Shown here piece after piece: positions 1 through 64,000 of a stretch of DNA of 64,000 nt. Numbering within the stretch: position 1 is the first letter of the stretch; each line of letters begins with the position of its first letter. This DNA is from a virus: IMG/VR virus record IMGVR_UViG_3300029286_001586, positions 10,053-74,052 of that record; one strand, 5' to 3'. The position numbers and the translations under genes were made by a program. The notes under the pieces were generated by a model. That model was not told the origin of the DNA, did not search any database, and was given only the letters and a program-made list of their open reading frames with translations.

Positions 1-2
1 TT

Positions 3-1913
3 CTTATTGCGTTTCCAAATTTTGGATGTGAGGAAGCGCAAAAGAATCCTACTACTTGGCCAACGCTTTGTCCTCATACGCATAATTGGCAGTTTACATT
101 GGAAACAGCTTCGGCGGTACTAATGGCAGCAGGGTTTGATGTTATAAGCAATCCAGAACTTACAGGCAATCTTGTGTTGATTGGGAGAAAAGCACAGGTG
201 GGGGCTTATCCTGTTGTTGATATTAAGAGACACGAAAGAGACCATGTAGATATCATTCTTCCAATATATAACGGGGATTATACAAAGACCTTTGTAAAAG
301 AATTATATGAAACCGCAGATTATCCTTTTAAACTTTACATAATAGACGATTGTTCTAATGATGGTATTGCTGACTATATTAAAACAGAAGTTCTTCCTAA
401 ACACAAAGAAATTGTTTATATTAGGAACGAAGAAAATCTTGGATTTTTAAAAACAGTCAATGTTGGCATTAGAGCATCGGAAAATGATTTTGTATTGATA
501 GCAAATAACGATTTAAGGTTTCTGAGAAAAGGATGGCTTTCAACAACGGTCAATACACTCAAAAATAATAAAGATATTGGAGCGGTGGGCATAGAATACT
601 TACATAGTGACGTTGATTTTGTTACGATGTGTTATTTTATGACGAAAAGAAGCATCTTGGATAGAATTGGATATCTCGATGAGTCTTTTGCGCCTGGAGT
701 ATTTGAAGATGTAGAATTTTGCACTCGTTTGCAACTTATGGGATATGGTTGTGTTGCAATAGACATTCCTGTTGCTCATTTAAATAATAACGGACCGCAG
801 CAAAACATTACCAAAGAAAAACTTACCGAAATAAATAGACAGAAGTTTCTTGCTAAATATAATTTTGTTCACAGAGATTTCAAAATAGTATTTCATATGA
901 ACAATCAGCTATGGGTTGGAGGCATTGAGGAAGTTATAAAAAATCTTATAAAATACAAAGACGAAGGATATGAAGTTATTGTTGCGTCCCCTCAAGACGG
1001 TCGTATGGCAAAAGAAATGAGAGATTATGGAGCAACTGTTTTTATTGGAAATTTCACAAAAATATACAATTTAATAAATATAATAAAACCAGATATAATT
1101 CATACGCACACTTCTGGTTTGCTCACATATGGAAATCATTTGGCTAATTTAATAGTTCCGAAACCTATTCGAGTTGAGACAATTCATTCTCCAGGAACGA
1201 ACAATGCAACCGAAGATAAATTAGATGCTCTAGTTTCGGTTAGTAATGATACATTTTTGAGACAGAACTTTAGTAGAACAGTTGAGATATTAAATGGCGT
1301 TGATTTTGATAAGTGTAAAAGAGAAGAAATAGGGAAACCTAAAGAAACAAATAAAATAGTAATTGGAAAAACATGCAGAATGGCTAAAGATAAAAAGGTT
1401 CTTGATTTTATTTTGGCTGCATATTATCTGACAGAAAAATATAAAAACACAAAATATAATTTGGAGTTTCATTTGGTCGGAGACGATAGCACAAAAATTT
1501 ATAGAGACAAATGTGTATTATTTGCAAAGCAGCTTGGACTCGGAAATCTTTTCTTCTATCCAGAAACCAGAGAAACTTCTTTTATGAATGGTTGGGATAT
1601 AGGCTTAGCTCCGACATGGAGCGAGGGATTTGGTATATCAACGGCAGAGATGGTTGCATTTGGTTTGCCAGTAGTGACATATAATTGTTTTGCCAATCCA
1701 GAAATAGTTTTAGACGGAATTAATGGATTTTTAGTTGATGTTGATGATATAAATGGTTTGGTTGAAAAAACATCCAATCTAATCGAAAATAAAGAATTGA
1801 GACTTCAGATGGGAGAAAATGGGTTATCCCACATACAAAATTTTGATGCAAGAAATATGTCGAAAGAATATTACGATTTATATAATAAACTACTAGGAGA
1901 AAAAGTTGGGTAA
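3..1913 (+). CDS. Multidomain methyltransferase(C-terminal part)-GT2-GT4 glycosyltransferase, 5'-truncated by the window edge
   Basis: The frame is open from nt 3 (LIAFPNFGCEEAQKNPTTWPTLCPHTHNWQFTLETASAVLMAAGF, resembling the C-terminus of class I SAM methyltransferases). GT2 motifs follow (DIILPIYN, IIDDCSND, NLGF, ANND, FEDVEFC), then GT4/GT-B motifs (GGIEEV, PDIIHTH, NGVD, EGFGISTAEMVAFGLPVV). Confidence 0.85.
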   Translation, partial: LIAFPNFGCEEAQKNPTTWPTLCPHTHNWQFTLETASAVLMAAGFDVISNPELTGNLVLIGRKAQVGAYPVVDIKRHERDHVDIILPIYNGDYTKTFVKELYETADYPFKLYIIDDCSNDGIADYIKTEVLPKHKEIVYIRNEENLGFLKTVNVGIRASENDFVLIANNDLRFLRKGWLSTTVNTLKNNKDIGAVGIEYLHSDVDFVTMCYFMTKRSILDRIGYLDESFAPGVFEDVEFCTRLQLMGYGCVAIDIPVAHLNNNGPQQNITKEKLTEINRQKFLAKYNFVHRDFKIVFHMNNQLWVGGIEEVIKNLIKYKDEGYEVIVASPQDGRMAKEMRDYGATVFIGNFTKIYNLINIIKPDIIHTHTSGLLTYGNHLANLIVPKPIRVETIHSPGTNNATEDKLDALVSVSNDTFLRQNFSRTVEILNGVDFDKCKREEIGKPKETNKIVIGKTCRMAKDKKVLDFILAAYYLTEKYKNTKYNLEFHLVGDDSTKIYRDKCVLFAKQLGLGNLFFYPETRETSFMNGWDIGLAPTWSEGFGISTAEMVAFGLPVVTYNCFANPEIVLDGINGFLVDVDDINGLVEKTSNLIENKELRLQMGENGLSHIQNFDARNMSKEYYDLYNKLLGEKVG

Positions 1914-2616
1914 TCAACATTTATGTACGATTTGTCATAAGCTGCTTGCTAAGAGAGATTGGGTGGGAGGGATTTGTGAAAAGTGTGCTAATCCAAGTAC
2001 AGAGGTTCTTTTGTATGATTCTAAAGTAATACTTCATGTCAAGAATAAAGAAGAACGGAGTTTGTTAGAGGGGTGGGCAAAAGACTACAACGAAATCGAG
2101 TTCGATGTTCCTGACCCATATAATGATATATCAGCACTTCTTCTCTATCGTTTAGAAACATATAGGATAGGAAAATCTCTTGTCAATGTCAAAGATGAAG
2201 CAGAAAGAAAGAAACTCCACGAATCACTTAATTATTCCACAAATCAGATAGAAGGAATTCAGAAGAAGATAGGAATAACTAGAGACAAAATTCAAAAGAG
2301 AAAAGGTTCTGCCGAAGTAATGTTCCCCCAGCTTATGAAAGAATTCGCAAAATACAGAGCGGAGCATCAACACGTTTTTAGAGGAATGGCAGTATGCACT
2401 AAGTGTAATGAGAGGATAATCGTTAAGAGCTTTCTTCCCACATTTGAACAGTGGTCAATAAAAAAACTGGAAGACCTGGCAGTACAACACACAGACTCAC
2501 AAACACTTATTAATCAGTATAGAAAACATATTGAAGCATTTGGGAACCCAGAGCAATATAGCGAAGAAATCAGGAGATTGATTGAAAATGTCACAGATGC
2601 AGATAATCAGGAATAA
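1906..2616 (+). CDS. Putative terminase small subunit / Zn-finger protein
   Basis: Directly upstream of TerL; CxxC pairs; helical body. Function inferred from position. Confidence 0.45.
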   Translation: MGNQHLCTICHKLLAKRDWVGGICEKCANPSTEVLLYDSKVILHVKNKEERSLLEGWAKDYNEIEFDVPDPYNDISALLLYRLETYRIGKSLVNVKDEAERKKLHESLNYSTNQIEGIQKKIGITRDKIQKRKGSAEVMFPQLMKEFAKYRAEHQHVFRGMAVCTKCNERIIVKSFLPTFEQWSIKKLEDLAVQHTDSQTLINQYRKHIEAFGNPEQYSEEIRRLIENVTDADNQE

Positions 2617-2618
2617 CA

Positions 2619-5222
2619 TTGGCAAAATATAAAACGAAAATTGACGCCGATTTCCTTTATCTGTTGTCGTGTTTTTATGACCCCGCTTCTTTCTTCGAGT
2701 TCTTTAATTCGCAGGAACATACAAAAGACGGCAAGCCATATGAGCTTATGCAGCCGTTTCTTGATTACTCATATTCTCGTCTTATAAAAAATCATAGGTG
2801 CTTGGCTTCTTCTCGTAATTGCCAAAAAACAACATTGCTAGAGAACGAAACGCTCCAAGACGCTTTAACAAGAGTTGACCAGAAGACAGGATTTATTGTT
2901 CCTTCGGAAAAGCACATGATTGAGGTAGCAGAAAATCTTGTGAGAAAAACCCAGACATATCCTCTACTTAAACTTTTCTTCAAAGATTGGTATGTTAAAA
3001 ATAGATACATGCAGTTCCATACTGGTCACATGATTGAGTTCAGGATAATGGGACATGATTATACAGGAGAAAAATCAGCAATCGCTTTACACTGTCTTGA
3101 TGGGGACCAAGAAGTGTTGTTTTATGACGGAACCAAGATGAAGATAAAGGATGTTGTTGAGAATAAAGTTTCTAAGAGGGTTGTATCATATTCGCATCAT
3201 TTAGGTAAAATTGAGGCAAGTAATATTGTTAATTGGTTTAAATTCAAGAATCATAAAGACGTTTCTGAAGAAGTAATTGAAATTGTTTTAGATAATAACG
3301 AAAAAATTGTTTGTACGAATGAACACATGTTTCAAACTGCAAGAACAAGCAAGACTTTTATTCCTGCAAAATATCTTTATATTAACGACAAACTATACAA
3401 AAATATTTCATTTAATTGTAAAGTAGTCGAATGGTGGAATGACAACAAAAGAACAGATGAATATATAAGAGGCTTGCTCTTAGGAGACGGAAGCATTTCT
3501 CGTCACAAATCGACGCATAATGCAAGAATTAAAGTGTGTCATTGTTCTAAACAAAAAGAATATTTGGATTTACAGAAAAACATGTTTTCTGATGTGGGTT
3601 ATAGTGAGTATAATAGCATTACAGAATACAAGTCTCATGTATTTTCGGTGCAGAGTCGATGCTCAGAGAAGTTTAATAAATATCATGATGAACTGATAAT
3701 CGGCGGTAAAAAGACGGTAACACAGAAATATCTTAATAAACTTACCCCGCTTTCTATTGCTGTATGGTATATGGATGATGGGAGCCTATCTGGAGATTCT
3801 TTGAGGTTAGCCACTCACGGATTTTCAAAGGAAGAAAATGATTTAATTTCTGAATATTTCAAAGATAAATGGGATATAGATAATGCAGTAATGGAAGATA
3901 AAAGAAAAAATTTGTTTTTTATCTATTTAAAAGATATTGATAAATTTTTGAAACTCATTGGTCCGTATATACCAACATGTATGCGATATAAACTTAGCAG
4001 AATTGTTTATGTTGGAATAAAATCATTAAATCGAATAAAATATGATAAGCCAGTTTATGATATAGAAGTTGAGACAAATCATAACTATTTCATTAATGGA
4101 ATTCTTTGCCATAATTGCCAAAAAAATGTAGTTGACGAATCACAGAATATCCCAAAAGAATATTTACAGCAGTTGACCCCAGGTTCGACACAAGGTTTTG
4201 AATATTTAATAGCGGGAGTTTCAAACAACATACGAACAACCGCTTTATGGTATGGCGTAGCAGACCCTATGTTTGTTTATCTACGCTATGCAATGTATGA
4301 GGGACCAAACTGGTCAGATGATATGGATAAGATGATGCAAGAGCAGACTGGTGGCAAAGAAACACAGGGATGGAAGACGCTTGTTGAGGGCAGATGGGGT
4401 GAGAGAGCCTTTAATGTGTTTCCGATGAACAAGATTTGGGAAGCATCAATGATGTTTCAAAAAAACAAACATCTATATTCAAACCAGATATTCCATGACA
4501 TGACTACAAACGAACTTCTATCTAAATTGGTTCTTCCTGCGTTAGATGGAAAATTTTGCGAATATATTTTGGGAGTTGATGTGGGAGGAAATTCAAATAA
4601 TTCTCCTTCTGAAATTGAAGTTTGGGGTCTTAAAATTAGGGGAGATAAGTTGGGTTGGATTCTTGTTTATAAATTGTCATTATACAACATAGGTACTGTT
4701 ATTCAGTCTGAAATAGTTGATTATATAGCATCTTATTTTAATGTAAATGGATTAGGTATTGATGCTCAAACAGTGGGTTCTGATTTATATAGAAACCTTA
4801 CTGAAGGCAAAGTAATTTCGGACCCAGCCAAAGTAGAACGATATAAGAATATATGCAAACCATTTATCATGAACTCAATGGTAGTTGTCGATAAATTATT
4901 TAACAAGCAGAAGCAAAAAGACGAAGAACTAAAACAACCTGTTAAGATGAAAGCGACAATACTACTTCAAGAGTTGTTCAGACAAAATCTTATAGAGCTT
5001 CCTGGCGTAAAAGAGATAATGGAGTCATTTCAGGCAGAAACATGGCAGTCTAATAGGCAAAGAATAGGCGGAATGACATATATGAACGATAAGAACGAAC
5101 ATTTAGTAGATGCTGCTAGAATGGCTGTTATGGCTAGATGGACAATAGAGCAAGAAGGACTGCTACCACAGGAAGCAGAAGCAAGAGATATCCCAGGACC
5201 AAATATCAGGAGAATGAAATGA
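2619..5222 (+). CDS. terL: Terminase large subunit containing an intein
   Basis: Walker A-like SSRNCQKTT, Walker B VVDESQ, nuclease motifs LGVDVG, GIDAQ and NEHLVDAAR; lies upstream of the portal. Confidence 0.85.
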   Translation: MAKYKTKIDADFLYLLSCFYDPASFFEFFNSQEHTKDGKPYELMQPFLDYSYSRLIKNHRCLASSRNCQKTTLLENETLQDALTRVDQKTGFIVPSEKHMIEVAENLVRKTQTYPLLKLFFKDWYVKNRYMQFHTGHMIEFRIMGHDYTGEKSAIALHCLDGDQEVLFYDGTKMKIKDVVENKVSKRVVSYSHHLGKIEASNIVNWFKFKNHKDVSEEVIEIVLDNNEKIVCTNEHMFQTARTSKTFIPAKYLYINDKLYKNISFNCKVVEWWNDNKRTDEYIRGLLLGDGSISRHKSTHNARIKVCHCSKQKEYLDLQKNMFSDVGYSEYNSITEYKSHVFSVQSRCSEKFNKYHDELIIGGKKTVTQKYLNKLTPLSIAVWYMDDGSLSGDSLRLATHGFSKEENDLISEYFKDKWDIDNAVMEDKRKNLFFIYLKDIDKFLKLIGPYIPTCMRYKLSRIVYVGIKSLNRIKYDKPVYDIEVETNHNYFINGILCHNCQKNVVDESQNIPKEYLQQLTPGSTQGFEYLIAGVSNNIRTTALWYGVADPMFVYLRYAMYEGPNWSDDMDKMMQEQTGGKETQGWKTLVEGRWGERAFNVFPMNKIWEASMMFQKNKHLYSNQIFHDMTTNELLSKLVLPALDGKFCEYILGVDVGGNSNNSPSEIEVWGLKIRGDKLGWILVYKLSLYNIGTVIQSEIVDYIASYFNVNGLGIDAQTVGSDLYRNLTEGKVISDPAKVERYKNICKPFIMNSMVVVDKLFNKQKQKDEELKQPVKMKATILLQELFRQNLIELPGVKEIMESFQAETWQSNRQRIGGMTYMNDKNEHLVDAARMAVMARWTIEQEGLLPQEAEARDIPGPNIRRMK
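3093..4115 (+). mobile_element. Intein with LAGLIDADG homing endonuclease in TerL (341 aa)
   Basis: Starts CLDGDQEV; block B CTNEH; LAGLIDADG-like GLLLGDG and WYMDDG; ends VYDIEVETNHNYFINGILCHN, followed by Cys+1. Confidence 0.93.
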
Positions 5223-5332
5223 TTTCGTTGTGTAAAAAGTGCTGGTGTATGACAAAGAATAAAAAAGTAAAAGGGACAAAGAATGATTGGGTTTGCGGTA
5301 AATGCGGAGCAAAGAAAGATAGGATAAAATGA
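5219..5332 (+). CDS. Small zinc-finger protein (37 aa)
   Basis: ATGA overlap with the terL stop; MISLCKKCWC...WVCGKCG. Confidence 0.55.
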   Translation: MISLCKKCWCMTKNKKVKGTKNDWVCGKCGAKKDRIK

Positions 5333-5598
5333 GACCAAAAAGTGACTGGAGACCAGACTATGACAAGGAATTGATTGAAACATATAGAAAAGAACACCCC
5401 GAACTTATTAAACAAATGGAAAAAGAAGTTCTTCAAGAGAATAAAAAAACAACAAAAGAACACTTAAAAATTATAATAGATAAAATGATTTTGCCACCAG
5501 TATTAGAGCGTTCAGAAAGGGATGATACATGGAATGGTCGTAATGTAATACCTCTTTCTCAGGTTTCTGAAAATATAATAATTAATAAAATAGCGTAA
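5329..5598 (+). CDS. Hypothetical protein
   Basis: ORF coupled by ATGA overlap. Confidence 0.55.
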   Translation: MRPKSDWRPDYDKELIETYRKEHPELIKQMEKEVLQENKKTTKEHLKIIIDKMILPPVLERSERDDTWNGRNVIPLSQVSENIIINKIA

Positions 5599-5653
5599 GG
5601 ACGCCAAAAATTGTAAATAAATTTGGCTTTATGTGGGCATAATATGAGAAGCA

Positions 5654-7267
5654 ATGACTAAAACAAATAACTTGAAACAAAATGGTCCAGGCTTCGTTCG
5701 TAAAACAAATTCTCAATATGATAAACAAATGGATGCTTTCCGAAGCTCCATAGGTAATCTATTTACTTCAAATGACCCCACGCTATCTTCACAAGGCAAA
5801 GTCGAAAAGCTCATGCAGCAAGGATATTGGGGAGATGTAATAAAATCTCTCAAAATATACGAATCCGACGCTGTTATTAAAAAACTAATAGATGAAAGCA
5901 CTTACTGTGCAAACACAAAAGTAATGTTTTCATCTACTGATGATGAGAAAACCAAAGAAGTATATGAGGAATGGGCAAAACGAATAAACGAAGATGTCCC
6001 TAATGTAATTCCTGGTATTAATACTGTTGCTGAATGGATATTACTTTCTTTACTTAAAACAGGAATGGCTGTTCCTGATTTTGAATGGCAAGACATTGAT
6101 ATCAATGGCGAAATATATACGCTTCCAATGAAACTCAATGTTCATCCTACCCTTGCAGTTAAATTAAAATCAAGTCCTCTTAAATTTGGTTATGAAGAAG
6201 TATGGCTTGGTTTAAATATTACTTCAGATGATTTCAAGAAAGAAACAGCAAATGCAGACCAATCATATTTAGTAAAATATGTCGAAATGGTCCCAGGAAA
6301 TTCCCCTTATGGCGGAAAAGTTCTTAATGAAGTATGGCACGATAAAGCACAAACAAAAAACACAATACTTTGTGTTAAGAAGCCCAACGCCTTTGCCCTA
6401 AAGTATAAATGGTCAGCACAAGACACGACATATTATCCTATTCCTCCTCTTAAAGCGTTGTTTGCTCCTATTGCAATGAAGCACAAGCTCCAAGAAGCGG
6501 ATATGTCCTTACTTCAGAGAGTAATCAGTAGGATTATACATGTCAAAGTTGGCGATAAGGACAATCCTCCGAAACCAGACATCGTTGATAAAGACGGAAA
6601 TGTGACTAAAAAAGGAACACTCACACTTTATTCAGAAATGTGGCAAGAAGGCGAAGGCACACAAATATTCACTACTGATTATACAGTGTCAATTGAAGAT
6701 AAAATACCAGACTTGGAGTTAGTTCTAAATCAGGCAAAGTATATACCCTCTCTTATGGAAATAATGGGAGCTTTTGGTATCATGCAAGACCCAGACTCTA
6801 AAGTGGGGTCTGCTCCTCATGCACAACTTAATTTGACTAAATATGAGAAATATCTCGAAGACTTGCAAAAAATAGTTATCGGATATATTAAATGGTTATG
6901 CAAAGAAATAGATAAAAAGAATCCGAAGATAAAAAAACCGTCTAATATAGTAATGAATCCCCCCTATATCGATACTGCAACACAGAAATCTCTAGCTGAT
7001 TTATTTAAAATGGGAGCAGTAGATATTTATACCCTTCTTGAATCTATTGATTTGGACCCGACACAGATTAAAGCCAGGAAAGAAAAACAGCTTGGTGATA
7101 ATATGACGAACGGAGAGAATGTTTGGAGTCCGCCAACATCTCTTGTTCAAATCGCAAAAGACAAAAATGGTTCTATGAAAGAAGAATTTTCTGAAGATTC
7201 GGAACCAGGACGCCCCACGAAAAAAGAAAAAACAGACGAAATGCAGTCAGAAGAAATAAAACAGTAG
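5654..7267 (+). CDS. Portal protein
   Basis: 537 aa between TerL and the protease/capsid genes; portal-like C-terminus ending EPGRP plus a charged tail. Confidence 0.75.
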   Translation: MTKTNNLKQNGPGFVRKTNSQYDKQMDAFRSSIGNLFTSNDPTLSSQGKVEKLMQQGYWGDVIKSLKIYESDAVIKKLIDESTYCANTKVMFSSTDDEKTKEVYEEWAKRINEDVPNVIPGINTVAEWILLSLLKTGMAVPDFEWQDIDINGEIYTLPMKLNVHPTLAVKLKSSPLKFGYEEVWLGLNITSDDFKKETANADQSYLVKYVEMVPGNSPYGGKVLNEVWHDKAQTKNTILCVKKPNAFALKYKWSAQDTTYYPIPPLKALFAPIAMKHKLQEADMSLLQRVISRIIHVKVGDKDNPPKPDIVDKDGNVTKKGTLTLYSEMWQEGEGTQIFTTDYTVSIEDKIPDLELVLNQAKYIPSLMEIMGAFGIMQDPDSKVGSAPHAQLNLTKYEKYLEDLQKIVIGYIKWLCKEIDKKNPKIKKPSNIVMNPPYIDTATQKSLADLFKMGAVDIYTLLESIDLDPTQIKARKEKQLGDNMTNGENVWSPPTSLVQIAKDKNGSMKEEFSEDSEPGRPTKKEKTDEMQSEEIKQ

Positions 7268-7277
7268 GGAGATAACA

Positions 7278-7697
7278 ATGCCAGGATATCCGAAGAATTT
7301 TTTAGCTAATTGGGTTGCACAGGCTTCACCAAAAGCCATGATTGACCAACTGGAAGACAATATAGAAGTTGTTGTTGATGAACTCGCTTCTGGTCTGCTG
7401 GGTTACGAACCTGATATAACAACGAATAGTTTAAGTGGAAGCATGATACTCAATGCTACTATTGGTTCATCAAAAATTGTCGTAGCAGATTGGGCGACGA
7501 AACAGAACGCAATAGCTCTCAGTTCATTGTCTGGTGTTTATTTGGCAGATGGAAGCGTTCTTGCAAGAAAAACAGATTTTTTGACTGTTGGCGTGTCTGG
7601 GTTATCTTTAGGAAAATTCGGTCCATTAAGGGACGCTGATGGAGTAAATGTTTATTTATATATTAGTGGAGGGGCAGTACAAACAAGTAGGACATAA
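7278..7697 (+). CDS. Putative minor virion (head) protein
   Basis: Strong SD (GGGAG); within the head module; SG-rich. Confidence 0.5.
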   Translation: MPGYPKNFLANWVAQASPKAMIDQLEDNIEVVVDELASGLLGYEPDITTNSLSGSMILNATIGSSKIVVADWATKQNAIALSSLSGVYLADGSVLARKTDFLTVGVSGLSLGKFGPLRDADGVNVYLYISGGAVQTSRT

Positions 7698-7700
7698 AAT

Positions 7701-8864
7701 ATGAAACAGATTACATATTCAAACGAAAAAATATCTAATACCTCATTTCAACTAATCAAAGAATTGGGTCGTGATGAAGTTAATGCAAGATTTCCTTATC
7801 TCGCTGGTAGAGAAAATGCAAGAGTTATAAAACTTAGTTTTCCTGTAGGTATAGAATCACATGATGGAGGAACTAAAAGAATTTTAGACGCTTCTACTGC
7901 AAAAGATAAAGCGAAATCTTTAAAAGATATGCCTATTCATTTTGCATTTGACGAAGCAGGTCTTCCGTCTTTACATCATGACGGAGACGAACAGAATAGA
8001 CCAGAAGTGGGACATATATTAGAAGCGGAGATGATAGGCGATAATGTTGTTTGTTATGCTTTGCTTCATCCAGTAACACAAAAAAGAGCTACCGAACTCA
8101 TACAAGCTAATAGAGCAAAACTGGGAAATTCCTGGGAAATAATAGCAAGAGACGGTATTCTTGATGAAGCAAACAATACCGAAACGATTACAGATTGGGA
8201 ATGGGTTGGTTTGGCAATTTTGGATAAGGAAGCAGCAGCTTATCCTGAATCAAAAGTTCTTGTTGCAAATAAACAGGTACAGGAGGTTAGGTCAATGGGA
8301 GAAGTAGAGGTTAAGACAGGGATTATAAAGGTAGTTGATGAGACAGTTGCTAGGGAAAACGCAGAACTTAAAGCGAAGATGGCTGAGGTGGATAAAGCGA
8401 AATTGGAAGCGGAAAAGAAAGATATCGCTGACAAGGCTGCTGAAAAGGCTACTGCCGAAGCAGAAATAAAAATAAAAGAAATAGAGAAAAAAGCCAATGA
8501 AGCGCAAGAAGCATTGGATAAAATAACTAAACAAGTTGATGAGGAGACAAAAAAAAGAAATGACGAAACTCAAATTGCCGAAGATAAAGCTCGAAAAGAT
8601 AAAGCAGTTGTTAGGACTACCGAGCTTAAAGAGTTTATGGACACGGTTAAGAAAGAAGAAGATAAAACCAAAATCTTAACAATGCTGGAGAAAATGTCAG
8701 ATGAAGAATATGATATTTTCAAACTTGGTAAGATAAAGACAAAAACAAAAGATAATGAAATGCTTACATCAATGGGACCTGTAATTCCTTCGTTTGCCAG
8801 CAAAACATTGGGTGAAGTAACACCCGAAGATTTACAGAAAACATATGGTAAGTGGGCAAAATAG
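7701..8864 (+). CDS. Prohead protease-scaffold fusion
   Basis: N-terminal protease-like domain (PIHF, LHH, EVGHI, LGNSWEI, GLAIL..AAYP) and a K/E/A-rich coiled-coil C-terminus. Confidence 0.75.
   Translation: MKQITYSNEKISNTSFQLIKELGRDEVNARFPYLAGRENARVIKLSFPVGIESHDGGTKRILDASTAKDKAKSLKDMPIHFAFDEAGLPSLHHDGDEQNRPEVGHILEAEMIGDNVVCYALLHPVTQKRATELIQANRAKLGNSWEIIARDGILDEANNTETITDWEWVGLAILDKEAAAYPESKVLVANKQVQEVRSMGEVEVKTGIIKVVDETVARENAELKAKMAEVDKAKLEAEKKDIADKAAEKATAEAEIKIKEIEKKANEAQEALDKITKQVDEETKKRNDETQIAEDKARKDKAVVRTTELKEFMDTVKKEEDKTKILTMLEKMSDEEYDIFKLGKIKTKTKDNEMLTSMGPVIPSFASKTLGEVTPEDLQKTYGKWAK
8295..8864 (+). CDS. Nested in-frame scaffold protein (internal start)
   Basis: AGGAGG at 8281-8286, 8 nt before an in-frame ATG at 8295, at the start of the coiled-coil region. 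Confidence 0.7.
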   Translation: MGEVEVKTGIIKVVDETVARENAELKAKMAEVDKAKLEAEKKDIADKAAEKATAEAEIKIKEIEKKANEAQEALDKITKQVDEETKKRNDETQIAEDKARKDKAVVRTTELKEFMDTVKKEEDKTKILTMLEKMSDEEYDIFKLGKIKTKTKDNEMLTSMGPVIPSFASKTLGEVTPEDLQKTYGKWAK

Positions 8865-8881
8865 AAGGGAGGGGAAATTAA

Positions 8882-9265
8882 ATGGTTTATAGTACGGTTT
8901 TTCAGACGAGAGCTGGTTCCAATGATAGAATCATAAATGATTTGAGGACGGGGGTTGCTTTGTCTGGCGGTCTTGCGGTTGCTATGTCAGGTGACAGTCT
9001 GTGTCTCGCAACTATTAATGATGTTCCGCTTGGTTGGGTAGGAAACTATTACAATTCAGGGGAAGTTGTTACGGTTATTAGAGACGGCAGAGTTACAGTT
9101 CAGTGTGCGGAAGCTGTTAGTGCTGGTGTAGATGTTTGCGCTGGTGTTAATGGAACAGTAGAAATATTTTCTGTGACTAGGCACAAAACTGGCGGAGCTA
9201 CTGCTTGCGGAAAAATGATTGAAGTTACGGCATCTGGTCTGTATGGACAGATGGAAATTATATAA
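8882..9265 (+). CDS. Capsid decoration/cement protein
   Basis: 127-aa Gly/Ala/Val-rich protein between scaffold and capsid genes; PLG..GEVVTV..G..AVSAG pattern. Confidence 0.7.
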   Translation: MVYSTVFQTRAGSNDRIINDLRTGVALSGGLAVAMSGDSLCLATINDVPLGWVGNYYNSGEVVTVIRDGRVTVQCAEAVSAGVDVCAGVNGTVEIFSVTRHKTGGATACGKMIEVTASGLYGQMEII

Positions 9266-9284
9266 GAAGGGAAGGTGAATTCTA

Positions 9285-10178
9285 ATGGCTCAAGTTATTG
9301 ATTTATCATCTTATTTAGATAATACGGCGTTACAGCCCGAATATCTAACAGGATTGATTACAAGGATTGCACAGGGTAAAATGGTTGCTGAAACTATTAT
9401 GCCCATTGAATCTGTTCCTACTCAGGATTTCGGTTATCATGTAGAAGTCGATTACGCACAGTTCGGTATTCCTACTGAAAAGGGCGAAAAAGGCGGACCT
9501 ACACTGGTACAGGCAGAGTTTACGAAAGCATACGGTTCTACTGTAAAGTATTACGAGGGTGCTGAGCTTACTGCCGACTATCTCAGACAGCGTTCATATG
9601 GTTGGGTTGACAAAATTGGAGAGCTTGTAAATCGTATAGCTTCCAAAATACAGCTTGGTGTTGAGAATGACATTCTTACCGCACTTCAGAATACCACAAG
9701 TGTTCAGATTCAGGCTGCGACTGGCTCATGGGTAAATAAATCTGCTGCAAAACCTCTCGATGATATCATAGCTGCTTCTGAAAAGATTCAGCTTGAGGAA
9801 GCAATGGACCCAGATTCTCTGCTTCTGTATGTTCAGGACTATAATCGACTGATTATGACTGACCAGATAAGGGCAACTTCTCAGTATATCAAAAATGTTA
9901 ATTCAGGTAAAGACCTGTTTATCACTGATATAGCCAATGGTATTAGACTTATGCCGATGCTGGCAAGGTACAATGCTGCTGGTACTCTGACCCCGCTTCT
10001 GCAACATTCTGGAATTCTTCTTCCCGCAAACATGGTAGGAAAACTCTATGAGTTTGAACCTTATGTTGGCGATTCGATAGAAGACAAAAAGAACCAGCTT
10101 ATTCTGCTTACTGGTAAAAGACAAGCGAAATGCGTAATCACGAACCCTAAACGCATCACAAAAATAACGGGTATATAG
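9285..10178 (+). CDS. Major capsid protein (HK97 fold)
   Basis: 297 aa; position; W...AKPLDDI..A...I....MDPDSLLL pattern of lambda-E-like capsids. Confidence 0.8.
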   Translation: MAQVIDLSSYLDNTALQPEYLTGLITRIAQGKMVAETIMPIESVPTQDFGYHVEVDYAQFGIPTEKGEKGGPTLVQAEFTKAYGSTVKYYEGAELTADYLRQRSYGWVDKIGELVNRIASKIQLGVENDILTALQNTTSVQIQAATGSWVNKSAAKPLDDIIAASEKIQLEEAMDPDSLLLYVQDYNRLIMTDQIRATSQYIKNVNSGKDLFITDIANGIRLMPMLARYNAAGTLTPLLQHSGILLPANMVGKLYEFEPYVGDSIEDKKNQLILLTGKRQAKCVITNPKRITKITGI

Positions 10179-10184
10179 AGCAGT

Positions 10185-10254
10185 GAGCGTGTAGGTAACC
10201 CCTACACTCTCTTATGGGGGCGAAGGGTAAAACTGAGACCCCCCATAAAAGAGG
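10185..10254 (+). promoter_or_regulatory. Tandem hairpins after the capsid gene (possible attenuator or RBS-occluding structure)
   Basis: gtgtagg/cctacac and ttatggggg/cccccataa stems; no U-tract. Confidence 0.5.
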
Positions 10255-10260
10255 AAAAAA

Positions 10261-10734
10261 ATGGAAAAAATAACATCATGTGAATTGTCTGGAGTAAGAA
10301 GGGCGATAAACGACCCTGCTGCTGTTACTTATTCTGATGCGAGTTTATATGGATATGTAGGAGATGCTATTTTAGAACTTAGTACAAAATACACATGTCA
10401 AGAATTTGAAATAAGTGGCGGTGTTATTAATCCTGCTCCATCATATGCCGAACAATCTATTCTTGATTTACAGACCAAAATTTGTATCATGAATAGTAAT
10501 TTATTTTCTTCAAGTCTTAATGGTGGCATTTCTTATTCTGACCCCGTTAAAAAAATTGATACAACCGGGTTGTCTCAAAACATTAGTGTCGGGATAAATA
10601 AAGAAGAACAAAAACTAGAAAAACTCATTAGGTCATTAATGATGGACAAAGTTGACCCTGTTGGTAAACCTAGTTGGCAATCAAGCACTTCAAATGAAGA
10701 TGATAGTATAAGTTTAAATATTTTGGAGACATAA
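10261..10734 (+). CDS. Head-tail adaptor protein
   Basis: First gene after the capsid gene; VRRAINDP...YSDASL pattern. Confidence 0.6.
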   Translation: MEKITSCELSGVRRAINDPAAVTYSDASLYGYVGDAILELSTKYTCQEFEISGGVINPAPSYAEQSILDLQTKICIMNSNLFSSSLNGGISYSDPVKKIDTTGLSQNISVGINKEEQKLEKLIRSLMMDKVDPVGKPSWQSSTSNEDDSISLNILET

Positions 10735-11204
10735 TGAGCCAGTTACCGCTTTCTGCTACTCAATGGAATTATATAAAAGGAATAAAGGATGATATTAGAA
10801 ATTATTCTTTAAATACAAGCTATGTCGTACTTAGAACCAAAACAAGGGGCGGGTTGGTTTCTGGATTTAATGCTGACATTTGGGACACAAATTATGCGTC
10901 AGATAGTATTGTTGATGAAGTCATAAGTGGTGAGTTTTTTGATACGGCAGGAAAAAATTACCAGTATGTTGAAGGCGGAAGATTTCAAGGTACTGATGCA
11001 CAGTTTCTAACGCTTTTTAATTATAAAAATTCTTTTCAAAATTGTAATGAAGTTTGGAAGAATGTTACATTTAGTGGGGGCTTGATACCAGTATATGTAA
11101 GTGGGACAAACAATTTTGTTAGTGGCGATGCTTATCAAGTATTAGGAATTCGAGAGCTTCCTTATTCGTACGAGCTGAATTTGTATCTCAAATTAAAAAT
11201 ATAG
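10734..11204 (+). CDS. Head closure/stopper protein
   Basis: Position and size; C-terminal YQVLGIRE strand pattern. Confidence 0.5.
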   Translation: MSQLPLSATQWNYIKGIKDDIRNYSLNTSYVVLRTKTRGGLVSGFNADIWDTNYASDSIVDEVISGEFFDTAGKNYQYVEGGRFQGTDAQFLTLFNYKNSFQNCNEVWKNVTFSGGLIPVYVSGTNNFVSGDAYQVLGIRELPYSYELNLYLKLKI

Positions 11205-11235
11205 CCGAAGGCAAGAAAAATAAAGGGGAACCAAA

Positions 11236-12669
11236 ATGACAGCATTTCAAGATATAAGTTCATTTAATAGTTATTACAATGTTACGAAGAAGCTAGGATT
11301 GCCTGGAGATACCGAGGTATTAGCATCTGGGATAGAAAGAATTTGGACAAATTCGGTTTTTGCCAAACTTGATATTATAAATTCAGGTATTCAAAATATT
11401 GATTTAGCAATAGATGTCACTCTTGCTGGAGCAGTTTGGGCTGATGGCTTTGAGGTTTCTGGAAGTATGTTAGCAGCAACTGTTCCTTTTATAAGCGGTA
11501 AATTATCAACTCTCCAAACTCAAATGGGTGCGAACACTAAATCAATAACTGACAAAATAGATGCGGTTGTATTGGGGCAGATTTGGCAAGACGGATTTGA
11601 ACCTTCAGGAAGTTTGTTAAATGCGTCTATTTCTTCAAGGGCAACACAAACATCTGTTGATTTAATTTCAGGAATGATTGGAATTCTTCCTGGGGATTTG
11701 AATAGCATAAATTTGGCAGATGTTTCTACGATGTCGGGATTTATGGTTCCTAATATAAAAAGCGATATTTTACAAAATTTTAATTATTTAAGTGGTATGT
11801 TAGGAATTCTTCCTACTGAATTTAGTGTTACTTTAGATTTGTCGGGACAAACAATTGCAGTAACTTTAGACCCAGAAGGAACATGGGATGATAGGTTCTT
11901 ACCTAGTGGTTCATTGCTTCCGACAATTGACACGAAGATAGATGTTCTGTCTGGATTGATTGGTATTTTACCAGGAGACATTTCTGCATTAGCTCTTGAA
12001 AATAGTGTTGGTATTGTTTCTGGACTATTAGGAATTATTCCTACTGATTTAAGTTCACTATCTTCTCAGTCTTCTCTTGATGATTTGTCTGGAATTGTCG
12101 GATTATTGCCAAATGATTTAACGGATATATATGATTTTGTTCAATATGTTTCAACAGACCCAGCGACAGAATCAGCAGCTACAACTAATTATGAAAACCT
12201 TTCGGGAATGATAGGGATATTACCGACAGATAATGCAGCAGTTCAGTCCTCTTTGGATTTGATATCTGGTCTTGTTTCCGCAATTCCAGCAATAGAAACA
12301 CCATTGGTTCTTACTAAAGGAACATATTTTAAAACTAAGACAGCATCGGCAGCCAATTATGGTTCTGGTATATTTGTAGGGCTTTATTCTGGTCTTGCAA
12401 ATGCAGATATGACAATAAATGCTTTTACTATTTCAGACGCTTCAGCAACTATGGGTTCTAACAAAGTTAAAATATTAGATAAAGATGGGATAAGAATATT
12501 TCCTTATACAGACGGAGTTTCATATACACCAGGAACAGAAAACGTTCTTACTGACCAAATAGGTCTTGTATCTGGAATGTCTTATTTCATGCAAGTTTAT
12601 TGTGAAAGTATTAGTGGTGGAACAGGAACAGCAACGCTTTCTTCGATGAAAATAATAGAAAGAATTTAA
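11236..12669 (+). CDS. Repeat-rich virion fibre/neck protein
   Basis: About 7 copies of (L/I/V)SG(M/L/I)xGILP and 3 copies of WxDxFxxSGSxL; 19 SG dipeptides. Confidence 0.55.
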   Translation: MTAFQDISSFNSYYNVTKKLGLPGDTEVLASGIERIWTNSVFAKLDIINSGIQNIDLAIDVTLAGAVWADGFEVSGSMLAATVPFISGKLSTLQTQMGANTKSITDKIDAVVLGQIWQDGFEPSGSLLNASISSRATQTSVDLISGMIGILPGDLNSINLADVSTMSGFMVPNIKSDILQNFNYLSGMLGILPTEFSVTLDLSGQTIAVTLDPEGTWDDRFLPSGSLLPTIDTKIDVLSGLIGILPGDISALALENSVGIVSGLLGIIPTDLSSLSSQSSLDDLSGIVGLLPNDLTDIYDFVQYVSTDPATESAATTNYENLSGMIGILPTDNAAVQSSLDLISGLVSAIPAIETPLVLTKGTYFKTKTASAANYGSGIFVGLYSGLANADMTINAFTISDASATMGSNKVKILDKDGIRIFPYTDGVSYTPGTENVLTDQIGLVSGMSYFMQVYCESISGGTGTATLSSMKIIERI

Positions 12670-12670
12670 T

Positions 12671-12949
12671 ATGTCAGAATTCTATTATAAAGTTCCGACA
12701 ACAATGACGGGCGGAGAAGATGACCCCGTTGTGCGATTTCTTAAAAAGTACAACCAAGAAGGGGCAGAGGTCAGGATATCTTACGGTGACGGCGTGGCGG
12801 TTGTTCAGATAACTGCCGAGAAAGAACCTGTGATAGAGGATGCAAAAACTTGTGAGAAGATTACTGATATTAAAACTTACTCTGATGTGAAGTTACCAGG
12901 GTTTAGTGCAACCAACTTTACTGCTGATGCTGTGCGGAAGGACAAATAA
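12671..12949 (+). CDS. Hypothetical protein
   Basis: Tightly packed ORF in the virion module. Confidence 0.55.
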   Translation: MSEFYYKVPTTMTGGEDDPVVRFLKKYNQEGAEVRISYGDGVAVVQITAEKEPVIEDAKTCEKITDIKTYSDVKLPGFSATNFTADAVRKDK

Positions 12950-14019
12950 TGGCAACAGTAACAATAGGGCATAGTAAAACATATGATTGGAGTAAAGGCG
13001 CATTAGTAAATCTTCAGCATACCAATATCACCACAAATAGTGGGGCGGATGGCTGGATGGTTTTGGCTTTTGAAGCGTCTACCACGGAGAAAGCATGGAG
13101 TAATTTAACCGATTGGACTGTTTCTGCTAATGGGACGGCAACGGCGACATCTGATGGAACCGAGCTTACCCTTACTAATCCGACAGGTGTTGTGAATATT
13201 AGCAAGACATCCTTTTTGGATGCCGATGTTACCCATACTGTATTGAATTTAATCAAGTTCGATTCGTATGGGACAACCGCAGCTCAGTGGAACGGTTTCA
13301 CCTTGTATGGAGGGGACGGAACTCGCAGACGAGCCTACAACTGGCATTCAGATGGGACATATGAAGACTTATATAATTACAGTCCTCCAGTAGGCGATGC
13401 TGTAAAGTATGATACAACATACCCAATAGACACATCTAGATACCATATAAGAGGGTATTACAATGCTGATGGTGCTGATGCAGATGTAATGGTAATTGAT
13501 GGCGAAGAAATTCTCACAGGAATTGACACCTACACATCCAGTTCTGACTCCCGTAAGTTGATGTTAGAAAATGGCGGGAATCCTGTAACCGTTAAAGTAT
13601 TATGGACGAAGCATTGGAACACACCGACACCGTGGGAAACGACGGACGCAACATGGACTTCAACTTACGACGATGCCATATTTGATGCGGGTTCAGGCAA
13701 TCAGTGGAAGAAGCTGGACTGGACAGCAGTAACCGCCAACTCAACTGGTTTAGTTATGAAAGTCAGATGTGCTGCAACTTCAGGAGGACTAAGCTCTGCA
13801 ACTTATGAAACCGTCACAAGCGGGACAGACTTCACAACAAAAGACCGCTACATACAGATCGAGTGTACAATGAGCGACGCCTCAAGCGGGCGGTTCACCC
13901 CCGTACTGAAGGACTTAACTATGACGGATGAGGAAGGTTCAGGTCCAGTAACACCGACAGTAAATAAGTCTGGAAATATACTAAGAAAATTTATTAGGAT
14001 GTGTAGGGCAACTTTATGA
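12949..14019 (+). CDS. Beta-rich virion protein (fibre/lectin-like)
   Basis: Thr/Asp/Gly-rich; C-terminal WTS...RYIQI...TPVLKDLT motif typical of virion beta-sandwich proteins. Confidence 0.55.
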   Translation: MATVTIGHSKTYDWSKGALVNLQHTNITTNSGADGWMVLAFEASTTEKAWSNLTDWTVSANGTATATSDGTELTLTNPTGVVNISKTSFLDADVTHTVLNLIKFDSYGTTAAQWNGFTLYGGDGTRRRAYNWHSDGTYEDLYNYSPPVGDAVKYDTTYPIDTSRYHIRGYYNADGADADVMVIDGEEILTGIDTYTSSSDSRKLMLENGGNPVTVKVLWTKHWNTPTPWETTDATWTSTYDDAIFDAGSGNQWKKLDWTAVTANSTGLVMKVRCAATSGGLSSATYETVTSGTDFTTKDRYIQIECTMSDASSGRFTPVLKDLTMTDEEGSGPVTPTVNKSGNILRKFIRMCRATL

Positions 14020-14990
14020 GTGCAGAATTTGTATCAACAAACGACCAAGTAAAACTAATTGATAACTACGGATGGAATGTTGAATGTACTCCTATGGATG
14101 AATTAAGAACAGTAGAACCTGTTCGTTTAGTTGGTGCTACATTTGTTGGAACATCTATTGATTCAAATTTTTGGACTGCAACACTAACATATAGCGGAAC
14201 TGCTACACAAGCAAATAATCAGATAATTTTAAATAACAACACTACAATAACGGGAGGAACTGCGGTTCTTCAATCATTTAGAACAGCAAGATATATTGGA
14301 GGTTCCGCAAATAGGTATCGGGCGCAGATACAATTAGGTAATACTGGTGTGGTTAATAACGTGCGTAAATGGGGAGCATATGATGGGACAGATGGAGCAT
14401 ATTTTAAATTATCAGGAACAGAACTCGCTGTTTGCACTTTAAAAGGAGGGGTAGAATCTCCCGTAGCTTCGTCTTCTTGGAACAATAATCAAACAATTCC
14501 TACGGTGTCTGATGTTAATTCTTATGAAATATATTGGACAAATGCCAAAGTATATTTTGTTATTGGCGGAGTTTTAAAACACACCGCTTCATTTTTAACT
14601 ACAACGTGGTCTAATACGACAAATCTTCCAGTACGGATGGAAACAATTAATACTGATATTAATAGTAATAATACTATTATGGCAAGAGTATCTACTATAT
14701 ATAGATTGGGGCAGTTGAAAACGCTTCCCACATATAAGCACATATCAGGAGCAGCTTATACTCAATGTAAAAATTCTCAGGGAAGTTTGCATCAAATTGT
14801 GATAAATAATCCCGCCACTGGAGACATATCAGTTTATGACAATCTGAGTGGTTTCTTTTCAAATGTTATAGCGAGAGTGAATTCTGCTAATAATACCCAG
14901 CCTTATAATTTATTATTTGATTGCCCGTTTTTTAATGGACTTATGATTGAATCGTTAGCCAATCAAGACCTAACAATTGTTTATGAGTAA
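14016..14990 (+). CDS. Beta-rich virion protein
   Basis: ARYIGG, WGAYDGTDGAYF, YEIYW....YFVIGGVLKH, NLPVRME motifs; lectin-like composition. Confidence 0.55.
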   Translation: MSAEFVSTNDQVKLIDNYGWNVECTPMDELRTVEPVRLVGATFVGTSIDSNFWTATLTYSGTATQANNQIILNNNTTITGGTAVLQSFRTARYIGGSANRYRAQIQLGNTGVVNNVRKWGAYDGTDGAYFKLSGTELAVCTLKGGVESPVASSSWNNNQTIPTVSDVNSYEIYWTNAKVYFVIGGVLKHTASFLTTTWSNTTNLPVRMETINTDINSNNTIMARVSTIYRLGQLKTLPTYKHISGAAYTQCKNSQGSLHQIVINNPATGDISVYDNLSGFFSNVIARVNSANNTQPYNLLFDCPFFNGLMIESLANQDLTIVYE

Positions 14991-14993
14991 TAT

Positions 14994-15500
14994 ATGGTAA
15001 ATTCAATTACAGAAGAAGATTATATAAAGAACATGACAAGTTCTTTGATAGACTATACCAAATCTGGTGTTGGTACTACAATAACTATTAATAATGTCAC
15101 TTATAATTTGACATATGATTATAACTTTCCAAAATACACAAAAGATTTTGAAAATTTATTACCAATCATTATTTTTGACCATATAGGAACTGACCAAGAC
15201 ACTGATTTTGGTCTGGGCAATACAAAGAAATATATGTCAACAATAAGGATTTATGGATTTTGTGGAGGGACCAAACCAAATGACGAAAGACATGACGAAG
15301 AAATGAGAGTCAAACTTATGTCACTTATAATGAAAAATTTAAGCGACAAATATGCAATACCGTTTAAGGAGGGTGCAGTAGTAAAAGGCAGGATGGAAAC
15401 AAAGGCAAGTATCAAAAAACTGGAAGCAACATCTTTGAGTGTAGTCGATAGACACCGATGGGTTGCTGACGTTTTTGTAAAAATGGCATACAAGAGATAA
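14994..15500 (+). CDS. Tail terminator/completion protein
   Basis: Immediately upstream of the tail tube gene; LPIII and size. Confidence 0.55.
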   Translation: MVNSITEEDYIKNMTSSLIDYTKSGVGTTITINNVTYNLTYDYNFPKYTKDFENLLPIIIFDHIGTDQDTDFGLGNTKKYMSTIRIYGFCGGTKPNDERHDEEMRVKLMSLIMKNLSDKYAIPFKEGAVVKGRMETKASIKKLEATSLSVVDRHRWVADVFVKMAYKR

Positions 15501-15515
15501 CAAAGGAGAAATTAA

Positions 15516-17117
15516 ATGGCGAATCTGACATACACTGACTCAATCACGCTTCCTTCCGATAGATACCAAGTTTATGCTGCAACAAAATTTGGTAGGTTTG
15601 TAAATATAGAGGCTTTGCAGAGCGTTGGTATTAATCCAACAAGACCGAATGAAGTCAAAGACCAAATAGGAGATGTAAGTCACAGAGGAACGAGCCTTAA
15701 ACAGCCCATAGTCGCTGTACCACTTAATTCTCTTTTAGTTGATGCAACAATGCCACAGCTTTTAAGCGATAAAATGGGATGGGTGAATATAACACCCGCA
15801 GACCTGAATGGAACAACGCTTTCTGGTACGTCAAAAGTATATGCTAAAGTAGTTGCTCCTATTCTTAATTCTGGAGTATATGAAATTAGGGCGATAGCAC
15901 AGGACAAAGTAAGTATTGCTGTTTCTGGTGGTGCAGTTAAAATTGCATCTCTTATCGTAGGTGCTGGCACTGACGCAAAACAAAGTAGCGTCGGAGTTCT
16001 TGATAATGGAATTGAAGTCGCTATAACTGATTTGTCTGGACTTCTGAGAGCAGGAGATACGGCTAAATTCGGAGTGGCTACGATAAACCATTGGGACGCA
16101 GAAGTTGATTTTAAACTTGCAAGCGTTGACATGCGGGTAGTTGTGAAAGACGGTATTGGAAACATACACAAAACTTTCTATCTTCCCGATATGGCTGCTA
16201 TGAATCTAAATCAGAGCTTTACTGCTGACGGTGATGCGACTGAAGCTGTTGATTTTGAGACCGAGATATTCCAGCAATATGACGGATATCTTCTAAAGAG
16301 ACAGGTTGTAGTCGGAACTGCAATGGCTGCTGCGAAACAGATAACATTTGATAATATATTTCCTAGTGAGTCTGGTATTGTAACTCCACAAGTTCACAAA
16401 ACAGGTTCTCCTTATGCAGGAAAATATTTTACGAGAATAACAAAGACTTCAAGTGCTAATGTTGATACGGTTTATACCGAGCAGTCTGGGCTTCAGGCAA
16501 CTGCTGCTGCAACTGTAAAAGTAGATGCTCCTACAAAGAAACTTGATTTCGATGCTCTTGCTGTTGGTGACAGGATTGAACTTACATTCTTTTCTATGAA
16601 GTCGGGTTCAGCCACAGAAACATTCAATGAAACATTTCTTGATAATCCTATTTCAGTACCAGGTGATTATATCCCTGTATCAATAGGAGCCAATGCTTAT
16701 GACAGGGCAACTGCACTTTCAATAAGTACGGCGTTTAAGAGAGAAAGAAAACCGTATCTGGGTCAGACTGATGTTAAATATTCTCTTGGAAAAACTCCAG
16801 ACATAACTGGTTCTGTTTCGGCGAGCGATGAAGACCTAGCACTTATAAGACTGCTTTCTAAAGGTTCTACGACCGACGGTGGCGTTGAATACTATGTAAA
16901 AGAAACAGGCGATTACACGAACATGAGCGGAGTAAATCTCCAGCTTGTTGCCAATGTAAAAAGTCCTGCCGATAATACAACGACTGTTGTAAAGTACACC
17001 ATACCTACGATAGTAGTAACTGGATTTGACCAGAGTATAAGCGTTAGTGCTGACACGACTAGGAATTTCAACTGGATAAATAAATACGGAACCATGGACA
17101 TCGACCGTAATCTTTGA
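15516..17117 (+). CDS. Major tail (tube) protein, probably with inserted surface domains
   Basis: 533 aa, strong SD, followed by a hairpin and upstream of the chaperone and tape measure genes. Confidence 0.65.
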   Translation: MANLTYTDSITLPSDRYQVYAATKFGRFVNIEALQSVGINPTRPNEVKDQIGDVSHRGTSLKQPIVAVPLNSLLVDATMPQLLSDKMGWVNITPADLNGTTLSGTSKVYAKVVAPILNSGVYEIRAIAQDKVSIAVSGGAVKIASLIVGAGTDAKQSSVGVLDNGIEVAITDLSGLLRAGDTAKFGVATINHWDAEVDFKLASVDMRVVVKDGIGNIHKTFYLPDMAAMNLNQSFTADGDATEAVDFETEIFQQYDGYLLKRQVVVGTAMAAAKQITFDNIFPSESGIVTPQVHKTGSPYAGKYFTRITKTSSANVDTVYTEQSGLQATAAATVKVDAPTKKLDFDALAVGDRIELTFFSMKSGSATETFNETFLDNPISVPGDYIPVSIGANAYDRATALSISTAFKRERKPYLGQTDVKYSLGKTPDITGSVSASDEDLALIRLLSKGSTTDGGVEYYVKETGDYTNMSGVNLQLVANVKSPADNTTTVVKYTIPTIVVTGFDQSISVSADTTRNFNWINKYGTMDIDRNL

Positions 17118-17131
17118 TGATATAGCTTCTT

Positions 17132-17159
17132 GGGGCTGAGCTTTTAATCAGCCCCTATT
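17132..17159 (+). terminator. Hairpin after the tail tube gene (weak terminator)
   Basis: ggggctga/tcagcccc stem followed by tatt. Confidence 0.5.
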
Positions 17160-17214
17160 GACCCCTCTTTAGGAACAGGTTGGACACGGAAAAGGACAGG
17201 AAAGGATTATTTAT

Positions 17215-17640
17215 ATGAAAGAATCACTTTTAGACTCGATTGTATATAGAAACATGTTCGACATAACGGAGCTTTTGCTCGACCTTTGTAATATAAACAT
17301 AGGTAATGCGGAAAAAAGGAATAGAATAAAACAAGCGTTCTTGATGATAACCCGCAGACAGAAAAACAGAGTTATTACAGGTTTCCTTCAAATAAACAAT
17401 ACAAAAAGATTAGATTTTCTTACAGGCTGTTTTAGAGAAAATACAGACCTACTTAAAAAACGAGTAGCCATAATAGAAGATTTGAGTGAAGATTTGAGAA
17501 CCAAAATTTGCGAGGAGACAGATAAATACACAAACGAAGTAATCGCTAAAGTTGAAAGTATATGGAAAGAAAAAGGATTGGATTTGCTGACCGAAACACA
17601 AATGAAAGAAGAAATTTCGTGTTGGAAATCCTGGAAATAG
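17215..17640 (+). CDS. Hypothetical protein
   Basis: 141-aa ORF with SD. Confidence 0.55.
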   Translation: MKESLLDSIVYRNMFDITELLLDLCNINIGNAEKRNRIKQAFLMITRRQKNRVITGFLQINNTKRLDFLTGCFRENTDLLKKRVAIIEDLSEDLRTKICEETDKYTNEVIAKVESIWKEKGLDLLTETQMKEEISCWKSWK

Positions 17641-17655
17641 GAAAAGGAGAAGAAA

Positions 17656-18294
17656 ATGTTTAAGAAAGCCGAAAAGTTCAATTTTGAAATCATGCTCAAT
17701 GGCAAGTATGATGCCGAAGGAAAAGCAGCCGTAACAAAGATATGCTTTATTCCAAAGAGCATTAGGGTGGAGACTAATGAAAAAGAAACATACCAAAAAG
17801 AAGTAGAGAAGATACTTCCAGAAGAAAGAACCAAGATAAACAAGATGTTTTATGATGCTATTTTGGTTCTACCACAAGAAGATATCATAGCTACATATAT
17901 AGCTGAGAACGAAAATAAATATGTAGAAATAGCTCGTTCTTCTGTTATTGCTGATGGAAAAACTGATGATGAATTTAAACAAGCAATCAAAATGAAAGTT
18001 GATAAAATAAAGGAATCAGAAAAAGAAAAACTCGCTGGTAAAGATGTTATTAAGCTCGTAGCAGAAATAGCAGACAGGCGCACAGATTTATATACTATGA
18101 CTAAAGCAATAACAAAAACTTTGCTTTATGTATTTAGCGAGTGCATTAGATATCAGGACGATACCAGTAAAAAAGTATTTAAAAATGCAGATGATGTTGA
18201 GGATTCGATAACAGAGAACGATATGACCATGCTCATAGACAAGTGGAGAGAATTTCGTGAGGGTATGGAAGAAGCTGACGCAAAAAACTCGTAA
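17656..18294 (+). CDS. Tail assembly chaperone (G-type)
   Basis: Ends GCA AAA AAC TCG TAA with a slippery heptamer; lies upstream of the tape measure gene. Confidence 0.7.
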   Translation: MFKKAEKFNFEIMLNGKYDAEGKAAVTKICFIPKSIRVETNEKETYQKEVEKILPEERTKINKMFYDAILVLPQEDIIATYIAENENKYVEIARSSVIADGKTDDEFKQAIKMKVDKIKESEKEKLAGKDVIKLVAEIADRRTDLYTMTKAITKTLLYVFSECIRYQDDTSKKVFKNADDVEDSITENDMTMLIDKWREFREGMEEADAKNS

Positions 18295-18587
18295 GGGAGT
18301 CTGGTTATGTTAGACAGGCTGAATTGTATGCACAAAGATATGGGATTGGACTTCAAGAACTGTTCTTTGGCAACGATTGGATTCCCGACGGCGAAATCGA
18401 TGCTTTTTTCGTCCACATGGCGTATTGGTATAGGTACGCCGAATATGTTTCTGAACAAATGTCGTATAATGATATTGATGAGCTTGATGAAGATGTTAAA
18501 TGGAATCCCGTTCAGTTCAACGCACTTATAGAGAAGATAAAGAAGCAAAAAGAGCAGGAAAAGAAACGTAAAAGTAAGAAAAAATGA
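18282..18587 (+). CDS. Tail assembly chaperone GT extension via -1 frameshift
   Basis: A_AAA_AAC at 18282-18288; the -1 frame is open (KLVRESGYVRQAELYAQRYG...) to 18587. Confidence 0.7.
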   Translation, partial: KKLVRESGYVRQAELYAQRYGIGLQELFFGNDWIPDGEIDAFFVHMAYWYRYAEYVSEQMSYNDIDELDEDVKWNPVQFNALIEKIKKQKEQEKKRKSKKK

Positions 18588-19222
18588 CGACACATTTTGA
18601 ATTAGTAGCAACACCACAATGGGCTAAACGCTTTCAATTACTAAAAGATAGTATAAAAGTTCGTTTAGCCGATAAAGCAACAAACGCTGTTCAAATGGCT
18701 TTAGATACTGCTGCGGGTGCTGCTCCTGAATTTAATGAAGGTGAATACGATACTCGTATGTGGAAATGGATTTTTGAAAATAATCCAAATTACAAACCCA
18801 AAGCTGGTGCGATTAAAGGCGCACTGGTTTTTGATAGTACAAAAGACAGAAAGTATAATGCAGTTGAAGGATATATTGTAGGATATGGAAACATATCAAG
18901 ATTGAATGAAGCCACTGATGGTTTCGGTGATTTTATTTATATTGGTGGTCCTCATGCAAATCAACCCGAAAAATGGGCGAGGAATATGGTAAGACCAAAT
19001 CCAAATCATGGTATGGCATACCCTGGGGGGGTATTCCAGCCCAAGTCATTATTTGATTATGGGTTTTGGTATGCAATGGAATATGGTATGCAAGGAAAAA
19101 AACACACAGTAACACCAAGAAATTTTATGGGAAAAGGCACTCAAATAATTACAAAATTTTGGGAAATGTATATTAAAAAAGATGCTCTTAAATTAATAGC
19201 TAAAGACTGGAACGGAGTATAG
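18584..19222 (+). CDS. HK97 gp10-like tail completion/neck protein
   Basis: AP...GAIKGAL..., WYAMEYG...PRNFM motifs. Confidence 0.55.
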   Translation: MTTHFELVATPQWAKRFQLLKDSIKVRLADKATNAVQMALDTAAGAAPEFNEGEYDTRMWKWIFENNPNYKPKAGAIKGALVFDSTKDRKYNAVEGYIVGYGNISRLNEATDGFGDFIYIGGPHANQPEKWARNMVRPNPNHGMAYPGGVFQPKSLFDYGFWYAMEYGMQGKKHTVTPRNFMGKGTQIITKFWEMYIKKDALKLIAKDWNGV

Positions 19223-19224
19223 AA

Positions 19225-22200
19225 ATGGTATTCAGCGAAGATTTTTTTGTCAAACTAAGAATAGACGATACACAACTTAAAAATGATTTTAAGAAAGTAA
19301 CTAATAGCATAACTGCATCCAGTTCGTCTTCGTCTGGTGCTAATGTTTTTGGTGCGCTTGATAAAGGAGCAATGTCTAATCTCGCTTCTATAAAAAATCT
19401 TGTCTCAAAAGGGTATCTTCCTCTCAATGAGGGCATTGCTCAAAGCAAAAAAATTATTGATGGAATGAATCTTGGTCTTAACACTTCTGCCGAAGTAATG
19501 AAAAGACAAGAACATAATCTTGTCAGGATGGCTGGTGGATTCAAAGCAATGGCTTCTGACATAGTTCATGCTACTTCCAAAATGTTGCTTTGGGGTGCTG
19601 CTGCGACACTTATTTATATGCCTATTCGTGCATTTACTTCGCTAAATGAAGCTGGAGAAAAATGGGTAAATACATTAGAAGATATTCAGGCACTCACAAA
19701 TCTTTCAATAGAACAAACACAAAAACTCGCTTATATTACTAAGTCACAAGGTATTGACGAACAAGCTGTTTATAAAGGCATAGCAACACTTCAATCCAAA
19801 CTTCAAACTGCTGGCGGTCGTGGAAAACTAATGGATATTCTGGGAATATCTGACCCACAAGAACTTAAAAGAGTAATGTCTGATATCCCATTACTATTTG
19901 ATAAACTAAGAGAATCTGTTGCTAAAGGAGGAAACGCTGGTAATTGGATAAAAGACCTATTTGGTATGAAGGGCTTTGAATTTGCAAAACTCTTTAAGAT
20001 GAGCCAATCCGATGTTGATGAATTGATGAATAAATATAAAGAGTTTGTTGGTGTAGTTTCTCAGGAAAGGTTTGAACATCTTGATAAAATGGCAGACCAG
20101 TTAAAAGTCAATGAAGCTCTTATGTCTATTATGGCTTTGACAATGAGAGAGCAATGGCTGCCTGTGTTAATAGCATTATCAGAAGCATCTATTACTTTGA
20201 TGAAAAATTCGGGATGGGCTTTAGATATATCCAAAATTGTTTATCAAAGCTCTCTCAATTCCCAGGTATTAAAATGGCAAGACGAATACAAAAACAAAAC
20301 AGACGAAATGGCTGATGCTATAAAACGATTTGGACTGAATTCTGATGAAGCAAAAAAGAAACAAAAAGAACTTTTAAGTATTCAAAAAGAAATGATGGCA
20401 GCGACAAATATGGCAGACCCGAACTTTCCTTATAATAAAAAACCTTTACTAAAACCCTCTCCCGATAAAGATATGCCCGATATAGGGACAACCTCTTATG
20501 CAGCAGCATATGTAAAACAAGTCAGAGATGAAACTACCGAAGTAGATAAATTTAACAAGATAATAGCCAAGAACACTTACTTCATGTCCCAGAACGGACT
20601 TGAATTTAATAACTCATATAAACAAGCGCAGATTTATAGAGAACAATTGCTAGGACTTACAGAAGAATATAAAAAGCTAGACGCACAATTACAAAATTTT
20701 GCAAAACCAAATAAATTTGGAAATACTACCTATCAACAAGCATTAAAGGACATAAATGCTGCCAAAGCTAGTAAGGCTGCACTCGATTTAAAAAACGAAG
20801 ACAAAACACTTTCTCAGCAAGAAAAAGATGCTAATAAAGTAAAGATAAGAGAAGCCGAGTCTATGTTAGCCCATGCTTTAGAACAAAAAGAAATGGTAGA
20901 ACATACTAATTCTGAATATATTAAAATGCTCGGAATTCTTTCTCAGATAAACAAAGAACTTTATGGATATGATAGTTCTTTGATGAAGATATTTGACCAA
21001 GTAAGTGCGGGTAAAGCCGATTTTGCCGATATATTTTCTATATTAGGAAATAAGTCAGGTAATAGTATGCTTAGTAATATAGGTACTAGAATAGGTCAAA
21101 CTGGAGATATTGGAAAGGGGATTGGTTCTGCTATCGGAAGCGTGTTTGGTCCGATAGGAAGTGTTGTTGGTAGTTTATTTGGCGGAATGATAGGTGGTTT
21201 ATTTGGACCAGGAAAAGGTCCCGATACAAGTGCAATAGAAAAAGAAAATACTGACAGGATTAATGCCAATACTGCTGCACTAAAAGTATTTGAAGACGCA
21301 TTAAAAAATTCAAGCAATGCTTTAGATGATTTGCCCGAACAAGTAGCCTCTATCCAATCAAATTTAGATATTGCAACAGGTAAAGCGGGAAAACTTCCTA
21401 CTATTGACGCAACGAGTAGGAAACTGGATGATTTCGGCGATGCCATAACTAAAGTAACATATAATAACGGAAAAGTTGCATGGGAATATGATGGTACAAT
21501 TGTAGCACTTACTAAAAGCGCAAAGGATGCCAATGATGCAGTTACGGAATGGGCAGATAAATTAGCTGCAACAAATACATGGCTGGCAAGAGCAAACGCT
21601 TCAACAGCAACAACAGGATTTAATATTGCTATGGGCAACACGGGTGGGCTAAGTGCAGCACAATATGAAAAGAATCAAATACTCGCTATGATGGGACCAG
21701 GAGGGGAATCTTCTTCTTGGACCACAGAGTATTTAAGAAACATGCAGATAAAGTTAAAAGAACTTGATGCAACAATGGCGGATTCCAAAGTAACGAGTTT
21801 CATGGATAGTTTCAATCAACAGTTGAATATTCAATCTAATTTATACGATACAACTTCAGAAAAGGTTGCATTTTACAATCAACTTATAGCCGATATGGGT
21901 TCTAGTTTAGACCCTGCGAAATTAGCGGAATTTAATAATGAAATACAGAGATTACTTTCTCCTTCCCAAACTGTAACAGACCAAGAGGGGGAAATAAGAC
22001 ACGGCGCAGCAGCACTCAGACACAGCTTAATTGCTGGGGGAACAATGACTCCCGCAGAAGTAGAAGAAAAAATAAGACAATACAATATAGACGCTTATAA
22101 AGTATTATATGAAATGGTTAAAGACACAAATATCTCTCAGGCTATTTTAGATGGGTTACAGGAAACAGTCTGGACTTTGGAAGACGCAACATTTACACAG

Positions 22201-22317
22201 AACAATGAGATAAATAATCAGTTCAGTGGTGATATTGCTAATAATCTCGATTTTGATTACTTTGTACGAAGAATAGCTCAGGAAATGAGCAGACAGGGGC
22301 GGTCATACGCTTTTTAA
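19225..22317 (+). CDS. Tail tape measure protein
   Basis: 1030 aa, helical, with a glycine-zipper stretch (GSAIGSVFGPIGSVVGSLFGG). Confidence 0.85.
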   Translation: MVFSEDFFVKLRIDDTQLKNDFKKVTNSITASSSSSSGANVFGALDKGAMSNLASIKNLVSKGYLPLNEGIAQSKKIIDGMNLGLNTSAEVMKRQEHNLVRMAGGFKAMASDIVHATSKMLLWGAAATLIYMPIRAFTSLNEAGEKWVNTLEDIQALTNLSIEQTQKLAYITKSQGIDEQAVYKGIATLQSKLQTAGGRGKLMDILGISDPQELKRVMSDIPLLFDKLRESVAKGGNAGNWIKDLFGMKGFEFAKLFKMSQSDVDELMNKYKEFVGVVSQERFEHLDKMADQLKVNEALMSIMALTMREQWLPVLIALSEASITLMKNSGWALDISKIVYQSSLNSQVLKWQDEYKNKTDEMADAIKRFGLNSDEAKKKQKELLSIQKEMMAATNMADPNFPYNKKPLLKPSPDKDMPDIGTTSYAAAYVKQVRDETTEVDKFNKIIAKNTYFMSQNGLEFNNSYKQAQIYREQLLGLTEEYKKLDAQLQNFAKPNKFGNTTYQQALKDINAAKASKAALDLKNEDKTLSQQEKDANKVKIREAESMLAHALEQKEMVEHTNSEYIKMLGILSQINKELYGYDSSLMKIFDQVSAGKADFADIFSILGNKSGNSMLSNIGTRIGQTGDIGKGIGSAIGSVFGPIGSVVGSLFGGMIGGLFGPGKGPDTSAIEKENTDRINANTAALKVFEDALKNSSNALDDLPEQVASIQSNLDIATGKAGKLPTIDATSRKLDDFGDAITKVTYNNGKVAWEYDGTIVALTKSAKDANDAVTEWADKLAATNTWLARANASTATTGFNIAMGNTGGLSAAQYEKNQILAMMGPGGESSSWTTEYLRNMQIKLKELDATMADSKVTSFMDSFNQQLNIQSNLYDTTSEKVAFYNQLIADMGSSLDPAKLAEFNNEIQRLLSPSQTVTDQEGEIRHGAAALRHSLIAGGTMTPAEVEEKIRQYNIDAYKVLYEMVKDTNISQAILDGLQETVWTLEDATFTQNNEINNQFSGDIANNLDFDYFVRRIAQEMSRQGRSYAF

Positions 22318-22320
22318 ACT

Positions 22321-23187
22321 ATGGCAGACATAATAAGACTTAGAAATCCTTTAGATACAAGTAAATACATAGACATTAATAACTCGACTTTAAGTGGGTG
22401 TTTTCTTGGGGTGGAACAATGTGATTTTGGAAAGTTCACTGGTTATCGAAAAGCAATACACGAATTCCCAGGACAGGATATTGCTAAGTATCAGAAGATA
22501 GGGCTTAATCCAAGAGACGGAAAGATAAACTTTTATCTCATGGCTCAAAATTCCGCAACTACTTATAGAACTGACCTACACAACGCTTTAAATGATTTAT
22601 ATAATTACATGTTCATTCAAGATGTTCAATTATATCTTAATCCCCCAAATAGATACGTGGTCGTGAATTGTGTTGGTGCAAATGTAACTGATGACGTTAA
22701 AGACGATAGTGTATTGAATATTGAAACTAATTTTATTGCAGTTGACCCATTTTCATATGAGGACTCTCTTACAGTGCAGTCTTCTTATATGGGGAGTGTG
22801 TCGGGAAAGAACCAATCTTTTCATGTTTCTGGTATGTTATATGTTGACCCGATAATTAAATGGAGTAATTATGGTGGAGGACTTGCAAGTGGTTTCTATC
22901 GCCAGGAAAATTTCATGATTTACAACGACACTAACGGGACATATTATGAATTCAATAGCCAGACCCCCCTTGTAAGCGGTTGGTATCTTGAAATAGATTG
23001 CACTAATGCAACTGTGATAAGCAATAATATAGCCGATTCATTAACAGATATCAATAAAATTGGTTATACAAATAGTCCGTCATTCATGCGTCTTGAAGGC
23101 AATAGGTCTAATAATTTGAGAGTTATCGATTCATTACAGAATAGTGGAAAACTTGAAATTACATATAGGAATAGGTGGTTTGTATAA
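22321..23187 (+). CDS. Distal tail protein (Dit-like)
   Basis: Follows the tape measure gene; FIAVDPFSY, LEIDC, LEGNRSN, ITYRNRW motifs. Confidence 0.75.
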   Translation: MADIIRLRNPLDTSKYIDINNSTLSGCFLGVEQCDFGKFTGYRKAIHEFPGQDIAKYQKIGLNPRDGKINFYLMAQNSATTYRTDLHNALNDLYNYMFIQDVQLYLNPPNRYVVVNCVGANVTDDVKDDSVLNIETNFIAVDPFSYEDSLTVQSSYMGSVSGKNQSFHVSGMLYVDPIIKWSNYGGGLASGFYRQENFMIYNDTNGTYYEFNSQTPLVSGWYLEIDCTNATVISNNIADSLTDINKIGYTNSPSFMRLEGNRSNNLRVIDSLQNSGKLEITYRNRWFV

Positions 23188-24423
23188 ATGCTTGATTTAA
23201 GCAAAATAACAGTACATATTTTTAAGAACTTACTTCTTACTGAAATATTTACAACATTAGTTTCTGTTGAATGGACGCTTACTAAAGGTAATGAGGCGGG
23301 AACATTCAAGGTTGTATTAAATAAATCATCAAACAATATTGAAAACATTCATTATAATGATGAAATAAAAATTTATTATGATAACTCGCTTAAATTCGGG
23401 GGTAGAATACAAACCAAAGACATAGATGACGATAATGATACCATTACAATAGGAGGATATTCATACACATTTGAATTATTGAATAAGCAAGTAAACTGGA
23501 AATATACAAATGAATATGCACATAAAATAGTCGAGTCTCTTGTGGACTTGCATAACAGTGACGGTGAAATAAGTTATGTGTCAGGATTAGGAGTTGATAC
23601 TTTTAGTGTATTTATAGATGAAGTTCTTTTTCAGCAAGACATGCTCAGTAATGCAGTTCAAAAAATGGCAGATGTAACAAATGCTTCTTATTGGGTAGAT
23701 GCTAATAAAAAATTATATTTCAAAAAAGACGAATATGTTAGTGGTGATATTACAAACATGTACATGAAGAATGTTAATGTTTCTAATATGAGGGTTACCA
23801 AAGATTCGTCTACAATAAAAAATAGAGGATTTCTTTTCGGAGGGGCTTATTCTGGTCAGGCAGTTCAGGTAGTTGAAACCATACAAAACTCGAATTCTGT
23901 TGATTTATTTGGTCCCAGAGATTTTTGTATATATGATACATCGGTAACTACCAGCGGGTATGCCCAATATAAATTAATATCCGAAATAACAAAATATTCG
24001 GACCCTAAAGTGTACGGAAGTTTTGATGTTCCTGGTGGTGATATAAATCTGAATTATGACAGTTATATAAATCTTAAAAATTTCGGCAATGAAATCGATG
24101 ATATATATCTTACTAAATCAGTCGGATATAAAATCGATTTAAAGGGAGCTACTACAAGCATTAATTTTGAAAGCAGAGTCCCGAATATTGAAAAAATTAC
24201 AAAAGAACTAGATGAGCGAATATCACGGCTTGAAAAATCGCAGATAACAGCGAATTTTATATTTAATATTTTGGATAGATTTGGATTAAGCGATTTTAAC
24301 CCAGGCAATCAACCAGAGAATATTTGTTTGTATGATAGCGGAGTATTTGATAATCAAGTCTTTTGTTATGAACCATATTTGTTTTTGTACAATTCCGATA
24401 CATTAGAATATTGGATTAATTAG
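23188..24423 (+). CDS. Baseplate hub / Tal-like protein
   Basis: Follows Dit; FGGRI, YWVDANKKLYF motifs. Confidence 0.65.
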   Translation: MLDLSKITVHIFKNLLLTEIFTTLVSVEWTLTKGNEAGTFKVVLNKSSNNIENIHYNDEIKIYYDNSLKFGGRIQTKDIDDDNDTITIGGYSYTFELLNKQVNWKYTNEYAHKIVESLVDLHNSDGEISYVSGLGVDTFSVFIDEVLFQQDMLSNAVQKMADVTNASYWVDANKKLYFKKDEYVSGDITNMYMKNVNVSNMRVTKDSSTIKNRGFLFGGAYSGQAVQVVETIQNSNSVDLFGPRDFCIYDTSVTTSGYAQYKLISEITKYSDPKVYGSFDVPGGDINLNYDSYINLKNFGNEIDDIYLTKSVGYKIDLKGATTSINFESRVPNIEKITKELDERISRLEKSQITANFIFNILDRFGLSDFNPGNQPENICLYDSGVFDNQVFCYEPYLFLYNSDTLEYWIN

Positions 24424-24432
24424 GAGAAATAA

Positions 24433-24822
24433 ATGAACGAAAATCTGCAACGCTTACGAGAACTGACGCACAAATTAACAACATATAAAGAAATACCTCA
24501 ATTTGTTTATGATAAAAGTGTAGAAGTTGATTTAGAAAAGGGGCACTGCACTGGTTGGAAAGTTCTGGTTGAAGAAGATATGGGAGTCCATAAATGGTTT
24601 ATGACCGCTGGTTCGGAATTCCCAAATCATAAACACGAATGTATGGAACTTTTGGTAGTATATAAAGGTCATATGAGCGTAATTGTGGACGGAGAAAGAT
24701 ACAAACTCGGCAGAGGCGATAGCTTAAAAATAGAAGCTGGGAAAGAACATGCTCTTATATATGAGGAAGATACATGGGCATTGACAATAACTATTCCTTT
24801 GGAAGAAGGTTTTCCTAAATGA
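24433..24822 (+). CDS. Cupin-domain protein
   Basis: FPNHKHECMELLVVYKG...GDSLKIEAGKEH cupin motifs. Confidence 0.8.
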   Translation: MNENLQRLRELTHKLTTYKEIPQFVYDKSVEVDLEKGHCTGWKVLVEEDMGVHKWFMTAGSEFPNHKHECMELLVVYKGHMSVIVDGERYKLGRGDSLKIEAGKEHALIYEEDTWALTITIPLEEGFPK

Positions 24823-25157
24823 TGGTAGAATTAAAAGAACCCAATACTTCGGGATGGGATGCGTGGGCAAATTATGTGTTAAAGGAACTAGAAAGACTTA
24901 ATCATTGTATTGAAGAACTCACACGAACACTAACAGAATTAAGAGAATCCATTAATAAATATACGGGAGACTTAAAAGCAGATACAAAAGACCTCTCTCA
25001 AAATTTAAAAGTTGACCATGCCAAAGAAATAGGACGAGTGTGGGCAGAAATAAAATTACTCAATTTCAAATCTGGGTTGTGGGGTCTTGTCGGCGGACTT
25101 ATTCCCGCAGCAGTTGTTGCATTTTATTTTATAGCTAGATGGTTTTTGAGTAATTAG
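24819..25157 (+). CDS. Coiled-coil protein with C-terminal TM helix (holin/XhlA-like)
   Basis: Coiled coil followed by a hydrophobic C-terminus. Confidence 0.45.
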   Translation: MMVELKEPNTSGWDAWANYVLKELERLNHCIEELTRTLTELRESINKYTGDLKADTKDLSQNLKVDHAKEIGRVWAEIKLLNFKSGLWGLVGGLIPAAVVAFYFIARWFLSN

Positions 25158-25166
25158 GAGAGAAAT

Positions 25167-25610
25167 ATGCAAGAAGGATTTGTTTTAAAGGGGCAGGTAG
25201 AATTAGAAATCATACGGGAAGATGGCAGCATTGAAATAATAAAGAATAATAATACTATTATGGATGTATCAAGACAAAATGTAGCGAATATTCTTTTAGG
25301 AAATGATACTTCTGGGGTAATACCCATGTTTTTTGGAGTTGGCACAGACCCAACAATATCAAATGTAAATATGTCAGAATTAGTCGTTCCTCTTGGTGCA
25401 AGAAAGTTTTTGGTATCAAAAGACAAGTCTTATTCTTCATTAGTGTATCAATTTCAAAGTGCTGCTGGAGAGCACACAGGAACTTGGAAAGAGGCTGGGC
25501 TGTTTTCGTCATATAATGACACAGGAACTCTTTTTTGTAGGGCAAATATTTCTCCAGTCAATAAAGCTGCGGGCGATACAATAAATGGAACATGGAGGAT
25601 TATATTCTAA
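25167..25610 (+). CDS. Tail/baseplate structural protein
   Basis: NNTI...FGVGTD...WKEAGLF...GTLFCR...KAAGDT..W motif common in tail-fibre-associated proteins. Confidence 0.65.
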   Translation: MQEGFVLKGQVELEIIREDGSIEIIKNNNTIMDVSRQNVANILLGNDTSGVIPMFFGVGTDPTISNVNMSELVVPLGARKFLVSKDKSYSSLVYQFQSAAGEHTGTWKEAGLFSSYNDTGTLFCRANISPVNKAAGDTINGTWRIIF

Positions 25611-26629
25611 TGGCTACTTATGTAAATCTTATAACATCAACGATGCAACCGATACAACCCGTATCGAGTTCTGATATGAAAAATAATTTTTTGCAAATAA
25701 AATCTGCTCTTGTTGATGGAACTTTGGATTTAAATACAAAATCGGTAACAATAAACGGAACTAATACTACTGTATTATCTAACGAAGTAACTGGTGGAGG
25801 ACTCAGATTAAAAACTGATAGTGCATGTACAGGCGGATTTGAATTACAGACATATAATGCAGGACCAGGATATACAAACAAATTAACACTTTCTAATGAT
25901 GGAGATTTAAACATTCTTTCATCTGCTGCGGTATCTGCATTTTCTGTTACAAACGCAACAAGGGCTGTTTCTACTGGAACACTGTCTTTGACTGGACCAA
26001 GTGTTGATAGTCTTGGTGGGAATATATTTTCTGGGTCTTCATCAGGGGCATTATCAATAACTGCTGGTGCAACTAATCAAGGCGGAAGAATAGAACTTTA
26101 TGGCGGAACTCATGCAACACTTCCAGGTCAAATCCTTATTAAAACAGGAACAACTGGAGGAGCAACTACCGCAATCACAATAGCGAATACAGGAGTAGTA
26201 ACCTTTGCTCAACCAATCGTAGCAACAATTACTACGGCAGCGCAAACAAACATAACATCTGTTGGAACTTTAGTGTCCCTTACTGTCTCAGGAGCAGTAA
26301 CAGCAGGGACTTCTTCTACTGGCGTTATGTGGAAAGTATTAAATATTGGGGATTGGGATATGGTAGCAAGTGATAATTGTGCAGTTGCTCACGGATTAGG
26401 AGATAGTTTTAAAAAGATTGTGAGTGTTTTTGCAGTAATTAGAACAGATAATGATGCTGCTTATTATAATTTGTCTTCGTATATTGGCGGAGTAGCTATG
26501 GGAGGAGTTTATTCGTTTTCTAATACAAATATTAATTTGGCAAGGGAAACGGGAGGAATTTTTAATCATACGGATTTTAATGCAACTTCTTTCAATAGAG
26601 GATTTGTTTATGTCGCTTATACAGCATAG
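25610..26629 (+). CDS. Tail fibre / receptor-binding protein
   Basis: SD GGAGG at 25594; T/G/S-rich; AAQTNITSVGTL repeat unit; C-terminal IGDWDM...NRG domain. Confidence 0.65.
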   Translation: MATYVNLITSTMQPIQPVSSSDMKNNFLQIKSALVDGTLDLNTKSVTINGTNTTVLSNEVTGGGLRLKTDSACTGGFELQTYNAGPGYTNKLTLSNDGDLNILSSAAVSAFSVTNATRAVSTGTLSLTGPSVDSLGGNIFSGSSSGALSITAGATNQGGRIELYGGTHATLPGQILIKTGTTGGATTAITIANTGVVTFAQPIVATITTAAQTNITSVGTLVSLTVSGAVTAGTSSTGVMWKVLNIGDWDMVASDNCAVAHGLGDSFKKIVSVFAVIRTDNDAAYYNLSSYIGGVAMGGVYSFSNTNINLARETGGIFNHTDFNATSFNRGFVYVAYTA

Positions 26630-26638
26630 GAGAAAACA

Positions 26639-26878
26639 ATGAAAAAAATAATTGAATGGATTTCGGCTCATAATGATAAAGTATTACATTTTTTATTTGG
26701 GTACTTAATTTGTACTGTATTTCCTGTTTATTGGACATATGGTTTAGTGTTAAGTATTGTAGCGGGTTCTGTTAAAGAATATTGGGATAGTAAAGGAAAT
26801 GGTTGCGTTGATACTTGGGATTTCGTAGCAACTGTTTGTGGAGGTATTGTAGGAGCAATTGCTCTTTCAATAAAATAA
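26639..26878 (+). CDS. Small membrane protein (VanZ/DUF2279-like)
   Basis: DKVLHF...KEYWD...WDFVAT..GG motif. Confidence 0.6.
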   Translation: MKKIIEWISAHNDKVLHFLFGYLICTVFPVYWTYGLVLSIVAGSVKEYWDSKGNGCVDTWDFVATVCGGIVGAIALSIK

Positions 26879-26879
26879 T

Positions 26880-27110
26880 ATGAAAAAACGATTTAGTTTT
26901 GGGTTAAATATATTTCTTACATCAACAAAATTTGCTGGTTATATGTGTATTATATATTCAATGTTAATGCCTTTATTTAAAGTCATTGATGTAACAGCGT
27001 TTCTTGCAGCGGGGGTGACGCTTCTGGTAGGAAAAACTGCCGTCGATGCAGGAAAAGAAGCATTTGAAACTAAAAAGAAAGATGGTAAACCAAATAGTGA
27101 TTCAATATGA
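26880..27110 (+). CDS. Putative holin
   Basis: Two TM segments and a charged C-terminus, near the endolysin. Confidence 0.5.
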   Translation: MKKRFSFGLNIFLTSTKFAGYMCIIYSMLMPLFKVIDVTAFLAAGVTLLVGKTAVDAGKEAFETKKKDGKPNSDSI

Positions 27111-27646
27111 TTAATCAGATAAAGACTTATATAATTTATTTTCTTTCTGCTCTTGTTGTTGCAATGGGATTATGGATGTATATTACTAAACCCATTGCTC
27201 CTGAGAAACCTCTAACACTAAAACCAGATGAAATAACTAAGACAGTTATTTCTGGAACAAAGATACAAACGCTTAATAAAATATCAAGTAATGAAGCAAG
27301 TTATGTCAGCAAAGATATTAGTCCTAGAGATAAAGATATCAAGATAATAGTTAAAGATAATGGAAGTGTTGTTGTAGAAAATCATGACCTTGTTTTTCTG
27401 CCATTGAATATTTCCATCGGGCTTCAATATCCCCAAGAACCGACTCCAGTTATAGAGATTTCTCTTTTAAGATATAAACAGTATTCTCTACATGCGGGAG
27501 TGAGTCAACTAGGACTTTCTTTATCAGCTAACAGGGATTTATATGATATATTTTCTTTTGCGCCGAATACTTATATAGGAATTTTCATAAGAAAGAACTA
27601 CAATGCTTCTACGAATTACGGTTTACAGGGAGGCATTTATTTTTAA
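27107..27646 (+). CDS. Membrane-anchored protein (possible spanin-like)
   Basis: N-terminal TM helix; C-terminal amphipathic beta strands ending in Phe; within the lysis cluster. Confidence 0.4.
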   Translation: MINQIKTYIIYFLSALVVAMGLWMYITKPIAPEKPLTLKPDEITKTVISGTKIQTLNKISSNEASYVSKDISPRDKDIKIIVKDNGSVVVENHDLVFLPLNISIGLQYPQEPTPVIEISLLRYKQYSLHAGVSQLGLSLSANRDLYDIFSFAPNTYIGIFIRKNYNASTNYGLQGGIYF

Positions 27647-28194
27647 TGCAAATTATAGATGTGAGAAAAACACTTAAAACAAATACAAAAGTGAAATGGC
27701 CAGATTTTAATGCTCCCCGTCATATTAGTTCAATTAAACTTGGTGTAATCCATCACACCAGTGATTATATTGTAGATTTGAACAAACTTAATGATATAGA
27801 AATTCGGGAAACCCGAATATACAAAGATGGTTGCGAGAGAGTTCCATATCATTATTGGATAAATTTGCAGGGCGTAATTTATTGGTGCAACGATTTGGAG
27901 CAAATCACATGGACATGTAATAACGCTAACCCCATTGCGCTAAGCATTGCTTTATGTGGTAATTTTCAACAAAACGGACCCCGCCCAAATCAAGTCAAAG
28001 CACTTAAAGAACTTTTGGATTGGCTGTGTAAAAAGCGTCCAGACATACCTAATTTGACCCAGGAGACAGTTTACGGTCATGGAGAAGAATATATGCGGAG
28101 TTTTGGGAATCGAACAAGTTGCCCTGGCAAATACCTTCAACCTTTGATAACGAATTACCGAAAATTTGGCGATTTTAATGCAAAAACTGCCTAG
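27646..28194 (+). CDS. Endolysin, N-acetylmuramoyl-L-alanine amidase (Amidase_2/PGRP-like)
   Basis: VIHHT, PYHYWI, SIALCGNF, YGHGE, TSCPG motifs. Confidence 0.88.
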   Translation: MQIIDVRKTLKTNTKVKWPDFNAPRHISSIKLGVIHHTSDYIVDLNKLNDIEIRETRIYKDGCERVPYHYWINLQGVIYWCNDLEQITWTCNNANPIALSIALCGNFQQNGPRPNQVKALKELLDWLCKKRPDIPNLTQETVYGHGEEYMRSFGNRTSCPGKYLQPLITNYRKFGDFNAKTA

Positions 28195-28349
28195 TAAAGA
28201 GTATATATTGGATTTAAAGAAGCGTTATGAGCTTAATTATCCGCTTTCAAAAGAGGAATGGATAGCACTATGTGGGGCATATAAAACACTGTGTAGTGAC
28301 CATTTTAATGCTGATGGGAGCCTAAAGACAGTAAAAGAGCTTGAAAAAT

Positions 28350-28718
28350 ATGAGTAGACATTATAAAAGGAAACTAATACTAAAAACAACTTCTGCCACA
28401 GGTTGGAAAAAAGCCAAAGATATTTATATATATGGAAAAGATATCTCCGAAAAATATAGAGCAACAAAATGGGGAGCTAAAACGAGAAATCTAAAATTCA
28501 ATATAACTTTGGACGAGTTTGCTGATATTATAAGACTTCCTTGTTTCTATTGTGCGACAACAGTTTACAAACGAGGACTTGATAGATTAGATAATAATGA
28601 TGGTTATTATCTAAGTAATGTTGTTTCGTGCTGTTGGACATGTAATCGTATGAAAAGCGACATGTCATTAGATGATTTCTGGTATCATATTAGAAAAATA
28701 GCTCGTATTTTGGAATAG
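28350..28718 (+). CDS. HNH endonuclease
   Basis: PCFYC...GLDRLDN..GY..SNVVSCCWTCNRMK. Confidence 0.85.
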   Translation: MSRHYKRKLILKTTSATGWKKAKDIYIYGKDISEKYRATKWGAKTRNLKFNITLDEFADIIRLPCFYCATTVYKRGLDRLDNNDGYYLSNVVSCCWTCNRMKSDMSLDDFWYHIRKIARILE

Positions 28719-28762
28719 TTTGTCGCTAGAATAGCCTGTAAGCTCGAAATCTATTGTATTAT

Positions 28763-28996
28763 TCAATGAGTTTTCTTGGAACGAGCCTTATGTAGTCTAT
28801 CTGCCACTGCCTTCTTTTCGGCTTCGGAAAACGCCCTTTTTTTACGAGCAGAAGTAGGATTGGTCCCAAATCTGAGTAAGTATAGTGGACAGGTAGGAAT
28901 AGGACATTCAGTTACTTCTTTTCTTTGACCCCCACCACACTCCAAACAATGCTTTTTAATCTGCTTTAACGGACTTATTTTTTCGTGTTTAATCAT
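28763..28996 (-). CDS. Small Cys-rich protein
   Basis: IKKHCLEC...EVTEC....CPLY..RFG. Confidence 0.6.
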   Translation of the reverse strand: MIKHEKISPLKQIKKHCLECGGGQRKEVTECPIPTCPLYLLRFGTNPTSARKKRAFSEAEKKAVADRLHKARSKKTH

Positions 28997-29490
28997 AGTA
29001 AATCCTTTTTCACCTCCTTTATAATCGACCTTGACATATAGGACTTATTCCTGACATCAATTTTCCACACTCCATGCAATTATGTAATTCTGCATGACAC
29101 TCAGGACACTTCATATTCACCTTCCCCCTTTCTGTGGTTTGTTGGCTACTTCATCGGCTTTGGCGAGGATGGCAGAACGGCAAGCGTTCCAATAGTGTAA
29201 GCCACAAGCGCAAGACGCTCTTGACCTGTGTATTCTTCCGTCTGCGAACTTCTTAAATGCCTGACAAGGGTAATAGTGGTCATCCCTCTCATCAGGCACA
29301 CACTCCCTTATCTTCTGCGCTGTGTAGAGGGAGAGGTCGGCTTCAAATTCTTTCTTCATATCGACGATGCTATTCACACGCTTATCAGTAGCTTTTTCAT
29401 ACGCTCTTGCCTTTTTAACAAGCTCATAAAACATCTTGAAACCTCTTGTCTTAGCCGTCATCGCTTTGTTATCTGTCATTTGTTCTGTCA

Positions 29491-29832
29491 TTATTTTTGC
29501 TCCGTAGGTAGCGCGTGTTTCCACGGGCAGAAGTCAGTAACTGTTTCCATGTTAAGGAACATCTGCCCTACCGGTTCTACCTCGTTTAGTTTTCCTTCTT
29601 TAATGGCGTTCATAAACCTTCCGCTATCTGCAATCCATGCAGCTTTTTCAAGTTCCAATACTCTACCAATAACATTCTTTACTTTGCCTGTAAAATGATA
29701 GGTTACGGTGCGGAAGTAAAAGCTCTTGCCTATCAAGTCTTCGTAGCTCCCTATCTCGACTTTTTCATCTTCAAGCAACTGATTTTTAATCTTCTCATAG
29801 GTTTCGTCAGATATTTCAAGCGTCTTTACCAT
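29491..29832 (-). CDS. Conserved phage small beta-barrel (SH3/Sm-like) protein
   Basis: SD AGGAG; RTVTYHFTG...AAWIADSGRF...NEVEP. Confidence 0.6.
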   Translation of the reverse strand: MVKTLEISDETYEKIKNQLLEDEKVEIGSYEDLIGKSFYFRTVTYHFTGKVKNVIGRVLELEKAAWIADSGRFMNAIKEGKLNEVEPVGQMFLNMETVTDFCPWKHALPTEQK

Positions 29833-29850
29833 TGTTTTCTCCTTGTTTTT

Positions 29851-30018
<168 letters not shown>

Positions 30019-30226
30019 ATTGCTTGACCTCCTTTTGCAGTTCTGTCATTTGGTTCGCTTCTTTCCTAATTCAAAAATCGCTTGCTCGTATTCGGTGTGC
30101 ATCAAAATAAGATACTCGTCTAATCCTCTTGCAATAATTTCCATATCTGGAACGGTATTGTTTTTATCTGCTTCTGTCTGCTCTATTTCCTGCAATATCC
30201 ACCACAACTCACTCCAACTCAGCTCG

Positions 30227-30487
30227 TTAGGGTTTGTCATTGAGGGAGTCCTCCCCATAAGTGGCTTCAAAGATGTCTGGTTTGCAGGGGTAAAGTTCAC
30301 CCTTAACCCCACGAATAATATAATCATCGAGATTAGCAGTATGATTTCCTTCGAGCGTATAAATAGTCAGGGTCAGGTCTTGATTTAGACAGAATCCGTT
30401 ACCAAGTTCGGAAATCTCTTGAACATTATCTCCTATCCACTGAACAGCGTCGATAACAACAGGCAATTTTCTAAATTTGCTCATCAA
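30227..30487 (-). CDS. Conserved phage protein (PGDYG-like family)
   Basis: FRKLPVVIDAVQW...TLEG...DYIIRGVKGELYPCKPDIFEATY. Confidence 0.7.
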   Translation of the reverse strand: MMSKFRKLPVVIDAVQWIGDNVQEISELGNGFCLNQDLTLTIYTLEGNHTANLDDYIIRGVKGELYPCKPDIFEATYGEDSLNDKP

Positions 30488-30837
30488 ACCCCCTCCTTTA
30501 GTAGCGACGGATTTTCGTGGGCATAAACTACTTGTAAATCTGACCCGACAAGCCCTCTGTAATAATCCATTTTTTCAGGTGTGTATCGCCGTAGCGTTGT
30601 GAAAAGATTGTCGGCAGATATCCCCGTTCCTTCTTTCGGCTTCTTAAACACCAACATTAAATATTTGCCCTTCGGGGGAAGGATAAATTTTCCTCCGTCC
30701 GTATCGTAGTCAAGGAACGCCCTTGAACACTCCGACAATTCAACGGGAATAACATCGAGAAGCGTTGCTGTGTCAATCATGTCGTTATGCTCGTCCAAGA
30801 GCTTTTGATACAGGTGCGAAAACTTTATCTCTCTCAT
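30484..30837 (-). CDS. Hypothetical protein
   Basis: IKFSHLYQKL...LFTTLRRYTPEK..YY. Confidence 0.55.
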   Translation of the reverse strand: MREIKFSHLYQKLLDEHNDMIDTATLLDVIPVELSECSRAFLDYDTDGGKFILPPKGKYLMLVFKKPKEGTGISADNLFTTLRRYTPEKMDYYRGLVGSDLQVVYAHENPSLLKEGV

Positions 30838-31054
30838 CTTCAGTCCTCCTTTACTTCAACGAGCTTAAATTTGCGACATTCGCCTTTTTTGAGACGAATT
30901 TGGTCTGAGGTTATCTCTGTCCAATTTCCGCTCCTATTGAACCATCTACCCTCACCATCCATATAAGGTTTCTGACTAAAGAATATAAATGTTCTATCCT
31001 CAAACTCGTTCGCTTTATCCCTCGCCACCCATACAAACACGTCTTTCTTAGCCA

Positions 31055-31381
31055 TTAGCGGATTCCTTTCAGGAGCGGTTTCAATGCCAGATACAAATCC
31101 TTGACGAACTGCTGAAATTCTTTGTGGTCGAAGCTGAATAGATAGTCTCCGTTTCCTGGCTTGGAATACAAGTGATACCGCATTTCTCTTTCTGCTAAAA
31201 TCGTCTCGCAGACCTCATGAAGTAGCACTTCCCAGATGCCTTCTTTGGTTATAGGGGGCTTTGTCCCCAGAACAATAGTCTGGTCAAGGTTACGGAACCA
31301 TCCTCCCGTGAGTTTATCGTCAAACTTTATTTTGTAGGTCTTGCCAGAAATAATAAGCGTGTCTTTAATTTTCTTATTCAT
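31055..31381 (-). CDS. Putative zincin-like metallopeptidase
   Basis: EVLLHEVCE (HExxE). Confidence 0.5.
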   Translation of the reverse strand: MNKKIKDTLIISGKTYKIKFDDKLTGGWFRNLDQTIVLGTKPPITKEGIWEVLLHEVCETILAEREMRYHLYSKPGNGDYLFSFDHKEFQQFVKDLYLALKPLLKGIR

Positions 31382-32450
31382 TCCCGTCCTCCTTCACTTC
31401 TCCAAGCAATGCGGTGCGGAGGGCTTTATATTCGCCTACCACATTGTAAAAAGTCGCTTCGATTTCCGTAAAAAACCCATAACGCCAAACCATTGCCTTA
31501 TCAAACGCTTCCTCACGGGTGATGTAGTCTGATAACGCTACTTTTGCAAGGGCAAGTTTATCTCGTTCTCTCTCCCTATCAATCACCTTCTCGATGGCTG
31601 TGAGGGCAGATGATTTCCTGTTGGACAACTTAGAATCTTCCGGAAAGTGCATTGATATAATTTCGTCAAGCCTACCCCTCACGCTGTTAGTCATGGGTGC
31701 GGGTTCCTTTCTTTACTAAAAACCTTTCACGGTCAAAACCTCCCTTGCCTAGTTGTTTGGCGGTTTCTATCTGTTCCTTGTAAAAAGAATACTGACCCCT
31801 ACTTCTTCTAAGTGCTATCTCGGCTTCTTGCACTCTAATCATTTCCCTATCAATGGTTGCTTTCATGTTTTCTATGCAACCTTCATGCCACTTTATGTTC
31901 ATTACACTCATTTCCCTATTCTCCTTTGCCGATTAGATTGATGAGGGCGTCTGCTTGTTTCCTCCACCATTCCTTGCAGTCTGGGTGAAGTTCACATACT
32001 TCTTCCCATGAAGCGTGGTCTTCATCACTATCACGCTTAAACAGCCATTTCGCCACTCGCTCCCTCAACCCTCCATCCGCTTTTAAGATATCGGATAGGG
32101 TGAGGGTTTCGCTTTCTTTGAACACCCCTTCGTCGCCAGTAATCCACAGGTCTTGATTTCCGCTATTTAACACACTTTCCTTTGGTAGAAACTCAACCTC
32201 TATATACCGCTTTGTCATTATGATACCTCCTTAATTTGATTCATGATATGTTTCCTCTTTATATAAATAACCACAACTAGGACAGTAAAAATTTGTATCG
32301 TATTCACTGTTTATTTCTGAACCTGTTCTTATATGACTATTACAATAGATACATTTTCTTTCTTCATAATAAGTCTCTTGATTGTCTTTTGGGCTTTGGT
32401 CGCAAGCATCTCTGTACTCATCATATCTCCAATCGAACATCATCTGTTCT

Positions 32451-32831
32451 TCATTTGTCATAAATTATTTCTCCCCATTTGTGTGACGAATCAATTTCCT
32501 TACTTTGGTTTCCAGAATTGGTCATGGCTCTACACCATAGTTCTTTCGGCAAATGAACATCGGTTCTAAAATTAGAACTTATCGTGGGCATTACCAGTTT
32601 ATCATTGGATTTTTTGCCCCATAGTTCTTGTATTTGGGCTTCATTTAGATTTCTATATTGCGACACTTTGTAATCAAAAAATATGCAGTCTTTAGTGAGT
32701 TCTCTATTGATTAATTGAAAGCGATATATCTTAGGGATTTGAAATTTAGTTCCCAGACCTTTTTCGTACTTGATTTCTTTCGTATAATAGAGGTCGAATT
32801 TGGAACTGGTATAAATGCGTGTGTATCTCAT
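32451..32831 (-). CDS. Hypothetical protein, probably leaderless
   Basis: ATG at 32831 lies 7 nt downstream of a TATAAT promoter element. Confidence 0.45.
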   Translation of the reverse strand: MRYTRIYTSSKFDLYYTKEIKYEKGLGTKFQIPKIYRFQLINRELTKDCIFFDYKVSQYRNLNEAQIQELWGKKSNDKLVMPTISSNFRTDVHLPKELWCRAMTNSGNQSKEIDSSHKWGEIIYDK

Positions 32832-32838
32832 ATAACAT

Positions 32839-32868
32839 ATTATACCATTTGTGAGGTTAAAAGTTGAC
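32839..32868 (-). promoter_or_regulatory. Phage-specific promoter GTMAACTTT-N13-GGTATAAT, copy 1
   Basis: gtcaacttttaacctcacaaatggtataat; same architecture at 39037, 44552, 47902 and 54736. Confidence 0.7.
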
Positions 32869-33262
32869 CTATTTTTCTTGTAATTTAAGCGTGAGCGTAT
32901 CGGGGCAAATATATAGAGTGTATTGATTAAATGGCACATAAATACCGTGTCTATTCGTCCATATATACCATAAAAATTTAAGTGTGTTGAACAATGGTTT
33001 CATTTCTGCGTTTTCTTTGCTATTTCTTTTTCTACGGGACTTGTTTTACTGGTCCTGAATTTTGTCTTTATTATTTCGAGTGATTTATGATTACAAATAG
33101 GGCATTTTATATCACCAATTCCCGTGACCTTTTCTATTTTAAAAGACTCAAAATATCTGTGGCATTTCTTGCAATTCACCTGGGCAACGATAGCTTTCTT
33201 CATATAATCCACTTTCTCATATAGTTTTTTCAGTTCTCTATATTTTTTAAGTAATCTAATTT

Positions 33263-33973
33263 TCATACGGAATACTGCGATTCCCAGCACGTTTCTTCAT
33301 ATGGACAGAAATTACAATCCATGCTACCCTTCTTGCACTCCCTTTTAGGAAGTTTGTTGGTCTTATTACATTTTTCTATATACTTTATTTTGCTTTTTAT
33401 TTCATTGAATACTTCTTCAGTTAGTTCAAAATGGAACTCATATTGGTCATGTGTATTTTTATTTTCATAAATCAGACATCCATTTGGAACACCCTTGATA
33501 TAACAATAAATAAGAACCTGTTTCATATGACCTTCGTATGGAATATGGGACTTTCCATAATCACTATCTTTCATGGATTTGATATCGGTAAGATATTTAA
33601 TTCCATTGACTTCTATTATTTTATCGAGTTCGCCTTTGACATCGAGTTCTTTATCTGACAAGAATGTATTCTTTTCAATCAGCTTAAAGCCGTTGAATGT
33701 TCCTGGTTTTTTCTTTTCCCAAGCATCCATTGCGTCAAACCAATCATCATACATGCCTTCAATAGCATGACCAGTTTTAAACTTGCGCTCATCTATTGCA
33801 GTGGGAAATTTATTTGGCAAATACTGTTGCATAGCAAATGCAATCCTGCGAGAACAATATCCGATAGAAGACGGATGAAATCCTTTACTTCGCTTATGTT
33901 CGGGTTTAGTAATTAAGTATTGGTCAATTAAACTCGTTATGATAGGGTCTTTTCTTACTTTTATGGCTGACAT
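33263..33973 (-). CDS. Cas4-like PD-(D/E)XK exonuclease
   Basis: FHPSSIGYCSR, GELD, DIKS, Q...Y and C-terminal C..C..CPY...C motif. Confidence 0.8.
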   Translation of the reverse strand: MSAIKVRKDPIITSLIDQYLITKPEHKRSKGFHPSSIGYCSRRIAFAMQQYLPNKFPTAIDERKFKTGHAIEGMYDDWFDAMDAWEKKKPGTFNGFKLIEKNTFLSDKELDVKGELDKIIEVNGIKYLTDIKSMKDSDYGKSHIPYEGHMKQVLIYCYIKGVPNGCLIYENKNTHDQYEFHFELTEEVFNEIKSKIKYIEKCNKTNKLPKRECKKGSMDCNFCPYEETCWESQYSV

Positions 33974-34513
33974 TCGTTGTTTTTATTCTCCAGTTCTGTT
34001 ATTTTCTTTTTAAGTGTCTTGATTATCATGGTCTTGCCTTTTATGTTTCCTTTTCTCTTTTCTTCCTTTTCAAAAAGAGTAGTAAGTCTTTTTATCTCGT
34101 CGAGTGTTGAAATTGATGTCTGTTGTTTCAGGAATGGATATTTCTTTGACAGCCATATTGTAAACGGGGCTTCAAAAGGCGAAGCCAAAACAACAGCAAC
34201 CCAAACAGCCAACACTTCTAATGGTATAATTATAGCATACTTTATCATTTCTACAACAACTTCGGGTAATGTAATTAGCATTAATGTTCCTCAGTTTCCA
34301 TATCTATTTGTACTTGAAGCATGAGTTTTCTGTTTGATTTCAGTATACATTCGTCCATTTCTTCATTAGATACATTATTTAAATAGTCCAAAGAAAAGAC
34401 TGTAATATATTTTAAATCATTACTATAAGAAATAACATGTTTATAAAGTCCTGATTTTGGGATATCTTCAGTCAATCCATATTTTTCTATTAGTTTCTGT
34501 GCGTGTTTTGTTA

Positions 34514-34852
34514 TCATATAATGTTATTCTTTATGAAACGATAGCATTTATCATCCCAAGCCAAATTTTTGTTGTCTGGTATTTTCTTATACTTAATCAC
34601 AAGCAAAAGCAAAAAGAAATTAAACATGAAAGTTAATACAGCAAGAACAATCAATATCCATTTCTGAATAGCAATCGCATAAAAAAGAGCAGCACTTTCA
34701 CGGACCAAAGACAATACAAAGAACTTCCTGGCAATTACATCGGTTTTTTTCTTTTTGAATATGGTTTTCATTTGGAACAGATATTTACTCATAGAGATAA
34801 TATCAGCAGTAAAGTAAACTATTCCAGCAATATATTCAAGGTCGTATATCAA
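34514..34852 (-). CDS. Three-TM membrane protein (PQ-loop/SemiSWEET-like)
   Basis: Three hydrophobic segments; YLFQMKTIFKKKKTD loop. Confidence 0.45.
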   Translation of the reverse strand: MIYDLEYIAGIVYFTADIISMSKYLFQMKTIFKKKKTDVIARKFFVLSLVRESAALFYAIAIQKWILIVLAVLTFMFNFFLLLLVIKYKKIPDNKNLAWDDKCYRFIKNNII

Positions 34853-35208
34853 TTTATTGCCCTATCTGAATAGTAGTCATATAAAGCATCTGTATATCCT
34901 TGTTTGGCTCCTGCGGTATAACCGTCTCTAAACGAAATTCTTCTGACTTCTTCAATTAAGACAACATTCATATCAGTATATTTATCGTGCCAAATAAGTT
35001 TAGCTACCATCCATATATGTTTGAGTTTTTTAATCATTTTTGAGCATTTTCTTTAGATATTTTATTCTTGTATTAACAAGGTCCAAGTCGCATTTATAGC
35101 TAAGTTTTTCGGCTTCGGTTGTCGGTTTATATTTAATTATTCGTTTTTTCCATTCGGTAGCCCTGACTAAATCTTCCATTATGAATTTTTTGTCAAATTT
35201 TAATACTT

Positions 35209-36057
35209 TCATTTCTTTTTCTTTTCTTTCTTTGGTTCTTCTTTTGTAGTAGTAAGTCCTTCGCTGAAATTAAGTATTATCTCTGCTTTTTTAAATGGGG
35301 GAAATGTTTTATTCTTCTTGGTTTCGAGTTTAGTCTTTTGTCCTGTAACAATATCTTTACCTGATTTGGTATGTTTTTCTTTTCCCAGATAAGTAACTTC
35401 AAGTCGAATCGAAGAATAAAATTTTAAAGCGTTTCCCCCTGGGGTAACTGAAGTTGGACCGAACATAACACCTACTTTTTGTCTCAACTGATTTATAAAT
35501 ATAACTATTGTTCCTGTTTTGGATGTTATAGCAACCAGTTTTCTCAATGCTTGCCCCATCATGCGGGCTTGTCTTCCTATGTGTTGGGATTCCATTTCTC
35601 CTTCTATTTCGGCTTTAGGAGTTAAAGCAGCGACACTATCTACAATAACGACACTAACGTCCCCGCTTCTTATAAATTCCTCAACTATATCCAAAGTTTG
35701 TTCTCCGTAATCGGGCTGAGCAATTAGCATTTCATCTAGATTAATACCAACAACTTTTTTGGCGAAATCTGGATTAAGGCTGTGTTCTGCGTCCGCAAAC
35801 AAAACTTTTTTGTTTTTAAAATATTTCTGAGCAGCTTTGGCAATATAGAGCGATATTGTAGTTTTTCCTCCACCAGCAACTCCATATATTTCTATTATTC
35901 TTCCAAATGGAATTCCGCCACCCAGAATTTCATCGAGTTCAGGAATATCTGTTTTGAGTCTTCCCATTTCAAGAGGTTTATCAGAGAGTTTCATCACACT
36001 ACCAACGCCGTATTTTTTATTTACGTTGCTCCAGGCTTGATTTAATCCTTCACTCAT
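35209..36057 (-). CDS. recA: RecA recombinase
   Basis: GGGIPFGRIIEIYG..GGGKTT, DAEHSL, QPDYGEQ, VDSVAALTPKAEIEG, QARMMGQALRKL, PGGNALKFYSSIRL. Confidence 0.96.
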   Translation of the reverse strand: MSEGLNQAWSNVNKKYGVGSVMKLSDKPLEMGRLKTDIPELDEILGGGIPFGRIIEIYGVAGGGKTTISLYIAKAAQKYFKNKKVLFADAEHSLNPDFAKKVVGINLDEMLIAQPDYGEQTLDIVEEFIRSGDVSVVIVDSVAALTPKAEIEGEMESQHIGRQARMMGQALRKLVAITSKTGTIVIFINQLRQKVGVMFGPTSVTPGGNALKFYSSIRLEVTYLGKEKHTKSGKDIVTGQKTKLETKKNKTFPPFKKAEIILNFSEGLTTTKEEPKKEKKKK

Positions 36058-36741
36058 TTTAACACCTCATGATTATATTTTGATTCTAATTCGTTGTCTT
36101 TCCATTGTTCTATTCTTATAATAGGAGAAAGCATTTTTTCTAGTTGTTTTTCTGCGCTTTCTAAATCTATCTTTAAGCATGTTATGCGTAATTTTAGTTT
36201 CTCTGCTTGTTCTCTTTTCATGCGCTGTACTTCATTAATCAAAGTGTCTAAATTTTTAGAGCATGTTTTGGAATCTATTTGCCCCAAAACTGTGGTATAA
36301 TAACTACCATTATTCATATCATAATCATCCCCGTAGGGTTCACTTTTGAATACCGCCAAATCGTATAGTTTTATTTCTGGAGTGTATTCCAAAATTCTAT
36401 GATGTAATACTCGTTGTTCAATTTTCATTTTTGTTTCCCTTCAACTCCATCATATGTTCTATTGATATCTGAAGGATTCCATAATTCGGACATATAGGAT
36501 TATCACAAACCGACGCAATAGCTAAACTAGCAAGTTTATTTCCTGCATAAATTGTCATTTGTTCTTTACATTGATTACATGTATTGCTCATTATATTACC
36601 TCAACTTTCTCTAAATCTATTTCAAATTTTTTAAGTAGGTCCTGGGCTTCCCTACTATCCTTTTTCATATAAGCATAGTAATAGTTCTTCCCTCTTTGAT
36701 AGCAAGCAATAAGTTCTTCTTTGGTCTTATCATATTCGAGT

Positions 36742-37113
36742 TTATATATCTTCATTTATAATACAACCCCATTTCTTTTCTTCTAATTTATTAAATATAA
36801 TCATTAAATCATCAAATGGAATCGCAGCCCATTTTTCGTTGTTGCTATCGAATGAAATAATCCTGCCTTTATTCGGAACCACGGACCTTGCTTGTGTATT
36901 GATTTTCTTAATCCATTTATGGAGTAAAAGAACTTTATACCCATGCTTGTTTTCAATTATAAAATTATCTAACTCAAAATCTCCGTCATTATTAACCGCA
37001 CCAGAATTAAGTGTTGGTTTAAGTTTGTATTTCTTTGCCAAAGATTTTTCTTCCTTGCGCCCCTTGTTTGGGAGATTAGAATTGAGTTGTTGTGATTTAC
37101 TAATGTATTTCAT
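36742..37113 (-). CDS. Holliday-junction resolvase-like PD-(D/E)XK nuclease
   Basis: GRKEEK...NSGA...DGD....IIENK. Confidence 0.6.
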   Translation of the reverse strand: MKYISKSQQLNSNLPNKGRKEEKSLAKKYKLKPTLNSGAVNNDGDFELDNFIIENKHGYKVLLLHKWIKKINTQARSVVPNKGRIISFDSNNEKWAAIPFDDLMIIFNKLEEKKWGCIINEDI

Positions 37114-37560
37114 TTTACTGCTGTTGTTGTCCAATCTTCTATTGTTGCGTAGTTGAGCTTTTTGAGTATAAGTGCTAACAACCTAGCTTTAACGCTGTAA
37201 TCAGTAGTAGTTGAACCATCATATTCAACGATTTCAACACAGTTTTCACATAGTTTTATTTTCATTTTGTAAATCCACATCCTTTCTTACAACACAATTT
37301 TCCGTTATCTTTTCCGTAATACTTTTTCAATCTAAAAAATCCATGGTCATGCTTACAACAAAATTCACATATCTTGCTATGATTATGGTCGTATTGATAC
37401 CAACCAGTTCCATTACATTTAGGACAAAAATTAACTTCTGAACCATGCACAAAAAATCTCTTTTTATCGCAACGATAACAGAACATCACTATAATATGTT
37501 CTTCTTTGGGATAACTAAAATACCAATCACAAGAAAATAATCTGCATATTATACGATTTA

Positions 37561-37860
37561 TTAGTCCTTTAATCTTTTCCATATATTTCCCTTCTTAACG
37601 ACCTTACCATTATGTACATCTTTCCAGAATTGTGGTGTAGGAAGTTCTTCGCTATAATTAGCATCTTTAAGAACTTGTGTTTGTTTTTTTGTCATGCCTG
37701 GGTTCATAAGATTGTCAATGTATTCGGGAACAGAAAAAATCCTACCAGCTTCACTGCCACATACAGGACAAATAGCTGTACTTAAATTCTCAGAAGTCAT
37801 GGGTCTTTCTTCGTCAAAATATATATCACACATCTTACAACCAAACTCATATGTAACCAT
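37561..37860 (-). CDS. FmdB-family zinc ribbon protein
   Basis: YEFGCKMC...CPVCGS...RIFS. Confidence 0.7.
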   Translation of the reverse strand: MVTYEFGCKMCDIYFDEERPMTSENLSTAICPVCGSEAGRIFSVPEYIDNLMNPGMTKKQTQVLKDANYSEELPTPQFWKDVHNGKVVKKGNIWKRLKD

Positions 37861-38273
37861 TATTCAATGATTTCCTTTGTTTTCTTTTGGTCATTATAAG
37901 TTTGTAAGCGGGTTTCGTGGGTTCTTATATCATCAAGTATGCTAGGCAGAAACTCAGTAAAAATTTTTCTGAATGTTCTGAGGTCAGTTATTACCAAACT
38001 GTCTTCATATGTTTGCCCTGGAAGCCCGAATACAATCAGCCCTGGTTTTTTAGAAAGCTCGGCTTCGTAAAGCAGTTTTGGCAGTATGTCTTCAATAATT
38101 GCATTGAGTGATGGCGGTGATTTCCATTTTTTCATTTCTAAACAGAAAGGGCTGCCAATAGCATCTCCATATCCCCCGCCCTGAGATATGCCCGATAATG
38201 GTCTGCGTCTTATTCCCCACAAAAGCAAGGAAATTTTTCGCTCAAAATTCTTCCAACAGGACGAACTAACCAT
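37860..38273 (-). CDS. PD-(D/E)XK nuclease (resolvase-like)
   Basis: WKNFERKI...PLSG...GD...LEMK. Confidence 0.6.
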   Translation of the reverse strand: MVSSSCWKNFERKISLLLWGIRRRPLSGISQGGGYGDAIGSPFCLEMKKWKSPPSLNAIIEDILPKLLYEAELSKKPGLIVFGLPGQTYEDSLVITDLRTFRKIFTEFLPSILDDIRTHETRLQTYNDQKKTKEIIE

Positions 38274-39036
38274 TGTATTTCCTCATTTTTTCAATTTGGT
38301 AATGACTTACCAAACTTGCAACAAACACCCCTGGTAATAGGCAAAAACTTACGAACAATATCACAAACAAAATATCTGTTATCATTTATTCCTCTGTTCT
38401 TTTGGTTTTATCTTTAGTAAATATCCCCTTCAAATCGGTATAGATATTACTAATAACTTGATTGAGTCTATCTATTTCACTAACAAGTTCATTAGTGCAG
38501 TTCTCGCAGCAAACATAATCAAGAACCTCCCCCTGACATCTCATACACTTTACTTCTTTAATTTCTTTCATAGAAGCGGGTTTCCTTCCTTATCGGCTTT
38601 TTCAATCAATTTAGTTATTTCGGAGAAAGTATCTTCGTCACCAATCCACGGACCGAGAGGATTTCCGTCTTCATCTAATCTACAATCTGGATTAAGTTGA
38701 ATTTCGAATTCTTTATCTTCGGTAGTAACAGCAACAACATTATACCGTCTTTGTTCACACCATTCAATAAACGCTTCAAGGTCGTGAGTAAATGATTTAA
38801 TCTTTCTTCTTAGTCCTTCTTCAAGGTCAGAACAATTAATTCTTATGATACTAAGTTCATATTTTAGGTCGGTCAAATCCAGAGCATGATACCTTCCAAA
38901 CAAACAAGCATGATTAACTTTATAGTCATTCAAATCTGTCAACAACCAATTCGGTATTTCAATTGTTTTAATCGGTGTCTGTGTAGAATCCGTCATTGCG
39001 TTCCAAACTAATTTCATTTTCTTGCCCTCCATATAT

Positions 39037-39066
39037 ATTATACCATTTATCTGCACCAAAGTTTAC
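39037..39066 (-). promoter_or_regulatory. Phage-specific promoter, copy 2
   Basis: gtaaactttggtgcagataaatggtataat. Confidence 0.7.
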
Positions 39067-39515
39067 CTCAATTTTTCATGTTTAAGCATATAGACTGTTG
39101 CTCGTTTAAGTCCTCCTATCTTACTGTTCTTTTTAACAAGCAAATCAATAATAGCGACATTATTGTAACGACTATTTAAGCGGTCTCGGCATGTCCACAC
39201 AATAGTGGGACTTATATCAGGAATAATAATTTGCGTACCAAAATCCATTTGATTATTTGCAAACCAATATCCAGTGGGAACTCCATTGATAGCCACCCTG
39301 CCTCCCGCTCCGAAATCAGGACTGGCATCGGTCTCGGCAGGAACAGCATGATAAGTTGTGACCCTGTACTTACCAATGTTGACTTTGATTATTTTGTCAT
39401 AATTAAATGCAGTAACTTTTACTATCGTTGTTCCTATAATAATTCCTACAATTAATCCCAAAATAAAAGACCCAAACCAAGTACCTAGAAAAAACTGCTT
39501 AATTTCTGTTACCAT
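39063..39515 (-). CDS. Membrane-anchored 3D-domain (peptidoglycan-active) protein
   Basis: N-terminal TM; VTTYH....TDASP, FGT.I.I, CRDR, IIDL. Confidence 0.6.
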   Translation of the reverse strand: MVTEIKQFFLGTWFGSFILGLIVGIIIGTTIVKVTAFNYDKIIKVNIGKYRVTTYHAVPAETDASPDFGAGGRVAINGVPTGYWFANNQMDFGTQIIIPDISPTIVWTCRDRLNSRYNNVAIIDLLVKKNSKIGGLKRATVYMLKHEKLR

Positions 39516-39996
39516 TATTTATGCTCGAAGGTAAAGCAACGGCAACTCCTACAAGAATATATAGTCCATTCACTTCGTTTTATTTTATACCAGTCCTCCA
39601 TTGCGGAATATATACTATCAAATACTTCATACTTATCTGGATATTCGCAACACGGTTTCTGTGGTTGCTTTAATTTTTCGCTGAAATGAAACTTAACTAT
39701 CGGTTCTTCTGTTTTAGATATTGTTTTAACTGCTACTTTCTTTTTCATTGTAATTTGCCCTTTCTAAATTATTTAGCCATGTTAATTCGTTAGGAAATTT
39801 TTTCCTTGTTAGTTGCATTTATTTCCTCTCATCCTATAAATAACACTGGCTTGTTCTTCTAATTCAACAAGATATTTGCTTTGCTGCTTGTTAAATCCAA
39901 TGCTCTCAAGAAAATTTCTCCTTTTAACAACAACTTTTTGATGCCTTCTGTCGCTTTCGATTCTATCAGATTCGTAGCAACTATCATAATGTCCCA

Positions 39997-42690
39997 TTAT
40001 TTTCCTCCTTTTAATTTGCATTTATCACTACACTTAATTTTCCATCCCAAACTTTTTATGAACGGACAAGCAAAGTGGTAAGCATCTCCGCTATAAACGG
40101 TTTTTACACAACTTTCAAGACCAAGTAAAAGATTTCCGTTCCTAGTAGATGTTAATTTGGGGTCAATATTCTGGGTCCACTTAGTCAATAATTCAACACA
40201 GTCTTCTTCAGATACTTCCTGGTCTTTGTAGTACCCCGCCAAAACAAGAGTTGCCCTGTTTCTCGAACCCTTGACTTTTATTCCGTTCTCCAGTAAGTCC
40301 TTGACACAAACAGGAACGTAATCAGGTACGATTTTAAGCGTTGTTCTTTTATATTCTTTGGTCTTGTAATCTCTGAGCATATCATTAGCCCACTTTTCAG
40401 CCACGTCTATTTTAGACGCTACTCCAATTTTCTCCTTTTTCTTGGGCGAAACTGCGAGAGCCAAAATGTTGGTAATGTCTTCTCCTATCATTTTAATAGG
40501 AATAGTTATTTTAAATAGCCCCGATTTCATATTGGGGGTATTTTGAATCCTGAGCATCTTTCTATTACCTGTTGCATTACAAAGGGTCTGTAACTTGAAT
40601 TTGGTTCTTAATTTATTGTGGATATGTTCTATTTTCTTATGAAGGTCTGAAGATGGCTTAAAACCAAACACAGCTTCATCAACTATAATATGGAAACCCT
40701 TTGAATTTCCGCACCACATAGGTTTTCCGTTTCTTCTAACAAATATTACACCAGTAGAAACTTCGCAACAATATACATTGTCATTATAAGGAACAAGTCC
40801 ATATCCCCATCCAGTTCCAAGCGTGTTTTTTATATTATATTGATGTTTTGTTGATTTATTATAGGTTACTAACCACATATTTCCATCTTTTGTGACATTA
40901 GAAGCATATCCTAATCGCAAACATAGTTCATTTATATTATCAGCTAGTTCTTTTTGTATTCCTGGATATAAAACATTTTTGTTTTTGTCTCCATCCCCTA
41001 AATAAAAAGCATCGAAAAGTATTTTGAGCTGTCTTTTGGAAAGATTTAATATATTTCTATCTATTTTTTTACACAAAACATTACAAAGCTGTTTATCATA
41101 AATCATTAAATAATTACAACCATTCGGATGCTTACTATATTTTACTTTACTTCCAAAAATTCTTTTGGCTGAATTCCAAATTTTTTTAAAATTTTTCGTG
41201 TCTTTTTGACATATTGTTATTTCACAACTTCCTGCGTTTTTCCCTCTCTTACTTTTTCTCTTTCTGCTATATCCTTCGGATAACCAATATCCCAAAAATT
41301 CAAGCCAATCATCCATTTTAATTTTTTTGGCTGGTATTTTATATTTAATTTTTCCTCCCCCGCATATTTTATAAGTTTCGGGCAAAACAAAATATTTTTG
41401 TTCTTTCCCTGTATGTTCTATTCCTCTATTAAAAATTAAATTAGACCTATTTATTAGTTCTTTTATTGGTCGAAGTTCAAATTCTTTTTTATTATCTTTT
41501 TGGATTTGATGGTACATATTATGGTCTGGAGTAACTAGAATATCTATAAAACTAGATTTAAGATTATATAAATGTCCTTTGTATGGGAATTTTTGTATTG
41601 TTTGGGGGTATTCGTATTTTGTTGTGTTTTTGTGTTTAACAGCAACTTTATCTGTCGTTTGTAAATCTTTAAAATATTTCCACCCATTTTGAGTTAAAAT
41701 TTCTGTGTCTTTGCTATAACATCCAGAAAATGATAGGTGTATCATATTATCGGGAATATTGAGTCTAAACAGTTCATCTAGTATGTAGATAGCTTCTGCT
41801 TGTGCCTGACTTAAATCATCGACATCATCAACATCGAGGTCAAAGAACAAGGGCATGAGGAAATCTTCGCCATATACTTTTTCAGCGTTCCTGAATTTCT
41901 GGACTGACATATATAACTCAGACCCACTATGTTCCCTAACAAAATGAGGAATTTGATTAGTCTTTAGTCTTAACCATTTACTCCACTTTTTCTCATTTTC
42001 AGAGTTCATGTAGGAGAAACATACTTCTTTATACATATAGTCTTTATTGTCTATTTCGTCCTGGGGCTTAGAAAACAGAGTATAAAACAAATCATCACTA
42101 AGAAGCGGTTTAATCCTGTCAGTGAACGCTTTTAGTCTTTCAAGCAAGTATTCAATATCGTAGTCTTCGGCATAGTCTTCCTTCAATTTGCATATCTTTT
42201 TCTTCTCGGTCGGCTTTGCAAAGTAGTAACCAACTTTGTTCCCAATCGGCACATTCTTATTTTTAGCAAGCAATACTTCATAAACTTGGTCTGATTTTAT
42301 CTTATTAGCCTGATATGCGTTTAGTGAGCGATTTATTTCCCTGTGCTGAATGAATTCATTGAGTTCCATTTTACCACTCATGATAAGTTCTCTGAGAGTG
42401 AGATATCGTTCTCTTATTTTGTCATATTCCTTATTAAGAATGTCCCAAATAGAGTCCCTGATAAAATCTTTACCAAACTTTTCAATCCCCCTGCTTCTAA
42501 AACTTACACCAGACATTTTAATCTTATTATCTTCAGTAACACGAATGTAATTCTTAGGCAAAATATTACAAAAGAATTTATAGTAAGCTAGGTCACAGTC
42601 TATTCCTTTTGGTAAAAAAGCGTTTATCTCTTTAAGCAAAGATTCGCCCTCTAGTTTATACTTTTTTATGTTTTTTTCTGTATTCAGCAT
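39997..42690 (-). CDS. Family B DNA polymerase C-terminal (palm end/thumb) part fused to an AEP primase, intein-containing
   Basis: LPKGID, KNY, SGVSFRSR, YD.EY (PolB); PLFFDLD, FSG|SKGFH, MLRIQNT (AEP motifs); PVCV...RNRA...FACP C-terminal domain. Confidence 0.85.
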   Translation of the reverse strand: MLNTEKNIKKYKLEGESLLKEINAFLPKGIDCDLAYYKFFCNILPKNYIRVTEDNKIKMSGVSFRSRGIEKFGKDFIRDSIWDILNKEYDKIRERYLTLRELIMSGKMELNEFIQHREINRSLNAYQANKIKSDQVYEVLLAKNKNVPIGNKVGYYFAKPTEKKKICKLKEDYAEDYDIEYLLERLKAFTDRIKPLLSDDLFYTLFSKPQDEIDNKDYMYKEVCFSYMNSENEKKWSKWLRLKTNQIPHFVREHSGSELYMSVQKFRNAEKVYGEDFLMPLFFDLDVDDVDDLSQAQAEAIYILDELFRLNIPDNMIHLSFSGCYSKDTEILTQNGWKYFKDLQTTDKVAVKHKNTTKYEYPQTIQKFPYKGHLYNLKSSFIDILVTPDHNMYHQIQKDNKKEFELRPIKELINRSNLIFNRGIEHTGKEQKYFVLPETYKICGGGKIKYKIPAKKIKMDDWLEFLGYWLSEGYSRKRKSKRGKNAGSCEITICQKDTKNFKKIWNSAKRIFGSKVKYSKHPNGCNYLMIYDKQLCNVLCKKIDRNILNLSKRQLKILFDAFYLGDGDKNKNVLYPGIQKELADNINELCLRLGYASNVTKDGNMWLVTYNKSTKHQYNIKNTLGTGWGYGLVPYNDNVYCCEVSTGVIFVRRNGKPMWCGNSKGFHIIVDEAVFGFKPSSDLHKKIEHIHNKLRTKFKLQTLCNATGNRKMLRIQNTPNMKSGLFKITIPIKMIGEDITNILALAVSPKKKEKIGVASKIDVAEKWANDMLRDYKTKEYKRTTLKIVPDYVPVCVKDLLENGIKVKGSRNRATLVLAGYYKDQEVSEEDCVELLTKWTQNIDPKLTSTRNGNLLLGLESCVKTVYSGDAYHFACPFIKSLGWKIKCSDKCKLKGGK
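40705..41721 (-). mobile_element. Intein with LAGLIDADG endonuclease in AEP motif II (339 aa)
   Basis: Starts CYSKDTEILTQNGWK; VTPDH; FLGYWLSEG and FYLGDG; ends VYCCEVSTG...WCGN, followed by Ser+1. Confidence 0.93.
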
Positions 42691-42729
42691 GATATTGCTT
42701 ATACCTTTTAAGTTGTTTTTTATTTGGAA

Positions 42730-44256
42730 CTATTTTTCCTGTGATTGCCATGATTCTTTTGTTATATATACCCCGTCCGTGTCCCGCTCCAGTGTTATAT
42801 ATCCTTTCTTTGTTAGAAAATCGCACATTGTTTGCAGCGTTTCTCGTCCTATCTTTGTGACTCTGCTTGCTTCTTCCATGTCGTTCCATTGAAACACATT
42901 ACTGCCCAACAGTCCATAGAGTGAGTTGATTAATATTTTAGTTGATTGTTCCTCTGCTTTATATCTCTCTAGTCCTGTTTCTTTGGCTTGCGCTTTCATA
43001 CTGAATCTTAGGTCTGTAAGAGTTTTAAGCAGTTTAGGAAACACTTTGAATTTGTCTGATTTGGGACAGACATTATAATTCAACATGACTGATGGATAAA
43101 GCGAATTAACATCTAAATGATAGACATGTTCAAATATTCCTCTCTGTTCGGCTCCGACCATAGCACCTTCAAAATCTATTTTTTCCTGCTTGATAGGGAT
43201 TGCATGTCCTTGTCTGTAATATTCCCTGACAAACATTCCTGTCATTTTCGTGGAAGAACTAGCAATACACACTTTCTCATAGTTCATAGGAAGCATTTGT
43301 GTCTGGTAGAAGTCTTTTTGTGTCAGTAATTTTGATAGATGGTCAACTGCCAAACAATCGTCCATACAATGCTTTATAATCAACTGCTTATCTGTTTTAA
43401 GAAATTCTGCTATCTTAGTTTTATCAATATTCATATCCTCGAACTTCTTACCAAATCGCTCTGATACATCATCGAGTTTATATGTTTCAAGTTCTCTGTA
43501 AATAGCATCCCAGGCACGAACAGAATAATATAGGTCAACACAATGCCGACCCCAAATCTTAGGGACCATTATTTCCACGCTTTGATTATCACCCATACGA
43601 ATATGGGTCTGGAACATATACATGTCGGAATTATTGCGTCCGATATTCGGTCTGATATCATGAACTGCTGCTCTATTCATGAGTAATTGAAAGTCGAAAC
43701 TGAATCCATTATAGCTTTCAATAACATCAGGATTCAATCTCTTAATAACTTCAAAAAAATGCTCGATGATAAAATTCTCATCACCGATTATGTAATCGCT
43801 TTTATCTCCGCAAGTATAACAGATAATTAATATCTCTGAATCAGTAAGCGATAGACCCGTTGACTCAATATTGAATTGTAAGCGTTTCAGGTCTTCATAT
43901 TCCATTCCCTTGAATAGAGTCTTTCCTGTTTGAATCATGTACTGAGTATTCATATCCGAAATTGTAAAGTGTTGGGGTTGTGCCAAACCATTGTTCTGTC
44001 TCAATGTTTTCATCAGGGGAAAAAACAATCGGGGTTCAATATAAGCCAAGATGTTATATCCGTCTCCCTGAAGTTCTTCATATTCTTTTTGTCCAATACG
44101 ACTTAGCTGATTTTTAGAAGAAAGATAAAGAAATGGCTTAAACGCTTCTTTAAAAGTTTTACCATTCCTAAAGATAGTAGTTGCAGTTCCATTATTTACT
44201 TCAATAGATACTATATCCGTGGTCTCATTTTTTCCGTATATTAAAATATCGTTCAG
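42730..44256 (-). CDS. polB: Family B DNA polymerase N-terminal part (exonuclease plus motifs A, B, C); probable CTG start
   Basis: YNGFSFD, DVNSLYPS, KILINSLYG, DTDG. The frame is open back to CTG 44256, which has GGAG 7 nt upstream. Confidence 0.88.
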   Translation of the reverse strand: MNDILIYGKNETTDIVSIEVNNGTATTIFRNGKTFKEAFKPFLYLSSKNQLSRIGQKEYEELQGDGYNILAYIEPRLFFPLMKTLRQNNGLAQPQHFTISDMNTQYMIQTGKTLFKGMEYEDLKRLQFNIESTGLSLTDSEILIICYTCGDKSDYIIGDENFIIEHFFEVIKRLNPDVIESYNGFSFDFQLLMNRAAVHDIRPNIGRNNSDMYMFQTHIRMGDNQSVEIMVPKIWGRHCVDLYYSVRAWDAIYRELETYKLDDVSERFGKKFEDMNIDKTKIAEFLKTDKQLIIKHCMDDCLAVDHLSKLLTQKDFYQTQMLPMNYEKVCIASSSTKMTGMFVREYYRQGHAIPIKQEKIDFEGAMVGAEQRGIFEHVYHLDVNSLYPSVMLNYNVCPKSDKFKVFPKLLKTLTDLRFSMKAQAKETGLERYKAEEQSTKILINSLYGLLGSNVFQWNDMEEASRVTKIGRETLQTMCDFLTKKGYITLERDTDGVYITKESWQSQEK

Positions 44257-44546
44257 AATTTTACTCCATAACTTATTAAAGATTTTGTGTAATTATTTCG
44301 TGGATTGGAATCAACTCGATGGAAACACTCATGATAAAAATTTAGATTATCAGAACCCAAATATATAGAATAAAGAACTTTATCTGGATTAAAACCTTGT
44401 AATGATGCTCTGCTTATATAAGACATTACATCGCATTTTATCTTTATATCAGAACCAACTTCACCACGAACTCCAGATATGAACTGACCATTATCTTCCC
44501 CAATATAAAGGGCTATTAAGAATATAATCAATAGTATGTGCTTCAT
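44253..44546 (-). CDS. Hypothetical secreted/membrane protein
   Basis: Hydrophobic N-terminus; ATG 5 nt after a promoter -10 element. Confidence 0.5.
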   Translation of the reverse strand: MKHILLIIFLIALYIGEDNGQFISGVRGEVGSDIKIKCDVMSYISRASLQGFNPDKVLYSIYLGSDNLNFYHECFHRVDSNPRNNYTKSLISYGVKF

Positions 44547-44551
44547 ATATC

Positions 44552-44581
44552 ATTATACCACATAATAGCCCCAAAGTTGAC
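44552..44581 (-). promoter_or_regulatory. Phage-specific promoter, copy 3
   Basis: gtcaactttggggctattatgtggtataat. Confidence 0.7.
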
Positions 44582-45351
44582 TACAAATTAGTCGATGGTT
44601 TTAATATCTGGAGATTTTTACCGACTTTGCACCAACCACCACAGTCCTGACATTGCGCTCTCTTATATTTCGTGGTGGCATTAATTGAAAATCCTCTTGA
44701 TTGCATATTACCAGACCCGCACTTGGGACATACTAATTTATTAGTGTACATTCCTAAATTTGGGTGAGTATTCATCCAGGGAAGAAGTCTGAGATATATC
44801 TTTTCAAGAAGAATAACATCATTTGCGTTATACTGCTTCATCTTTTTCCACGCTTCGAGTTTTCCAGCCATACAATCCAGCCATAACTTAAATCCGCCAG
44901 TTTCGACTTTAACTCCCAAATCTAAATACTTGCCGAGGTCATTTAAGCTGTTGCTATTAAAAGCAAAGTTTTTTTTTGCTACTATCTTAGTATCAACTGT
45001 TTTGAATGGGGCTGGAGGTTTCATTTTATGAAATGAAAATCTTGAATTACTTTTTTTAATATCAAAATCTGCCCCGTTATGAGCAACTACAATATCTGCT
45101 TCATCAAAGAGCTTCCAAATGTCCTCTACCAACGCTTTATCGCTTTCTTTGTCTTTTTTATAAAGCGGATAATCACAGAGTCCTTTGGAAAACACTTTCT
45201 CTCCCAACCACTTCGCACTGAAACTCAAAATATGCCATTCGTCTTTATTCTCAATAATATGGGTTTCCCAGGGATGCGACCACCAATAGCCGAGATTAGG
45301 ACTGGTCTCAATATCGAATATCAATATTTTGGACTCATTATCTTTCTTCAT
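44581..45351 (-). CDS. DEDD/RNase H-like 3'-5' exonuclease with C-terminal zinc ribbon
   Basis: FDIETSP, AHNGADFD, YNANDV, CPKCGS...CQDCG. Confidence 0.85.
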   Translation of the reverse strand: MKKDNESKILIFDIETSPNLGYWWSHPWETHIIENKDEWHILSFSAKWLGEKVFSKGLCDYPLYKKDKESDKALVEDIWKLFDEADIVVAHNGADFDIKKSNSRFSFHKMKPPAPFKTVDTKIVAKKNFAFNSNSLNDLGKYLDLGVKVETGGFKLWLDCMAGKLEAWKKMKQYNANDVILLEKIYLRLLPWMNTHPNLGMYTNKLVCPKCGSGNMQSRGFSINATTKYKRAQCQDCGGWCKVGKNLQILKPSTNL

Positions 45352-45909
45352 TTATTCCTCCTCTTTATTTAATCTAACTGAAACAATAGTGTCTTCATAA
45401 ATCTCGACACCAGGAATTTTTGTATTCGGGTCCTGAAGTATTGCTCCTTGTATTTTCTTTGGGTCAATGACTTCCGAATAAAAAATATGAGGCACTTTTT
45501 CTTCATCAACAATGTTATATTTTATTTTACTTGACCTAGATATTCCTTCTATATATTCAGGCACGAATTCTATGCCGTTCTTTTTAGCTTCCGCTTTTTC
45601 CATATTATCAAATTGAACAATGGCATTTTTAATGACAGTCTCGGCTATTTCTCCCTTTTCAATCAAAGGTTTAAATATTTTCTGCGCTGCTTTTATTGCT
45701 ACTTTTGAGGGTTGAATAATGCTATCAAGAGCATCTTCTGCATCTTTTGCATACTGTTTAGCTTTCTTTACTAAATCCGCTCCTTCAAATAACTGTTTTA
45801 CCGTAGTTATTTTATATTCTTTTATGGGGAACTGTATTTCTTGCGCTCTTTTTATTAGAGCAATTGCTTGCGGATTTACTACTGCGACTTCTTCTTTCTT
45901 TTTAGCCAT
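45352..45909 (-). CDS. Gp157/Gam-like coiled-coil protein
   Basis: Coiled coil followed by IVDEEKVP...IPGVEIYE. Confidence 0.5.
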   Translation of the reverse strand: MAKKKEEVAVVNPQAIALIKRAQEIQFPIKEYKITTVKQLFEGADLVKKAKQYAKDAEDALDSIIQPSKVAIKAAQKIFKPLIEKGEIAETVIKNAIVQFDNMEKAEAKKNGIEFVPEYIEGISRSSKIKYNIVDEEKVPHIFYSEVIDPKKIQGAILQDPNTKIPGVEIYEDTIVSVRLNKEEE

Positions 45910-46083
45910 TATTTATCTCCTTGTTAAACGCATATAAAAATAATCCTATTATTACGGTCCAACTTCCAATCAAAGCCCAAAATGCACACCATAACCAAAA
46001 TATTACATCATGATTCGTCATTCATTTGTCCTTTCTAATTCGTCGTCATAAAAATAGCCAAATTTTATTCAGTTTAATCATTT

Positions 46084-46683
46084 TCATTTGTATTTTTCTT
46101 TCAAAAAGTCTATCAATTGTCCGACGCATTTAAAAACTCCTCCCCCACTTGGTCTAACCATTCCATGAATCATTGAACCGTTTATTCTTGTCTTTGAAGC
46201 TGTTATTAGGTACACTGGTTTTGTCCTGAAACCAAGTTTTTTTAGTCCTGGTCTGACTGTTGTTTCATAAAATTCTCTATCTTCTCCGCACCAATTATCT
46301 TTTATCAAATCAAACGATGTCAATACTGTTGCAATAGTTATCTCTCTTGTAGTACCAACATAATGTGTTCCTGGCGGAATATTTGCTATTATAATATCAG
46401 CTTTTCTTACGTTCTCAATATCGACTTCCCAAATATTCCGATAAATATTATCAACTTCATCATCTTTTCCAAGCATACGCAGTTTTTTAATTTGCTTATT
46501 GCTATCTATAACATCGAATCCTGTTTTCTTTGTTTCTTGTTTACATGGATTAAATATTTGCACAATTGGAATTCCTGAAGCGATTAAAGCGTTTTCAATC
46601 TTAATGAATTCTGAGTCTGCTTCATCGTCGCCTTCCATCGGACCGACAATATAAACAGTTAAATTTTCATATTTTTTGTTCAT
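46084..46683 (-). CDS. Nucleoside 2-deoxyribosyltransferase-like protein
   Basis: VYIVGPM, FNP, DIENVRKADIIIA, GTTRE. Confidence 0.7.
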   Translation of the reverse strand: MNKKYENLTVYIVGPMEGDDEADSEFIKIENALIASGIPIVQIFNPCKQETKKTGFDVIDSNKQIKKLRMLGKDDEVDNIYRNIWEVDIENVRKADIIIANIPPGTHYVGTTREITIATVLTSFDLIKDNWCGEDREFYETTVRPGLKKLGFRTKPVYLITASKTRINGSMIHGMVRPSGGGVFKCVGQLIDFLKEKYK

Positions 46684-47073
46684 ATTTTAACTCTATTATT
46701 CCTGTTTCGTCATTTATATCTTCTGGGTCATCAAGACCATCGCCTATCATTTCTTCTGGACCGACTTTAGATACAATAATATTCTTATCTGACATATGTA
46801 TCTCCTTCAATTTTTGTTCGTTCTATTCTTTGAAGTAAATTCTGTCATTAATCTATCCATAAAATTTGCCATTCTATCTCTTGCCCATTCAACGGGAACT
46901 TTTTCATCAAGCTGTCCTGCCATATACATTCTCAGTCCTACCATATCAATCCAATGCATAAAATCACTAATATTATCAATCATTTTGTCTAAATCTTTGC
47001 CCATTATTTTCTCCTAATGAGTTATTGCGACAAGAATCATGAATATGGCTGTACCTATGAATAATGCTTCCAT

Positions 47074-47895
47074 TTATAAATCCTTTATTAGATGATATTG
47101 TTTCTGGAAATTATGTTCCATTTGCAGTCCTGATGGTCCGTTCCTATTCTTTTTAACATCAACAGTAAGCACATCATCAACACTCCAGATAAAAAAGACT
47201 CTATGTGCGTCATATTCTTTGCTCCCACTTCCCTTTAGGTCCGATAGTTTGAAGTTCAATATAGTACGTTTTGATGCTTCTCTATTCATTGCAGTAACTG
47301 CGACAACAGGAATATTATATGTTTTTGTTATTTGCAACAAACCTCTCATAATAGACGACAGTGCTTCATGAGTATTTTCTGAAGAACTCATTTCGGGCAT
47401 AATATCAATATAATCTAACATTAATATGTTTGGTTTAAGTTCTTCAATGACGAGTTCTATCTTTTCCATAGGAATATTTTCGTCAATAACAAACAGAGGA
47501 AGCTCTATTAGTTCAGCTTTCGCTTTTTTTATTTTGGCTTTATCTATATCTTTAGTTATTTTTTTCGTCTTAAATATCATTGAATTGAGTTGTGTTTTAT
47601 TTGAGAGCATATTAATACCAATTTCGTCCTGAAACACTTCATAAGTAATTAAAAGAACTTTTTTGTTCTGCTCGGCGATATTCATAGCGAGTTGCAATAA
47701 AAACGTCGATTTTCCGCTGCCAGGCGAACCCGCAATTAACGTCAATTCTCTATTACCAAATCCTCCCAGCATGGTATCAATCTGTTTAAACCCGCTTTTA
47801 AGACCGACTTCTCCTGACTCAACACGTTTCATAACTCCTTCAGCAGAAGTTAATATCGAATTCATATTTTTTAGATAATTTGGTTCCTTGTTCAT
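47074..47895 (-). CDS. dnaB: DnaB-like replicative helicase (ATPase domain only)
   Basis: SGFKQID..LGG, GSPGSGKS, LDYI, LSDLKGSG..EYDA, KNRNGP. Confidence 0.88.
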   Translation of the reverse strand: MNKEPNYLKNMNSILTSAEGVMKRVESGEVGLKSGFKQIDTMLGGFGNRELTLIAGSPGSGKSTFLLQLAMNIAEQNKKVLLITYEVFQDEIGINMLSNKTQLNSMIFKTKKITKDIDKAKIKKAKAELIELPLFVIDENIPMEKIELVIEELKPNILMLDYIDIMPEMSSSENTHEALSSIMRGLLQITKTYNIPVVAVTAMNREASKRTILNFKLSDLKGSGSKEYDAHRVFFIWSVDDVLTVDVKKNRNGPSGLQMEHNFQKQYHLIKDL

Positions 47896-47901
47896 TACTC
47901 T

Positions 47902-47931
47902 ATTATACCACTTTCAAGAGGAAAAGTTTAC
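47902..47931 (-). promoter_or_regulatory. Phage-specific promoter, copy 4
   Basis: gtaaacttttcctcttgaaagtggtataat; dnaB ATG 6 nt downstream. Confidence 0.7.
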
Positions 47932-48425
47932 TCATAATCTATAAAATCCTGTATAAGTGTTTGATTGGTCTTTTTTTGTTTGACAACTTCTTTGACTTCC
48001 CGCTCTGTCTTGTCTCTTATTTTTTTAAGAACCGCTTTGACATAACGAACATCATAAACTCCATTATCTAATGCAACTCCAATGGCTTCGCTCTTTTGTT
48101 CTTCGTTGCCTTCCAGAGCATCGAGTTCTTCCAGTGCCATAAACTGACACTTTGCAGAGCGATTCATTTTGGTAATAAAATAAGTAATGTATTGATTTCT
48201 TCCGTCCAATAATTCTTTCAGTCTTTTGACCCAATCAACTTTTTCATGTCCCTTGCTTTTAATCGAGAGATGAAAATTCCTGCGCTTTTGAAAAAGAGCT
48301 TTTACCAACGCTTCCTGAATATCAGCTTTAATATACTTCTCTTTATTCATTTCATAGATTTCTTCTTCGGAATACTCTTTATCTATTATAATCGTACAGC
48401 TTGGTATTTTACAACTTAGCTTCAC
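47928..48425 (-). CDS. Hypothetical replication-associated protein (DnaD-like C-terminus?)
   Basis: EAIGVA......RYVKAVL; directly upstream of dnaB. Confidence 0.35.
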   Translation of the reverse strand: MKLSCKIPSCTIIIDKEYSEEEIYEMNKEKYIKADIQEALVKALFQKRRNFHLSIKSKGHEKVDWVKRLKELLDGRNQYITYFITKMNRSAKCQFMALEELDALEGNEEQKSEAIGVALDNGVYDVRYVKAVLKKIRDKTEREVKEVVKQKKTNQTLIQDFIDYE

Positions 48426-48890
48426 TGATTAGGACTCCTTGACCATCTTTGTTCTGAAGGTACATTTGCAAATTTAATTTCAATTTGAGAAAATGTATCA
48501 GGAATTGAATTACTATCCATAACACTTGCCCATGTTATTGCTGGCATTATTGCAATTTTATGTCGTTCTGATGGTGTCATAACTCTATAATGGTCATGAT
48601 TGCAATTTGGGCAAAAGAACACTTGTTTTCCTTCTAATTCCATATCCCATTCAAATGTTTGATATGAGTCACAATTATGACAATAAAGCTGTTCTTTAAT
48701 TGTTCTTGACATTAATCATCTTCCTTTTCTTCGTCTTTGTACATAACTATTAAAGCTACTGTTTCTCCCTTTAGTCCCAAAAATGTTTTTATTTCAAGCA
48801 ATTTCCACCCATATTCAACATCGTTATTGATGTCCTTATCAATAAAACTCATATTTGAAACCTTCGTCTTATAAACTCGTCTTGATTCTG

Positions 48891-49412
48891 TCATTTCTTT
48901 CTCCCTTTTAATAGTGTAGCAAGTTTTACTGGCTGATAATTATTTAGTTCTGGACTAATCAAAATATGTCTATCATCTGTCGGAACGTATTCATCTGGAT
49001 ATGATTTGAGTATGTCCCTGTCCAGATTATGCAAGTGTCCGTGTATATTTATCTCATCGTCTTTAACTGGTATTGGTCTATGCGAGAACACTATTTTATG
49101 ACCCATGAATCGCATTGAAATTGTATCGGCAACAAAATCCCAACCATGCTTCATATACCACTCATTCGATTTGGTATCATGGTTTCCTCTTATGAGCCAT
49201 CTTTTTTTTGCGACAGAAAAACTATTTAACGATTCGTGTGTTTTTTCGTCATTTCCCATAGATACATCACCAAGATGAAGTAATATAGAGTCTCTAGGAA
49301 GAAGGTGCAATGCTTTCCATTGTAGTTCTTCGTGGTCCAATGGTCTATGACAATACTTTATTATTGCATCATGATTAAAATGTGTATCACTAACTATCCA
49401 AAGATTGTTCAT
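48891..49412 (-). CDS. Calcineurin-like metallophosphoesterase
   Basis: SDTHFNH, HLGD, GNHD, SHRP, HGHLH. Confidence 0.9.
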   Translation of the reverse strand: MNNLWIVSDTHFNHDAIIKYCHRPLDHEELQWKALHLLPRDSILLHLGDVSMGNDEKTHESLNSFSVAKKRWLIRGNHDTKSNEWYMKHGWDFVADTISMRFMGHKIVFSHRPIPVKDDEINIHGHLHNLDRDILKSYPDEYVPTDDRHILISPELNNYQPVKLATLLKGRKK

Positions 49413-50277
49413 AGTGTTCTCCAATCTCCGTGAACATGGTAGCACGAATGGTTGGTATTATAAGCATGTGCGATAGTATAAATATCAGATATAGATTGCG
49501 ATAAAGCAACTAGCTTTTTATCATATCTTTCGGGATGTATTAAATAAGTTTCGTTATCAGATTGGTAACAAAGTTCTTCAATTTTATCTAGTATTTGATT
49601 TGTTGTGGGTTCCATATTATCCTTTCATAAATATAAATGTAATTATATTTGCCACTAAATAAAGAGAAGCTAGTAAAGTTTTTAGTAGGCTTGCTTCTCG
49701 AATACATCCAACAAAAATCAATAAACAACCTCCAATAATTAAAGTGTTATTGAGATAGTTCATTAGATTTCCCTTTTTTAATAATAGATTGTGCCAAAGA
49801 AATTCGTTGACCGATGGCTTTAGCCATGTTCTCCATCATATCCCTGAGTTCCCTGTATTCACTTGCCTTGTCATTGATATAAATTTCTTTTTCATAGTCA
49901 GTTCCTTTAAGTCCTTTTGAAACAGCTTCTTTTTTATAAGACTCTAAAAGTTTTGCTTGTTCTTTTCGATAATATTTCTCAGCAATGGGAAGTAGATAAA
50001 GAACATTACTATACCATGCTTCTATCTCTTTTGCCTGTGCTTCAACTACATCAGCTTCTTCAGCAAGGGGACACTGAAAAAGTGTACCAATAGCTGTCAA
50101 CACTTCTTTTGCTTGTGTTTCTAGGTCTTTATATGAAAGTAATATCATGCAATTCTCCTTATATTTCGTTTACTTCTGGGACCAAAAAATAATGAATATT
50201 GCAACTCATTCCATAACTACTTGTCAATGTTGTCATATATATGCTTCCAAGAGGAACAATTTCATTGATATGTTCTC

Positions 50278-50460
50278 CTAATGTTTATTATTATCAGACG
50301 AATAAAATCCTGGGCTATTGAACTGAATACCTCCTAATTTATAAACTCTTGAAGCGGGTTTACCGCATTTTTTACAAAGTATAATCGGCAGCTCATTCAT
50401 AGAATGAAACTCCTCCCAAACTATTTTACAATCCTTACATTCATAATCATATGCTGGCAT
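50278..50460 (-). CDS. FmdB-family zinc ribbon protein
   Basis: MPAYDYECKDC...CKKCG...F..PGFY. Confidence 0.8.
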   Translation of the reverse strand: MPAYDYECKDCKIVWEEFHSMNELPIILCKKCGKPASRVYKLGGIQFNSPGFYSSDNNKH

Positions 50461-50461
50461 A

Positions 50462-50589
50462 AATTTTAGAGAGCGTCTATGGCTTTGCAAAGTTGCGTCT
50501 CTGTGGAGTCGAACCACTGAAACTGCTTTGATAGCCCCCAAAACAACCCAGACCTTGCTGAGTCCTCACCATAAACGCTCTTTAAAATT
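50462..50589 (-). ncRNA. Structured RNA: 21-bp closing stem enclosing a T-loop hairpin
   Basis: aattttaaagagcgtttatgg pairs with ccatagacgctctctaaaatt; internal gtgg-ttcgact-ccac. Confidence 0.55.
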
Positions 50590-50593
50590 GTCG

Positions 50594-50664
50594 AAGCGGA
50601 GGGCGGATTTGCACCGCCGTCTCAGGGATATGAACCCCGCAAGGAACTACTCCTCCACTCCGCT
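50594..50664 (-). tRNA. tRNA-Met(CAU), initiator-like
   Basis: Cloverleaf: AGCGGAG/CTCCGCT acceptor stem, GAGG/CCTT D stem, CGGGG-TTCATAT-CCCTG anticodon arm, GGCGG-TGCAAAT-CCGCC T arm. Confidence 0.9.
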
Positions 50665-50995
50665 ATGGTGCTTGGATTTTTTAAAAGAACCCTAGCATAA
50701 AACTTTAATAGAGCATTGATACAAGACCAACACAACTTTTAAGACCCCCCTCTACTCAGAGACCCTCGTTGTCTCATATCAAGATGGCTGCCGATACTTG
50801 TCTTTTACTGTCCTTTAGGCACAAGTCCTATCAGAAGGGCTAAGTATCATACCTCACATTTTTAAATCATGTCTGTCACATGTGGGTTTAATTCTCACAG
50901 GAGTAATTACTTCCTGCCTAACAAGTTCCCCGACACCAGACACAAATAAATGCTGTCTTGGTTGCATTTAAGGAGCCACCCCACCACAGCATCAA

Positions 50996-51571
50996 CTAAC
51001 CTTCAAACGAATTGTCCCACCAGTTGTTGCCGTCCTTCGGACATGTAACTACTCTTTTGGTCCCATTTGAAACTTCTTTTGCAAACATCTTGGACCCGCA
51101 ATCAGGACAAACTGTTGGCTCCTCATCTCCGAGTTCTTTGTTAAGCGTTCTTCCTTTTTTGTACTTGGAAGCTCCTCCCGCAGATTTCTTCGCACCTGAC
51201 CATGCTTTCTTCGCTGGGGGCGGTGGAGGCGTCGGTTCCTCGTCTTCAACTGGTTCTTGTTCAACAGGAGTTGCTACAACAGCACCAAGACCCTCTATTG
51301 CGTCATTGAGAACCTTTATTACCTCTTTAACGCTGCTACCTCTGATAACAACTCTTGTTCTTGCCTTTGCCGTATCATCAACATCCAACCATTTCTCTAT
51401 CTCAACTGCGTTTGTTTCTACCACTTCTACACCTTCTTTCTTTGTTATTTTAGCTCCAGGGTCGGCAAAAAATTCCTTGCTCTCTTTTTCCATTTCCTCA
51501 TCAAATTTCGCTTGGTCCTCAACATTTACTTCTTTCTTGGTCTTCTTTTTCGTGCTAAATCCTTCAGCCAT
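50996..51571 (-). CDS. Hypothetical protein with Pro-rich linker and C-terminal zinc ribbon
   Basis: PTPPPPPAKK; CPDCG...TCPKD. Confidence 0.6.
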   Translation of the reverse strand: MAEGFSTKKKTKKEVNVEDQAKFDEEMEKESKEFFADPGAKITKKEGVEVVETNAVEIEKWLDVDDTAKARTRVVIRGSSVKEVIKVLNDAIEGLGAVVATPVEQEPVEDEEPTPPPPPAKKAWSGAKKSAGGASKYKKGRTLNKELGDEEPTVCPDCGSKMFAKEVSNGTKRVVTCPKDGNNWWDNSFEG

Positions 51572-51803
51572 ATTTCACCTTCTTTCTTAAATTATCTTAC
51601 ACCCAATATAAATTGTTCAACTACCTGTAATATTATACCATTTAATGTCTTATAAGTGTCCTTATCTTTAAAGAATTTTTGGTAAGTCCTGGGCGGGACT
51701 ATTAAAATCGTCGGGTCTTTTTCTTCAAGAATAATATAGGTATGAACCAATTTATCTATTGTTGATTGTAAATAACATTTGTGCATATCTTTAAGTATAT
51801 CTG

Positions 51804-52148
51804 TCATATTTTTGTTATTTCAACATTTTCAGAATAGTAGCCATTTGAAGCTCCGTACCATGATATTGTGACTGCTCCTTTTATCGTTGCAAATTTATAA
51901 AATGTCCATGTGTTCGTTCCATCATCTTCATCAAATTTGTTGGATGTTTCTTCCGCCATAAGCAAAGGTGACCCGATTAAATCTGCCAAATCACCAACTA
52001 TTTCTTTTATATAAACACTCTCACAACACTCCTGGTCATGATACATTTTCCATGATGGTCCATTGACTTCTTGAAAAACAATCTCGTCATTTTCTTTATT
52101 TACTGTTATGTTTTCTAATATTTTTTCTGCCAATGCTTCAATTTTCAT
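51804..52148 (-). CDS. Conserved phage protein
   Basis: YHDQECCESV...TWTFYK...WYGASNGYYSE. Confidence 0.7.
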   Translation of the reverse strand: MKIEALAEKILENITVNKENDEIVFQEVNGPSWKMYHDQECCESVYIKEIVGDLADLIGSPLLMAEETSNKFDEDDGTNTWTFYKFATIKGAVTISWYGASNGYYSENVEITKI

Positions 52149-52157
52149 AATTTCCTC

Positions 52158-53378
52158 CTATCCTTTTATTACTGCCATTGGAATTAATTCGTGCAAAATA
52201 TCGACCAAATCTTCTTGTTCTTTCATAACAACATCAATATCTTTATATGCACTTGCAGATTCGTCCAAATCTTTTTTATGTCTCATTCCATGTATTATTC
52301 CTTGTTCATTCATTTTATTTATTTCGTCTTCAAGATTAAGTTCTGCAATAGCTTTTGTTCTGCCCATCCTTCTTCCTGCACCATGAGAACAACTCATAAA
52401 GCTATCTGGGTTTCCTTTCCCACTAACAATATAACTTTTTGTTCCTTGTGAACCAGGAATTATTCCTATCGTATTCTCTCTCGCAAGCGTTGCTCCTTTT
52501 CTATGAATCATTACGTTCTTTCCAAAATGATTTTCTAAAGAAGCATAATTATGGGCTATATTTATCATATTTGTTGAATATGCCACAGGTTTGTACTTAT
52601 CTGGATTATCATCATTAAAACAATCTATAATTCTATCCATCATCAATCTTCTGTTAGCAAACGCAAAATCCACACAATACTGCATTTCTCGTAAATATGA
52701 TTGCCCTTCTTCGCTATCTAATGGTAAAAATGCAAGTTCCCATTTCTTAGGTACTGATGTATGCCATTTTGTGTTTAAATCAACAGCAAGTTTATTATAA
52801 TGATTTGCAACTTTGAATCCCAGATTTCTGCTTCCGCTATGTATCATTATCCAGACATATCCGTCTTGGTCTTTCTGGATTTCTATGAAGTGATTGCCCC
52901 CACCAAGCGTACCTATCTGTTTTAATGCGGATTCGTATTCTTGTTTTACAATAGGAAAATATTTTTCGTCCCGTTCATCGTGATACATACTAGGCATCAA
53001 ACTTTCACCCTGTTTTTTCGAGTGGTGACTAAAACCAACAGGAACAACGCTTCTAATGCCCCCGTGATAATCTTTTGAACCCCCGAATATCTTCTTAATG
53101 GTTTCTTTGTCTAACATTTCTGCTTCGAGCGATGTCTTGACCGCACACATGCCACAGCCTATATCAACTCCAACAGCATTAGGAATAACAACACCTTCGG
53201 TAGCTATAACGCCCCCTATTGGCATCCCATATCCTTGATGAGTATCGGGCATAAGACATACTTGCTTAAACACAAAAGGAAGTCTTGCAAGATTTTTCGC
53301 TTGCTCCCACGCTCCTGCTTCTGGTTCATTACACCAAGACTTTATAACAACACCGTTTTCCACTTGTTCATATTTCAT
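52158..53378 (-). CDS. rtcB: RtcB RNA ligase
   Basis: MPDTHQGYGMPIG, VGVDIGCG, GTLGGGNHFIE, HSGSR, HRKGA, SCSHGAGR, AYKDI. Confidence 0.96.
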   Translation of the reverse strand: MKYEQVENGVVIKSWCNEPEAGAWEQAKNLARLPFVFKQVCLMPDTHQGYGMPIGGVIATEGVVIPNAVGVDIGCGMCAVKTSLEAEMLDKETIKKIFGGSKDYHGGIRSVVPVGFSHHSKKQGESLMPSMYHDERDEKYFPIVKQEYESALKQIGTLGGGNHFIEIQKDQDGYVWIMIHSGSRNLGFKVANHYNKLAVDLNTKWHTSVPKKWELAFLPLDSEEGQSYLREMQYCVDFAFANRRLMMDRIIDCFNDDNPDKYKPVAYSTNMINIAHNYASLENHFGKNVMIHRKGATLARENTIGIIPGSQGTKSYIVSGKGNPDSFMSCSHGAGRRMGRTKAIAELNLEDEINKMNEQGIIHGMRHKKDLDESASAYKDIDVVMKEQEDLVDILHELIPMAVIKG

Positions 53379-53626
53379 TACCACACATCTCCATTTTCGT
53401 TTATTTTTTTATCCTCGTAATTCCCTATCTTGCGTCTCTCTAATTCCATTATAGCACAGTTTCCTGCGCCGACAATATCATTGTATGTTTGATATGATTC
53501 TCCTTTTACTCCAAGATATTGCTGAAATAAGCGGGTGATTTTATAGTTGAGTTCTCCACAATTTACAGCCAAAGCTTCGTTATCAAGTTCTAATCGTCTA
53601 TTATTATCGTCTTTTATATATGGCAT
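53378..53626 (-). CDS. Conserved phage protein
   Basis: MPYI...GELNY.IT...E..RR....YED.KI.ENGDV. Confidence 0.65.
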   Translation of the reverse strand: MPYIKDDNNRRLELDNEALAVNCGELNYKITRLFQQYLGVKGESYQTYNDIVGAGNCAIMELERRKIGNYEDKKINENGDVW

Positions 53627-53948
53627 TATTTTATCTCCCTTGTATAAGTTTCATCATAATCTTGCATTTCTTCCCAACGAACAATTTTTGAAAATGAATA
53701 TAATCCAATATCATTTTTTGATAAATAATAATCTGTCCAAAATCTTCTTGCTGGTCTTGAACAAAGTGATTTTCCGCCTGCTGATATCTCAATTAATGCT
53801 CTATACCAAATTGTAGGTTTAATAATATTAAAACAGTTCTTGCATCGTACTGTTCCAGAAGACCAGTAACGAAAATAACTACTACAATTAGGACATTCTT
53901 TATTACAACTAAAAATATTACACATAATTATTATCCCTCCTTTTCAAT

Positions 53949-54093
53949 TCCGAATTTCAAAAAACGACAACTGTTCTGTTACCTGAGATAAACTTTTTTT
54001 TCTTACTTATCCACACCCTGTTGATAAACTGTTGGTAACTTTTCTAGTGTGTAGGATTTTTTGACACGCTATTAGTGGCGTTGTTGTGGATAA
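53949..54093. promoter_or_regulatory. Secondary DnaA-box-containing element homologous to the 59.2-kb locus
   Basis: TTATCCACA at 54007, TGTGGATAA at 54085; ttctgttacctgagata (53974-53990) is identical to 59245-59261. Confidence 0.6.
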
Positions 54094-54735
54094 TTCCGTT
54101 CCTACAAAAATGTAACTTATTTTGCAGGATTCGACACGGATTCCACGCCGTCAAAATATCCATCGGCGTATGCAGTCTTTGCTATCGTCCTTGCTACCTC
54201 TCTTATCTCGTCCTTTACTGTTTCTATATCGCCACCGTCCATTATGAACCTAGAAAAAATTTCATCTACTGCTTCAAGTAAATCGCTTTCATTTAGTACC
54301 ATTTTCTTTTCCTTTCATAGCTTTATTTTTTAATCCCTCTTTAGCTAATTTACATTTATTTTTAAAATCTTTCAAACAATTATCACAAGCATATAGTTTT
54401 GTAGGTAAATAAGAGGGATTATAGCACGGCTGTTGCTGTATTTTTTCTTCGGTGAAATATAGCTTATCTTTTGGCGTAAATTTTTTGCAATAAGAACACT
54501 CCCTAAAATAATTATAAATAATATTTCTTAAAAATTCTATTTGTGCTTGTAAATTTTCTATCACTCCCCCAACTGCTTGCTTTTGGAACATGTATATTTC
54601 ATCTTTATATCCTAATGCTTTTCTTAGTTCGTGGTCTTTCATCTTATTACTTCTCCCTTAGTAAGTGTTTGTTAGTTTTCTTTTGTTCCCTAGAACAAAA
54701 GTTCTTTAACGCTTACTTATTTGGAACTCAATCAT

Positions 54736-54765
54736 ATTATACCGAAATGTTGTTGAAAAGTTGAC
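54736..54765 (-). promoter_or_regulatory. Phage-specific promoter, copy 5
   Basis: gtcaacttttcaacaacatttcggtataat. Confidence 0.65.
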
Positions 54766-54861
54766 CTCCTCTTTTTATTTATTAATATTTTCTGCGTTTG
54801 AAAGCCAAAAAGAACGCACAAGCTATGAAAGAATACAACATAAATTGATAGATTATACTTT

Positions 54862-55365
54862 TCATTTGTGTATTTTTTCCTTTATTTTTTTATGTATTTT
54901 TTTCATCATTTTTGTAACAGCACTTTTTCCAACAGAAAAATTCCTAGCTATCTCATGCTTCTCCATTCTTTCCGTATAGAACGCTGTAAAATACTGACGC
55001 TCCCTATCTGATAACATCCGCTCATACACGCTTAAATCCTCGTCTATGCTGTCATAATCGTCGTTATAAGCTAGTTCTATTATCTCGGTTTGTGTTTCAT
55101 CGTTGACCATTCTTTGCATGTCCTGACCCAAATATTTGCGTGTTAATTCCCTCCACATTTGAGGGTACATAAAAGACTCAAAATTCCCACGCTTACTATC
55201 ATAATTTTTAATCTTCTCACACATGACCAGAATAGCATCCTGAAACAAATCATCTTCATCTGTTCCTGTCATGTTAAACTTTTTTTTGATATCATTGGTA
55301 ACTTTCCAACCCAGCTTTTGATATTTCATTATCTGCTGTTTTTCCGCTCTGGTGAGTTTTTGCAT
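54862..55365 (-). CDS. Sigma-70-family (ECF-like) sigma factor
   Basis: DEDDLFQDA...YDSKRGNFESF (region 2); LSDRERQ...EIA..FSVGKSAV (region 4 HTH). Confidence 0.85.
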   Translation of the reverse strand: MQKLTRAEKQQIMKYQKLGWKVTNDIKKKFNMTGTDEDDLFQDAILVMCEKIKNYDSKRGNFESFMYPQMWRELTRKYLGQDMQRMVNDETQTEIIELAYNDDYDSIDEDLSVYERMLSDRERQYFTAFYTERMEKHEIARNFSVGKSAVTKMMKKIHKKIKEKIHK

Positions 55366-55901
55366 ACATTCCTCTCTTTCTTATTCTCATATTGAACTTA
55401 TCCCTGCCTGATTTAACTCTTATCTCTCTAAATAATCCTCCTTCTACTATGTTATAAAAAGTCTGTAAGTGTTTATATAGCTCCTCTGGTGGGCTTTTTC
55501 CTATGTATATTTCCCTGCCATAAATTGTAACGGCATAATAATGTATCATATCTGACTCAATTCGTCTAAATATCCATCCCTGATTTTTTTAAACATGACC
55601 CAAAATTCTATTTCTCCATTACTGCTATGAAATGCTACCATAGCTTTACAGAACATTGTAGCTTCTAGCTTCTGTATGGCTCTGCTTTCCATTTCTTCTT
55701 CAACGCTTTTTCCCATAAAACTCTCCTTTTAATTTTTCATATTCTCATTATTTTCAATCTCGAATAAAATCTCATCCATAGTATTTGCTTCCATAAAATT
55801 ATCTAATTGACCCGCATAATTCTGATTAAGAAAGACACTCACTAAATCCATGACGCAATCCTTAGTCATAATCGTTTGCAGATATTCAATAGTAATTTTA
55901 T

Positions 55902-56996
55902 TCATCTCAGTATGTTCCTGAATTCATTTTTGAATTCCTCTTTCTTCAACAGGTCTTTTAAATAATCTTTTCCTTTTGTAGTTATTATTCTGCCTTTCCC
56001 TGAAGCTATTTCAATATATCCCTCTGCAATCAAATAATTTTCCCACTCCTGGGCTATCGATACAGCGTCCTCTCCTGTCTTCTTAGCTAAGATGTTCAAT
56101 CCCAAGTGTCCTTTCTCACTTGTATGCAATGCCCATAATATCTTTACATGAGCCATTTCCAATCCATCGGGATAGACTCTAAGCAGTCTAAAAATCGTAC
56201 TTACATCTTGTTCTGTTATCGTGCCTTCCGTAACCCTCGAAGCAGTAACGACAAGACTCAATGCTACTCTAGGACACTTACGGCAATTCTCTGCAAGCAT
56301 TTGCAAAGCACCGCTATCTATTTCGTGCTTAGAGCGGTTTATTGCTCCTTTAATAATGGTCTGCATTTCACTAGAGGTATATTCATTCAGTTTTAAAGGC
56401 AAAGAAAACCTAGACCTAAACGCTTCATCAAGTTCCCCTGCGTATGTTGTTGCCCCTATTATTGTCATTGGCGTAACATCAATCGTTTCTACCTGATTTT
56501 CTTTTGAGAGCGTAATCCTGTTATCGGTCATAAGACTATATAAGTGTGTTTGTATCTCTCTTTTTAGCAAATGAATTTCATCGATGAATAAAATGCTCCC
56601 CACTTCAGCGATTGCATTTATTTTTTCAATGACATCAACTAATTTAGCAACAGTATCAAGACCCGAAGCCGTAACTTCAAAGAATGGTTTATCATAAGTC
56701 TTTGCTATGATTTTTGAGAGCGTAGTTTTTCCTAATCCTGCGCTACCATAGAGAAGAATATGTCGTAGTGGTTCATTGTGTCGTTTGCACCCTGCTATTT
56801 CCAAGTCAATAATAGTTTTCAAATGTTCTTGCCCTACAAAATCATCGATATTATTTACTTGCAAGGCATGGAATTTTGGTATAAAATCCTCTTTCTTATA
56901 TTGCTTTGTCATGTTGAAATCGACATCAACAGATGGAAAAGGACGCTTATACCACTCTACAATATCACCTGTGTACCATTCTTTTGCATTAGACAT
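55902..56996 (-). CDS. ruvB: RuvB-like Holliday junction branch-migration ATPase
   Basis: DFVGQEHLK, HILLYGSAGLGKTT, LFIDEIH, IIGATT, FRSRF, PRVA, DGL, E.YLI..G.I...GRIIT.KG. Confidence 0.88.
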   Translation of the reverse strand: MSNAKEWYTGDIVEWYKRPFPSVDVDFNMTKQYKKEDFIPKFHALQVNNIDDFVGQEHLKTIIDLEIAGCKRHNEPLRHILLYGSAGLGKTTLSKIIAKTYDKPFFEVTASGLDTVAKLVDVIEKINAIAEVGSILFIDEIHLLKREIQTHLYSLMTDNRITLSKENQVETIDVTPMTIIGATTYAGELDEAFRSRFSLPLKLNEYTSSEMQTIIKGAINRSKHEIDSGALQMLAENCRKCPRVALSLVVTASRVTEGTITEQDVSTIFRLLRVYPDGLEMAHVKILWALHTSEKGHLGLNILAKKTGEDAVSIAQEWENYLIAEGYIEIASGKGRIITTKGKDYLKDLLKKEEFKNEFRNILR

Positions 56997-57600
56997 TATT
57001 ATTTTTTTCCTTTATATCCCAACATAAATATCCTGCTAATACCTCGACAAAATGAGCCAAAACCTCCATAAAATATAACACTTTAAGTGATACCATTATG
57101 CTATCCTTTCCTTATTTCGAGATATATCAGCCCCCATCTAAATTTGAACCATGCAAATGTTTTGTTATAAAATCGTCCTGTTGTCCATGATGGCAGCCAT
57201 TGATATCTATTGAGGGTGTTCCAATATCGATTTAATTTCAATACAAATTTCATTTTATGCTATCCTTTCTCCACACCAACTACAATAATAATCTTCGTGG
57301 TCTTTGATGTAATGCAGACCCATACAATTCTTGCAGTAAAAAAACTTTGACATCAGGAAATGAACGCAGTTAAAAAATAATCTTTTCATGTTATTCTTGT
57401 CTTTTCAAGAGATATCATGCTGTAAATGTTATCAAAAGACACATTTGTTTTATGACATCTTGATTTATTATTTTCTTCTTTAGAATATATAAGCGTTCCT
57501 CTTTCCACTTCTTCGATACTTATAATGTCATTTACTTTTATACTTACTTTTTGTCCGTTGGTATCTTTAAACCACATGAATACATCTATGTTATTTTTCA

Positions 57601-58350
57601 TTATATTTTTCCCTCCCAAAGTATTTTAACGTCTTTTCCTCCGTGTAATCTCCATACTTTTCCATCAAAACTAGGAACTAATCCCCTTTCCCATAATTCA
57701 TTCAAGCAGTTATAATTTTTGTCTTTTGGCAAATATTTCCATTCCGTGATATCAAAGAAAGAGGAACAATAAGCCCAGACCGAATCCCAGACCGAATCCC
57801 AGACCGAATCCCAGACCGAATCCCCGACCGAAGCCCTGACCGAATCCCAGACCGAATCCCAGACCGAATCCCAGACCGAATCCCAGACCGAATCCCAGAC
57901 CGAAGCCCTGACCGAAGCCCTGACCGAAGCCCTGACCGAAGCCCTGACCGAATCCCCGACCGAAGCCCTGACCGAAGCCCACTCTTTAACAAGTGCGATA
58001 TCTTCTTCTGATACAGTAGTTTTATTTCTGTCTTTGAATGGATGTATAATCGGCTTTATGTTAATAGGAACAATTGTTTTTATATTTAAAGAAGAACAAA
58101 ATTTATTTATTAAATCAAAATCATCTGATGTATTTATTTGGTCTTTTATTAGTTTTTTTGTAAATGGATTATACTCATATTTGTTTAAATTGTCCTCTTT
58201 CTTACCTTTGTAACCAAAATAATCTGCTATGCTTGTATGACTATCAGGATTATAATTCAATTCCCCCGATAAACATTTTTTTCTCAATTCCCAATCAAAA
58301 TACATAGGATTTCCCTTGCCATCAGAAACCAGACTAAAAAATTTACACAT
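57601..58350 (-). CDS. MCxFxS/DSH-domain protein with an SV(W/R/G)(D/A) tetrapeptide array
   Basis: AGGAGG SD before ATG 58350; 17 tetrapeptide repeats; LWERGLVPSFDGKVWRLH C-terminus. Confidence 0.75.
   Translation of the reverse strand: MCKFFSLVSDGKGNPMYFDWELRKKCLSGELNYNPDSHTSIADYFGYKGKKEDNLNKYEYNPFTKKLIKDQINTSDDFDLINKFCSSLNIKTIVPINIKPIIHPFKDRNKTTVSEEDIALVKEWASVRASVGDSVRASVRASVRASVRASVWDSVWDSVWDSVWDSVWDSVRASVGDSVWDSVWDSVWDSVWAYCSSFFDITEWKYLPKDKNYNCLNELWERGLVPSFDGKVWRLHGGKDVKILWEGKI
57772..57975 (-). repeat. 17 x 12-bp tandem repeat (TCG GTC NGG GMT)
   Basis: Directly visible; encodes SVWD/SVRA/SVGD/SVWA. Confidence 0.97.
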
Positions 58351-58352
58351 GC

Positions 58353-58640
58353 TTAAAAATCCTCCTGTTCTATTTCTAAATCCCAAGCATTGATATTATC
58401 TACCGCCCTTTCAATAGAAGCAACAACATCAGTATCGTAGTCATGTATTATTTCTCCTTTTTCGTCATAGACTTCGTTTATCTCGAAATTAATTATATCC
58501 ATTGTTTTCATTCCCCGATTTCCGTCAGCATCGGCTCCATAATTATTATCGACATCAACTTCAAGGGTCAGGTCTGCGGTGTAATCGTTCCCTGCTTTAT
58601 CAACGAAAGAAAGTTCGTATGTGACTCTATGTATTGACAT
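58353..58640 (-). CDS. Acidic hypothetical protein
   Basis: NYGADADGNRG motif; very D/E-rich. Confidence 0.6.
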   Translation of the reverse strand: MSIHRVTYELSFVDKAGNDYTADLTLEVDVDNNYGADADGNRGMKTMDIINFEINEVYDEKGEIIHDYDTDVVASIERAVDNINAWDLEIEQEDF

Positions 58641-59162
58641 TAATTTATCTCCCGTTCTTGTCTTATTTCATTACAATATTCAAGAATACGATTTGCTAGT
58701 GCTTTTAGTCCTGTTATATCATCACCAAAATCCCGAACATGAAAACCAAAACACTCTGATATCATCTTTTCTAATTCTCTTGCTTTGTCTGTCATTATCT
58801 TCCCCTTTCTTTATAATATATTGCCATAACCTGACTGCGCTTCATTCTCTTAGTCTTGAATCCCCGCAAAAATAAATATCTCCTTATATAATCCAATCTG
58901 GATTCCCACTTACGAACATCGTCTATCTGCTCTAGTAAATATTCTTGTTTCTCTATCAGTTCATTAATAAGCTCGTCTATGAGTTTCATCTCTACATCTC
59001 CTTTGCTATTTCTTTTACTAATTCAATCAATCTCCAATAAGATATATTTTCTAAATCTTCCACTTCGTATATAGGTCTGAACTCATGAACGAAGTTTATC
59101 ATGGCTCTCATTTCATTTAAAAGTGCTGTTTGGTCTTTCATCTTTTTACCCTCCTATCTATA

Positions 59163-59191
59163 AGTATATACGAGTTGCGGTCTTTTTCCAA
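59163..59191 (-). promoter_or_regulatory. Sigma70-like leftward promoter
   Basis: TTGGAA-17 bp-TATACT; the cgtatatacttata core recurs at about 59794-59807. Confidence 0.5.
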
Positions 59192-59270
59192 AATCTTTTT
59201 TTTGAAACTCTTTTCTATTTCCGAAAATGAAAAAGCGACCATGTTTCTGTTACCTGAGATAGAGCGGAAG

Positions 59271-59376
59271 TTATCCACAGGTTGTCCACATGTGCATAAA
59301 CTGTGGATATCTTGTGGATAAGTTATCCACAGGTTATAAACAGGTTATCCACAGCTTTATCCCCAACTTATCCACA
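59271..59376. promoter_or_regulatory. DnaA-box array (candidate origin or DnaA sink)
   Basis: Ten 9-mers in 106 bp; perfect TTATCCACA at 59271, 59313 (reverse), 59323, 59345 and 59368. Confidence 0.8.
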
Positions 59377-59479
59377 TGTCAAAATTTCCTACAATATTAC
59401 ATTTTTGTAACTTTTTTCGAGAGCAATTTTTTTCAGCTAAAAATTTTATGTACTCGAAAAATTTTTTTCCTGATTTTTC

Positions 59480-59690
59480 TATGAACCGAAAAATTTTAAT
59501 TTTAATTTTTCCATAAAACCAAAATTTTATTTTAAGATTTTCCGAGAAACGAAAATTTTGAAAAAATCATTTTTCGATAAAATGAAATTTTTATTTTGCC
59601 CGCTCTCGATAAAACCAATTTTTAAAAAATAATTTTGTGATAAAATCGAATTTTGAAATTTATTTTTTTATCAAAATGTCAATTTTTCCG
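59480..59690. repeat. Degenerate ~32-bp phased A/T-tract repeats
   Basis: gATAAAAcc...aTTTT-like units starting at about 59480, 59512, 59544, 59576, 59608 and 59639. Confidence 0.65.
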
Positions 59691-59935
59691 ACAATTTTAA
59701 TTTTCGTTATCTGGTAATGATACAATTCCAGAACTTGTATCATAATCTGTCAATTGGTCAACGCTAGTTATTTCCATGTTTATCCCCTCATATATAAGTA
59801 TATACGAATGATGACATTTTCAAAAATCGTTTATAGGTCAATTTTGAGGCTGTAATAGCGTTTTAAGCTGTGGGCTATGTTTGTATTAGTTCGCCTGTAA
59901 AAATCGATTCTGGGTCATTCTGGTAGGTCTTTTTT

Positions 59936-60029
59936 CGGCTCCGGCTCCCGGCATTGTCCAGAATCCGGGCAATGTCCCCCGGCAGAGTTCCCCGGGACAT
60001 TCCCCGGCAGAGTTCCCCGGCGTGCCGGA
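59936..60029. repeat. GC-rich direct/inverted repeat patch
   Basis: ccccggcagagttccccgg twice; many CCGG; aatgtccc/gggacatt inverted pair. Confidence 0.75.
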
Positions 60030-60312
60030 TATCATGCAAGTTTGTTAGCAGATATCCCGATAAATAAATATAAGGGGGAAACAAACGATGATATTAATAC
60101 ATGGAATCAAGTCTAGCAAGGCGGTATATCTGGGAAAGATAAGAGAGAGCGAGATGTCGGCGAACATGAAAAAACTAAAAATGATTATATCGGGTAAACT
60201 TTTTGACAGTCTGATTATATCTACTTCGAGAGTGAAAAAATGTTCTTAATACTGCAATTAGTTTTATTAGTATTGGTATTAATTGCATTGTGGCAAGATG
60301 ATAAAAATGTAC

Positions 60313-60341
60313 TTGACAAATGAATGAACCGATTATATAAT
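60313..60341 (+). promoter_or_regulatory. Consensus sigma70 early promoter
   Basis: TTGACA-17 bp-TATAAT. Confidence 0.85.
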
Positions 60342-60612
60342 GATATTAGTCAGACCGAAGGGGGGTGAAAAAAATGAATTTTGTTGTAACTGATGAACAG
60401 ACGATCGCAATAGCGAAAAAAATTAATAGCGATGATGAAAATGATATCATGGAATATATTGATAGATTGATTAATGATAATTGCAATTAATTAATTGATA
60501 CCGCTCTATAAATGGGCGGTATCAGAAAATTAATAAAGGAAAAAATAAATTGGAGCGGTGAAATTCCGAGAGATGAGAGAGCCGATAAAACAAAAATAAA
60601 AGGATAAAACAA

Positions 60613-60924
60613 ATGTCAATAAAATGGAATAGGGTGTTAGAAAATAAAATAATTAAAATGGCAGTAAAGAATGTTTTGAAATCTGGGTATATTGCACAAA
60701 TTTGGGACGATAACACTTTAGCATATAAAGGCAAAAACTTAAACAAAATTATTGATACTACAAATGAATTTGATGATTGTATGATTTTGTTTGATGATAA
60801 GAATTCCGGTTCCCACGCCTGGATAAAATTGACATTCGGAAATTGTCAAGATGTTATATCAGATTATACACTAAATATCGAAAAAGAACTCCAATCTGCA
60901 ATTTTATTTTCCGAAAAATGGTAA
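60613..60924 (+). CDS. Early hypothetical protein
   Basis: GN..DVISDYT motif; SD present. Confidence 0.6.
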   Translation: MSIKWNRVLENKIIKMAVKNVLKSGYIAQIWDDNTLAYKGKNLNKIIDTTNEFDDCMILFDDKNSGSHAWIKLTFGNCQDVISDYTLNIEKELQSAILFSEKW

Positions 60925-61074
60925 ATAATATGATACCAATTACAGCACTTGAAATCGCTCAGAATAGACGGAAAGAAAAATCAGAATTCAATTATTATGT
61001 TCCCGCTCTGATTTTATACTTTTTGATGATTTTAGGAATGACGATAATATTAATAGGAAGGACGGTATCATAAC

Positions 61075-61872
61075 ATGTGTCATTTTAAAAGTTTACTAAT
61101 TTATCAGGACAAAATTTATTCATTCGCAGGGATTGACAGCCATGCACAAATTGCAAATCAAATGCGAGATGTATTTTTCAGGGATATATCATCAGGTACA
61201 CAAATAGAAGATAGCTCAATCAAAATCGAGATATTATTCAATAAAAATATTATCAAGTTTGATAATATACCAACATCATTAGTTATGAATTTCAAAACAA
61301 CAGATATATCAATGATAGAAAATTTGAAATCATTTTATACCACAGATATCGTAAAATGGTTGAATGATAACAGGCAAAATATCATTGATGAAATTATGAG
61401 CCGCGATATAGATGAAATGGACAAACAAATTATAGGAACTAAACAACGGCACGGATATAAAAATATGGATAAATACCGACAAATTTTAGAACGCATTTAT
61501 GCCGAATTCAATTATCGGGATACTAATTATAATAACTTTATAAAAACATATGAAAAAAGTTTACTAACGAAAGTTAAAAATAATAGAATGAAAATTGACA
61601 AAGCGATATCGGCTCTTGAAAAATACACGGCAAAAAAAAGAGCGATAAAAGACAAGGCAAAAAAAGATTTTGTAATCAGACTAATGAAAGATAATAACAT
61701 CAAAGATAGATATATTGAACCAAAAAATGGTTATCCCTTATATCACACAAAAATCAAACATAGACTAGATAGAATTATAAGAAATATATCAAGACCGATA
61801 AATATCTATGAATCAAAATTATTGACTGATAAAATCATAAATGATGATTTTGGAAAGTACACGGTGCAATAA
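61075..61872 (+). CDS. Early protein with MCxFxS/DSH N-terminal domain
   Basis: MCHFKS...DSHAQIA, similar to the N-terminus of 57601..58350. Confidence 0.6.
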   Translation: MCHFKSLLIYQDKIYSFAGIDSHAQIANQMRDVFFRDISSGTQIEDSSIKIEILFNKNIIKFDNIPTSLVMNFKTTDISMIENLKSFYTTDIVKWLNDNRQNIIDEIMSRDIDEMDKQIIGTKQRHGYKNMDKYRQILERIYAEFNYRDTNYNNFIKTYEKSLLTKVKNNRMKIDKAISALEKYTAKKRAIKDKAKKDFVIRLMKDNNIKDRYIEPKNGYPLYHTKIKHRLDRIIRNISRPINIYESKLLTDKIINDDFGKYTVQ

Positions 61873-62501
61873 TGACAAGAGAAAAACATGTATATCGAAC
61901 TAATGAAATAGCAGGATTATTTTTAAGGCAATACAAGACAAGCGCACGGAATCAACAGGGCAATTATTATTTTAACGGTAATACTCTGTATTCATACGGC
62001 AGTCATTTCATTTGTGTTCAAATTCACAGCATAGCAGAGAAAAAATATTTATTTATAAACGATGCTGGTTATTCAGTAACAACGGCAAAGCACAAATTAT
62101 ACGGATATAGTTATGATGATTTTGCCGTGATACACTTTAAAAACTTGCAATGTTTTAATTATCATTTTGATATCATAAGATTAATATCAGAAATGGATAA
62201 CAGTAAAGCTGATATACAAGACTTGCAAGGCAAAATAAAACGATGCAAAACGCTATGGAAAATAAAATATTATCAAGAGGATATCGAACACAAAAATCAG
62301 AATATCACTAACATAAAATCATTTGTTAGGGATTATATAGCAGTAAATGGATATAAGACAATTACGGATATTATAAAGGATGATTTTAAAAAAATATCAT
62401 CCGATGATAATTTGCGTGATATAAAAATCCGTACCGATAGAATAAAGGAAAATAAGGCACAAATAAAATTAATAAAATCAATAGTAAAGGATGTAAAATA
62501 A
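61872..62501 (+). CDS. Early conserved phage protein
   Basis: YFNGNTLYSYGSHF...YSVTTAKH. Confidence 0.65.
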   Translation: MTREKHVYRTNEIAGLFLRQYKTSARNQQGNYYFNGNTLYSYGSHFICVQIHSIAEKKYLFINDAGYSVTTAKHKLYGYSYDDFAVIHFKNLQCFNYHFDIIRLISEMDNSKADIQDLQGKIKRCKTLWKIKYYQEDIEHKNQNITNIKSFVRDYIAVNGYKTITDIIKDDFKKISSDDNLRDIKIRTDRIKENKAQIKLIKSIVKDVK

Positions 62502-62818
62502 TGACAATTTTAACATCACGCTGGAGAGCTTATAACATCATCAGTAACAATACAAAGTTATCGGAATCACGGAAAGATTTTCTACTAAATAATATTGTAA
62601 ACACGCCGAGTTATGACAAGACCGAAAACATAAGCCGTATAATACAGTGTGCTTACGGCGTAATGAACGCTACAATTTCACGCCGTTTATCTATCATCGA
62701 AAAAAATCCGAGTATAGCGATAATTGCCGATGATATTATGATAGATGATACCGATGATGATATAGATTTTAGTGAAACATCGGACGAACCGATACTAGCG
62801 GAAATGAGTGTAATATAA
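62501..62818 (+). CDS. Hypothetical protein with acidic tail
   Basis: Coupled ORF. Confidence 0.5.
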   Translation: MTILTSRWRAYNIISNNTKLSESRKDFLLNNIVNTPSYDKTENISRIIQCAYGVMNATISRRLSIIEKNPSIAIIADDIMIDDTDDDIDFSETSDEPILAEMSVI

Positions 62819-63354
62819 TATGAAAATAGATATAATAAAGGATAAGAAAAAATATAGTTTGTTAGCAGTCTATGAGTGTGGAAATTCTGGGCATTATGAG
62901 CAAAAAATAATATGCAATAATTTATCTCATAAAAAGGCTTTAATGCTAAAAAACAAACTTGAAACGGAGAAAATATAACATGTTAAAACTAGCAGGCACG
63001 ATACATGATATAAAATCACAGCTTGAACATATAACAGGGAATCAAGGCAAGCAAAAAGCGGTTATAGATTTTAGGGGTCTTTTCCCGGTCTTTTGTGCAT
63101 GGCATAAAACTCCGTTCATCGTGAATTATTCGACGGTAGAACACAGCCACGGCATATGCAAAGAATGTCAGATAAAATTAATACAGGGAAAGGTGAACTA
63201 AACATGGATAGACTAATTGACTATGTTCAATATGTTCATTATTGTCGGGAGAACTTTCACAATGATATCGCCTTGCTGTGTATTGTCATTGTCATCGTGA
63301 TATCATTCTTGTGGCATAAGCCGTAGCATTTCCCTTGCCGTGTCCCTTGTCTAT

Positions 63355-63389
63355 CCCTTGTAGCGTTTACAGCGTTGCAAGGGGTTTTT
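63355..63389 (+). terminator. Rho-independent terminator
   Basis: cccttgtagcg/cgttgcaaggg stem followed by gttttt. Confidence 0.7.
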
Positions 63390-64000
63390 CGTGTCCGATA
63401 TCGGCTCGATATTTATTCGTATTTTGTGAGTAGAAAAAGGAAACGCCCATTACACAGCTAAACACTTATCAAGAGTATAATCATTAATACAGATCATTAC
63501 AGTACAATACAGGGGAGATAATAGGGGATAACAGGCATTGCCTGAAGTGGTATCTATCTCATACTTTCATGCCACAAATTGAATATCATGTTCAATTATA
63601 TTGTGATTTATTTCACAATAAACGCTGTATTGAGTACAATAAATGCTATTCACGCTCTCAGTAATGCTATCAGTGAAAGTGTATCAGTTTGTATTGTCGG
63701 ACTGTTGACAGTCCTCTCTTGTCGCTCTTGATATCGCTCTGCTATGTTAGCACTCAATCAAAATAAAAACGCTTGTAATGTCAATTTTGGGGCTCTGACA
63801 GCACGCTATATATAGCGGTATGTTTATCCGCTCTCAGACCGTGCAAAGTAAACAAATGTTTACCAATACAACGGCACAAAATGCCCATGCTCATTCTTTG
63901 ACATAACATGTATTATGCGACATTAATTTTGACCTATGCTATTAGAGGTCGATTTTAGGCGATTATAGGCACTTTAGGCATATAGAGCCAAAGGACACTC

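Follow-up and report, generated by a model that had tools for sequence, protein, structure and literature searches.

Upstream of its terminase and virion genes, the window (the whole 64,000-nucleotide stretch of viral DNA that was analysed) carries the end of a gene cassette that we interpret, with a probability of roughly 55%, as a virion-directed glycosylation and methylation system, to which the conspicuous excess of Ser-Gly (SG) dipeptides in the virion proteins can be attributed only in part. The cassette and the SG excess are probably, but not demonstrably, linked. The preliminary description of this DNA had noted a triple-domain enzyme at the head of the late block and a concentration of SG in outer virion proteins, and had read hydrophobic-Ser-Gly as an O-glycosylation sequon; the SG observation is confirmed, and the interpretation as virion glycosylation at this site is partly supported, with the acceptor site putative.

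The enzyme is real and larger than described. Its complete open reading frame, which the window cuts, spans positions 9545-11965 of the genome record G000 (L002:9545-11965) and encodes an 806-aa protein with matches to PF13489 (1.5e-22), PF00535 (7e-16), PF00534 (8.5e-21), and PF13439 (3e-6). Its gene closes a six-gene cassette of glycosyltransferases (GT) and methyltransferases (MTase) that occupies about 9 kb (G000 3244-11965) and encompasses, according to Pfam, about ten catalytic domains (GT4; GT2+GT4; MTase; GT2+MTase; MTase; small HExxH protein; MTase-GT2-GT4). From G000 3244 up to and including the terminase, each open reading frame overlaps or adjoins the next, and the cassette is co-oriented with the terminase and the late genes; the six genes are predicted to be translationally coupled to one another and to these downstream genes. 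No transmembrane segment was found in any of the cassette products, all of which are predicted to be soluble. The GT domains are generic GT2/GT4 domains, the best weak matches of which are polysaccharide enzymes, and their scores do not come near any NCBIfam equivalog cut-off, so that the donor and the acceptor cannot be read from the sequence. The source phage is uncultured and comes from a lake, with a low-GC genome that belongs to a freshwater/sediment metagenome lineage; no sequence relationship to any cultured phage was detectable.

The locus is conserved in position among relatives. In two of these (L029 and L044), orthologues of the MTase and MTase-GT2-GT4 proteins (57-59% identity) lie directly upstream of the homologue of the 1906 gene (genes are denoted here by their start positions) and of the large terminase gene, and in the more distant genome G001, with a portal 35% identical, a 17-kb GT cluster with six GT2 and three GT4 matches occupies the equivalent place. 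In the sister lineages L036/G003, L040, and L042, GT2/GT4 domains are absent at the locus and, instead, a 527-647-aa protein with the PF01973 (Maf_flag10) domain adjoins the same conserved, 1906-type gene; no such protein is encoded in G000 or G001. The Maf O-glycosyltransferases, which act on Ser/Thr of flagellin, carry this domain (bioRxiv 10.1101/2020.06.03.131540), but PF01973 covers MptE kinases as well, so that the Maf assignment rests on domain and size only. The Maf-like protein seems to take the place of the GT2/GT4-MTase cassette, not to belong to it. In L029, L044, L004, L036, L040, and L042, the neighbour of the 1906 homologue is either the GT cassette or the Maf-like gene; the 1906 protein itself had no match in Pfam, PHROG, or NCBIfam, and its ESM-Atlas leads, to YonG_N and Terminase_4, are weak. 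The large terminase orthologues of L029, L044, and L004 (526-535 aa) are intein-free. Only two or three of these lineage contrasts are independent, and the portal tree is an unresolved polytomy.

Table 1. Features of the cassette end and the terminase/virion block in the window, with observed and expected SG counts.
Position	Strand	Product	SG observed/expected	Basis
3..1913	+	C-terminal 636 aa of the 806-aa Methyltransf_23-GT2-GT4 protein		Pfam, orthologues
1906..2616	+	Conserved 236-aa protein between cassette and terminase; possible small terminase subunit		
2619..5222	+	Large terminase with intein carrying LAGLIDADG homing endonuclease		PF03161 2e-37, PF14890 3.9e-16
5654..7267	+	Portal protein, 537 aa	0/1.8	85 homologues in representative library; conserved synteny
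7278..7697	+	139-aa virion-block protein	5/1.5 (p 0.009)	
7701..8864	+	387-aa conserved head-assembly protein	0	Homologues in all related loci
8882..9265	+	127-aa cement/decoration-like protein	4/1.2	Weak PF22758 Phage_cement and PF23982, both below family cut-off
9285..10178	+	Major capsid protein	2/1.0	phrog_1650 1e-9
10734..11204	+	156-aa protein	5/1.2 (p 0.002); 0 GS	
11236..12669	+	SG-centred repeat, fibre-like protein, 477 aa	19/5.6; 5 GS	
12949..14019	+	356-aa protein	7/2.4 (p 0.006)	
14016..14990	+	Virion structural protein	4/1.9	phrog_1645 6e-13
15516..17117	+	Major tail protein, tube or sheath, 533 aa	8/3.2	
19225..22317	+	Tape measure protein, 1030 aa	4/5.6	Size and position
22321..23187	+	Dit-like distal tail protein, 288 aa	6/1.7 (p 0.003)	PF22768 SPP1_Dit 5.8e-5, below family cut-off
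23188..24423	+	Tail hub/Tal-like protein, 411 aa	5/2.1 (p 0.045)	Position after Dit, faint Sipho_Gp37 match
25592..26629	+	345-aa Gly/Ser-rich distal tail protein	3/4.1, not enriched	

All the SG counts previously made by hand were reproduced exactly (for example, 19/477 for 11236, 0/537 for the portal, 0/387 for 7701, and 4/1030 for the tape measure protein), whereas the labels "protease-scaffold", "tail tube", and "hub" given to some of the proteins are not borne out by family searches, which yielded no match (as for 7701) or only a match below the cut-off. When the counts expected from within-protein shuffles are used to correct for composition, the structural block (5654-26629) contains 78 SG against 39.0 expected (z 6.9), the strongest outlier among the 400 dipeptides, with GS at 31/39.3, TG at 41/41.8, and NG at 20/31.5, and the 71 non-structural open reading frames of the window contain SG at 41/37.1 (z 0.7). 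The excess thus survives the correction, is directional and confined to virion proteins, and is specific to Ser, being absent for Thr. Nine of the 24 structural proteins are individually enriched at p<0.05. The single repeat protein 11236 accounts for 19 of the 78 sites, which therefore are not independent, and without it, SG stands at 59/33.4 (z 4.7). The claim that SG usually follows a hydrophobic residue holds as well: such a residue occupies position -1 at 45 of the 78 SG sites, compared to 146 of the 430 other serines. The Ser codons at SG are mixed (TCT, AGT, TCA, AGC, and TCG, in about their overall proportions), so the signal resides at the protein level rather than in a DNA motif. Serines within SG are retained in 0.91, 0.55, and 0.67 of the aligned cells, compared to 0.41, 0.08, and 0.37 for other serines. 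Their conservation is about equal to that of the Gly and two- to seven-fold above that of other serines.

The 11236 protein has about seven units (D/N)x(L/I/V)-S-G-(M/L/I)(I/V)G(I/L)(L/I)P and three units DGFE(V/P)SGS(L/M)L, followed by a C-terminal beta domain; in its homologues (n=4, 286-672 aa), the number of repeats varies and SG is kept in 91% of the aligned cells, and its AF2 model (pLDDT 34) is too poor for use. Six of the seven SG of the 12949 protein fall within the last 110 residues, and the L031 orthologue of the 7278 protein contains 4 SG against 1.1 expected. For the major tail protein 15516, homologues were identified in L004 and L041 and among database proteins (five), and conservation of several SG positions extends to homologues only 25-33% identical. 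Many SG positions of this protein are shared by lineages with and without the cassette, as would be expected of a structural turn. SG had been expected in surface loops; the hydrophobic flanks and a weak AF2 model of the 15516 protein (pLDDT 45) place it, instead, at strand ends rather than in long exposed loops.

The excess is replicated in G001, where the virion proteins contain 99 SG against 48.2 expected (z 7.9, top of 380 dipeptides) and the non-structural genes show z values of -0.3 and 1.1. There, too, an SG-rich repeat protein is encoded, 746 aa long with a ConA-like domain; its repeats differ in sequence from those of 11236, and both sets centre on hydrophobic-S-G. The contrast with phages lacking the glycosyltransferase that the preliminary description had envisaged holds only in degree: SG is higher in G000 and G001, but the observed/expected ratio (O/E) in virion proteins is 1.40 in 16 distant loci (third of 380 dipeptides), 1.25 in five model phages pooled (rank first), 1.64 in lambda, which has no GT and shows 42% hydrophobic residues at -1, and 1.68 in the Maf sister lineages, which lack the GT2/GT4 cassette. 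The generic level is exceeded here by a factor of 1.4-1.6. A hydrophobic residue precedes SG at 58% of the sites in the window and 60% in G001 but only at 34% in the Maf lineages and 33% in the 16 distant loci, a difference that persists after removal of the repeat proteins (Fisher p 0.001). With the same proteins removed, the SG excess over the 1.40 baseline is modest and marginal, with P 0.047 in each genome and 0.008 combined. About half of the SG richness, then, is common to tailed phages, which makes the motif a plausible but unproven sugar attachment site, and much of the remainder resides in the SG-centred repeat fibre proteins.

Several known systems come close to the cassette. In mycobacteriophages Che8, Corndog/cluster O, and Myrna, phage-encoded GTs and an O-methyltransferase are stated to modify virion structural proteins, the glycans reportedly being located at the C-terminal ends of capsid and tail-tube subunits (Freeman et al. 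2023, as summarised in PMC11600133 and PMC12619734), and, as far as these summaries go, the system is likewise cytoplasmic and devoid of lipid-carrier machinery. They describe, however, three GTs and one MTase, compared to about ten catalytic domains in fused multidomain proteins here; furthermore, the cassette lies directly upstream of the terminase, neither the capsid protein nor the major tail protein ends in an S/T-rich C-terminal tail, and the phage belongs to a low-GC, freshwater/sediment lineage. WsaE, from the S-layer glycan cluster of Geobacillus stearothermophilus, resembles the phage enzyme, at the level of generic Pfam domains, in combining an N-terminal MTase and two GT domains in one soluble protein encoded in a cluster of closely overlapping genes. 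WsaE makes a 2-O-methyl cap (PMC2943079) that terminates a protein-linked O-glycan; that glycan, however, is lipid-linked, exported by Wzm/Wzt, and transferred by the oligosaccharyltransferase WsaB, and such partners are absent here. In chlorovirus PBCV-1, the three-domain A064R (GT-GT-MTase, PMC7826918, the reverse of the phage order), along with A111/114R, extends and O-methylates the capsid-protein glycan in the cytoplasm at non-canonical acceptor sites, but in this eukaryotic giant virus the glycans are N-linked and carried by the major capsid protein, whereas here the capsid protein is not the one rich in SG. The autotransporter heptosyltransferases TibC/AAH (PMC4358343) hyperglycosylate, in the cytoplasm, many Ser but not Thr residues in repeated beta-strand/turn motifs of a beta-rich surface substrate, with one site mapped to ...NSGGAV...; they are iron-containing dodecamers with a domain not found here and add single heptoses, not a methylated oligosaccharide, to a bacterial rather than viral substrate. 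The Maf enzymes, which transfer nonulosonic acid to flagellin, are also cytoplasmic and act on Ser/Thr of a polymerising structural protein, and the corresponding domain occurs at the equivalent locus of the sister phages. The analogy to eukaryotic glycosaminoglycan sites, drawn in the preliminary description, fails on context: the resemblance is limited to the Ser-Gly dipeptide as an O-glycan acceptor, and the acidic flanks, disordered regions, and Golgi xylosyltransferase contrast with the hydrophobic flanks observed here.

Could the cassette have a different target altogether? Hypermodification of phage DNA, or action on the host envelope or an exopolysaccharide glycan during infection, with the SG bias unrelated, seems unlikely, even though lipid-linked glycan assembly is where the MTase-GT-GT architecture is best documented, WsaE being an example, the best, if weak, matches of the GT domains are to polysaccharide enzymes, and DNA or host glycans are common targets of phage GTs (Markine-Goriaynoff 2004 and Pyle 2024, as cited in PMC12619734). 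No ThyA-like hydroxymethylase and no TET/JBP were found in G000 or G001, although, with the records only 53% and 71% complete, gene absences prove little; the cassette itself, free of transmembrane segments, contains no gene for a lipid carrier, flippase, ABC transporter, initiating phosphoglycosyltransferase, or oligosaccharyltransferase/O-OTase. The shared orientation and predicted coupling with the terminase and late genes, and the Maf-type protein O-glycosyltransferase at the same locus of sister lineages, also argue for a virion target.

Whether the virion-directed cassette and the SG excess belong together is a harder question. The excess might be purely structural, a strand-capping or turn unit of beta-rich virion proteins and fibre repeats, inherited or convergently favoured and perhaps chosen over Asn-Gly/Asp-Gly for chemical stability, in which case virion glycosylation by the cassette may still take place, at residues other than these serines. 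This is a serious contender, albeit short of an even chance: SG is a top or near-top dipeptide in the virion proteins of unrelated phages, lies at predicted strand termini in the weak 15516 model, and is conserved at the same positions in lineages without the cassette; NG is depleted in the virion proteins of the window but enriched in its other proteins (46 vs 34.5 expected); and the SG-free proteins are those expected to be helical (portal, scaffold, and tape measure protein being the helical set). A fold-intrinsic motif, however, would not predict that the hydrophobic preference at -1 is missing in the Maf lineages and distant phages; the generic turn formers NG, DG, AG, and TG do not exceed z 1.7 in either the window or G001; NG depletion is not seen in G001; and the amplitude is above the generic level. 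The opposite, stricter version of the preferred explanation, in which hydrophobic-Ser-Gly is the O-glycosylation sequon, many outer virion proteins are hyperglycosylated, and the 11236 repeats form a periodically glycosylated fibre, is somewhat doubtful. The restriction of the hydrophobic-SG preference to the GT2/GT4 lineages, the two non-homologous SG-centred repeat proteins in two cassette-bearing genomes, the specificity for Ser over Thr, the conservation of the SG serine, and the TibC/AAH precedent for Ser-only modification of short strand-turn motifs all point to it, along with the decoration-like protein 8882, in which (alignment A4) SG turns of the window, L031, L033, and L004 are partly replaced by AD, AG, SA, or PG in L041, L036, and L040, the last two being Maf lineages. 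Against it stand the generic SG bias, present also in unglycosylated phages such as lambda, the marginal excess once the repeat proteins are set aside, the SG positions conserved in Maf lineages too, the hydrophobic, strand-end context (both AF2 models are of low confidence), and the mere two SG of the major capsid protein.

Under the preferred explanation, namely, a virion-directed cassette to which the SG signal is only partly attributable, the enzymes would be made late, together with the structural proteins, and would use host cytoplasmic nucleotide sugars and SAM to build, most likely directly on the virion proteins and either ahead of assembly or in its course, a short, O-methylated oligosaccharide with a methyl cap, conceivably following the same logic as the mycobacteriophage glycosyltransferase/O-methyltransferase genes and A064R of PBCV-1. 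The SG signal consists of two layers: a generic one, the preference for SG over GS at O/E of about 1.25-1.4 that is typical of tailed-phage virion proteins, including those of lambda, and a lineage-specific one, with a total O/E of about 2, 58-60% hydrophobic residues before the Ser, and SG-centred repeats in fibre-like proteins. In form, the motif resembles a strand-end/turn unit composed of a hydrophobic strand residue, Ser, and Gly, with the Ser under strong purifying selection; to judge from the hydrophobic residues on either side, these strand ends may well be partly buried. If the cassette indeed decorates the virion, hydrophobic-Ser-Gly would be the leading, though tentative, candidate for the site at which the sugar is attached.

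The enzyme that the preliminary description placed at the head of the late gene block, a fusion of a methyltransferase (MTase) with GT2 and GT4 glycosyltransferase (GT) domains, is real, and belongs to a position-conserved cassette that is larger than first described. Its ORF is cut by the window edge and is complete in the 74,052-bp IMG/VR record (G000), of which the window makes up bases 10053-74052 (CheckV completeness 53%); altogether, the six genes of the cassette encode six GT and four MTase domains recognized by Pfam. All ORFs from the start of the cassette to the terminase abut or overlap (-26 to +2 nt), and none of them contains a transmembrane-like segment. The cassette also encodes a small HExxH protein, for which no family match was found. 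The surrounding genome, with a GC content of about 35%, consists of a late block on the plus strand (1-28 kb) followed by a replication block on the minus strand, the content of which is ordinary (PolB, RecA, DnaB, RtcB, and RuvB-like proteins only), and searches with the DNA, the portal protein, and the GT protein identified no relatives among cultured phages. The intein-containing insert of the large terminase is absent from the orthologues (526-535 aa) in three related loci, L029, L044, and L004; NrdD, too, is intein-interrupted in the relatives L040 and G001. Amid the baseplate and distal tail genes, there is a Cupin_2 protein that faintly resembles the cupin of mannose-6-phosphate isomerase, an unusual location for a small sugar-isomerase-like fold.

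Features of the window and related loci
Feature	Record or locus	Position	Strand	Details
GT/MTase cassette	G000	3244-11965		six genes
GT4 protein	G000	upstream of 806-aa ORF		424 aa
GT2+GT4 protein	G000	upstream of 806-aa ORF		637 aa
Methyltransf_24 protein	G000	upstream of 806-aa ORF		218 aa
GT2+Methyltransf_11 protein	G000	upstream of 806-aa ORF		490 aa
Second methyltransferase	G000	upstream of 806-aa ORF		213 aa
HExxH protein (motif HEILH)	L002 (G000)	9166-9570		134 aa; between methyltransferase and MTase-GT2-GT4 gene
MTase-GT2-GT4 protein	window	3-1913 (cut)		806 aa when complete; Methyltransf_23 62-219, GT2 254-375, GT4/GT1 475-777
Large terminase with intein and LAGLIDADG homing endonuclease	window	2619-5222	+	Pfam PF03161 2e-37, PF14890 3.9e-16
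Structural block	window	5654-26629		24 ORFs, 6,864 aa
Cupin_2 protein	window	24433-24822		129 aa; 1.4e-12
Hexamer tandem repeat	window	29857-29987		CGACCC x 21.8
PF01973 (Maf_flag10/MptE-like) protein	L036	3-1583	-
	L040	1-1236	-
	L042	229-2076	-
	G003	626-1150
Flavoprotein of G001 GT cluster	L053	15309-16388	- (of record)	359 aa
SG-rich protein right after portal	L025 (G002)	10829-14158		1,109 aa
Lambda virion proteins	L056	2836-21973

Among 1.8 billion representatives, 85 homologues of the portal were found, and a five-sequence portal profile recovered 47 loci (the portal protein by itself had recovered none, and ten sequences had made the profile too divergent). In the closest relatives, L029 and L044, which together with L031 have portals 57-68% identical to that of the window, an MTase and the MTase-GT2-GT4 protein (57-59% identity) are kept directly upstream of the terminase and of a homologue of 1906, the conserved 236-aa protein of the window. 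The same architecture recurs in the distant relative G001, a 101-kb record (71% complete) with a portal 35% identical, where a 17-kb cluster contains six GT2 and three GT4 matches, a flavoprotein, and an intein-laden NrdD. The domain make-up of this NAD_binding_8/amine-oxidase-like flavoprotein recalls UDP-galactopyranose mutase, a resemblance that may point to a furanose sugar. No GT2 or GT4 domains were found in the 10 kb upstream in L003/L036 (record G003), L040, and L041/L042, with portals 36-37% identical; in L036/G003, L040, and L042, the 1906 homologue is adjoined by a divergently transcribed PF01973 protein of 527-647 aa (1e-32). PF01973 is the Maf_flag10 domain of flagellin Ser/Thr O-glycosyltransferases (bioRxiv 10.1101/2020.06.03.131540), enzymes of about 600 aa in which it is central; the domain was found only in these sister lineages (the Maf lineages), and G000 and G001 lack it. 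The alternation of the cassette and the PF01973 gene at one locus suggests that either of two glycosylation machineries can occupy the slot that opens the late operon, one of which machineries would, judging from its domain match, belong to a known family of protein glycosyltransferases. In the Maf lineages, NrdD, homing endonucleases, and a DNA N6/N4 methylase lie between the PF01973 gene and the terminase. In the portal tree, the window groups with L029 and L033, and G001 and the Maf lineages fall into a polytomy.

In architecture, the 806-aa protein is closest to PBCV-1 A064R, with the order GT-GT-MTase (PMC7826918), and to WsaE, in which an N-terminal MTase and two GT domains make a methyl cap (PMC2943079). 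Like WsaE, it unites a SAM methyltransferase at the N-terminus and two GT domains behind it in one soluble polypeptide. Unlike in the case of WsaE, partners from a lipid-carrier pathway are absent from the cassettes of G000 and G001, neither of which encodes an initiating phosphoglycosyltransferase, a Wzm/Wzt exporter, or an O-OTase (nor was a flippase seen in G000), although both records are incomplete and the host could supply these. WsaE employs a rhamnosyl donor and adds a 2-O-methyl cap (PMC2943079); the NCBIfam and PDB matches of the cassette proteins, in contrast, are generic GT4, GT2, and MTase, far under every equivalog cut-off, with weak similarities both to polysaccharide enzymes and to SdgA/B and Gtf1, which are protein O-GlcNAc transferases, so that the sugar donor and acceptor are not readable from sequence. 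Scans of all cassette proteins against Pfam and NCBIfam detected only GT2, GT4, and MTase, with no domain of the autotransporter heptosyltransferase family. The ThyA-like hydroxymethylase (PF00303) is absent from G000 and G001 at their respective 53% and 71% completeness, and TET/JBP (PF12851) was not found in either, the latter being the weak half of this test because its control matched nowhere. The most likely reading, to which we assign a probability of about 0.55, is that the cassette is made late and operates in the cytoplasm as a machine that would glycosylate and methylate virion proteins.

The hand counts of the Ser-Gly dipeptide (SG) in the preliminary description were all reproduced exactly by recounting, and the excess withstands correction for composition. 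When all 400 dipeptides were compared with within-protein shuffles, without preselecting SG, it emerged as the top outlier in the structural block of the window (z 6.9), with AT the runner-up (z 3.5); the observed and expected numbers were 31/39.3 for GS, 41/41.8 for TG, 36/32.3 for DG, and 20/31.5 for NG. Nine structural proteins are individually significant, and the 71 other ORFs of the window (11,650 aa) show 41/37.1 for SG (z 0.7). In the structural block of G001 (26 ORFs, 9,029 aa), SG is the top heterodipeptide (z 7.9; VS second, z 5.0), with z -0.3 in the GT cluster and 1.1 in the minus-strand genes. A single repeat protein is not the source of this signal, given that 59/33.4 (z 4.7) remains without the fibre-like protein 11236 in the window, and SG is still on top (72/41.7, z 5.1) without a 746-aa repeat protein in G001. 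The Ser codons at the SG sites of the window are a mixture of all families, implying selection at the protein level, and together with the lack of a tandem DNA repeat in 11236, this rules out a DNA-level cause. Generic enrichment of turn formers leaves the specificity for Ser unexplained because NG, DG, AG, and TG are not enriched, and avoidance of Asn-Gly falls short as well, with a deficit of about 11 NG sites against 39 extra SG and no NG depletion in G001. The NG count in the virion proteins of the window corresponds to z -2.3, compared to 46 vs 34.5 (z +2.0) in the ORFs at 28000-64000; possibly, deamidation-prone sites are avoided in long-lived particles.

Ser-Gly in virion proteins
Set	SG observed/expected	O/E	Rank	Hydrophobic at -1 of SG
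Window	78/39.0			58% (45/78); 53% without repeats
G001	99/48.2			60%; 51% without repeats
L031	12/4.9			7/12
L033				5/10
Maf lineages pooled	50/29.8	1.68		34%
16 distant loci, virion-side ORFs (32,255 aa)	179/127.7	1.40	3 of 380	33%
Same 16 loci, upstream ORFs		1.21
Lambda, HK97, SPP1, Che8, and L5 pooled (model phages; virion proteins as annotated)	228/182	1.25	1
Lambda	60/36.5	1.64	2	42%
Che8		1.23
HK97		1.14
L5		1.12
SPP1		1.01

The same scan applied to phages without such a cassette puts this excess in perspective. SG is raised there as well, whereas the ratio for GS stays at about 0.9-1.0 in all baseline sets (at expectation in lambda), so that a preponderance of SG over GS seems to be common to the virion proteins of tailed phages in general; we know of no earlier description of this over-representation. 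The comparison with relatives lacking the GTs, which the preliminary description had envisaged, thus comes out divided: the excess is present in the Maf lineages, the distant loci, and lambda, but the amplification over the 1.40 baseline in the cassette-bearing phages holds (P 0.002 for the window and 0.0002 for G001). Once the repeat proteins are removed, P rises to 0.047 for each (0.008 combined), which implies that the raw excess is generic to about one half; much of the remainder is carried by the fibre repeats. The SG signal is an amplified form of a generic bias.

The repeats of 11236, with units such as DLISGMIGILP, vary in number among its four homologues, with SG kept in 91% of the aligned cells. 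Its counterpart in G001 combines DADVSGTYTPLVDFNI units with a ConA-like lectin domain, and the two proteins are unlike one another in repeat sequence. For 1906 and 11236, the ESM Atlas offered sub-threshold leads only. In L025, from the provirus-classed record of a distant relative with a single GT match about 20 kb away on the opposite strand, the protein encoded right after the portal has 29 SG, where 9.5 would be expected, and faintly matches Mtd_N (major tropism determinant). The hexamer repeat of the window is open in all six frames and on the minus strand, the local gene orientation, would give a putative 55-aa peptide of Ser-Gly, Ser-Arg, and Ser-Trp dipeptides; no counterpart turned up in G001 or the related loci, and to tie the repeat to the Ser-Gly theme would be purely speculative.

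The hydrophobic residue that had been noticed in front of SG is borne out by comparison with other serines (146/430 in the window, within a background of 33-36%) and is not generic to tailed phages, the contrast persisting after removal of the repeat proteins (Fisher p 0.001). In three protein families, the SG serine is conserved in 0.91, 0.55, and 0.67 of the aligned cells, compared to 0.41, 0.08, and 0.37 for other serines, about equally to the SG glycine. In the decoration-like protein, homologous turns that have SG in the window, L031, L033, and G001 have, in part, AD, AG, SA, or PG instead in the Maf lineages; several SG positions of the major tail protein, on the other hand, are retained in a Maf lineage too. 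AlphaFold confidence is low, with an unusable model for 11236 (pLDDT 34) and a weak one for the major tail protein 15516 (pLDDT 45), in which each SG site with readable secondary structure immediately adjoins one of the ends of a predicted strand, fitting a pattern hydrophobic-S-G-hydrophobic.

These features can be read in two ways. The lineage-specific part of the signal, namely, the hydrophobic residue at -1, the SG-centred fibre repeats, and the conserved Ser, tracks the GT2/GT4 cassette in the few lineages compared, which makes hydrophobic-Ser-Gly a reasonable, albeit tentative and somewhat doubtful, candidate acceptor. A purely structural origin of SG, with which the generic bias, the strand-end positions, and the sites shared with a Maf lineage would be compatible, seems about equally likely. 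Among known acceptors, those of TibC/AAH heptosylation are Ser-only, many-site, and located at strand turns, with one mapped Ser within NSGGAV (PMC4358343), and would be a precedent for a candidate acceptor of this kind; the observations from the window that bear on the comparison are the enrichment of SG and not TG, the SG-centred repeats, and the strand-end sites of the low-confidence model. The eukaryotic analogy proposed in the preliminary description fails on the flanking residues: the glycosaminoglycan Ser-Gly sequon has acidic flanks and lies in an exposed, disordered region, whereas in the window L, V, or I precedes 36 of the 78 SG, and +1 and +2 are mostly hydrophobic. The mycobacteriophage-type system, in which phage-encoded GTs are often accompanied by an O-methyltransferase, is matched in its genes by the GTs and MTases of the cassette. 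In the summary given in PMC12619734, mycobacteriophage virion glycans are reported at the C-termini of capsid and tail-tube subunits; here, in contrast, the C-termini of the capsid and major tail proteins are not extended by an S/T-rich stretch, and there are only two SG in the capsid protein.

A fuller scenario, which we consider unlikely as a whole, would be that, in this lineage of uncultured freshwater phages, a ten-domain, phage-encoded assembly line puts a methyl-capped oligosaccharide on outer virion proteins, with the Ser of hydrophobic-Ser-Gly at beta-strand ends as the acceptor and the SG-centred fibre repeats as periodic glycan carriers, and that a Maf-type nonulosonic-acid transferase has taken the place of the entire system, in the corresponding position, in sister lineages. 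To our knowledge, phage-encoded virion glycosylation, which blunts antibody recognition, has been demonstrated only in a few actinobacteriophages. The locus described here, from an uncultured phage lineage unrelated to these, encodes a putative glycan assembly line that is much larger and built of fused domains. If the scenario is true, it would be without precedent on two counts, as a case of a sequon predicted for phage virion glycosylation and as a system of this kind beyond the actinobacteriophages. Given that the bias of SG over GS is general, lambda included, any future sequon claim built on dipeptide counts will need such a baseline. As a candidate acceptor motif, hydrophobic-Ser-Gly is specific enough to be falsified, and the host need not be cultured for this; the single slot, occupied by either the GT2/GT4-MTase cassette or a Maf-like protein glycosyltransferase, offers a natural comparison set. 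The locus thus bears on the prevalence of virion glycosylation and on its acceptor rules.

What the first reader, a model, noticed from the sequence alone, without database searches (positions are those of the whole stretch)
42637..42760. DNA polymerase interrupted just after the catalytic DTDG by an in-frame amber-containing segment with a mini-ORF
The two PolB ORFs are in the same frame, separated by a single TAG (42732-42730): DTDGVYITKESWQSQEK*FQIKNNLKGISNIMLNTEKNIKKYKLEGESLLKEINAFLPKGID. This linker seems roughly 25-35 codons longer than I recall for related PolBs. It is bounded by GAATC direct repeats 111 nt apart (42756 and 42645, in frame). Another frame holds a 31-aa basic ORF (42751..42656, MAITGKIVPNKKQLKRYKQYHAEYRKKHKKV) resembling the N-terminus of a homing endonuclease. 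A GAGGG SD precedes an in-frame TTG at 42639. Possible explanations: a naturally split two-subunit polymerase left by a decayed endonuclease insertion; T4 gene 60-type ribosomal bypassing (AAA before the TAG, matching in-frame AAA at 42657); amber readthrough; or removal at the RNA level (RtcB is encoded). A regulated stop here would also set the ratio of polymerase to primase products.
Basis: partly seen in the sequence, partly recalled or inferred. Interest (0 to 1): 0.8.

Follow-up and report, generated by a model that had tools for sequence, protein, structure and literature searches.

The report
Phage DNA polymerase split by stop codon
An uncultured lake-water phage carries a real in-frame stop codon inside its DNA polymerase-primase gene, so the enzyme is most likely made as two proteins that reassemble; split polymerases of this kind are already known.

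Summary
TAG 42732-42730 (minus strand) lies 13 codons after DTDG, in the same frame as the downstream ORF. Contigs from four lake-water runs carry it without a single difference. Compared with the closest fused relative (P0122, 1050 aa, about 57% identical), the window has exactly 31 extra codons (42658-42750), and these contain the TAG. The phage uses the standard code and has no suppressor tRNA.

The gene belongs to an uncultured family in which a family B polymerase (PolB) carries a C-terminal archaeo-eukaryotic primase. Some members are fused (P0122, P0126, P0129). Others have C-pieces that start 4-27 residues before the LPxG motif, at the window's break point (P0125, P0127, P0128, P0143). 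The nearest relative is split elsewhere, inside the thumb. Both window halves are equally conserved (56% and 61% against P0122).

A well-spaced GAGGG precedes in-frame TTG 42639; such in-frame pairs occur only about 0.05 times per 30 codons in this genome. An ATG at 42690 is an alternative restart.

Best reading (about 0.7): a two-subunit polymerase, broken where the Methanothermobacter PolB is broken. Gene-60-type bypass, RNA excision and an endonuclease scar have no support. Low-level readthrough cannot be excluded.

No DNA of the split relatives could be fetched. This scan has already logged split polymerases on other genomes.

The parts
42733..44256 (-). N-piece of the polymerase (508 codons): N-terminal domain, exonuclease, palm and fingers with motifs A (DVNSLYPS), B (KILINSLYG) and C (DTDG). 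Probable start is CTG 44256.
   Evidence: Pfam DNA_pol_B, DNA_pol_B_exo1. The frame is open from 44292 with no ATG/GTG/TTG before the conserved N-terminal domain. CTG aligns with the Met of P0122 and P0002, with GGAG 7 nt upstream.
42730..42732 (-). In-frame TAG that ends the N-piece.
   Evidence: Identical in contigs of four runs.
42658..42750 (-). 31-codon A-rich insert relative to the closest relatives. It contains the TAG and the ATG at 42690.
   Evidence: Single 31-residue BLASTP gap against P0122. Low-confidence stretch in the AlphaFold model of the read-through PolB part (10-residue block means 63, 52 and 62 at residues 501-530, against 88.8 overall). Unique in the genome.
42647..42651 (-). 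GAGGG Shine-Dalgarno-like motif, 7 nt before TTG 42639.
   Evidence: The spacing matches the genome's usual 5-9 nt. In-frame internal SD-plus-start pairs are rare: 24 in 15,660 codons.
42637..42639 (-). In-frame TTG, candidate restart codon of the C-piece (8 residues before LPKG).
42688..42690 (-). In-frame ATG, alternative restart 13 codons after the TAG. It has no SD at usable spacing.
   Evidence: It gives 26 residues before LPKG, similar to P0128 (27) and P0143 (22).
39997..42690 (-). C-piece ORF: PolB KxY motif and thumb, then an archaeo-eukaryotic primase with a Cys-rich C-terminal domain.
   Evidence: Pfam DNA_pol_B profile positions 247-423. Alignment with P0122, P0125, P0127, P0128, P0143.
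40705..41721 (-). 339-aa intein with a LAGLIDADG region, inserted in primase motif FSG|SKGFH.
   Evidence: Absent from all nine aligned relatives. Boundaries C...GN|S confirmed. Weak LAGLIDADG_3, Intein_splicing and Hint_2 hits.

Best explanation
The polymerase-primase gene of this phage is expressed as two polypeptides.

1. Translation of the N-piece (exonuclease, fingers, and palm with motifs A, B and C) starts at CTG 44256 and ends at TAG 42730.
2. Ribosomes start again in the same frame, either at TTG 42639, served by GAGGG 7 nt upstream, or at ATG 42690, by reinitiation after termination.
3. This makes a C-piece that carries the KxY motif, the thumb and an archaeo-eukaryotic primase. The primase becomes active after its intein splices out.
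4. The two pieces reassemble without a covalent link to form the replicase. This is what happens with the split PolB of Methanothermobacter and with gp43A/gp43B of Aeromonas phages.

The break lies in a 31-codon insert within an already variable surface linker. The insert is still in frame and otherwise free of stops. The split is therefore probably young: a nonsense change in a once-continuous linker, not an old intergenic spacer.

**Shown:** the stop is real; the code is standard; both halves are intact and conserved; relatives exist both fused and split; an SD-led in-frame start is present.

**Inferred:** which start codon is used; that the pieces assemble; how the insert arose.
For: **The stop is real and the code is standard.**
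- Four runs carry the TAG without a difference.
- TAG ends RtcB at full profile length and ends 15 of 57 long ORFs. The only tRNA in the 74-kb genome is tRNA-Met.

**Both halves are under similar constraint.**
- Identity to P0122 is 56% for the N-piece, 61% for the thumb and 54-59% for the primase.
- There are 897 stop-free codons after the TAG in a 35% GC genome.

**Relatives are both fused and split.**
- Fused: P0122, P0126, P0129.
- C-pieces starting with Met 4-27 residues before LPxG: P0125, P0127 (on a 30.6-kb contig), P0128, P0143.
- N-piece P0028 ends 38 residues after DTDG. Its longest recorded contig has the same length (3384 bp, JGI) as that of C-piece P0143.
- P0269 ends 7 residues after DTDG.
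- The nearest relative, P0002 plus P0388, whose recorded contigs are both 36,940 bp long, is split at another place, inside the thumb.

**A restart signal is present.**
- The phage uses SD sites at most genes.
- GAGGG sits 7 nt before in-frame TTG. Such in-frame pairs occur about 0.046 times per 30 codons.

**The break falls in a tolerant spot.** The insert is the lowest-confidence part of an otherwise confident model.

**Published precedent.**
- The Mth PolB split lies about 83 residues C-terminal of Pfu residue 467, which from my own recollection of the Pfu numbering is a few residues after DTD.
- Split Pfu made by termination-reinitiation is fully active (PMC3061061).
- 43A and 43B co-purify and are active (PMC2988022).
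Against: - No protein or RNA data exist.
- The DNA of the split relatives could not be fetched, so it is unknown whether their two ORFs are in frame, overlapping or spaced. Same-contig placement of P0028/P0143 and of P0002/P0388 rests only on equal contig length and source.
- ATG 42690 has no SD, and TTG is a weak start codon.
- For an old non-coding spacer, being in frame and stop-free is unlikely: 6% for 90 nt or 29% for 39 nt, each times one third for the frame. This fits a recent nonsense mutation whose fitness effect is untested.
- The N-piece also lacks a canonical start codon. That could instead mark early decay of the gene.
Confidence: 0.7

Rival explanations
1. Stop-codon readthrough. 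A fraction of ribosomes decode the TAG with a near-cognate or host suppressor tRNA. This yields a full-length polymerase-primase that is the functional enzyme, or an additional form of it. The stop would then tune its level.
For: The stop is in frame, and the 30 codons after it stay open. A read-through linker of 52 residues is no longer than the 50-residue linker of the fused relative P0126. The read-through PolB part folds confidently around the insert.
Against: There is no suppressor tRNA in the phage genome. TAG is an ordinary stop for RtcB and 14 other long ORFs. No stimulatory RNA structure follows the stop (fold z = -1.2) and there is no Rfam match. From general knowledge of E. coli termination, the TAG-T context is not leaky. 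The same family shows real two-ORF forms.
Confidence: 0.12
2. Recent inactivating mutation. The polymerase gene is in early decay, with a lost ATG start and a nonsense codon. The phage depends on another polymerase, or the sampled population is defective.
For: There are two soft lesions in one gene: CTG in place of the relatives' ATG and the TAG. The stop sits in an otherwise open in-frame stretch, as expected just after a nonsense mutation.
Against: The same allele is the assembled consensus in four samples, at contig depth 11-15x in X1 and X2. There is no frameshift and no second stop in 1,405 codons. Conservation is equal on both sides of the stop. The catalytic motifs A, B, C and KxY are intact. 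No other replicative polymerase was seen in the window, although the first 10 kb of the genome was not annotated.
Confidence: 0.1
3. Programmed bypass or removal of the segment. Options are T4 gene-60-type hopping from AAA 42735 to a downstream AAA, paired frameshifts on the A-runs, or excision at the RNA level with RtcB ligation.
For: AAA precedes the TAG, and an in-frame AAA at 42657 would restore a linker that aligns well with K-IDG of P0002. A 4-bp GGAA/UUCC hairpin holds the AAA-TAG. A-AAA-AAG runs are present. RtcB is encoded in the window.
Against: 17 AAA triplets (5 in frame) lie inside the would-be 78-nt gap, so precise landing is not expected. The fold is no better than shuffled sequence (z = -1.2; 25 of 200 shuffles fold as well). 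There is no intron or other Rfam family in 39500-45500. There is no GAG at gene-60 spacing before AAA 42657. From general knowledge, phage RtcB usually serves tRNA repair.
Confidence: 0.03
4. Scar of a mobile element. A homing-endonuclease gene or an intein once sat here and was lost imprecisely, leaving the 93-nt insert with a stop and a start. Something similar has been proposed for the Methanobacteriales split (PMC4104785).
For: The site is next to motif C, and inteins do insert in archaeal PolB genes (PMC4104785); that motif C itself is an intein hot spot is from my own memory. The P0028/P0143 relative also carries extra residues at its split. An active intein is present elsewhere in the same gene.
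Against: The insert and the mini-ORF match no Pfam family. There are no intein blocks. There is no second copy in the genome. The GAATC repeats lie 12 nt inside conserved sequence (K-LEG aligns with K-IDG), so they do not bound the insert. This rival concerns origin only and is compatible with the best explanation.
Confidence: 0.05

Closest known systems
Split PolB (PolB1/PolB2) of Methanothermobacter thermautotrophicus (Kelman et al. 1999, as described in PMC3061061 and PMC4104785)
   Same: The break is in the palm just C-terminal to motif C. The large piece carries the exonuclease and motifs A-C, and the small piece carries the thumb. The two polypeptides form an active enzyme.
   Different: It is archaeal, and the two genes lie about 85 kb apart. 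Here the pieces are adjacent and in frame, separated by one TAG. The C-piece is also fused to a primase that contains an intein. The exact Mth break residue was taken from the paper's description, not aligned here.
gp43A/gp43B of T4-related Aeromonas phages 44RR2.8t, 25, 31 (Petrov et al. 2006/2010, via PMC2988022 and PMC3061061)
   Same: A phage PolB made from two adjacent cistrons separated by a short untranslated spacer with its own SD. The pieces co-purify and are active.
   Different: That split lies in the fingers, before motif B. In 44RR2.8t the motif KILINSLYG is in 43B, and the spacer is 49 nt, out of frame and contains a hairpin. The window's break lies after motif C and is in frame.
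Engineered split Pfu polymerase made by translational termination-reinitiation (PMC3061061)
   Same: A stop inside a PolB gene, followed by restart at a nearby internal start, gives two fragments that behave like the wild-type enzyme.
   Different: It is a laboratory artefact in the fingers domain and was created by a -1 frameshift.
T4 gene 60 translational bypass
   Same: A stop codon follows directly after a codon that recurs downstream, inside an essential replication gene.
   Different: There is no protected gap, no significant take-off hairpin, many competing landing codons, and a different gap length.

Membership tests
Naturally split family B DNA polymerase (two-subunit PolB) | The two ORFs together cover a complete PolB with intact catalytic motifs. 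| tested here: met
   Exonuclease domain and motifs A, B and C in the N-piece; KxY and thumb in the C-piece. Collinear with the 801-aa Salinibacter phage PolB and with P0122.
Naturally split family B DNA polymerase (two-subunit PolB) | The downstream piece has its own translation start signals. | tested here: met
   GAGGG 7 nt before in-frame TTG 42639, and an ATG at 42690. In-frame SD-plus-start pairs occur 0.046 times per 30 codons in this genome. Whether either start is used has not been shown.
Naturally split family B DNA polymerase (two-subunit PolB) | The split is kept in relatives or recurs in the family. | tested here: met
   At protein level only. C-pieces P0125, P0127, P0128 and P0143 start 4-27 residues before LPxG. 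N-pieces P0028 and P0269 end 38 and 7 residues after DTDG. P0002 plus P0388 is split in the thumb. The junction DNA was not seen.
Naturally split family B DNA polymerase (two-subunit PolB) | The two polypeptides are made and assemble into an active enzyme. | not testable with these tools
T4 gene 60-type ribosomal bypass | Matched take-off and landing codons, with a stop directly after the take-off codon. | tested here: met
   AAA-TAG at 42735-42730. In-frame AAA at 42657 and four others. This is trivial in an A-rich stretch.
T4 gene 60-type ribosomal bypass | The gap is free of competing landing codons, and a stable take-off stem-loop is present. | tested here: not met
   17 AAA triplets lie in the 78-nt gap. 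There is only a 4-bp hairpin, and the region folds no better than shuffles (z = -1.2).
Stop-codon reassignment or phage-encoded amber suppression | TAG is read as sense genome-wide, or a suppressor tRNA is encoded. | tested here: not met
   Reading TAG as Gln merges or extends neighbouring ORFs. RtcB ends at TAG at full profile length. Only tRNA-Met is found.
Intron, intein or homing-endonuclease insertion at the break | A recognisable ribozyme, intein blocks or an endonuclease domain in the inserted segment. | tested here: not met
   No Rfam match at E<=1. No Pfam match for the insert or the mini-ORF at E<=10. The insert is only 93 nt.

The most novel reading that the evidence does not exclude
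The in-frame TAG is a regulated recoding site. A set fraction of ribosomes read through it, or hop over part of the A-rich insert. The phage would then make both a free exonuclease-palm piece and a covalent full-length polymerase-primase in a fixed ratio, on top of any restart product.
Probability: 0.1. Interest if true: 0.75.

Novelty: new variant of a known kind. Interest (0 to 1): 0.4.

Why it matters
Split replicative polymerases are known from Methanobacteriales and from T4-related phages. This case differs in three ways:

- It places a phage split at the archaeal break point, just after motif C.
- The thumb-bearing subunit is also the primase, so polymerase and primase would be physically tied through a non-covalent joint.
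- The same small clade holds a fused form, a form split after motif C and a form split inside the thumb. That gives a natural series for asking how easily PolB tolerates fragmentation.

There is also a practical point. Gene callers truncate both pieces here: the called N-piece starts 81 codons too late, because the real start is CTG. Surveys that use PolB as a marker would therefore miscount such genomes.

Tried and rejected
The junction DNA of the split relatives and a docking test were therefore not obtained.
- Viral-contig scans found only the fused P0126 locus and stand-alone primases. The genome-contig scan found nothing relevant.
- Megablast of 39000-45000 against GenBank phages gave no match.
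- No cultured phage has a thumb-primase protein.

**RNA evidence**
- No RNA holder was listed among the sequencing runs.

**Ideas rejected**
- Code change TAG=Gln.
- Insert as a repeated mobile element.
- Promoter or terminator inside the insert.
- Rfam families.
- Mini-ORF as an endonuclease fragment.
- GAATC as a target-site duplication.
- Anabaena phage A-1(L) as a split precedent: its PolB is one ORF.
- The many 190-243-aa thumb-only hits as split subunits: they come from contigs of about 1-3 kb, and two of the six looked up share a cluster with 759-777-aa proteins, so they look like fragments.
- P0234 and P0007 overlap in sequence and belong to a different, longer fusion (P0155), so they are not a split.
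Full report
**What is in the sequence**

On the minus strand one reading frame runs from 44292 to 39997. It is broken only by TAG at 42732-42730.

- Upstream of the stop are the PolB exonuclease domain and the polymerase motifs A (DVNSLYPS), B (KILINSLYG) and C (DTDG). The stop comes 13 codons after DTDG.
- Downstream, the same frame continues with LPKGID, the KNY motif and the thumb. It then runs without a stop into an archaeo-eukaryotic primase (Pfam hits; alignments).
- A 339-residue intein with a LAGLIDADG region sits in the primase motif FSG|SKGFH, at 40705-41721. It is absent from all nine aligned relatives.

**Is the stop real, and is the code standard?**

The window is part of a 74,052-bp contig with 35% GC. 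Its sequence is held by lake-water metagenome runs.

Logan contigs from four runs, each from a different sample, cross the site with no difference. Two are long contigs (X1, X2) that may be the source of the assembly. Two are short contigs from other samples: X4 covers 42594-42854 and X5 covers 42621-42902. The N-piece protein is also on record from JGI, ENA and Logan assemblies. The stop is therefore not an assembly error. Contigs do not show minority alleles, so rare variants cannot be ruled out.

The genetic code is standard:
- TAG ends 15 of 57 long ORFs.
- RtcB stops at a TAG exactly at the end of its Pfam profile.
- Reading TAG as Gln merges or extends neighbouring ORFs.
- The whole genome encodes one tRNA, tRNA-Met.

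**The insert**

The closest relatives are metagenomic proteins P0122 (1050 aa, fused PolB-primase, about 57% identical) and P0002 (59% identical to the N-piece).

BLASTP of the junction against P0122 gives one gap of exactly 31 residues, at 42658-42750. This gap holds the TAG and the ATG at 42690.

Among 31 homologues the linker between DTDG and LPxG has a median of 25 residues. The window has 52. Only the distant fused relative P0126 has a similar length (50), and it aligns weakly through the linker.

In an AlphaFold model of the read-through PolB part (mean pLDDT 88.8), the 10-residue blocks covering the insert score 52-63, which places them among the least confident stretches of the model. 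The insert lies between the strand after DTDG and the helix that leads to LPxG.

The insert has no other copy in the genome, no Pfam match, no Rfam match and no promoter- or terminator-like site.

The GAATC pair does not bound it. The right-hand GAATC lies inside K-LEG-ES, which aligns with K-IDG of P0002. The pentamer also occurs 117 times in the genome.

**The family is found both fused and split**

A full HMMER search with the thumb and the follow-up alignments define an uncultured family of PolB with a C-terminal primase.

| Form | Members |
|---|---|
| Fused | P0122, P0126 (on a 101-kb viral contig, L011), P0129 |
| C-piece only (541-613 aa, Met start, thumb then primase) | P0125, P0127, P0128, P0143; first residue 16, 4, 27 and 22 residues before LPxG |
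| N-piece only | P0028, P0269 |

- The window's ATG 42690 would lie 26 residues before LPKG, and TTG 42639 would lie 8 residues before it.
- P0028 is an N-piece that ends 38 residues after DTDG. The longest contig recorded for it and for P0143 has the same length and source (3384 bp, JGI), and the two ORFs nearly fill a contig of that size.
- P0269 ends 7 residues after DTDG.
- The window's nearest relative is split at a different place. P0002 (650 aa) stops inside the thumb, and P0388 (394 aa, rest of the thumb plus primase) has a recorded contig of the same length, 36,940 bp.

So within one small clade there is a fused form, a form broken after motif C and a form broken in the thumb. Each split form's nearest known relative is a fused one: the window is closest to P0122, and P0128/P0143 are closest to P0126. 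Breaks have therefore arisen more than once.

I never saw the junction DNA of these relatives, and same-contig placement rests on equal contig length and source.

**How the C-piece could be made**

Most genes of this phage have an AGGAG-type motif 5-9 nt before the start codon.

- GAGGG lies 7 nt before the in-frame TTG 42639.
- In 15,660 internal codons of 72 genes, only 24 in-frame start codons have such a motif, or 0.046 per 30 codons.
- Building the motif needs the minority codons GAG (22% of Glu) and TTG (18% of Leu).
- ATG 42690 has no motif at usable spacing. It lies 39 nt after the stop, so reinitiation by terminating ribosomes is possible. That step is inference from general knowledge.

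Both halves are equally similar to P0122: 56% for the N-piece, 61% for the thumb and 54-59% for the primase. The 897 codons after the stop contain no further stop. The downstream part is therefore still translated, or was until very recently.

**Age of the split**

If the stretch between the TAG and the restart were an old spacer, it would have to be in frame (one chance in three). It would also have to be stop-free by chance: 29% for 39 nt, 6% for 90 nt.

A once-continuous long linker that recently acquired a nonsense codon explains both without special pleading.

**Rivals**

- **Readthrough** is not excluded, but nothing promotes it. There is no suppressor tRNA, TAG is used normally elsewhere, and no structure follows the stop (fold z = -1.2).
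- **Gene-60-type bypass** is unlikely. The would-be 78-nt gap holds 17 AAA triplets, and the only hairpin has 4 base pairs.
- **RNA excision** has no signal.
- **Early gene decay** is possible, since the gene also lacks an ATG start. The equal conservation of both halves, the intact motifs and the presence of the allele in four samples argue against it.
- **An endonuclease or intein scar** remains an untestable idea about origin.

**Comparison with known cases**

PMC3061061 lists the natural PolB splits:
- five T4-like phages, in the fingers;
- Methanothermobacter, in the palm, about 83 residues C-terminal of Pfu residue 467. By my own recollection of the Pfu numbering, that is a few residues after DTD.

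The same paper shows that a Pfu polymerase split by termination-reinitiation is fully active. PMC2988022 reports that 43A and 43B co-purify and are active. PMC4104785 proposes intein loss as the origin of the Methanobacteriales split.

I checked 44RR2.8t directly. Its 43A and 43B are separated by 49 nt, out of frame, with a hairpin and an SD, and the break lies before motif B.

The window therefore works like these systems. It shares its break point with the archaeal case and its adjacent gene layout with the phage cases. It differs in three ways: a single in-frame stop, a thumb subunit that is also the primase, and an intein in that primase.

Earlier notes of this scan record several other split viral polymerases on other genomes, so the kind is not rare.

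**Verdict**

The most likely reading is a young, functional two-piece polymerase-primase (confidence about 0.7). This is a new variant of a known kind and of moderate interest.

Noticed in passing
window 44254-44270 (minus strand): The polymerase has no ATG/GTG/TTG start. CTG 44256 aligns exactly with the Met of the relatives (MNDILIYGK against MNPVLYGK in P0122 and MNNTLLNGK in P0002). It has GGAG 7 nt upstream and overlaps the TGA of the upstream ORF as CTGA. The called protein (P0001, 427 aa) starts 81 codons too late, at an ATG with no SD.
   Followed up: partly
window 40705-41721 (minus strand): A 339-aa intein (Cys1 ... Gly-Asn | Ser, no penultimate His) with a LAGLIDADG region splits the primase motif FSG|SKGFH. 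None of nine relatives has it.
   Followed up: partly
window ~43860 and 44581-45351 (minus strand): The ExoI motif reads FNIES, with Asn in place of the first Asp. P0122 and P0002 share this (WNIES, WNIEA), whereas P0126 and P0129 keep Asp. A stand-alone RNase_H_2/RNase_T-like exonuclease gene lies two genes upstream.
   Followed up: partly
proteins P0002 and P0388 (recorded contigs both 36,940 bp; no locus fetched): The nearest relative's polymerase-primase is split inside the thumb. The N-piece ends ...FYIAQENQ and the C-piece starts MKYKLKEDY (GTG in the JGI copy). This leaves room for only about two codons between them, so it may also be a simple in-frame stop.
   Followed up: partly
window 44253-44560 (minus strand): The 97-aa ORF upstream of the polymerase has a hydrophobic N-terminus, no SD and no Pfam match. 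Its ATG lies 5 nt after a TGGTATAAT extended -10-like sequence, so it may be translated from a leaderless transcript, or it may not be a gene.
   Followed up: no
window 51804-53384 (minus strand): RtcB (408 aa) and a DUF7448 protein are in the same frame, separated by one TAG and three codons. RtcB ends at the full length of its profile, so this is an ordinary stop. It serves as a useful control for the code.
   Followed up: yes
window 63887-64000 and genome 378-491 (outside the window): The last 114 nt of the contig repeat a stretch that begins 377 nt from its start. This is not a clean circular overlap.
   Followed up: no
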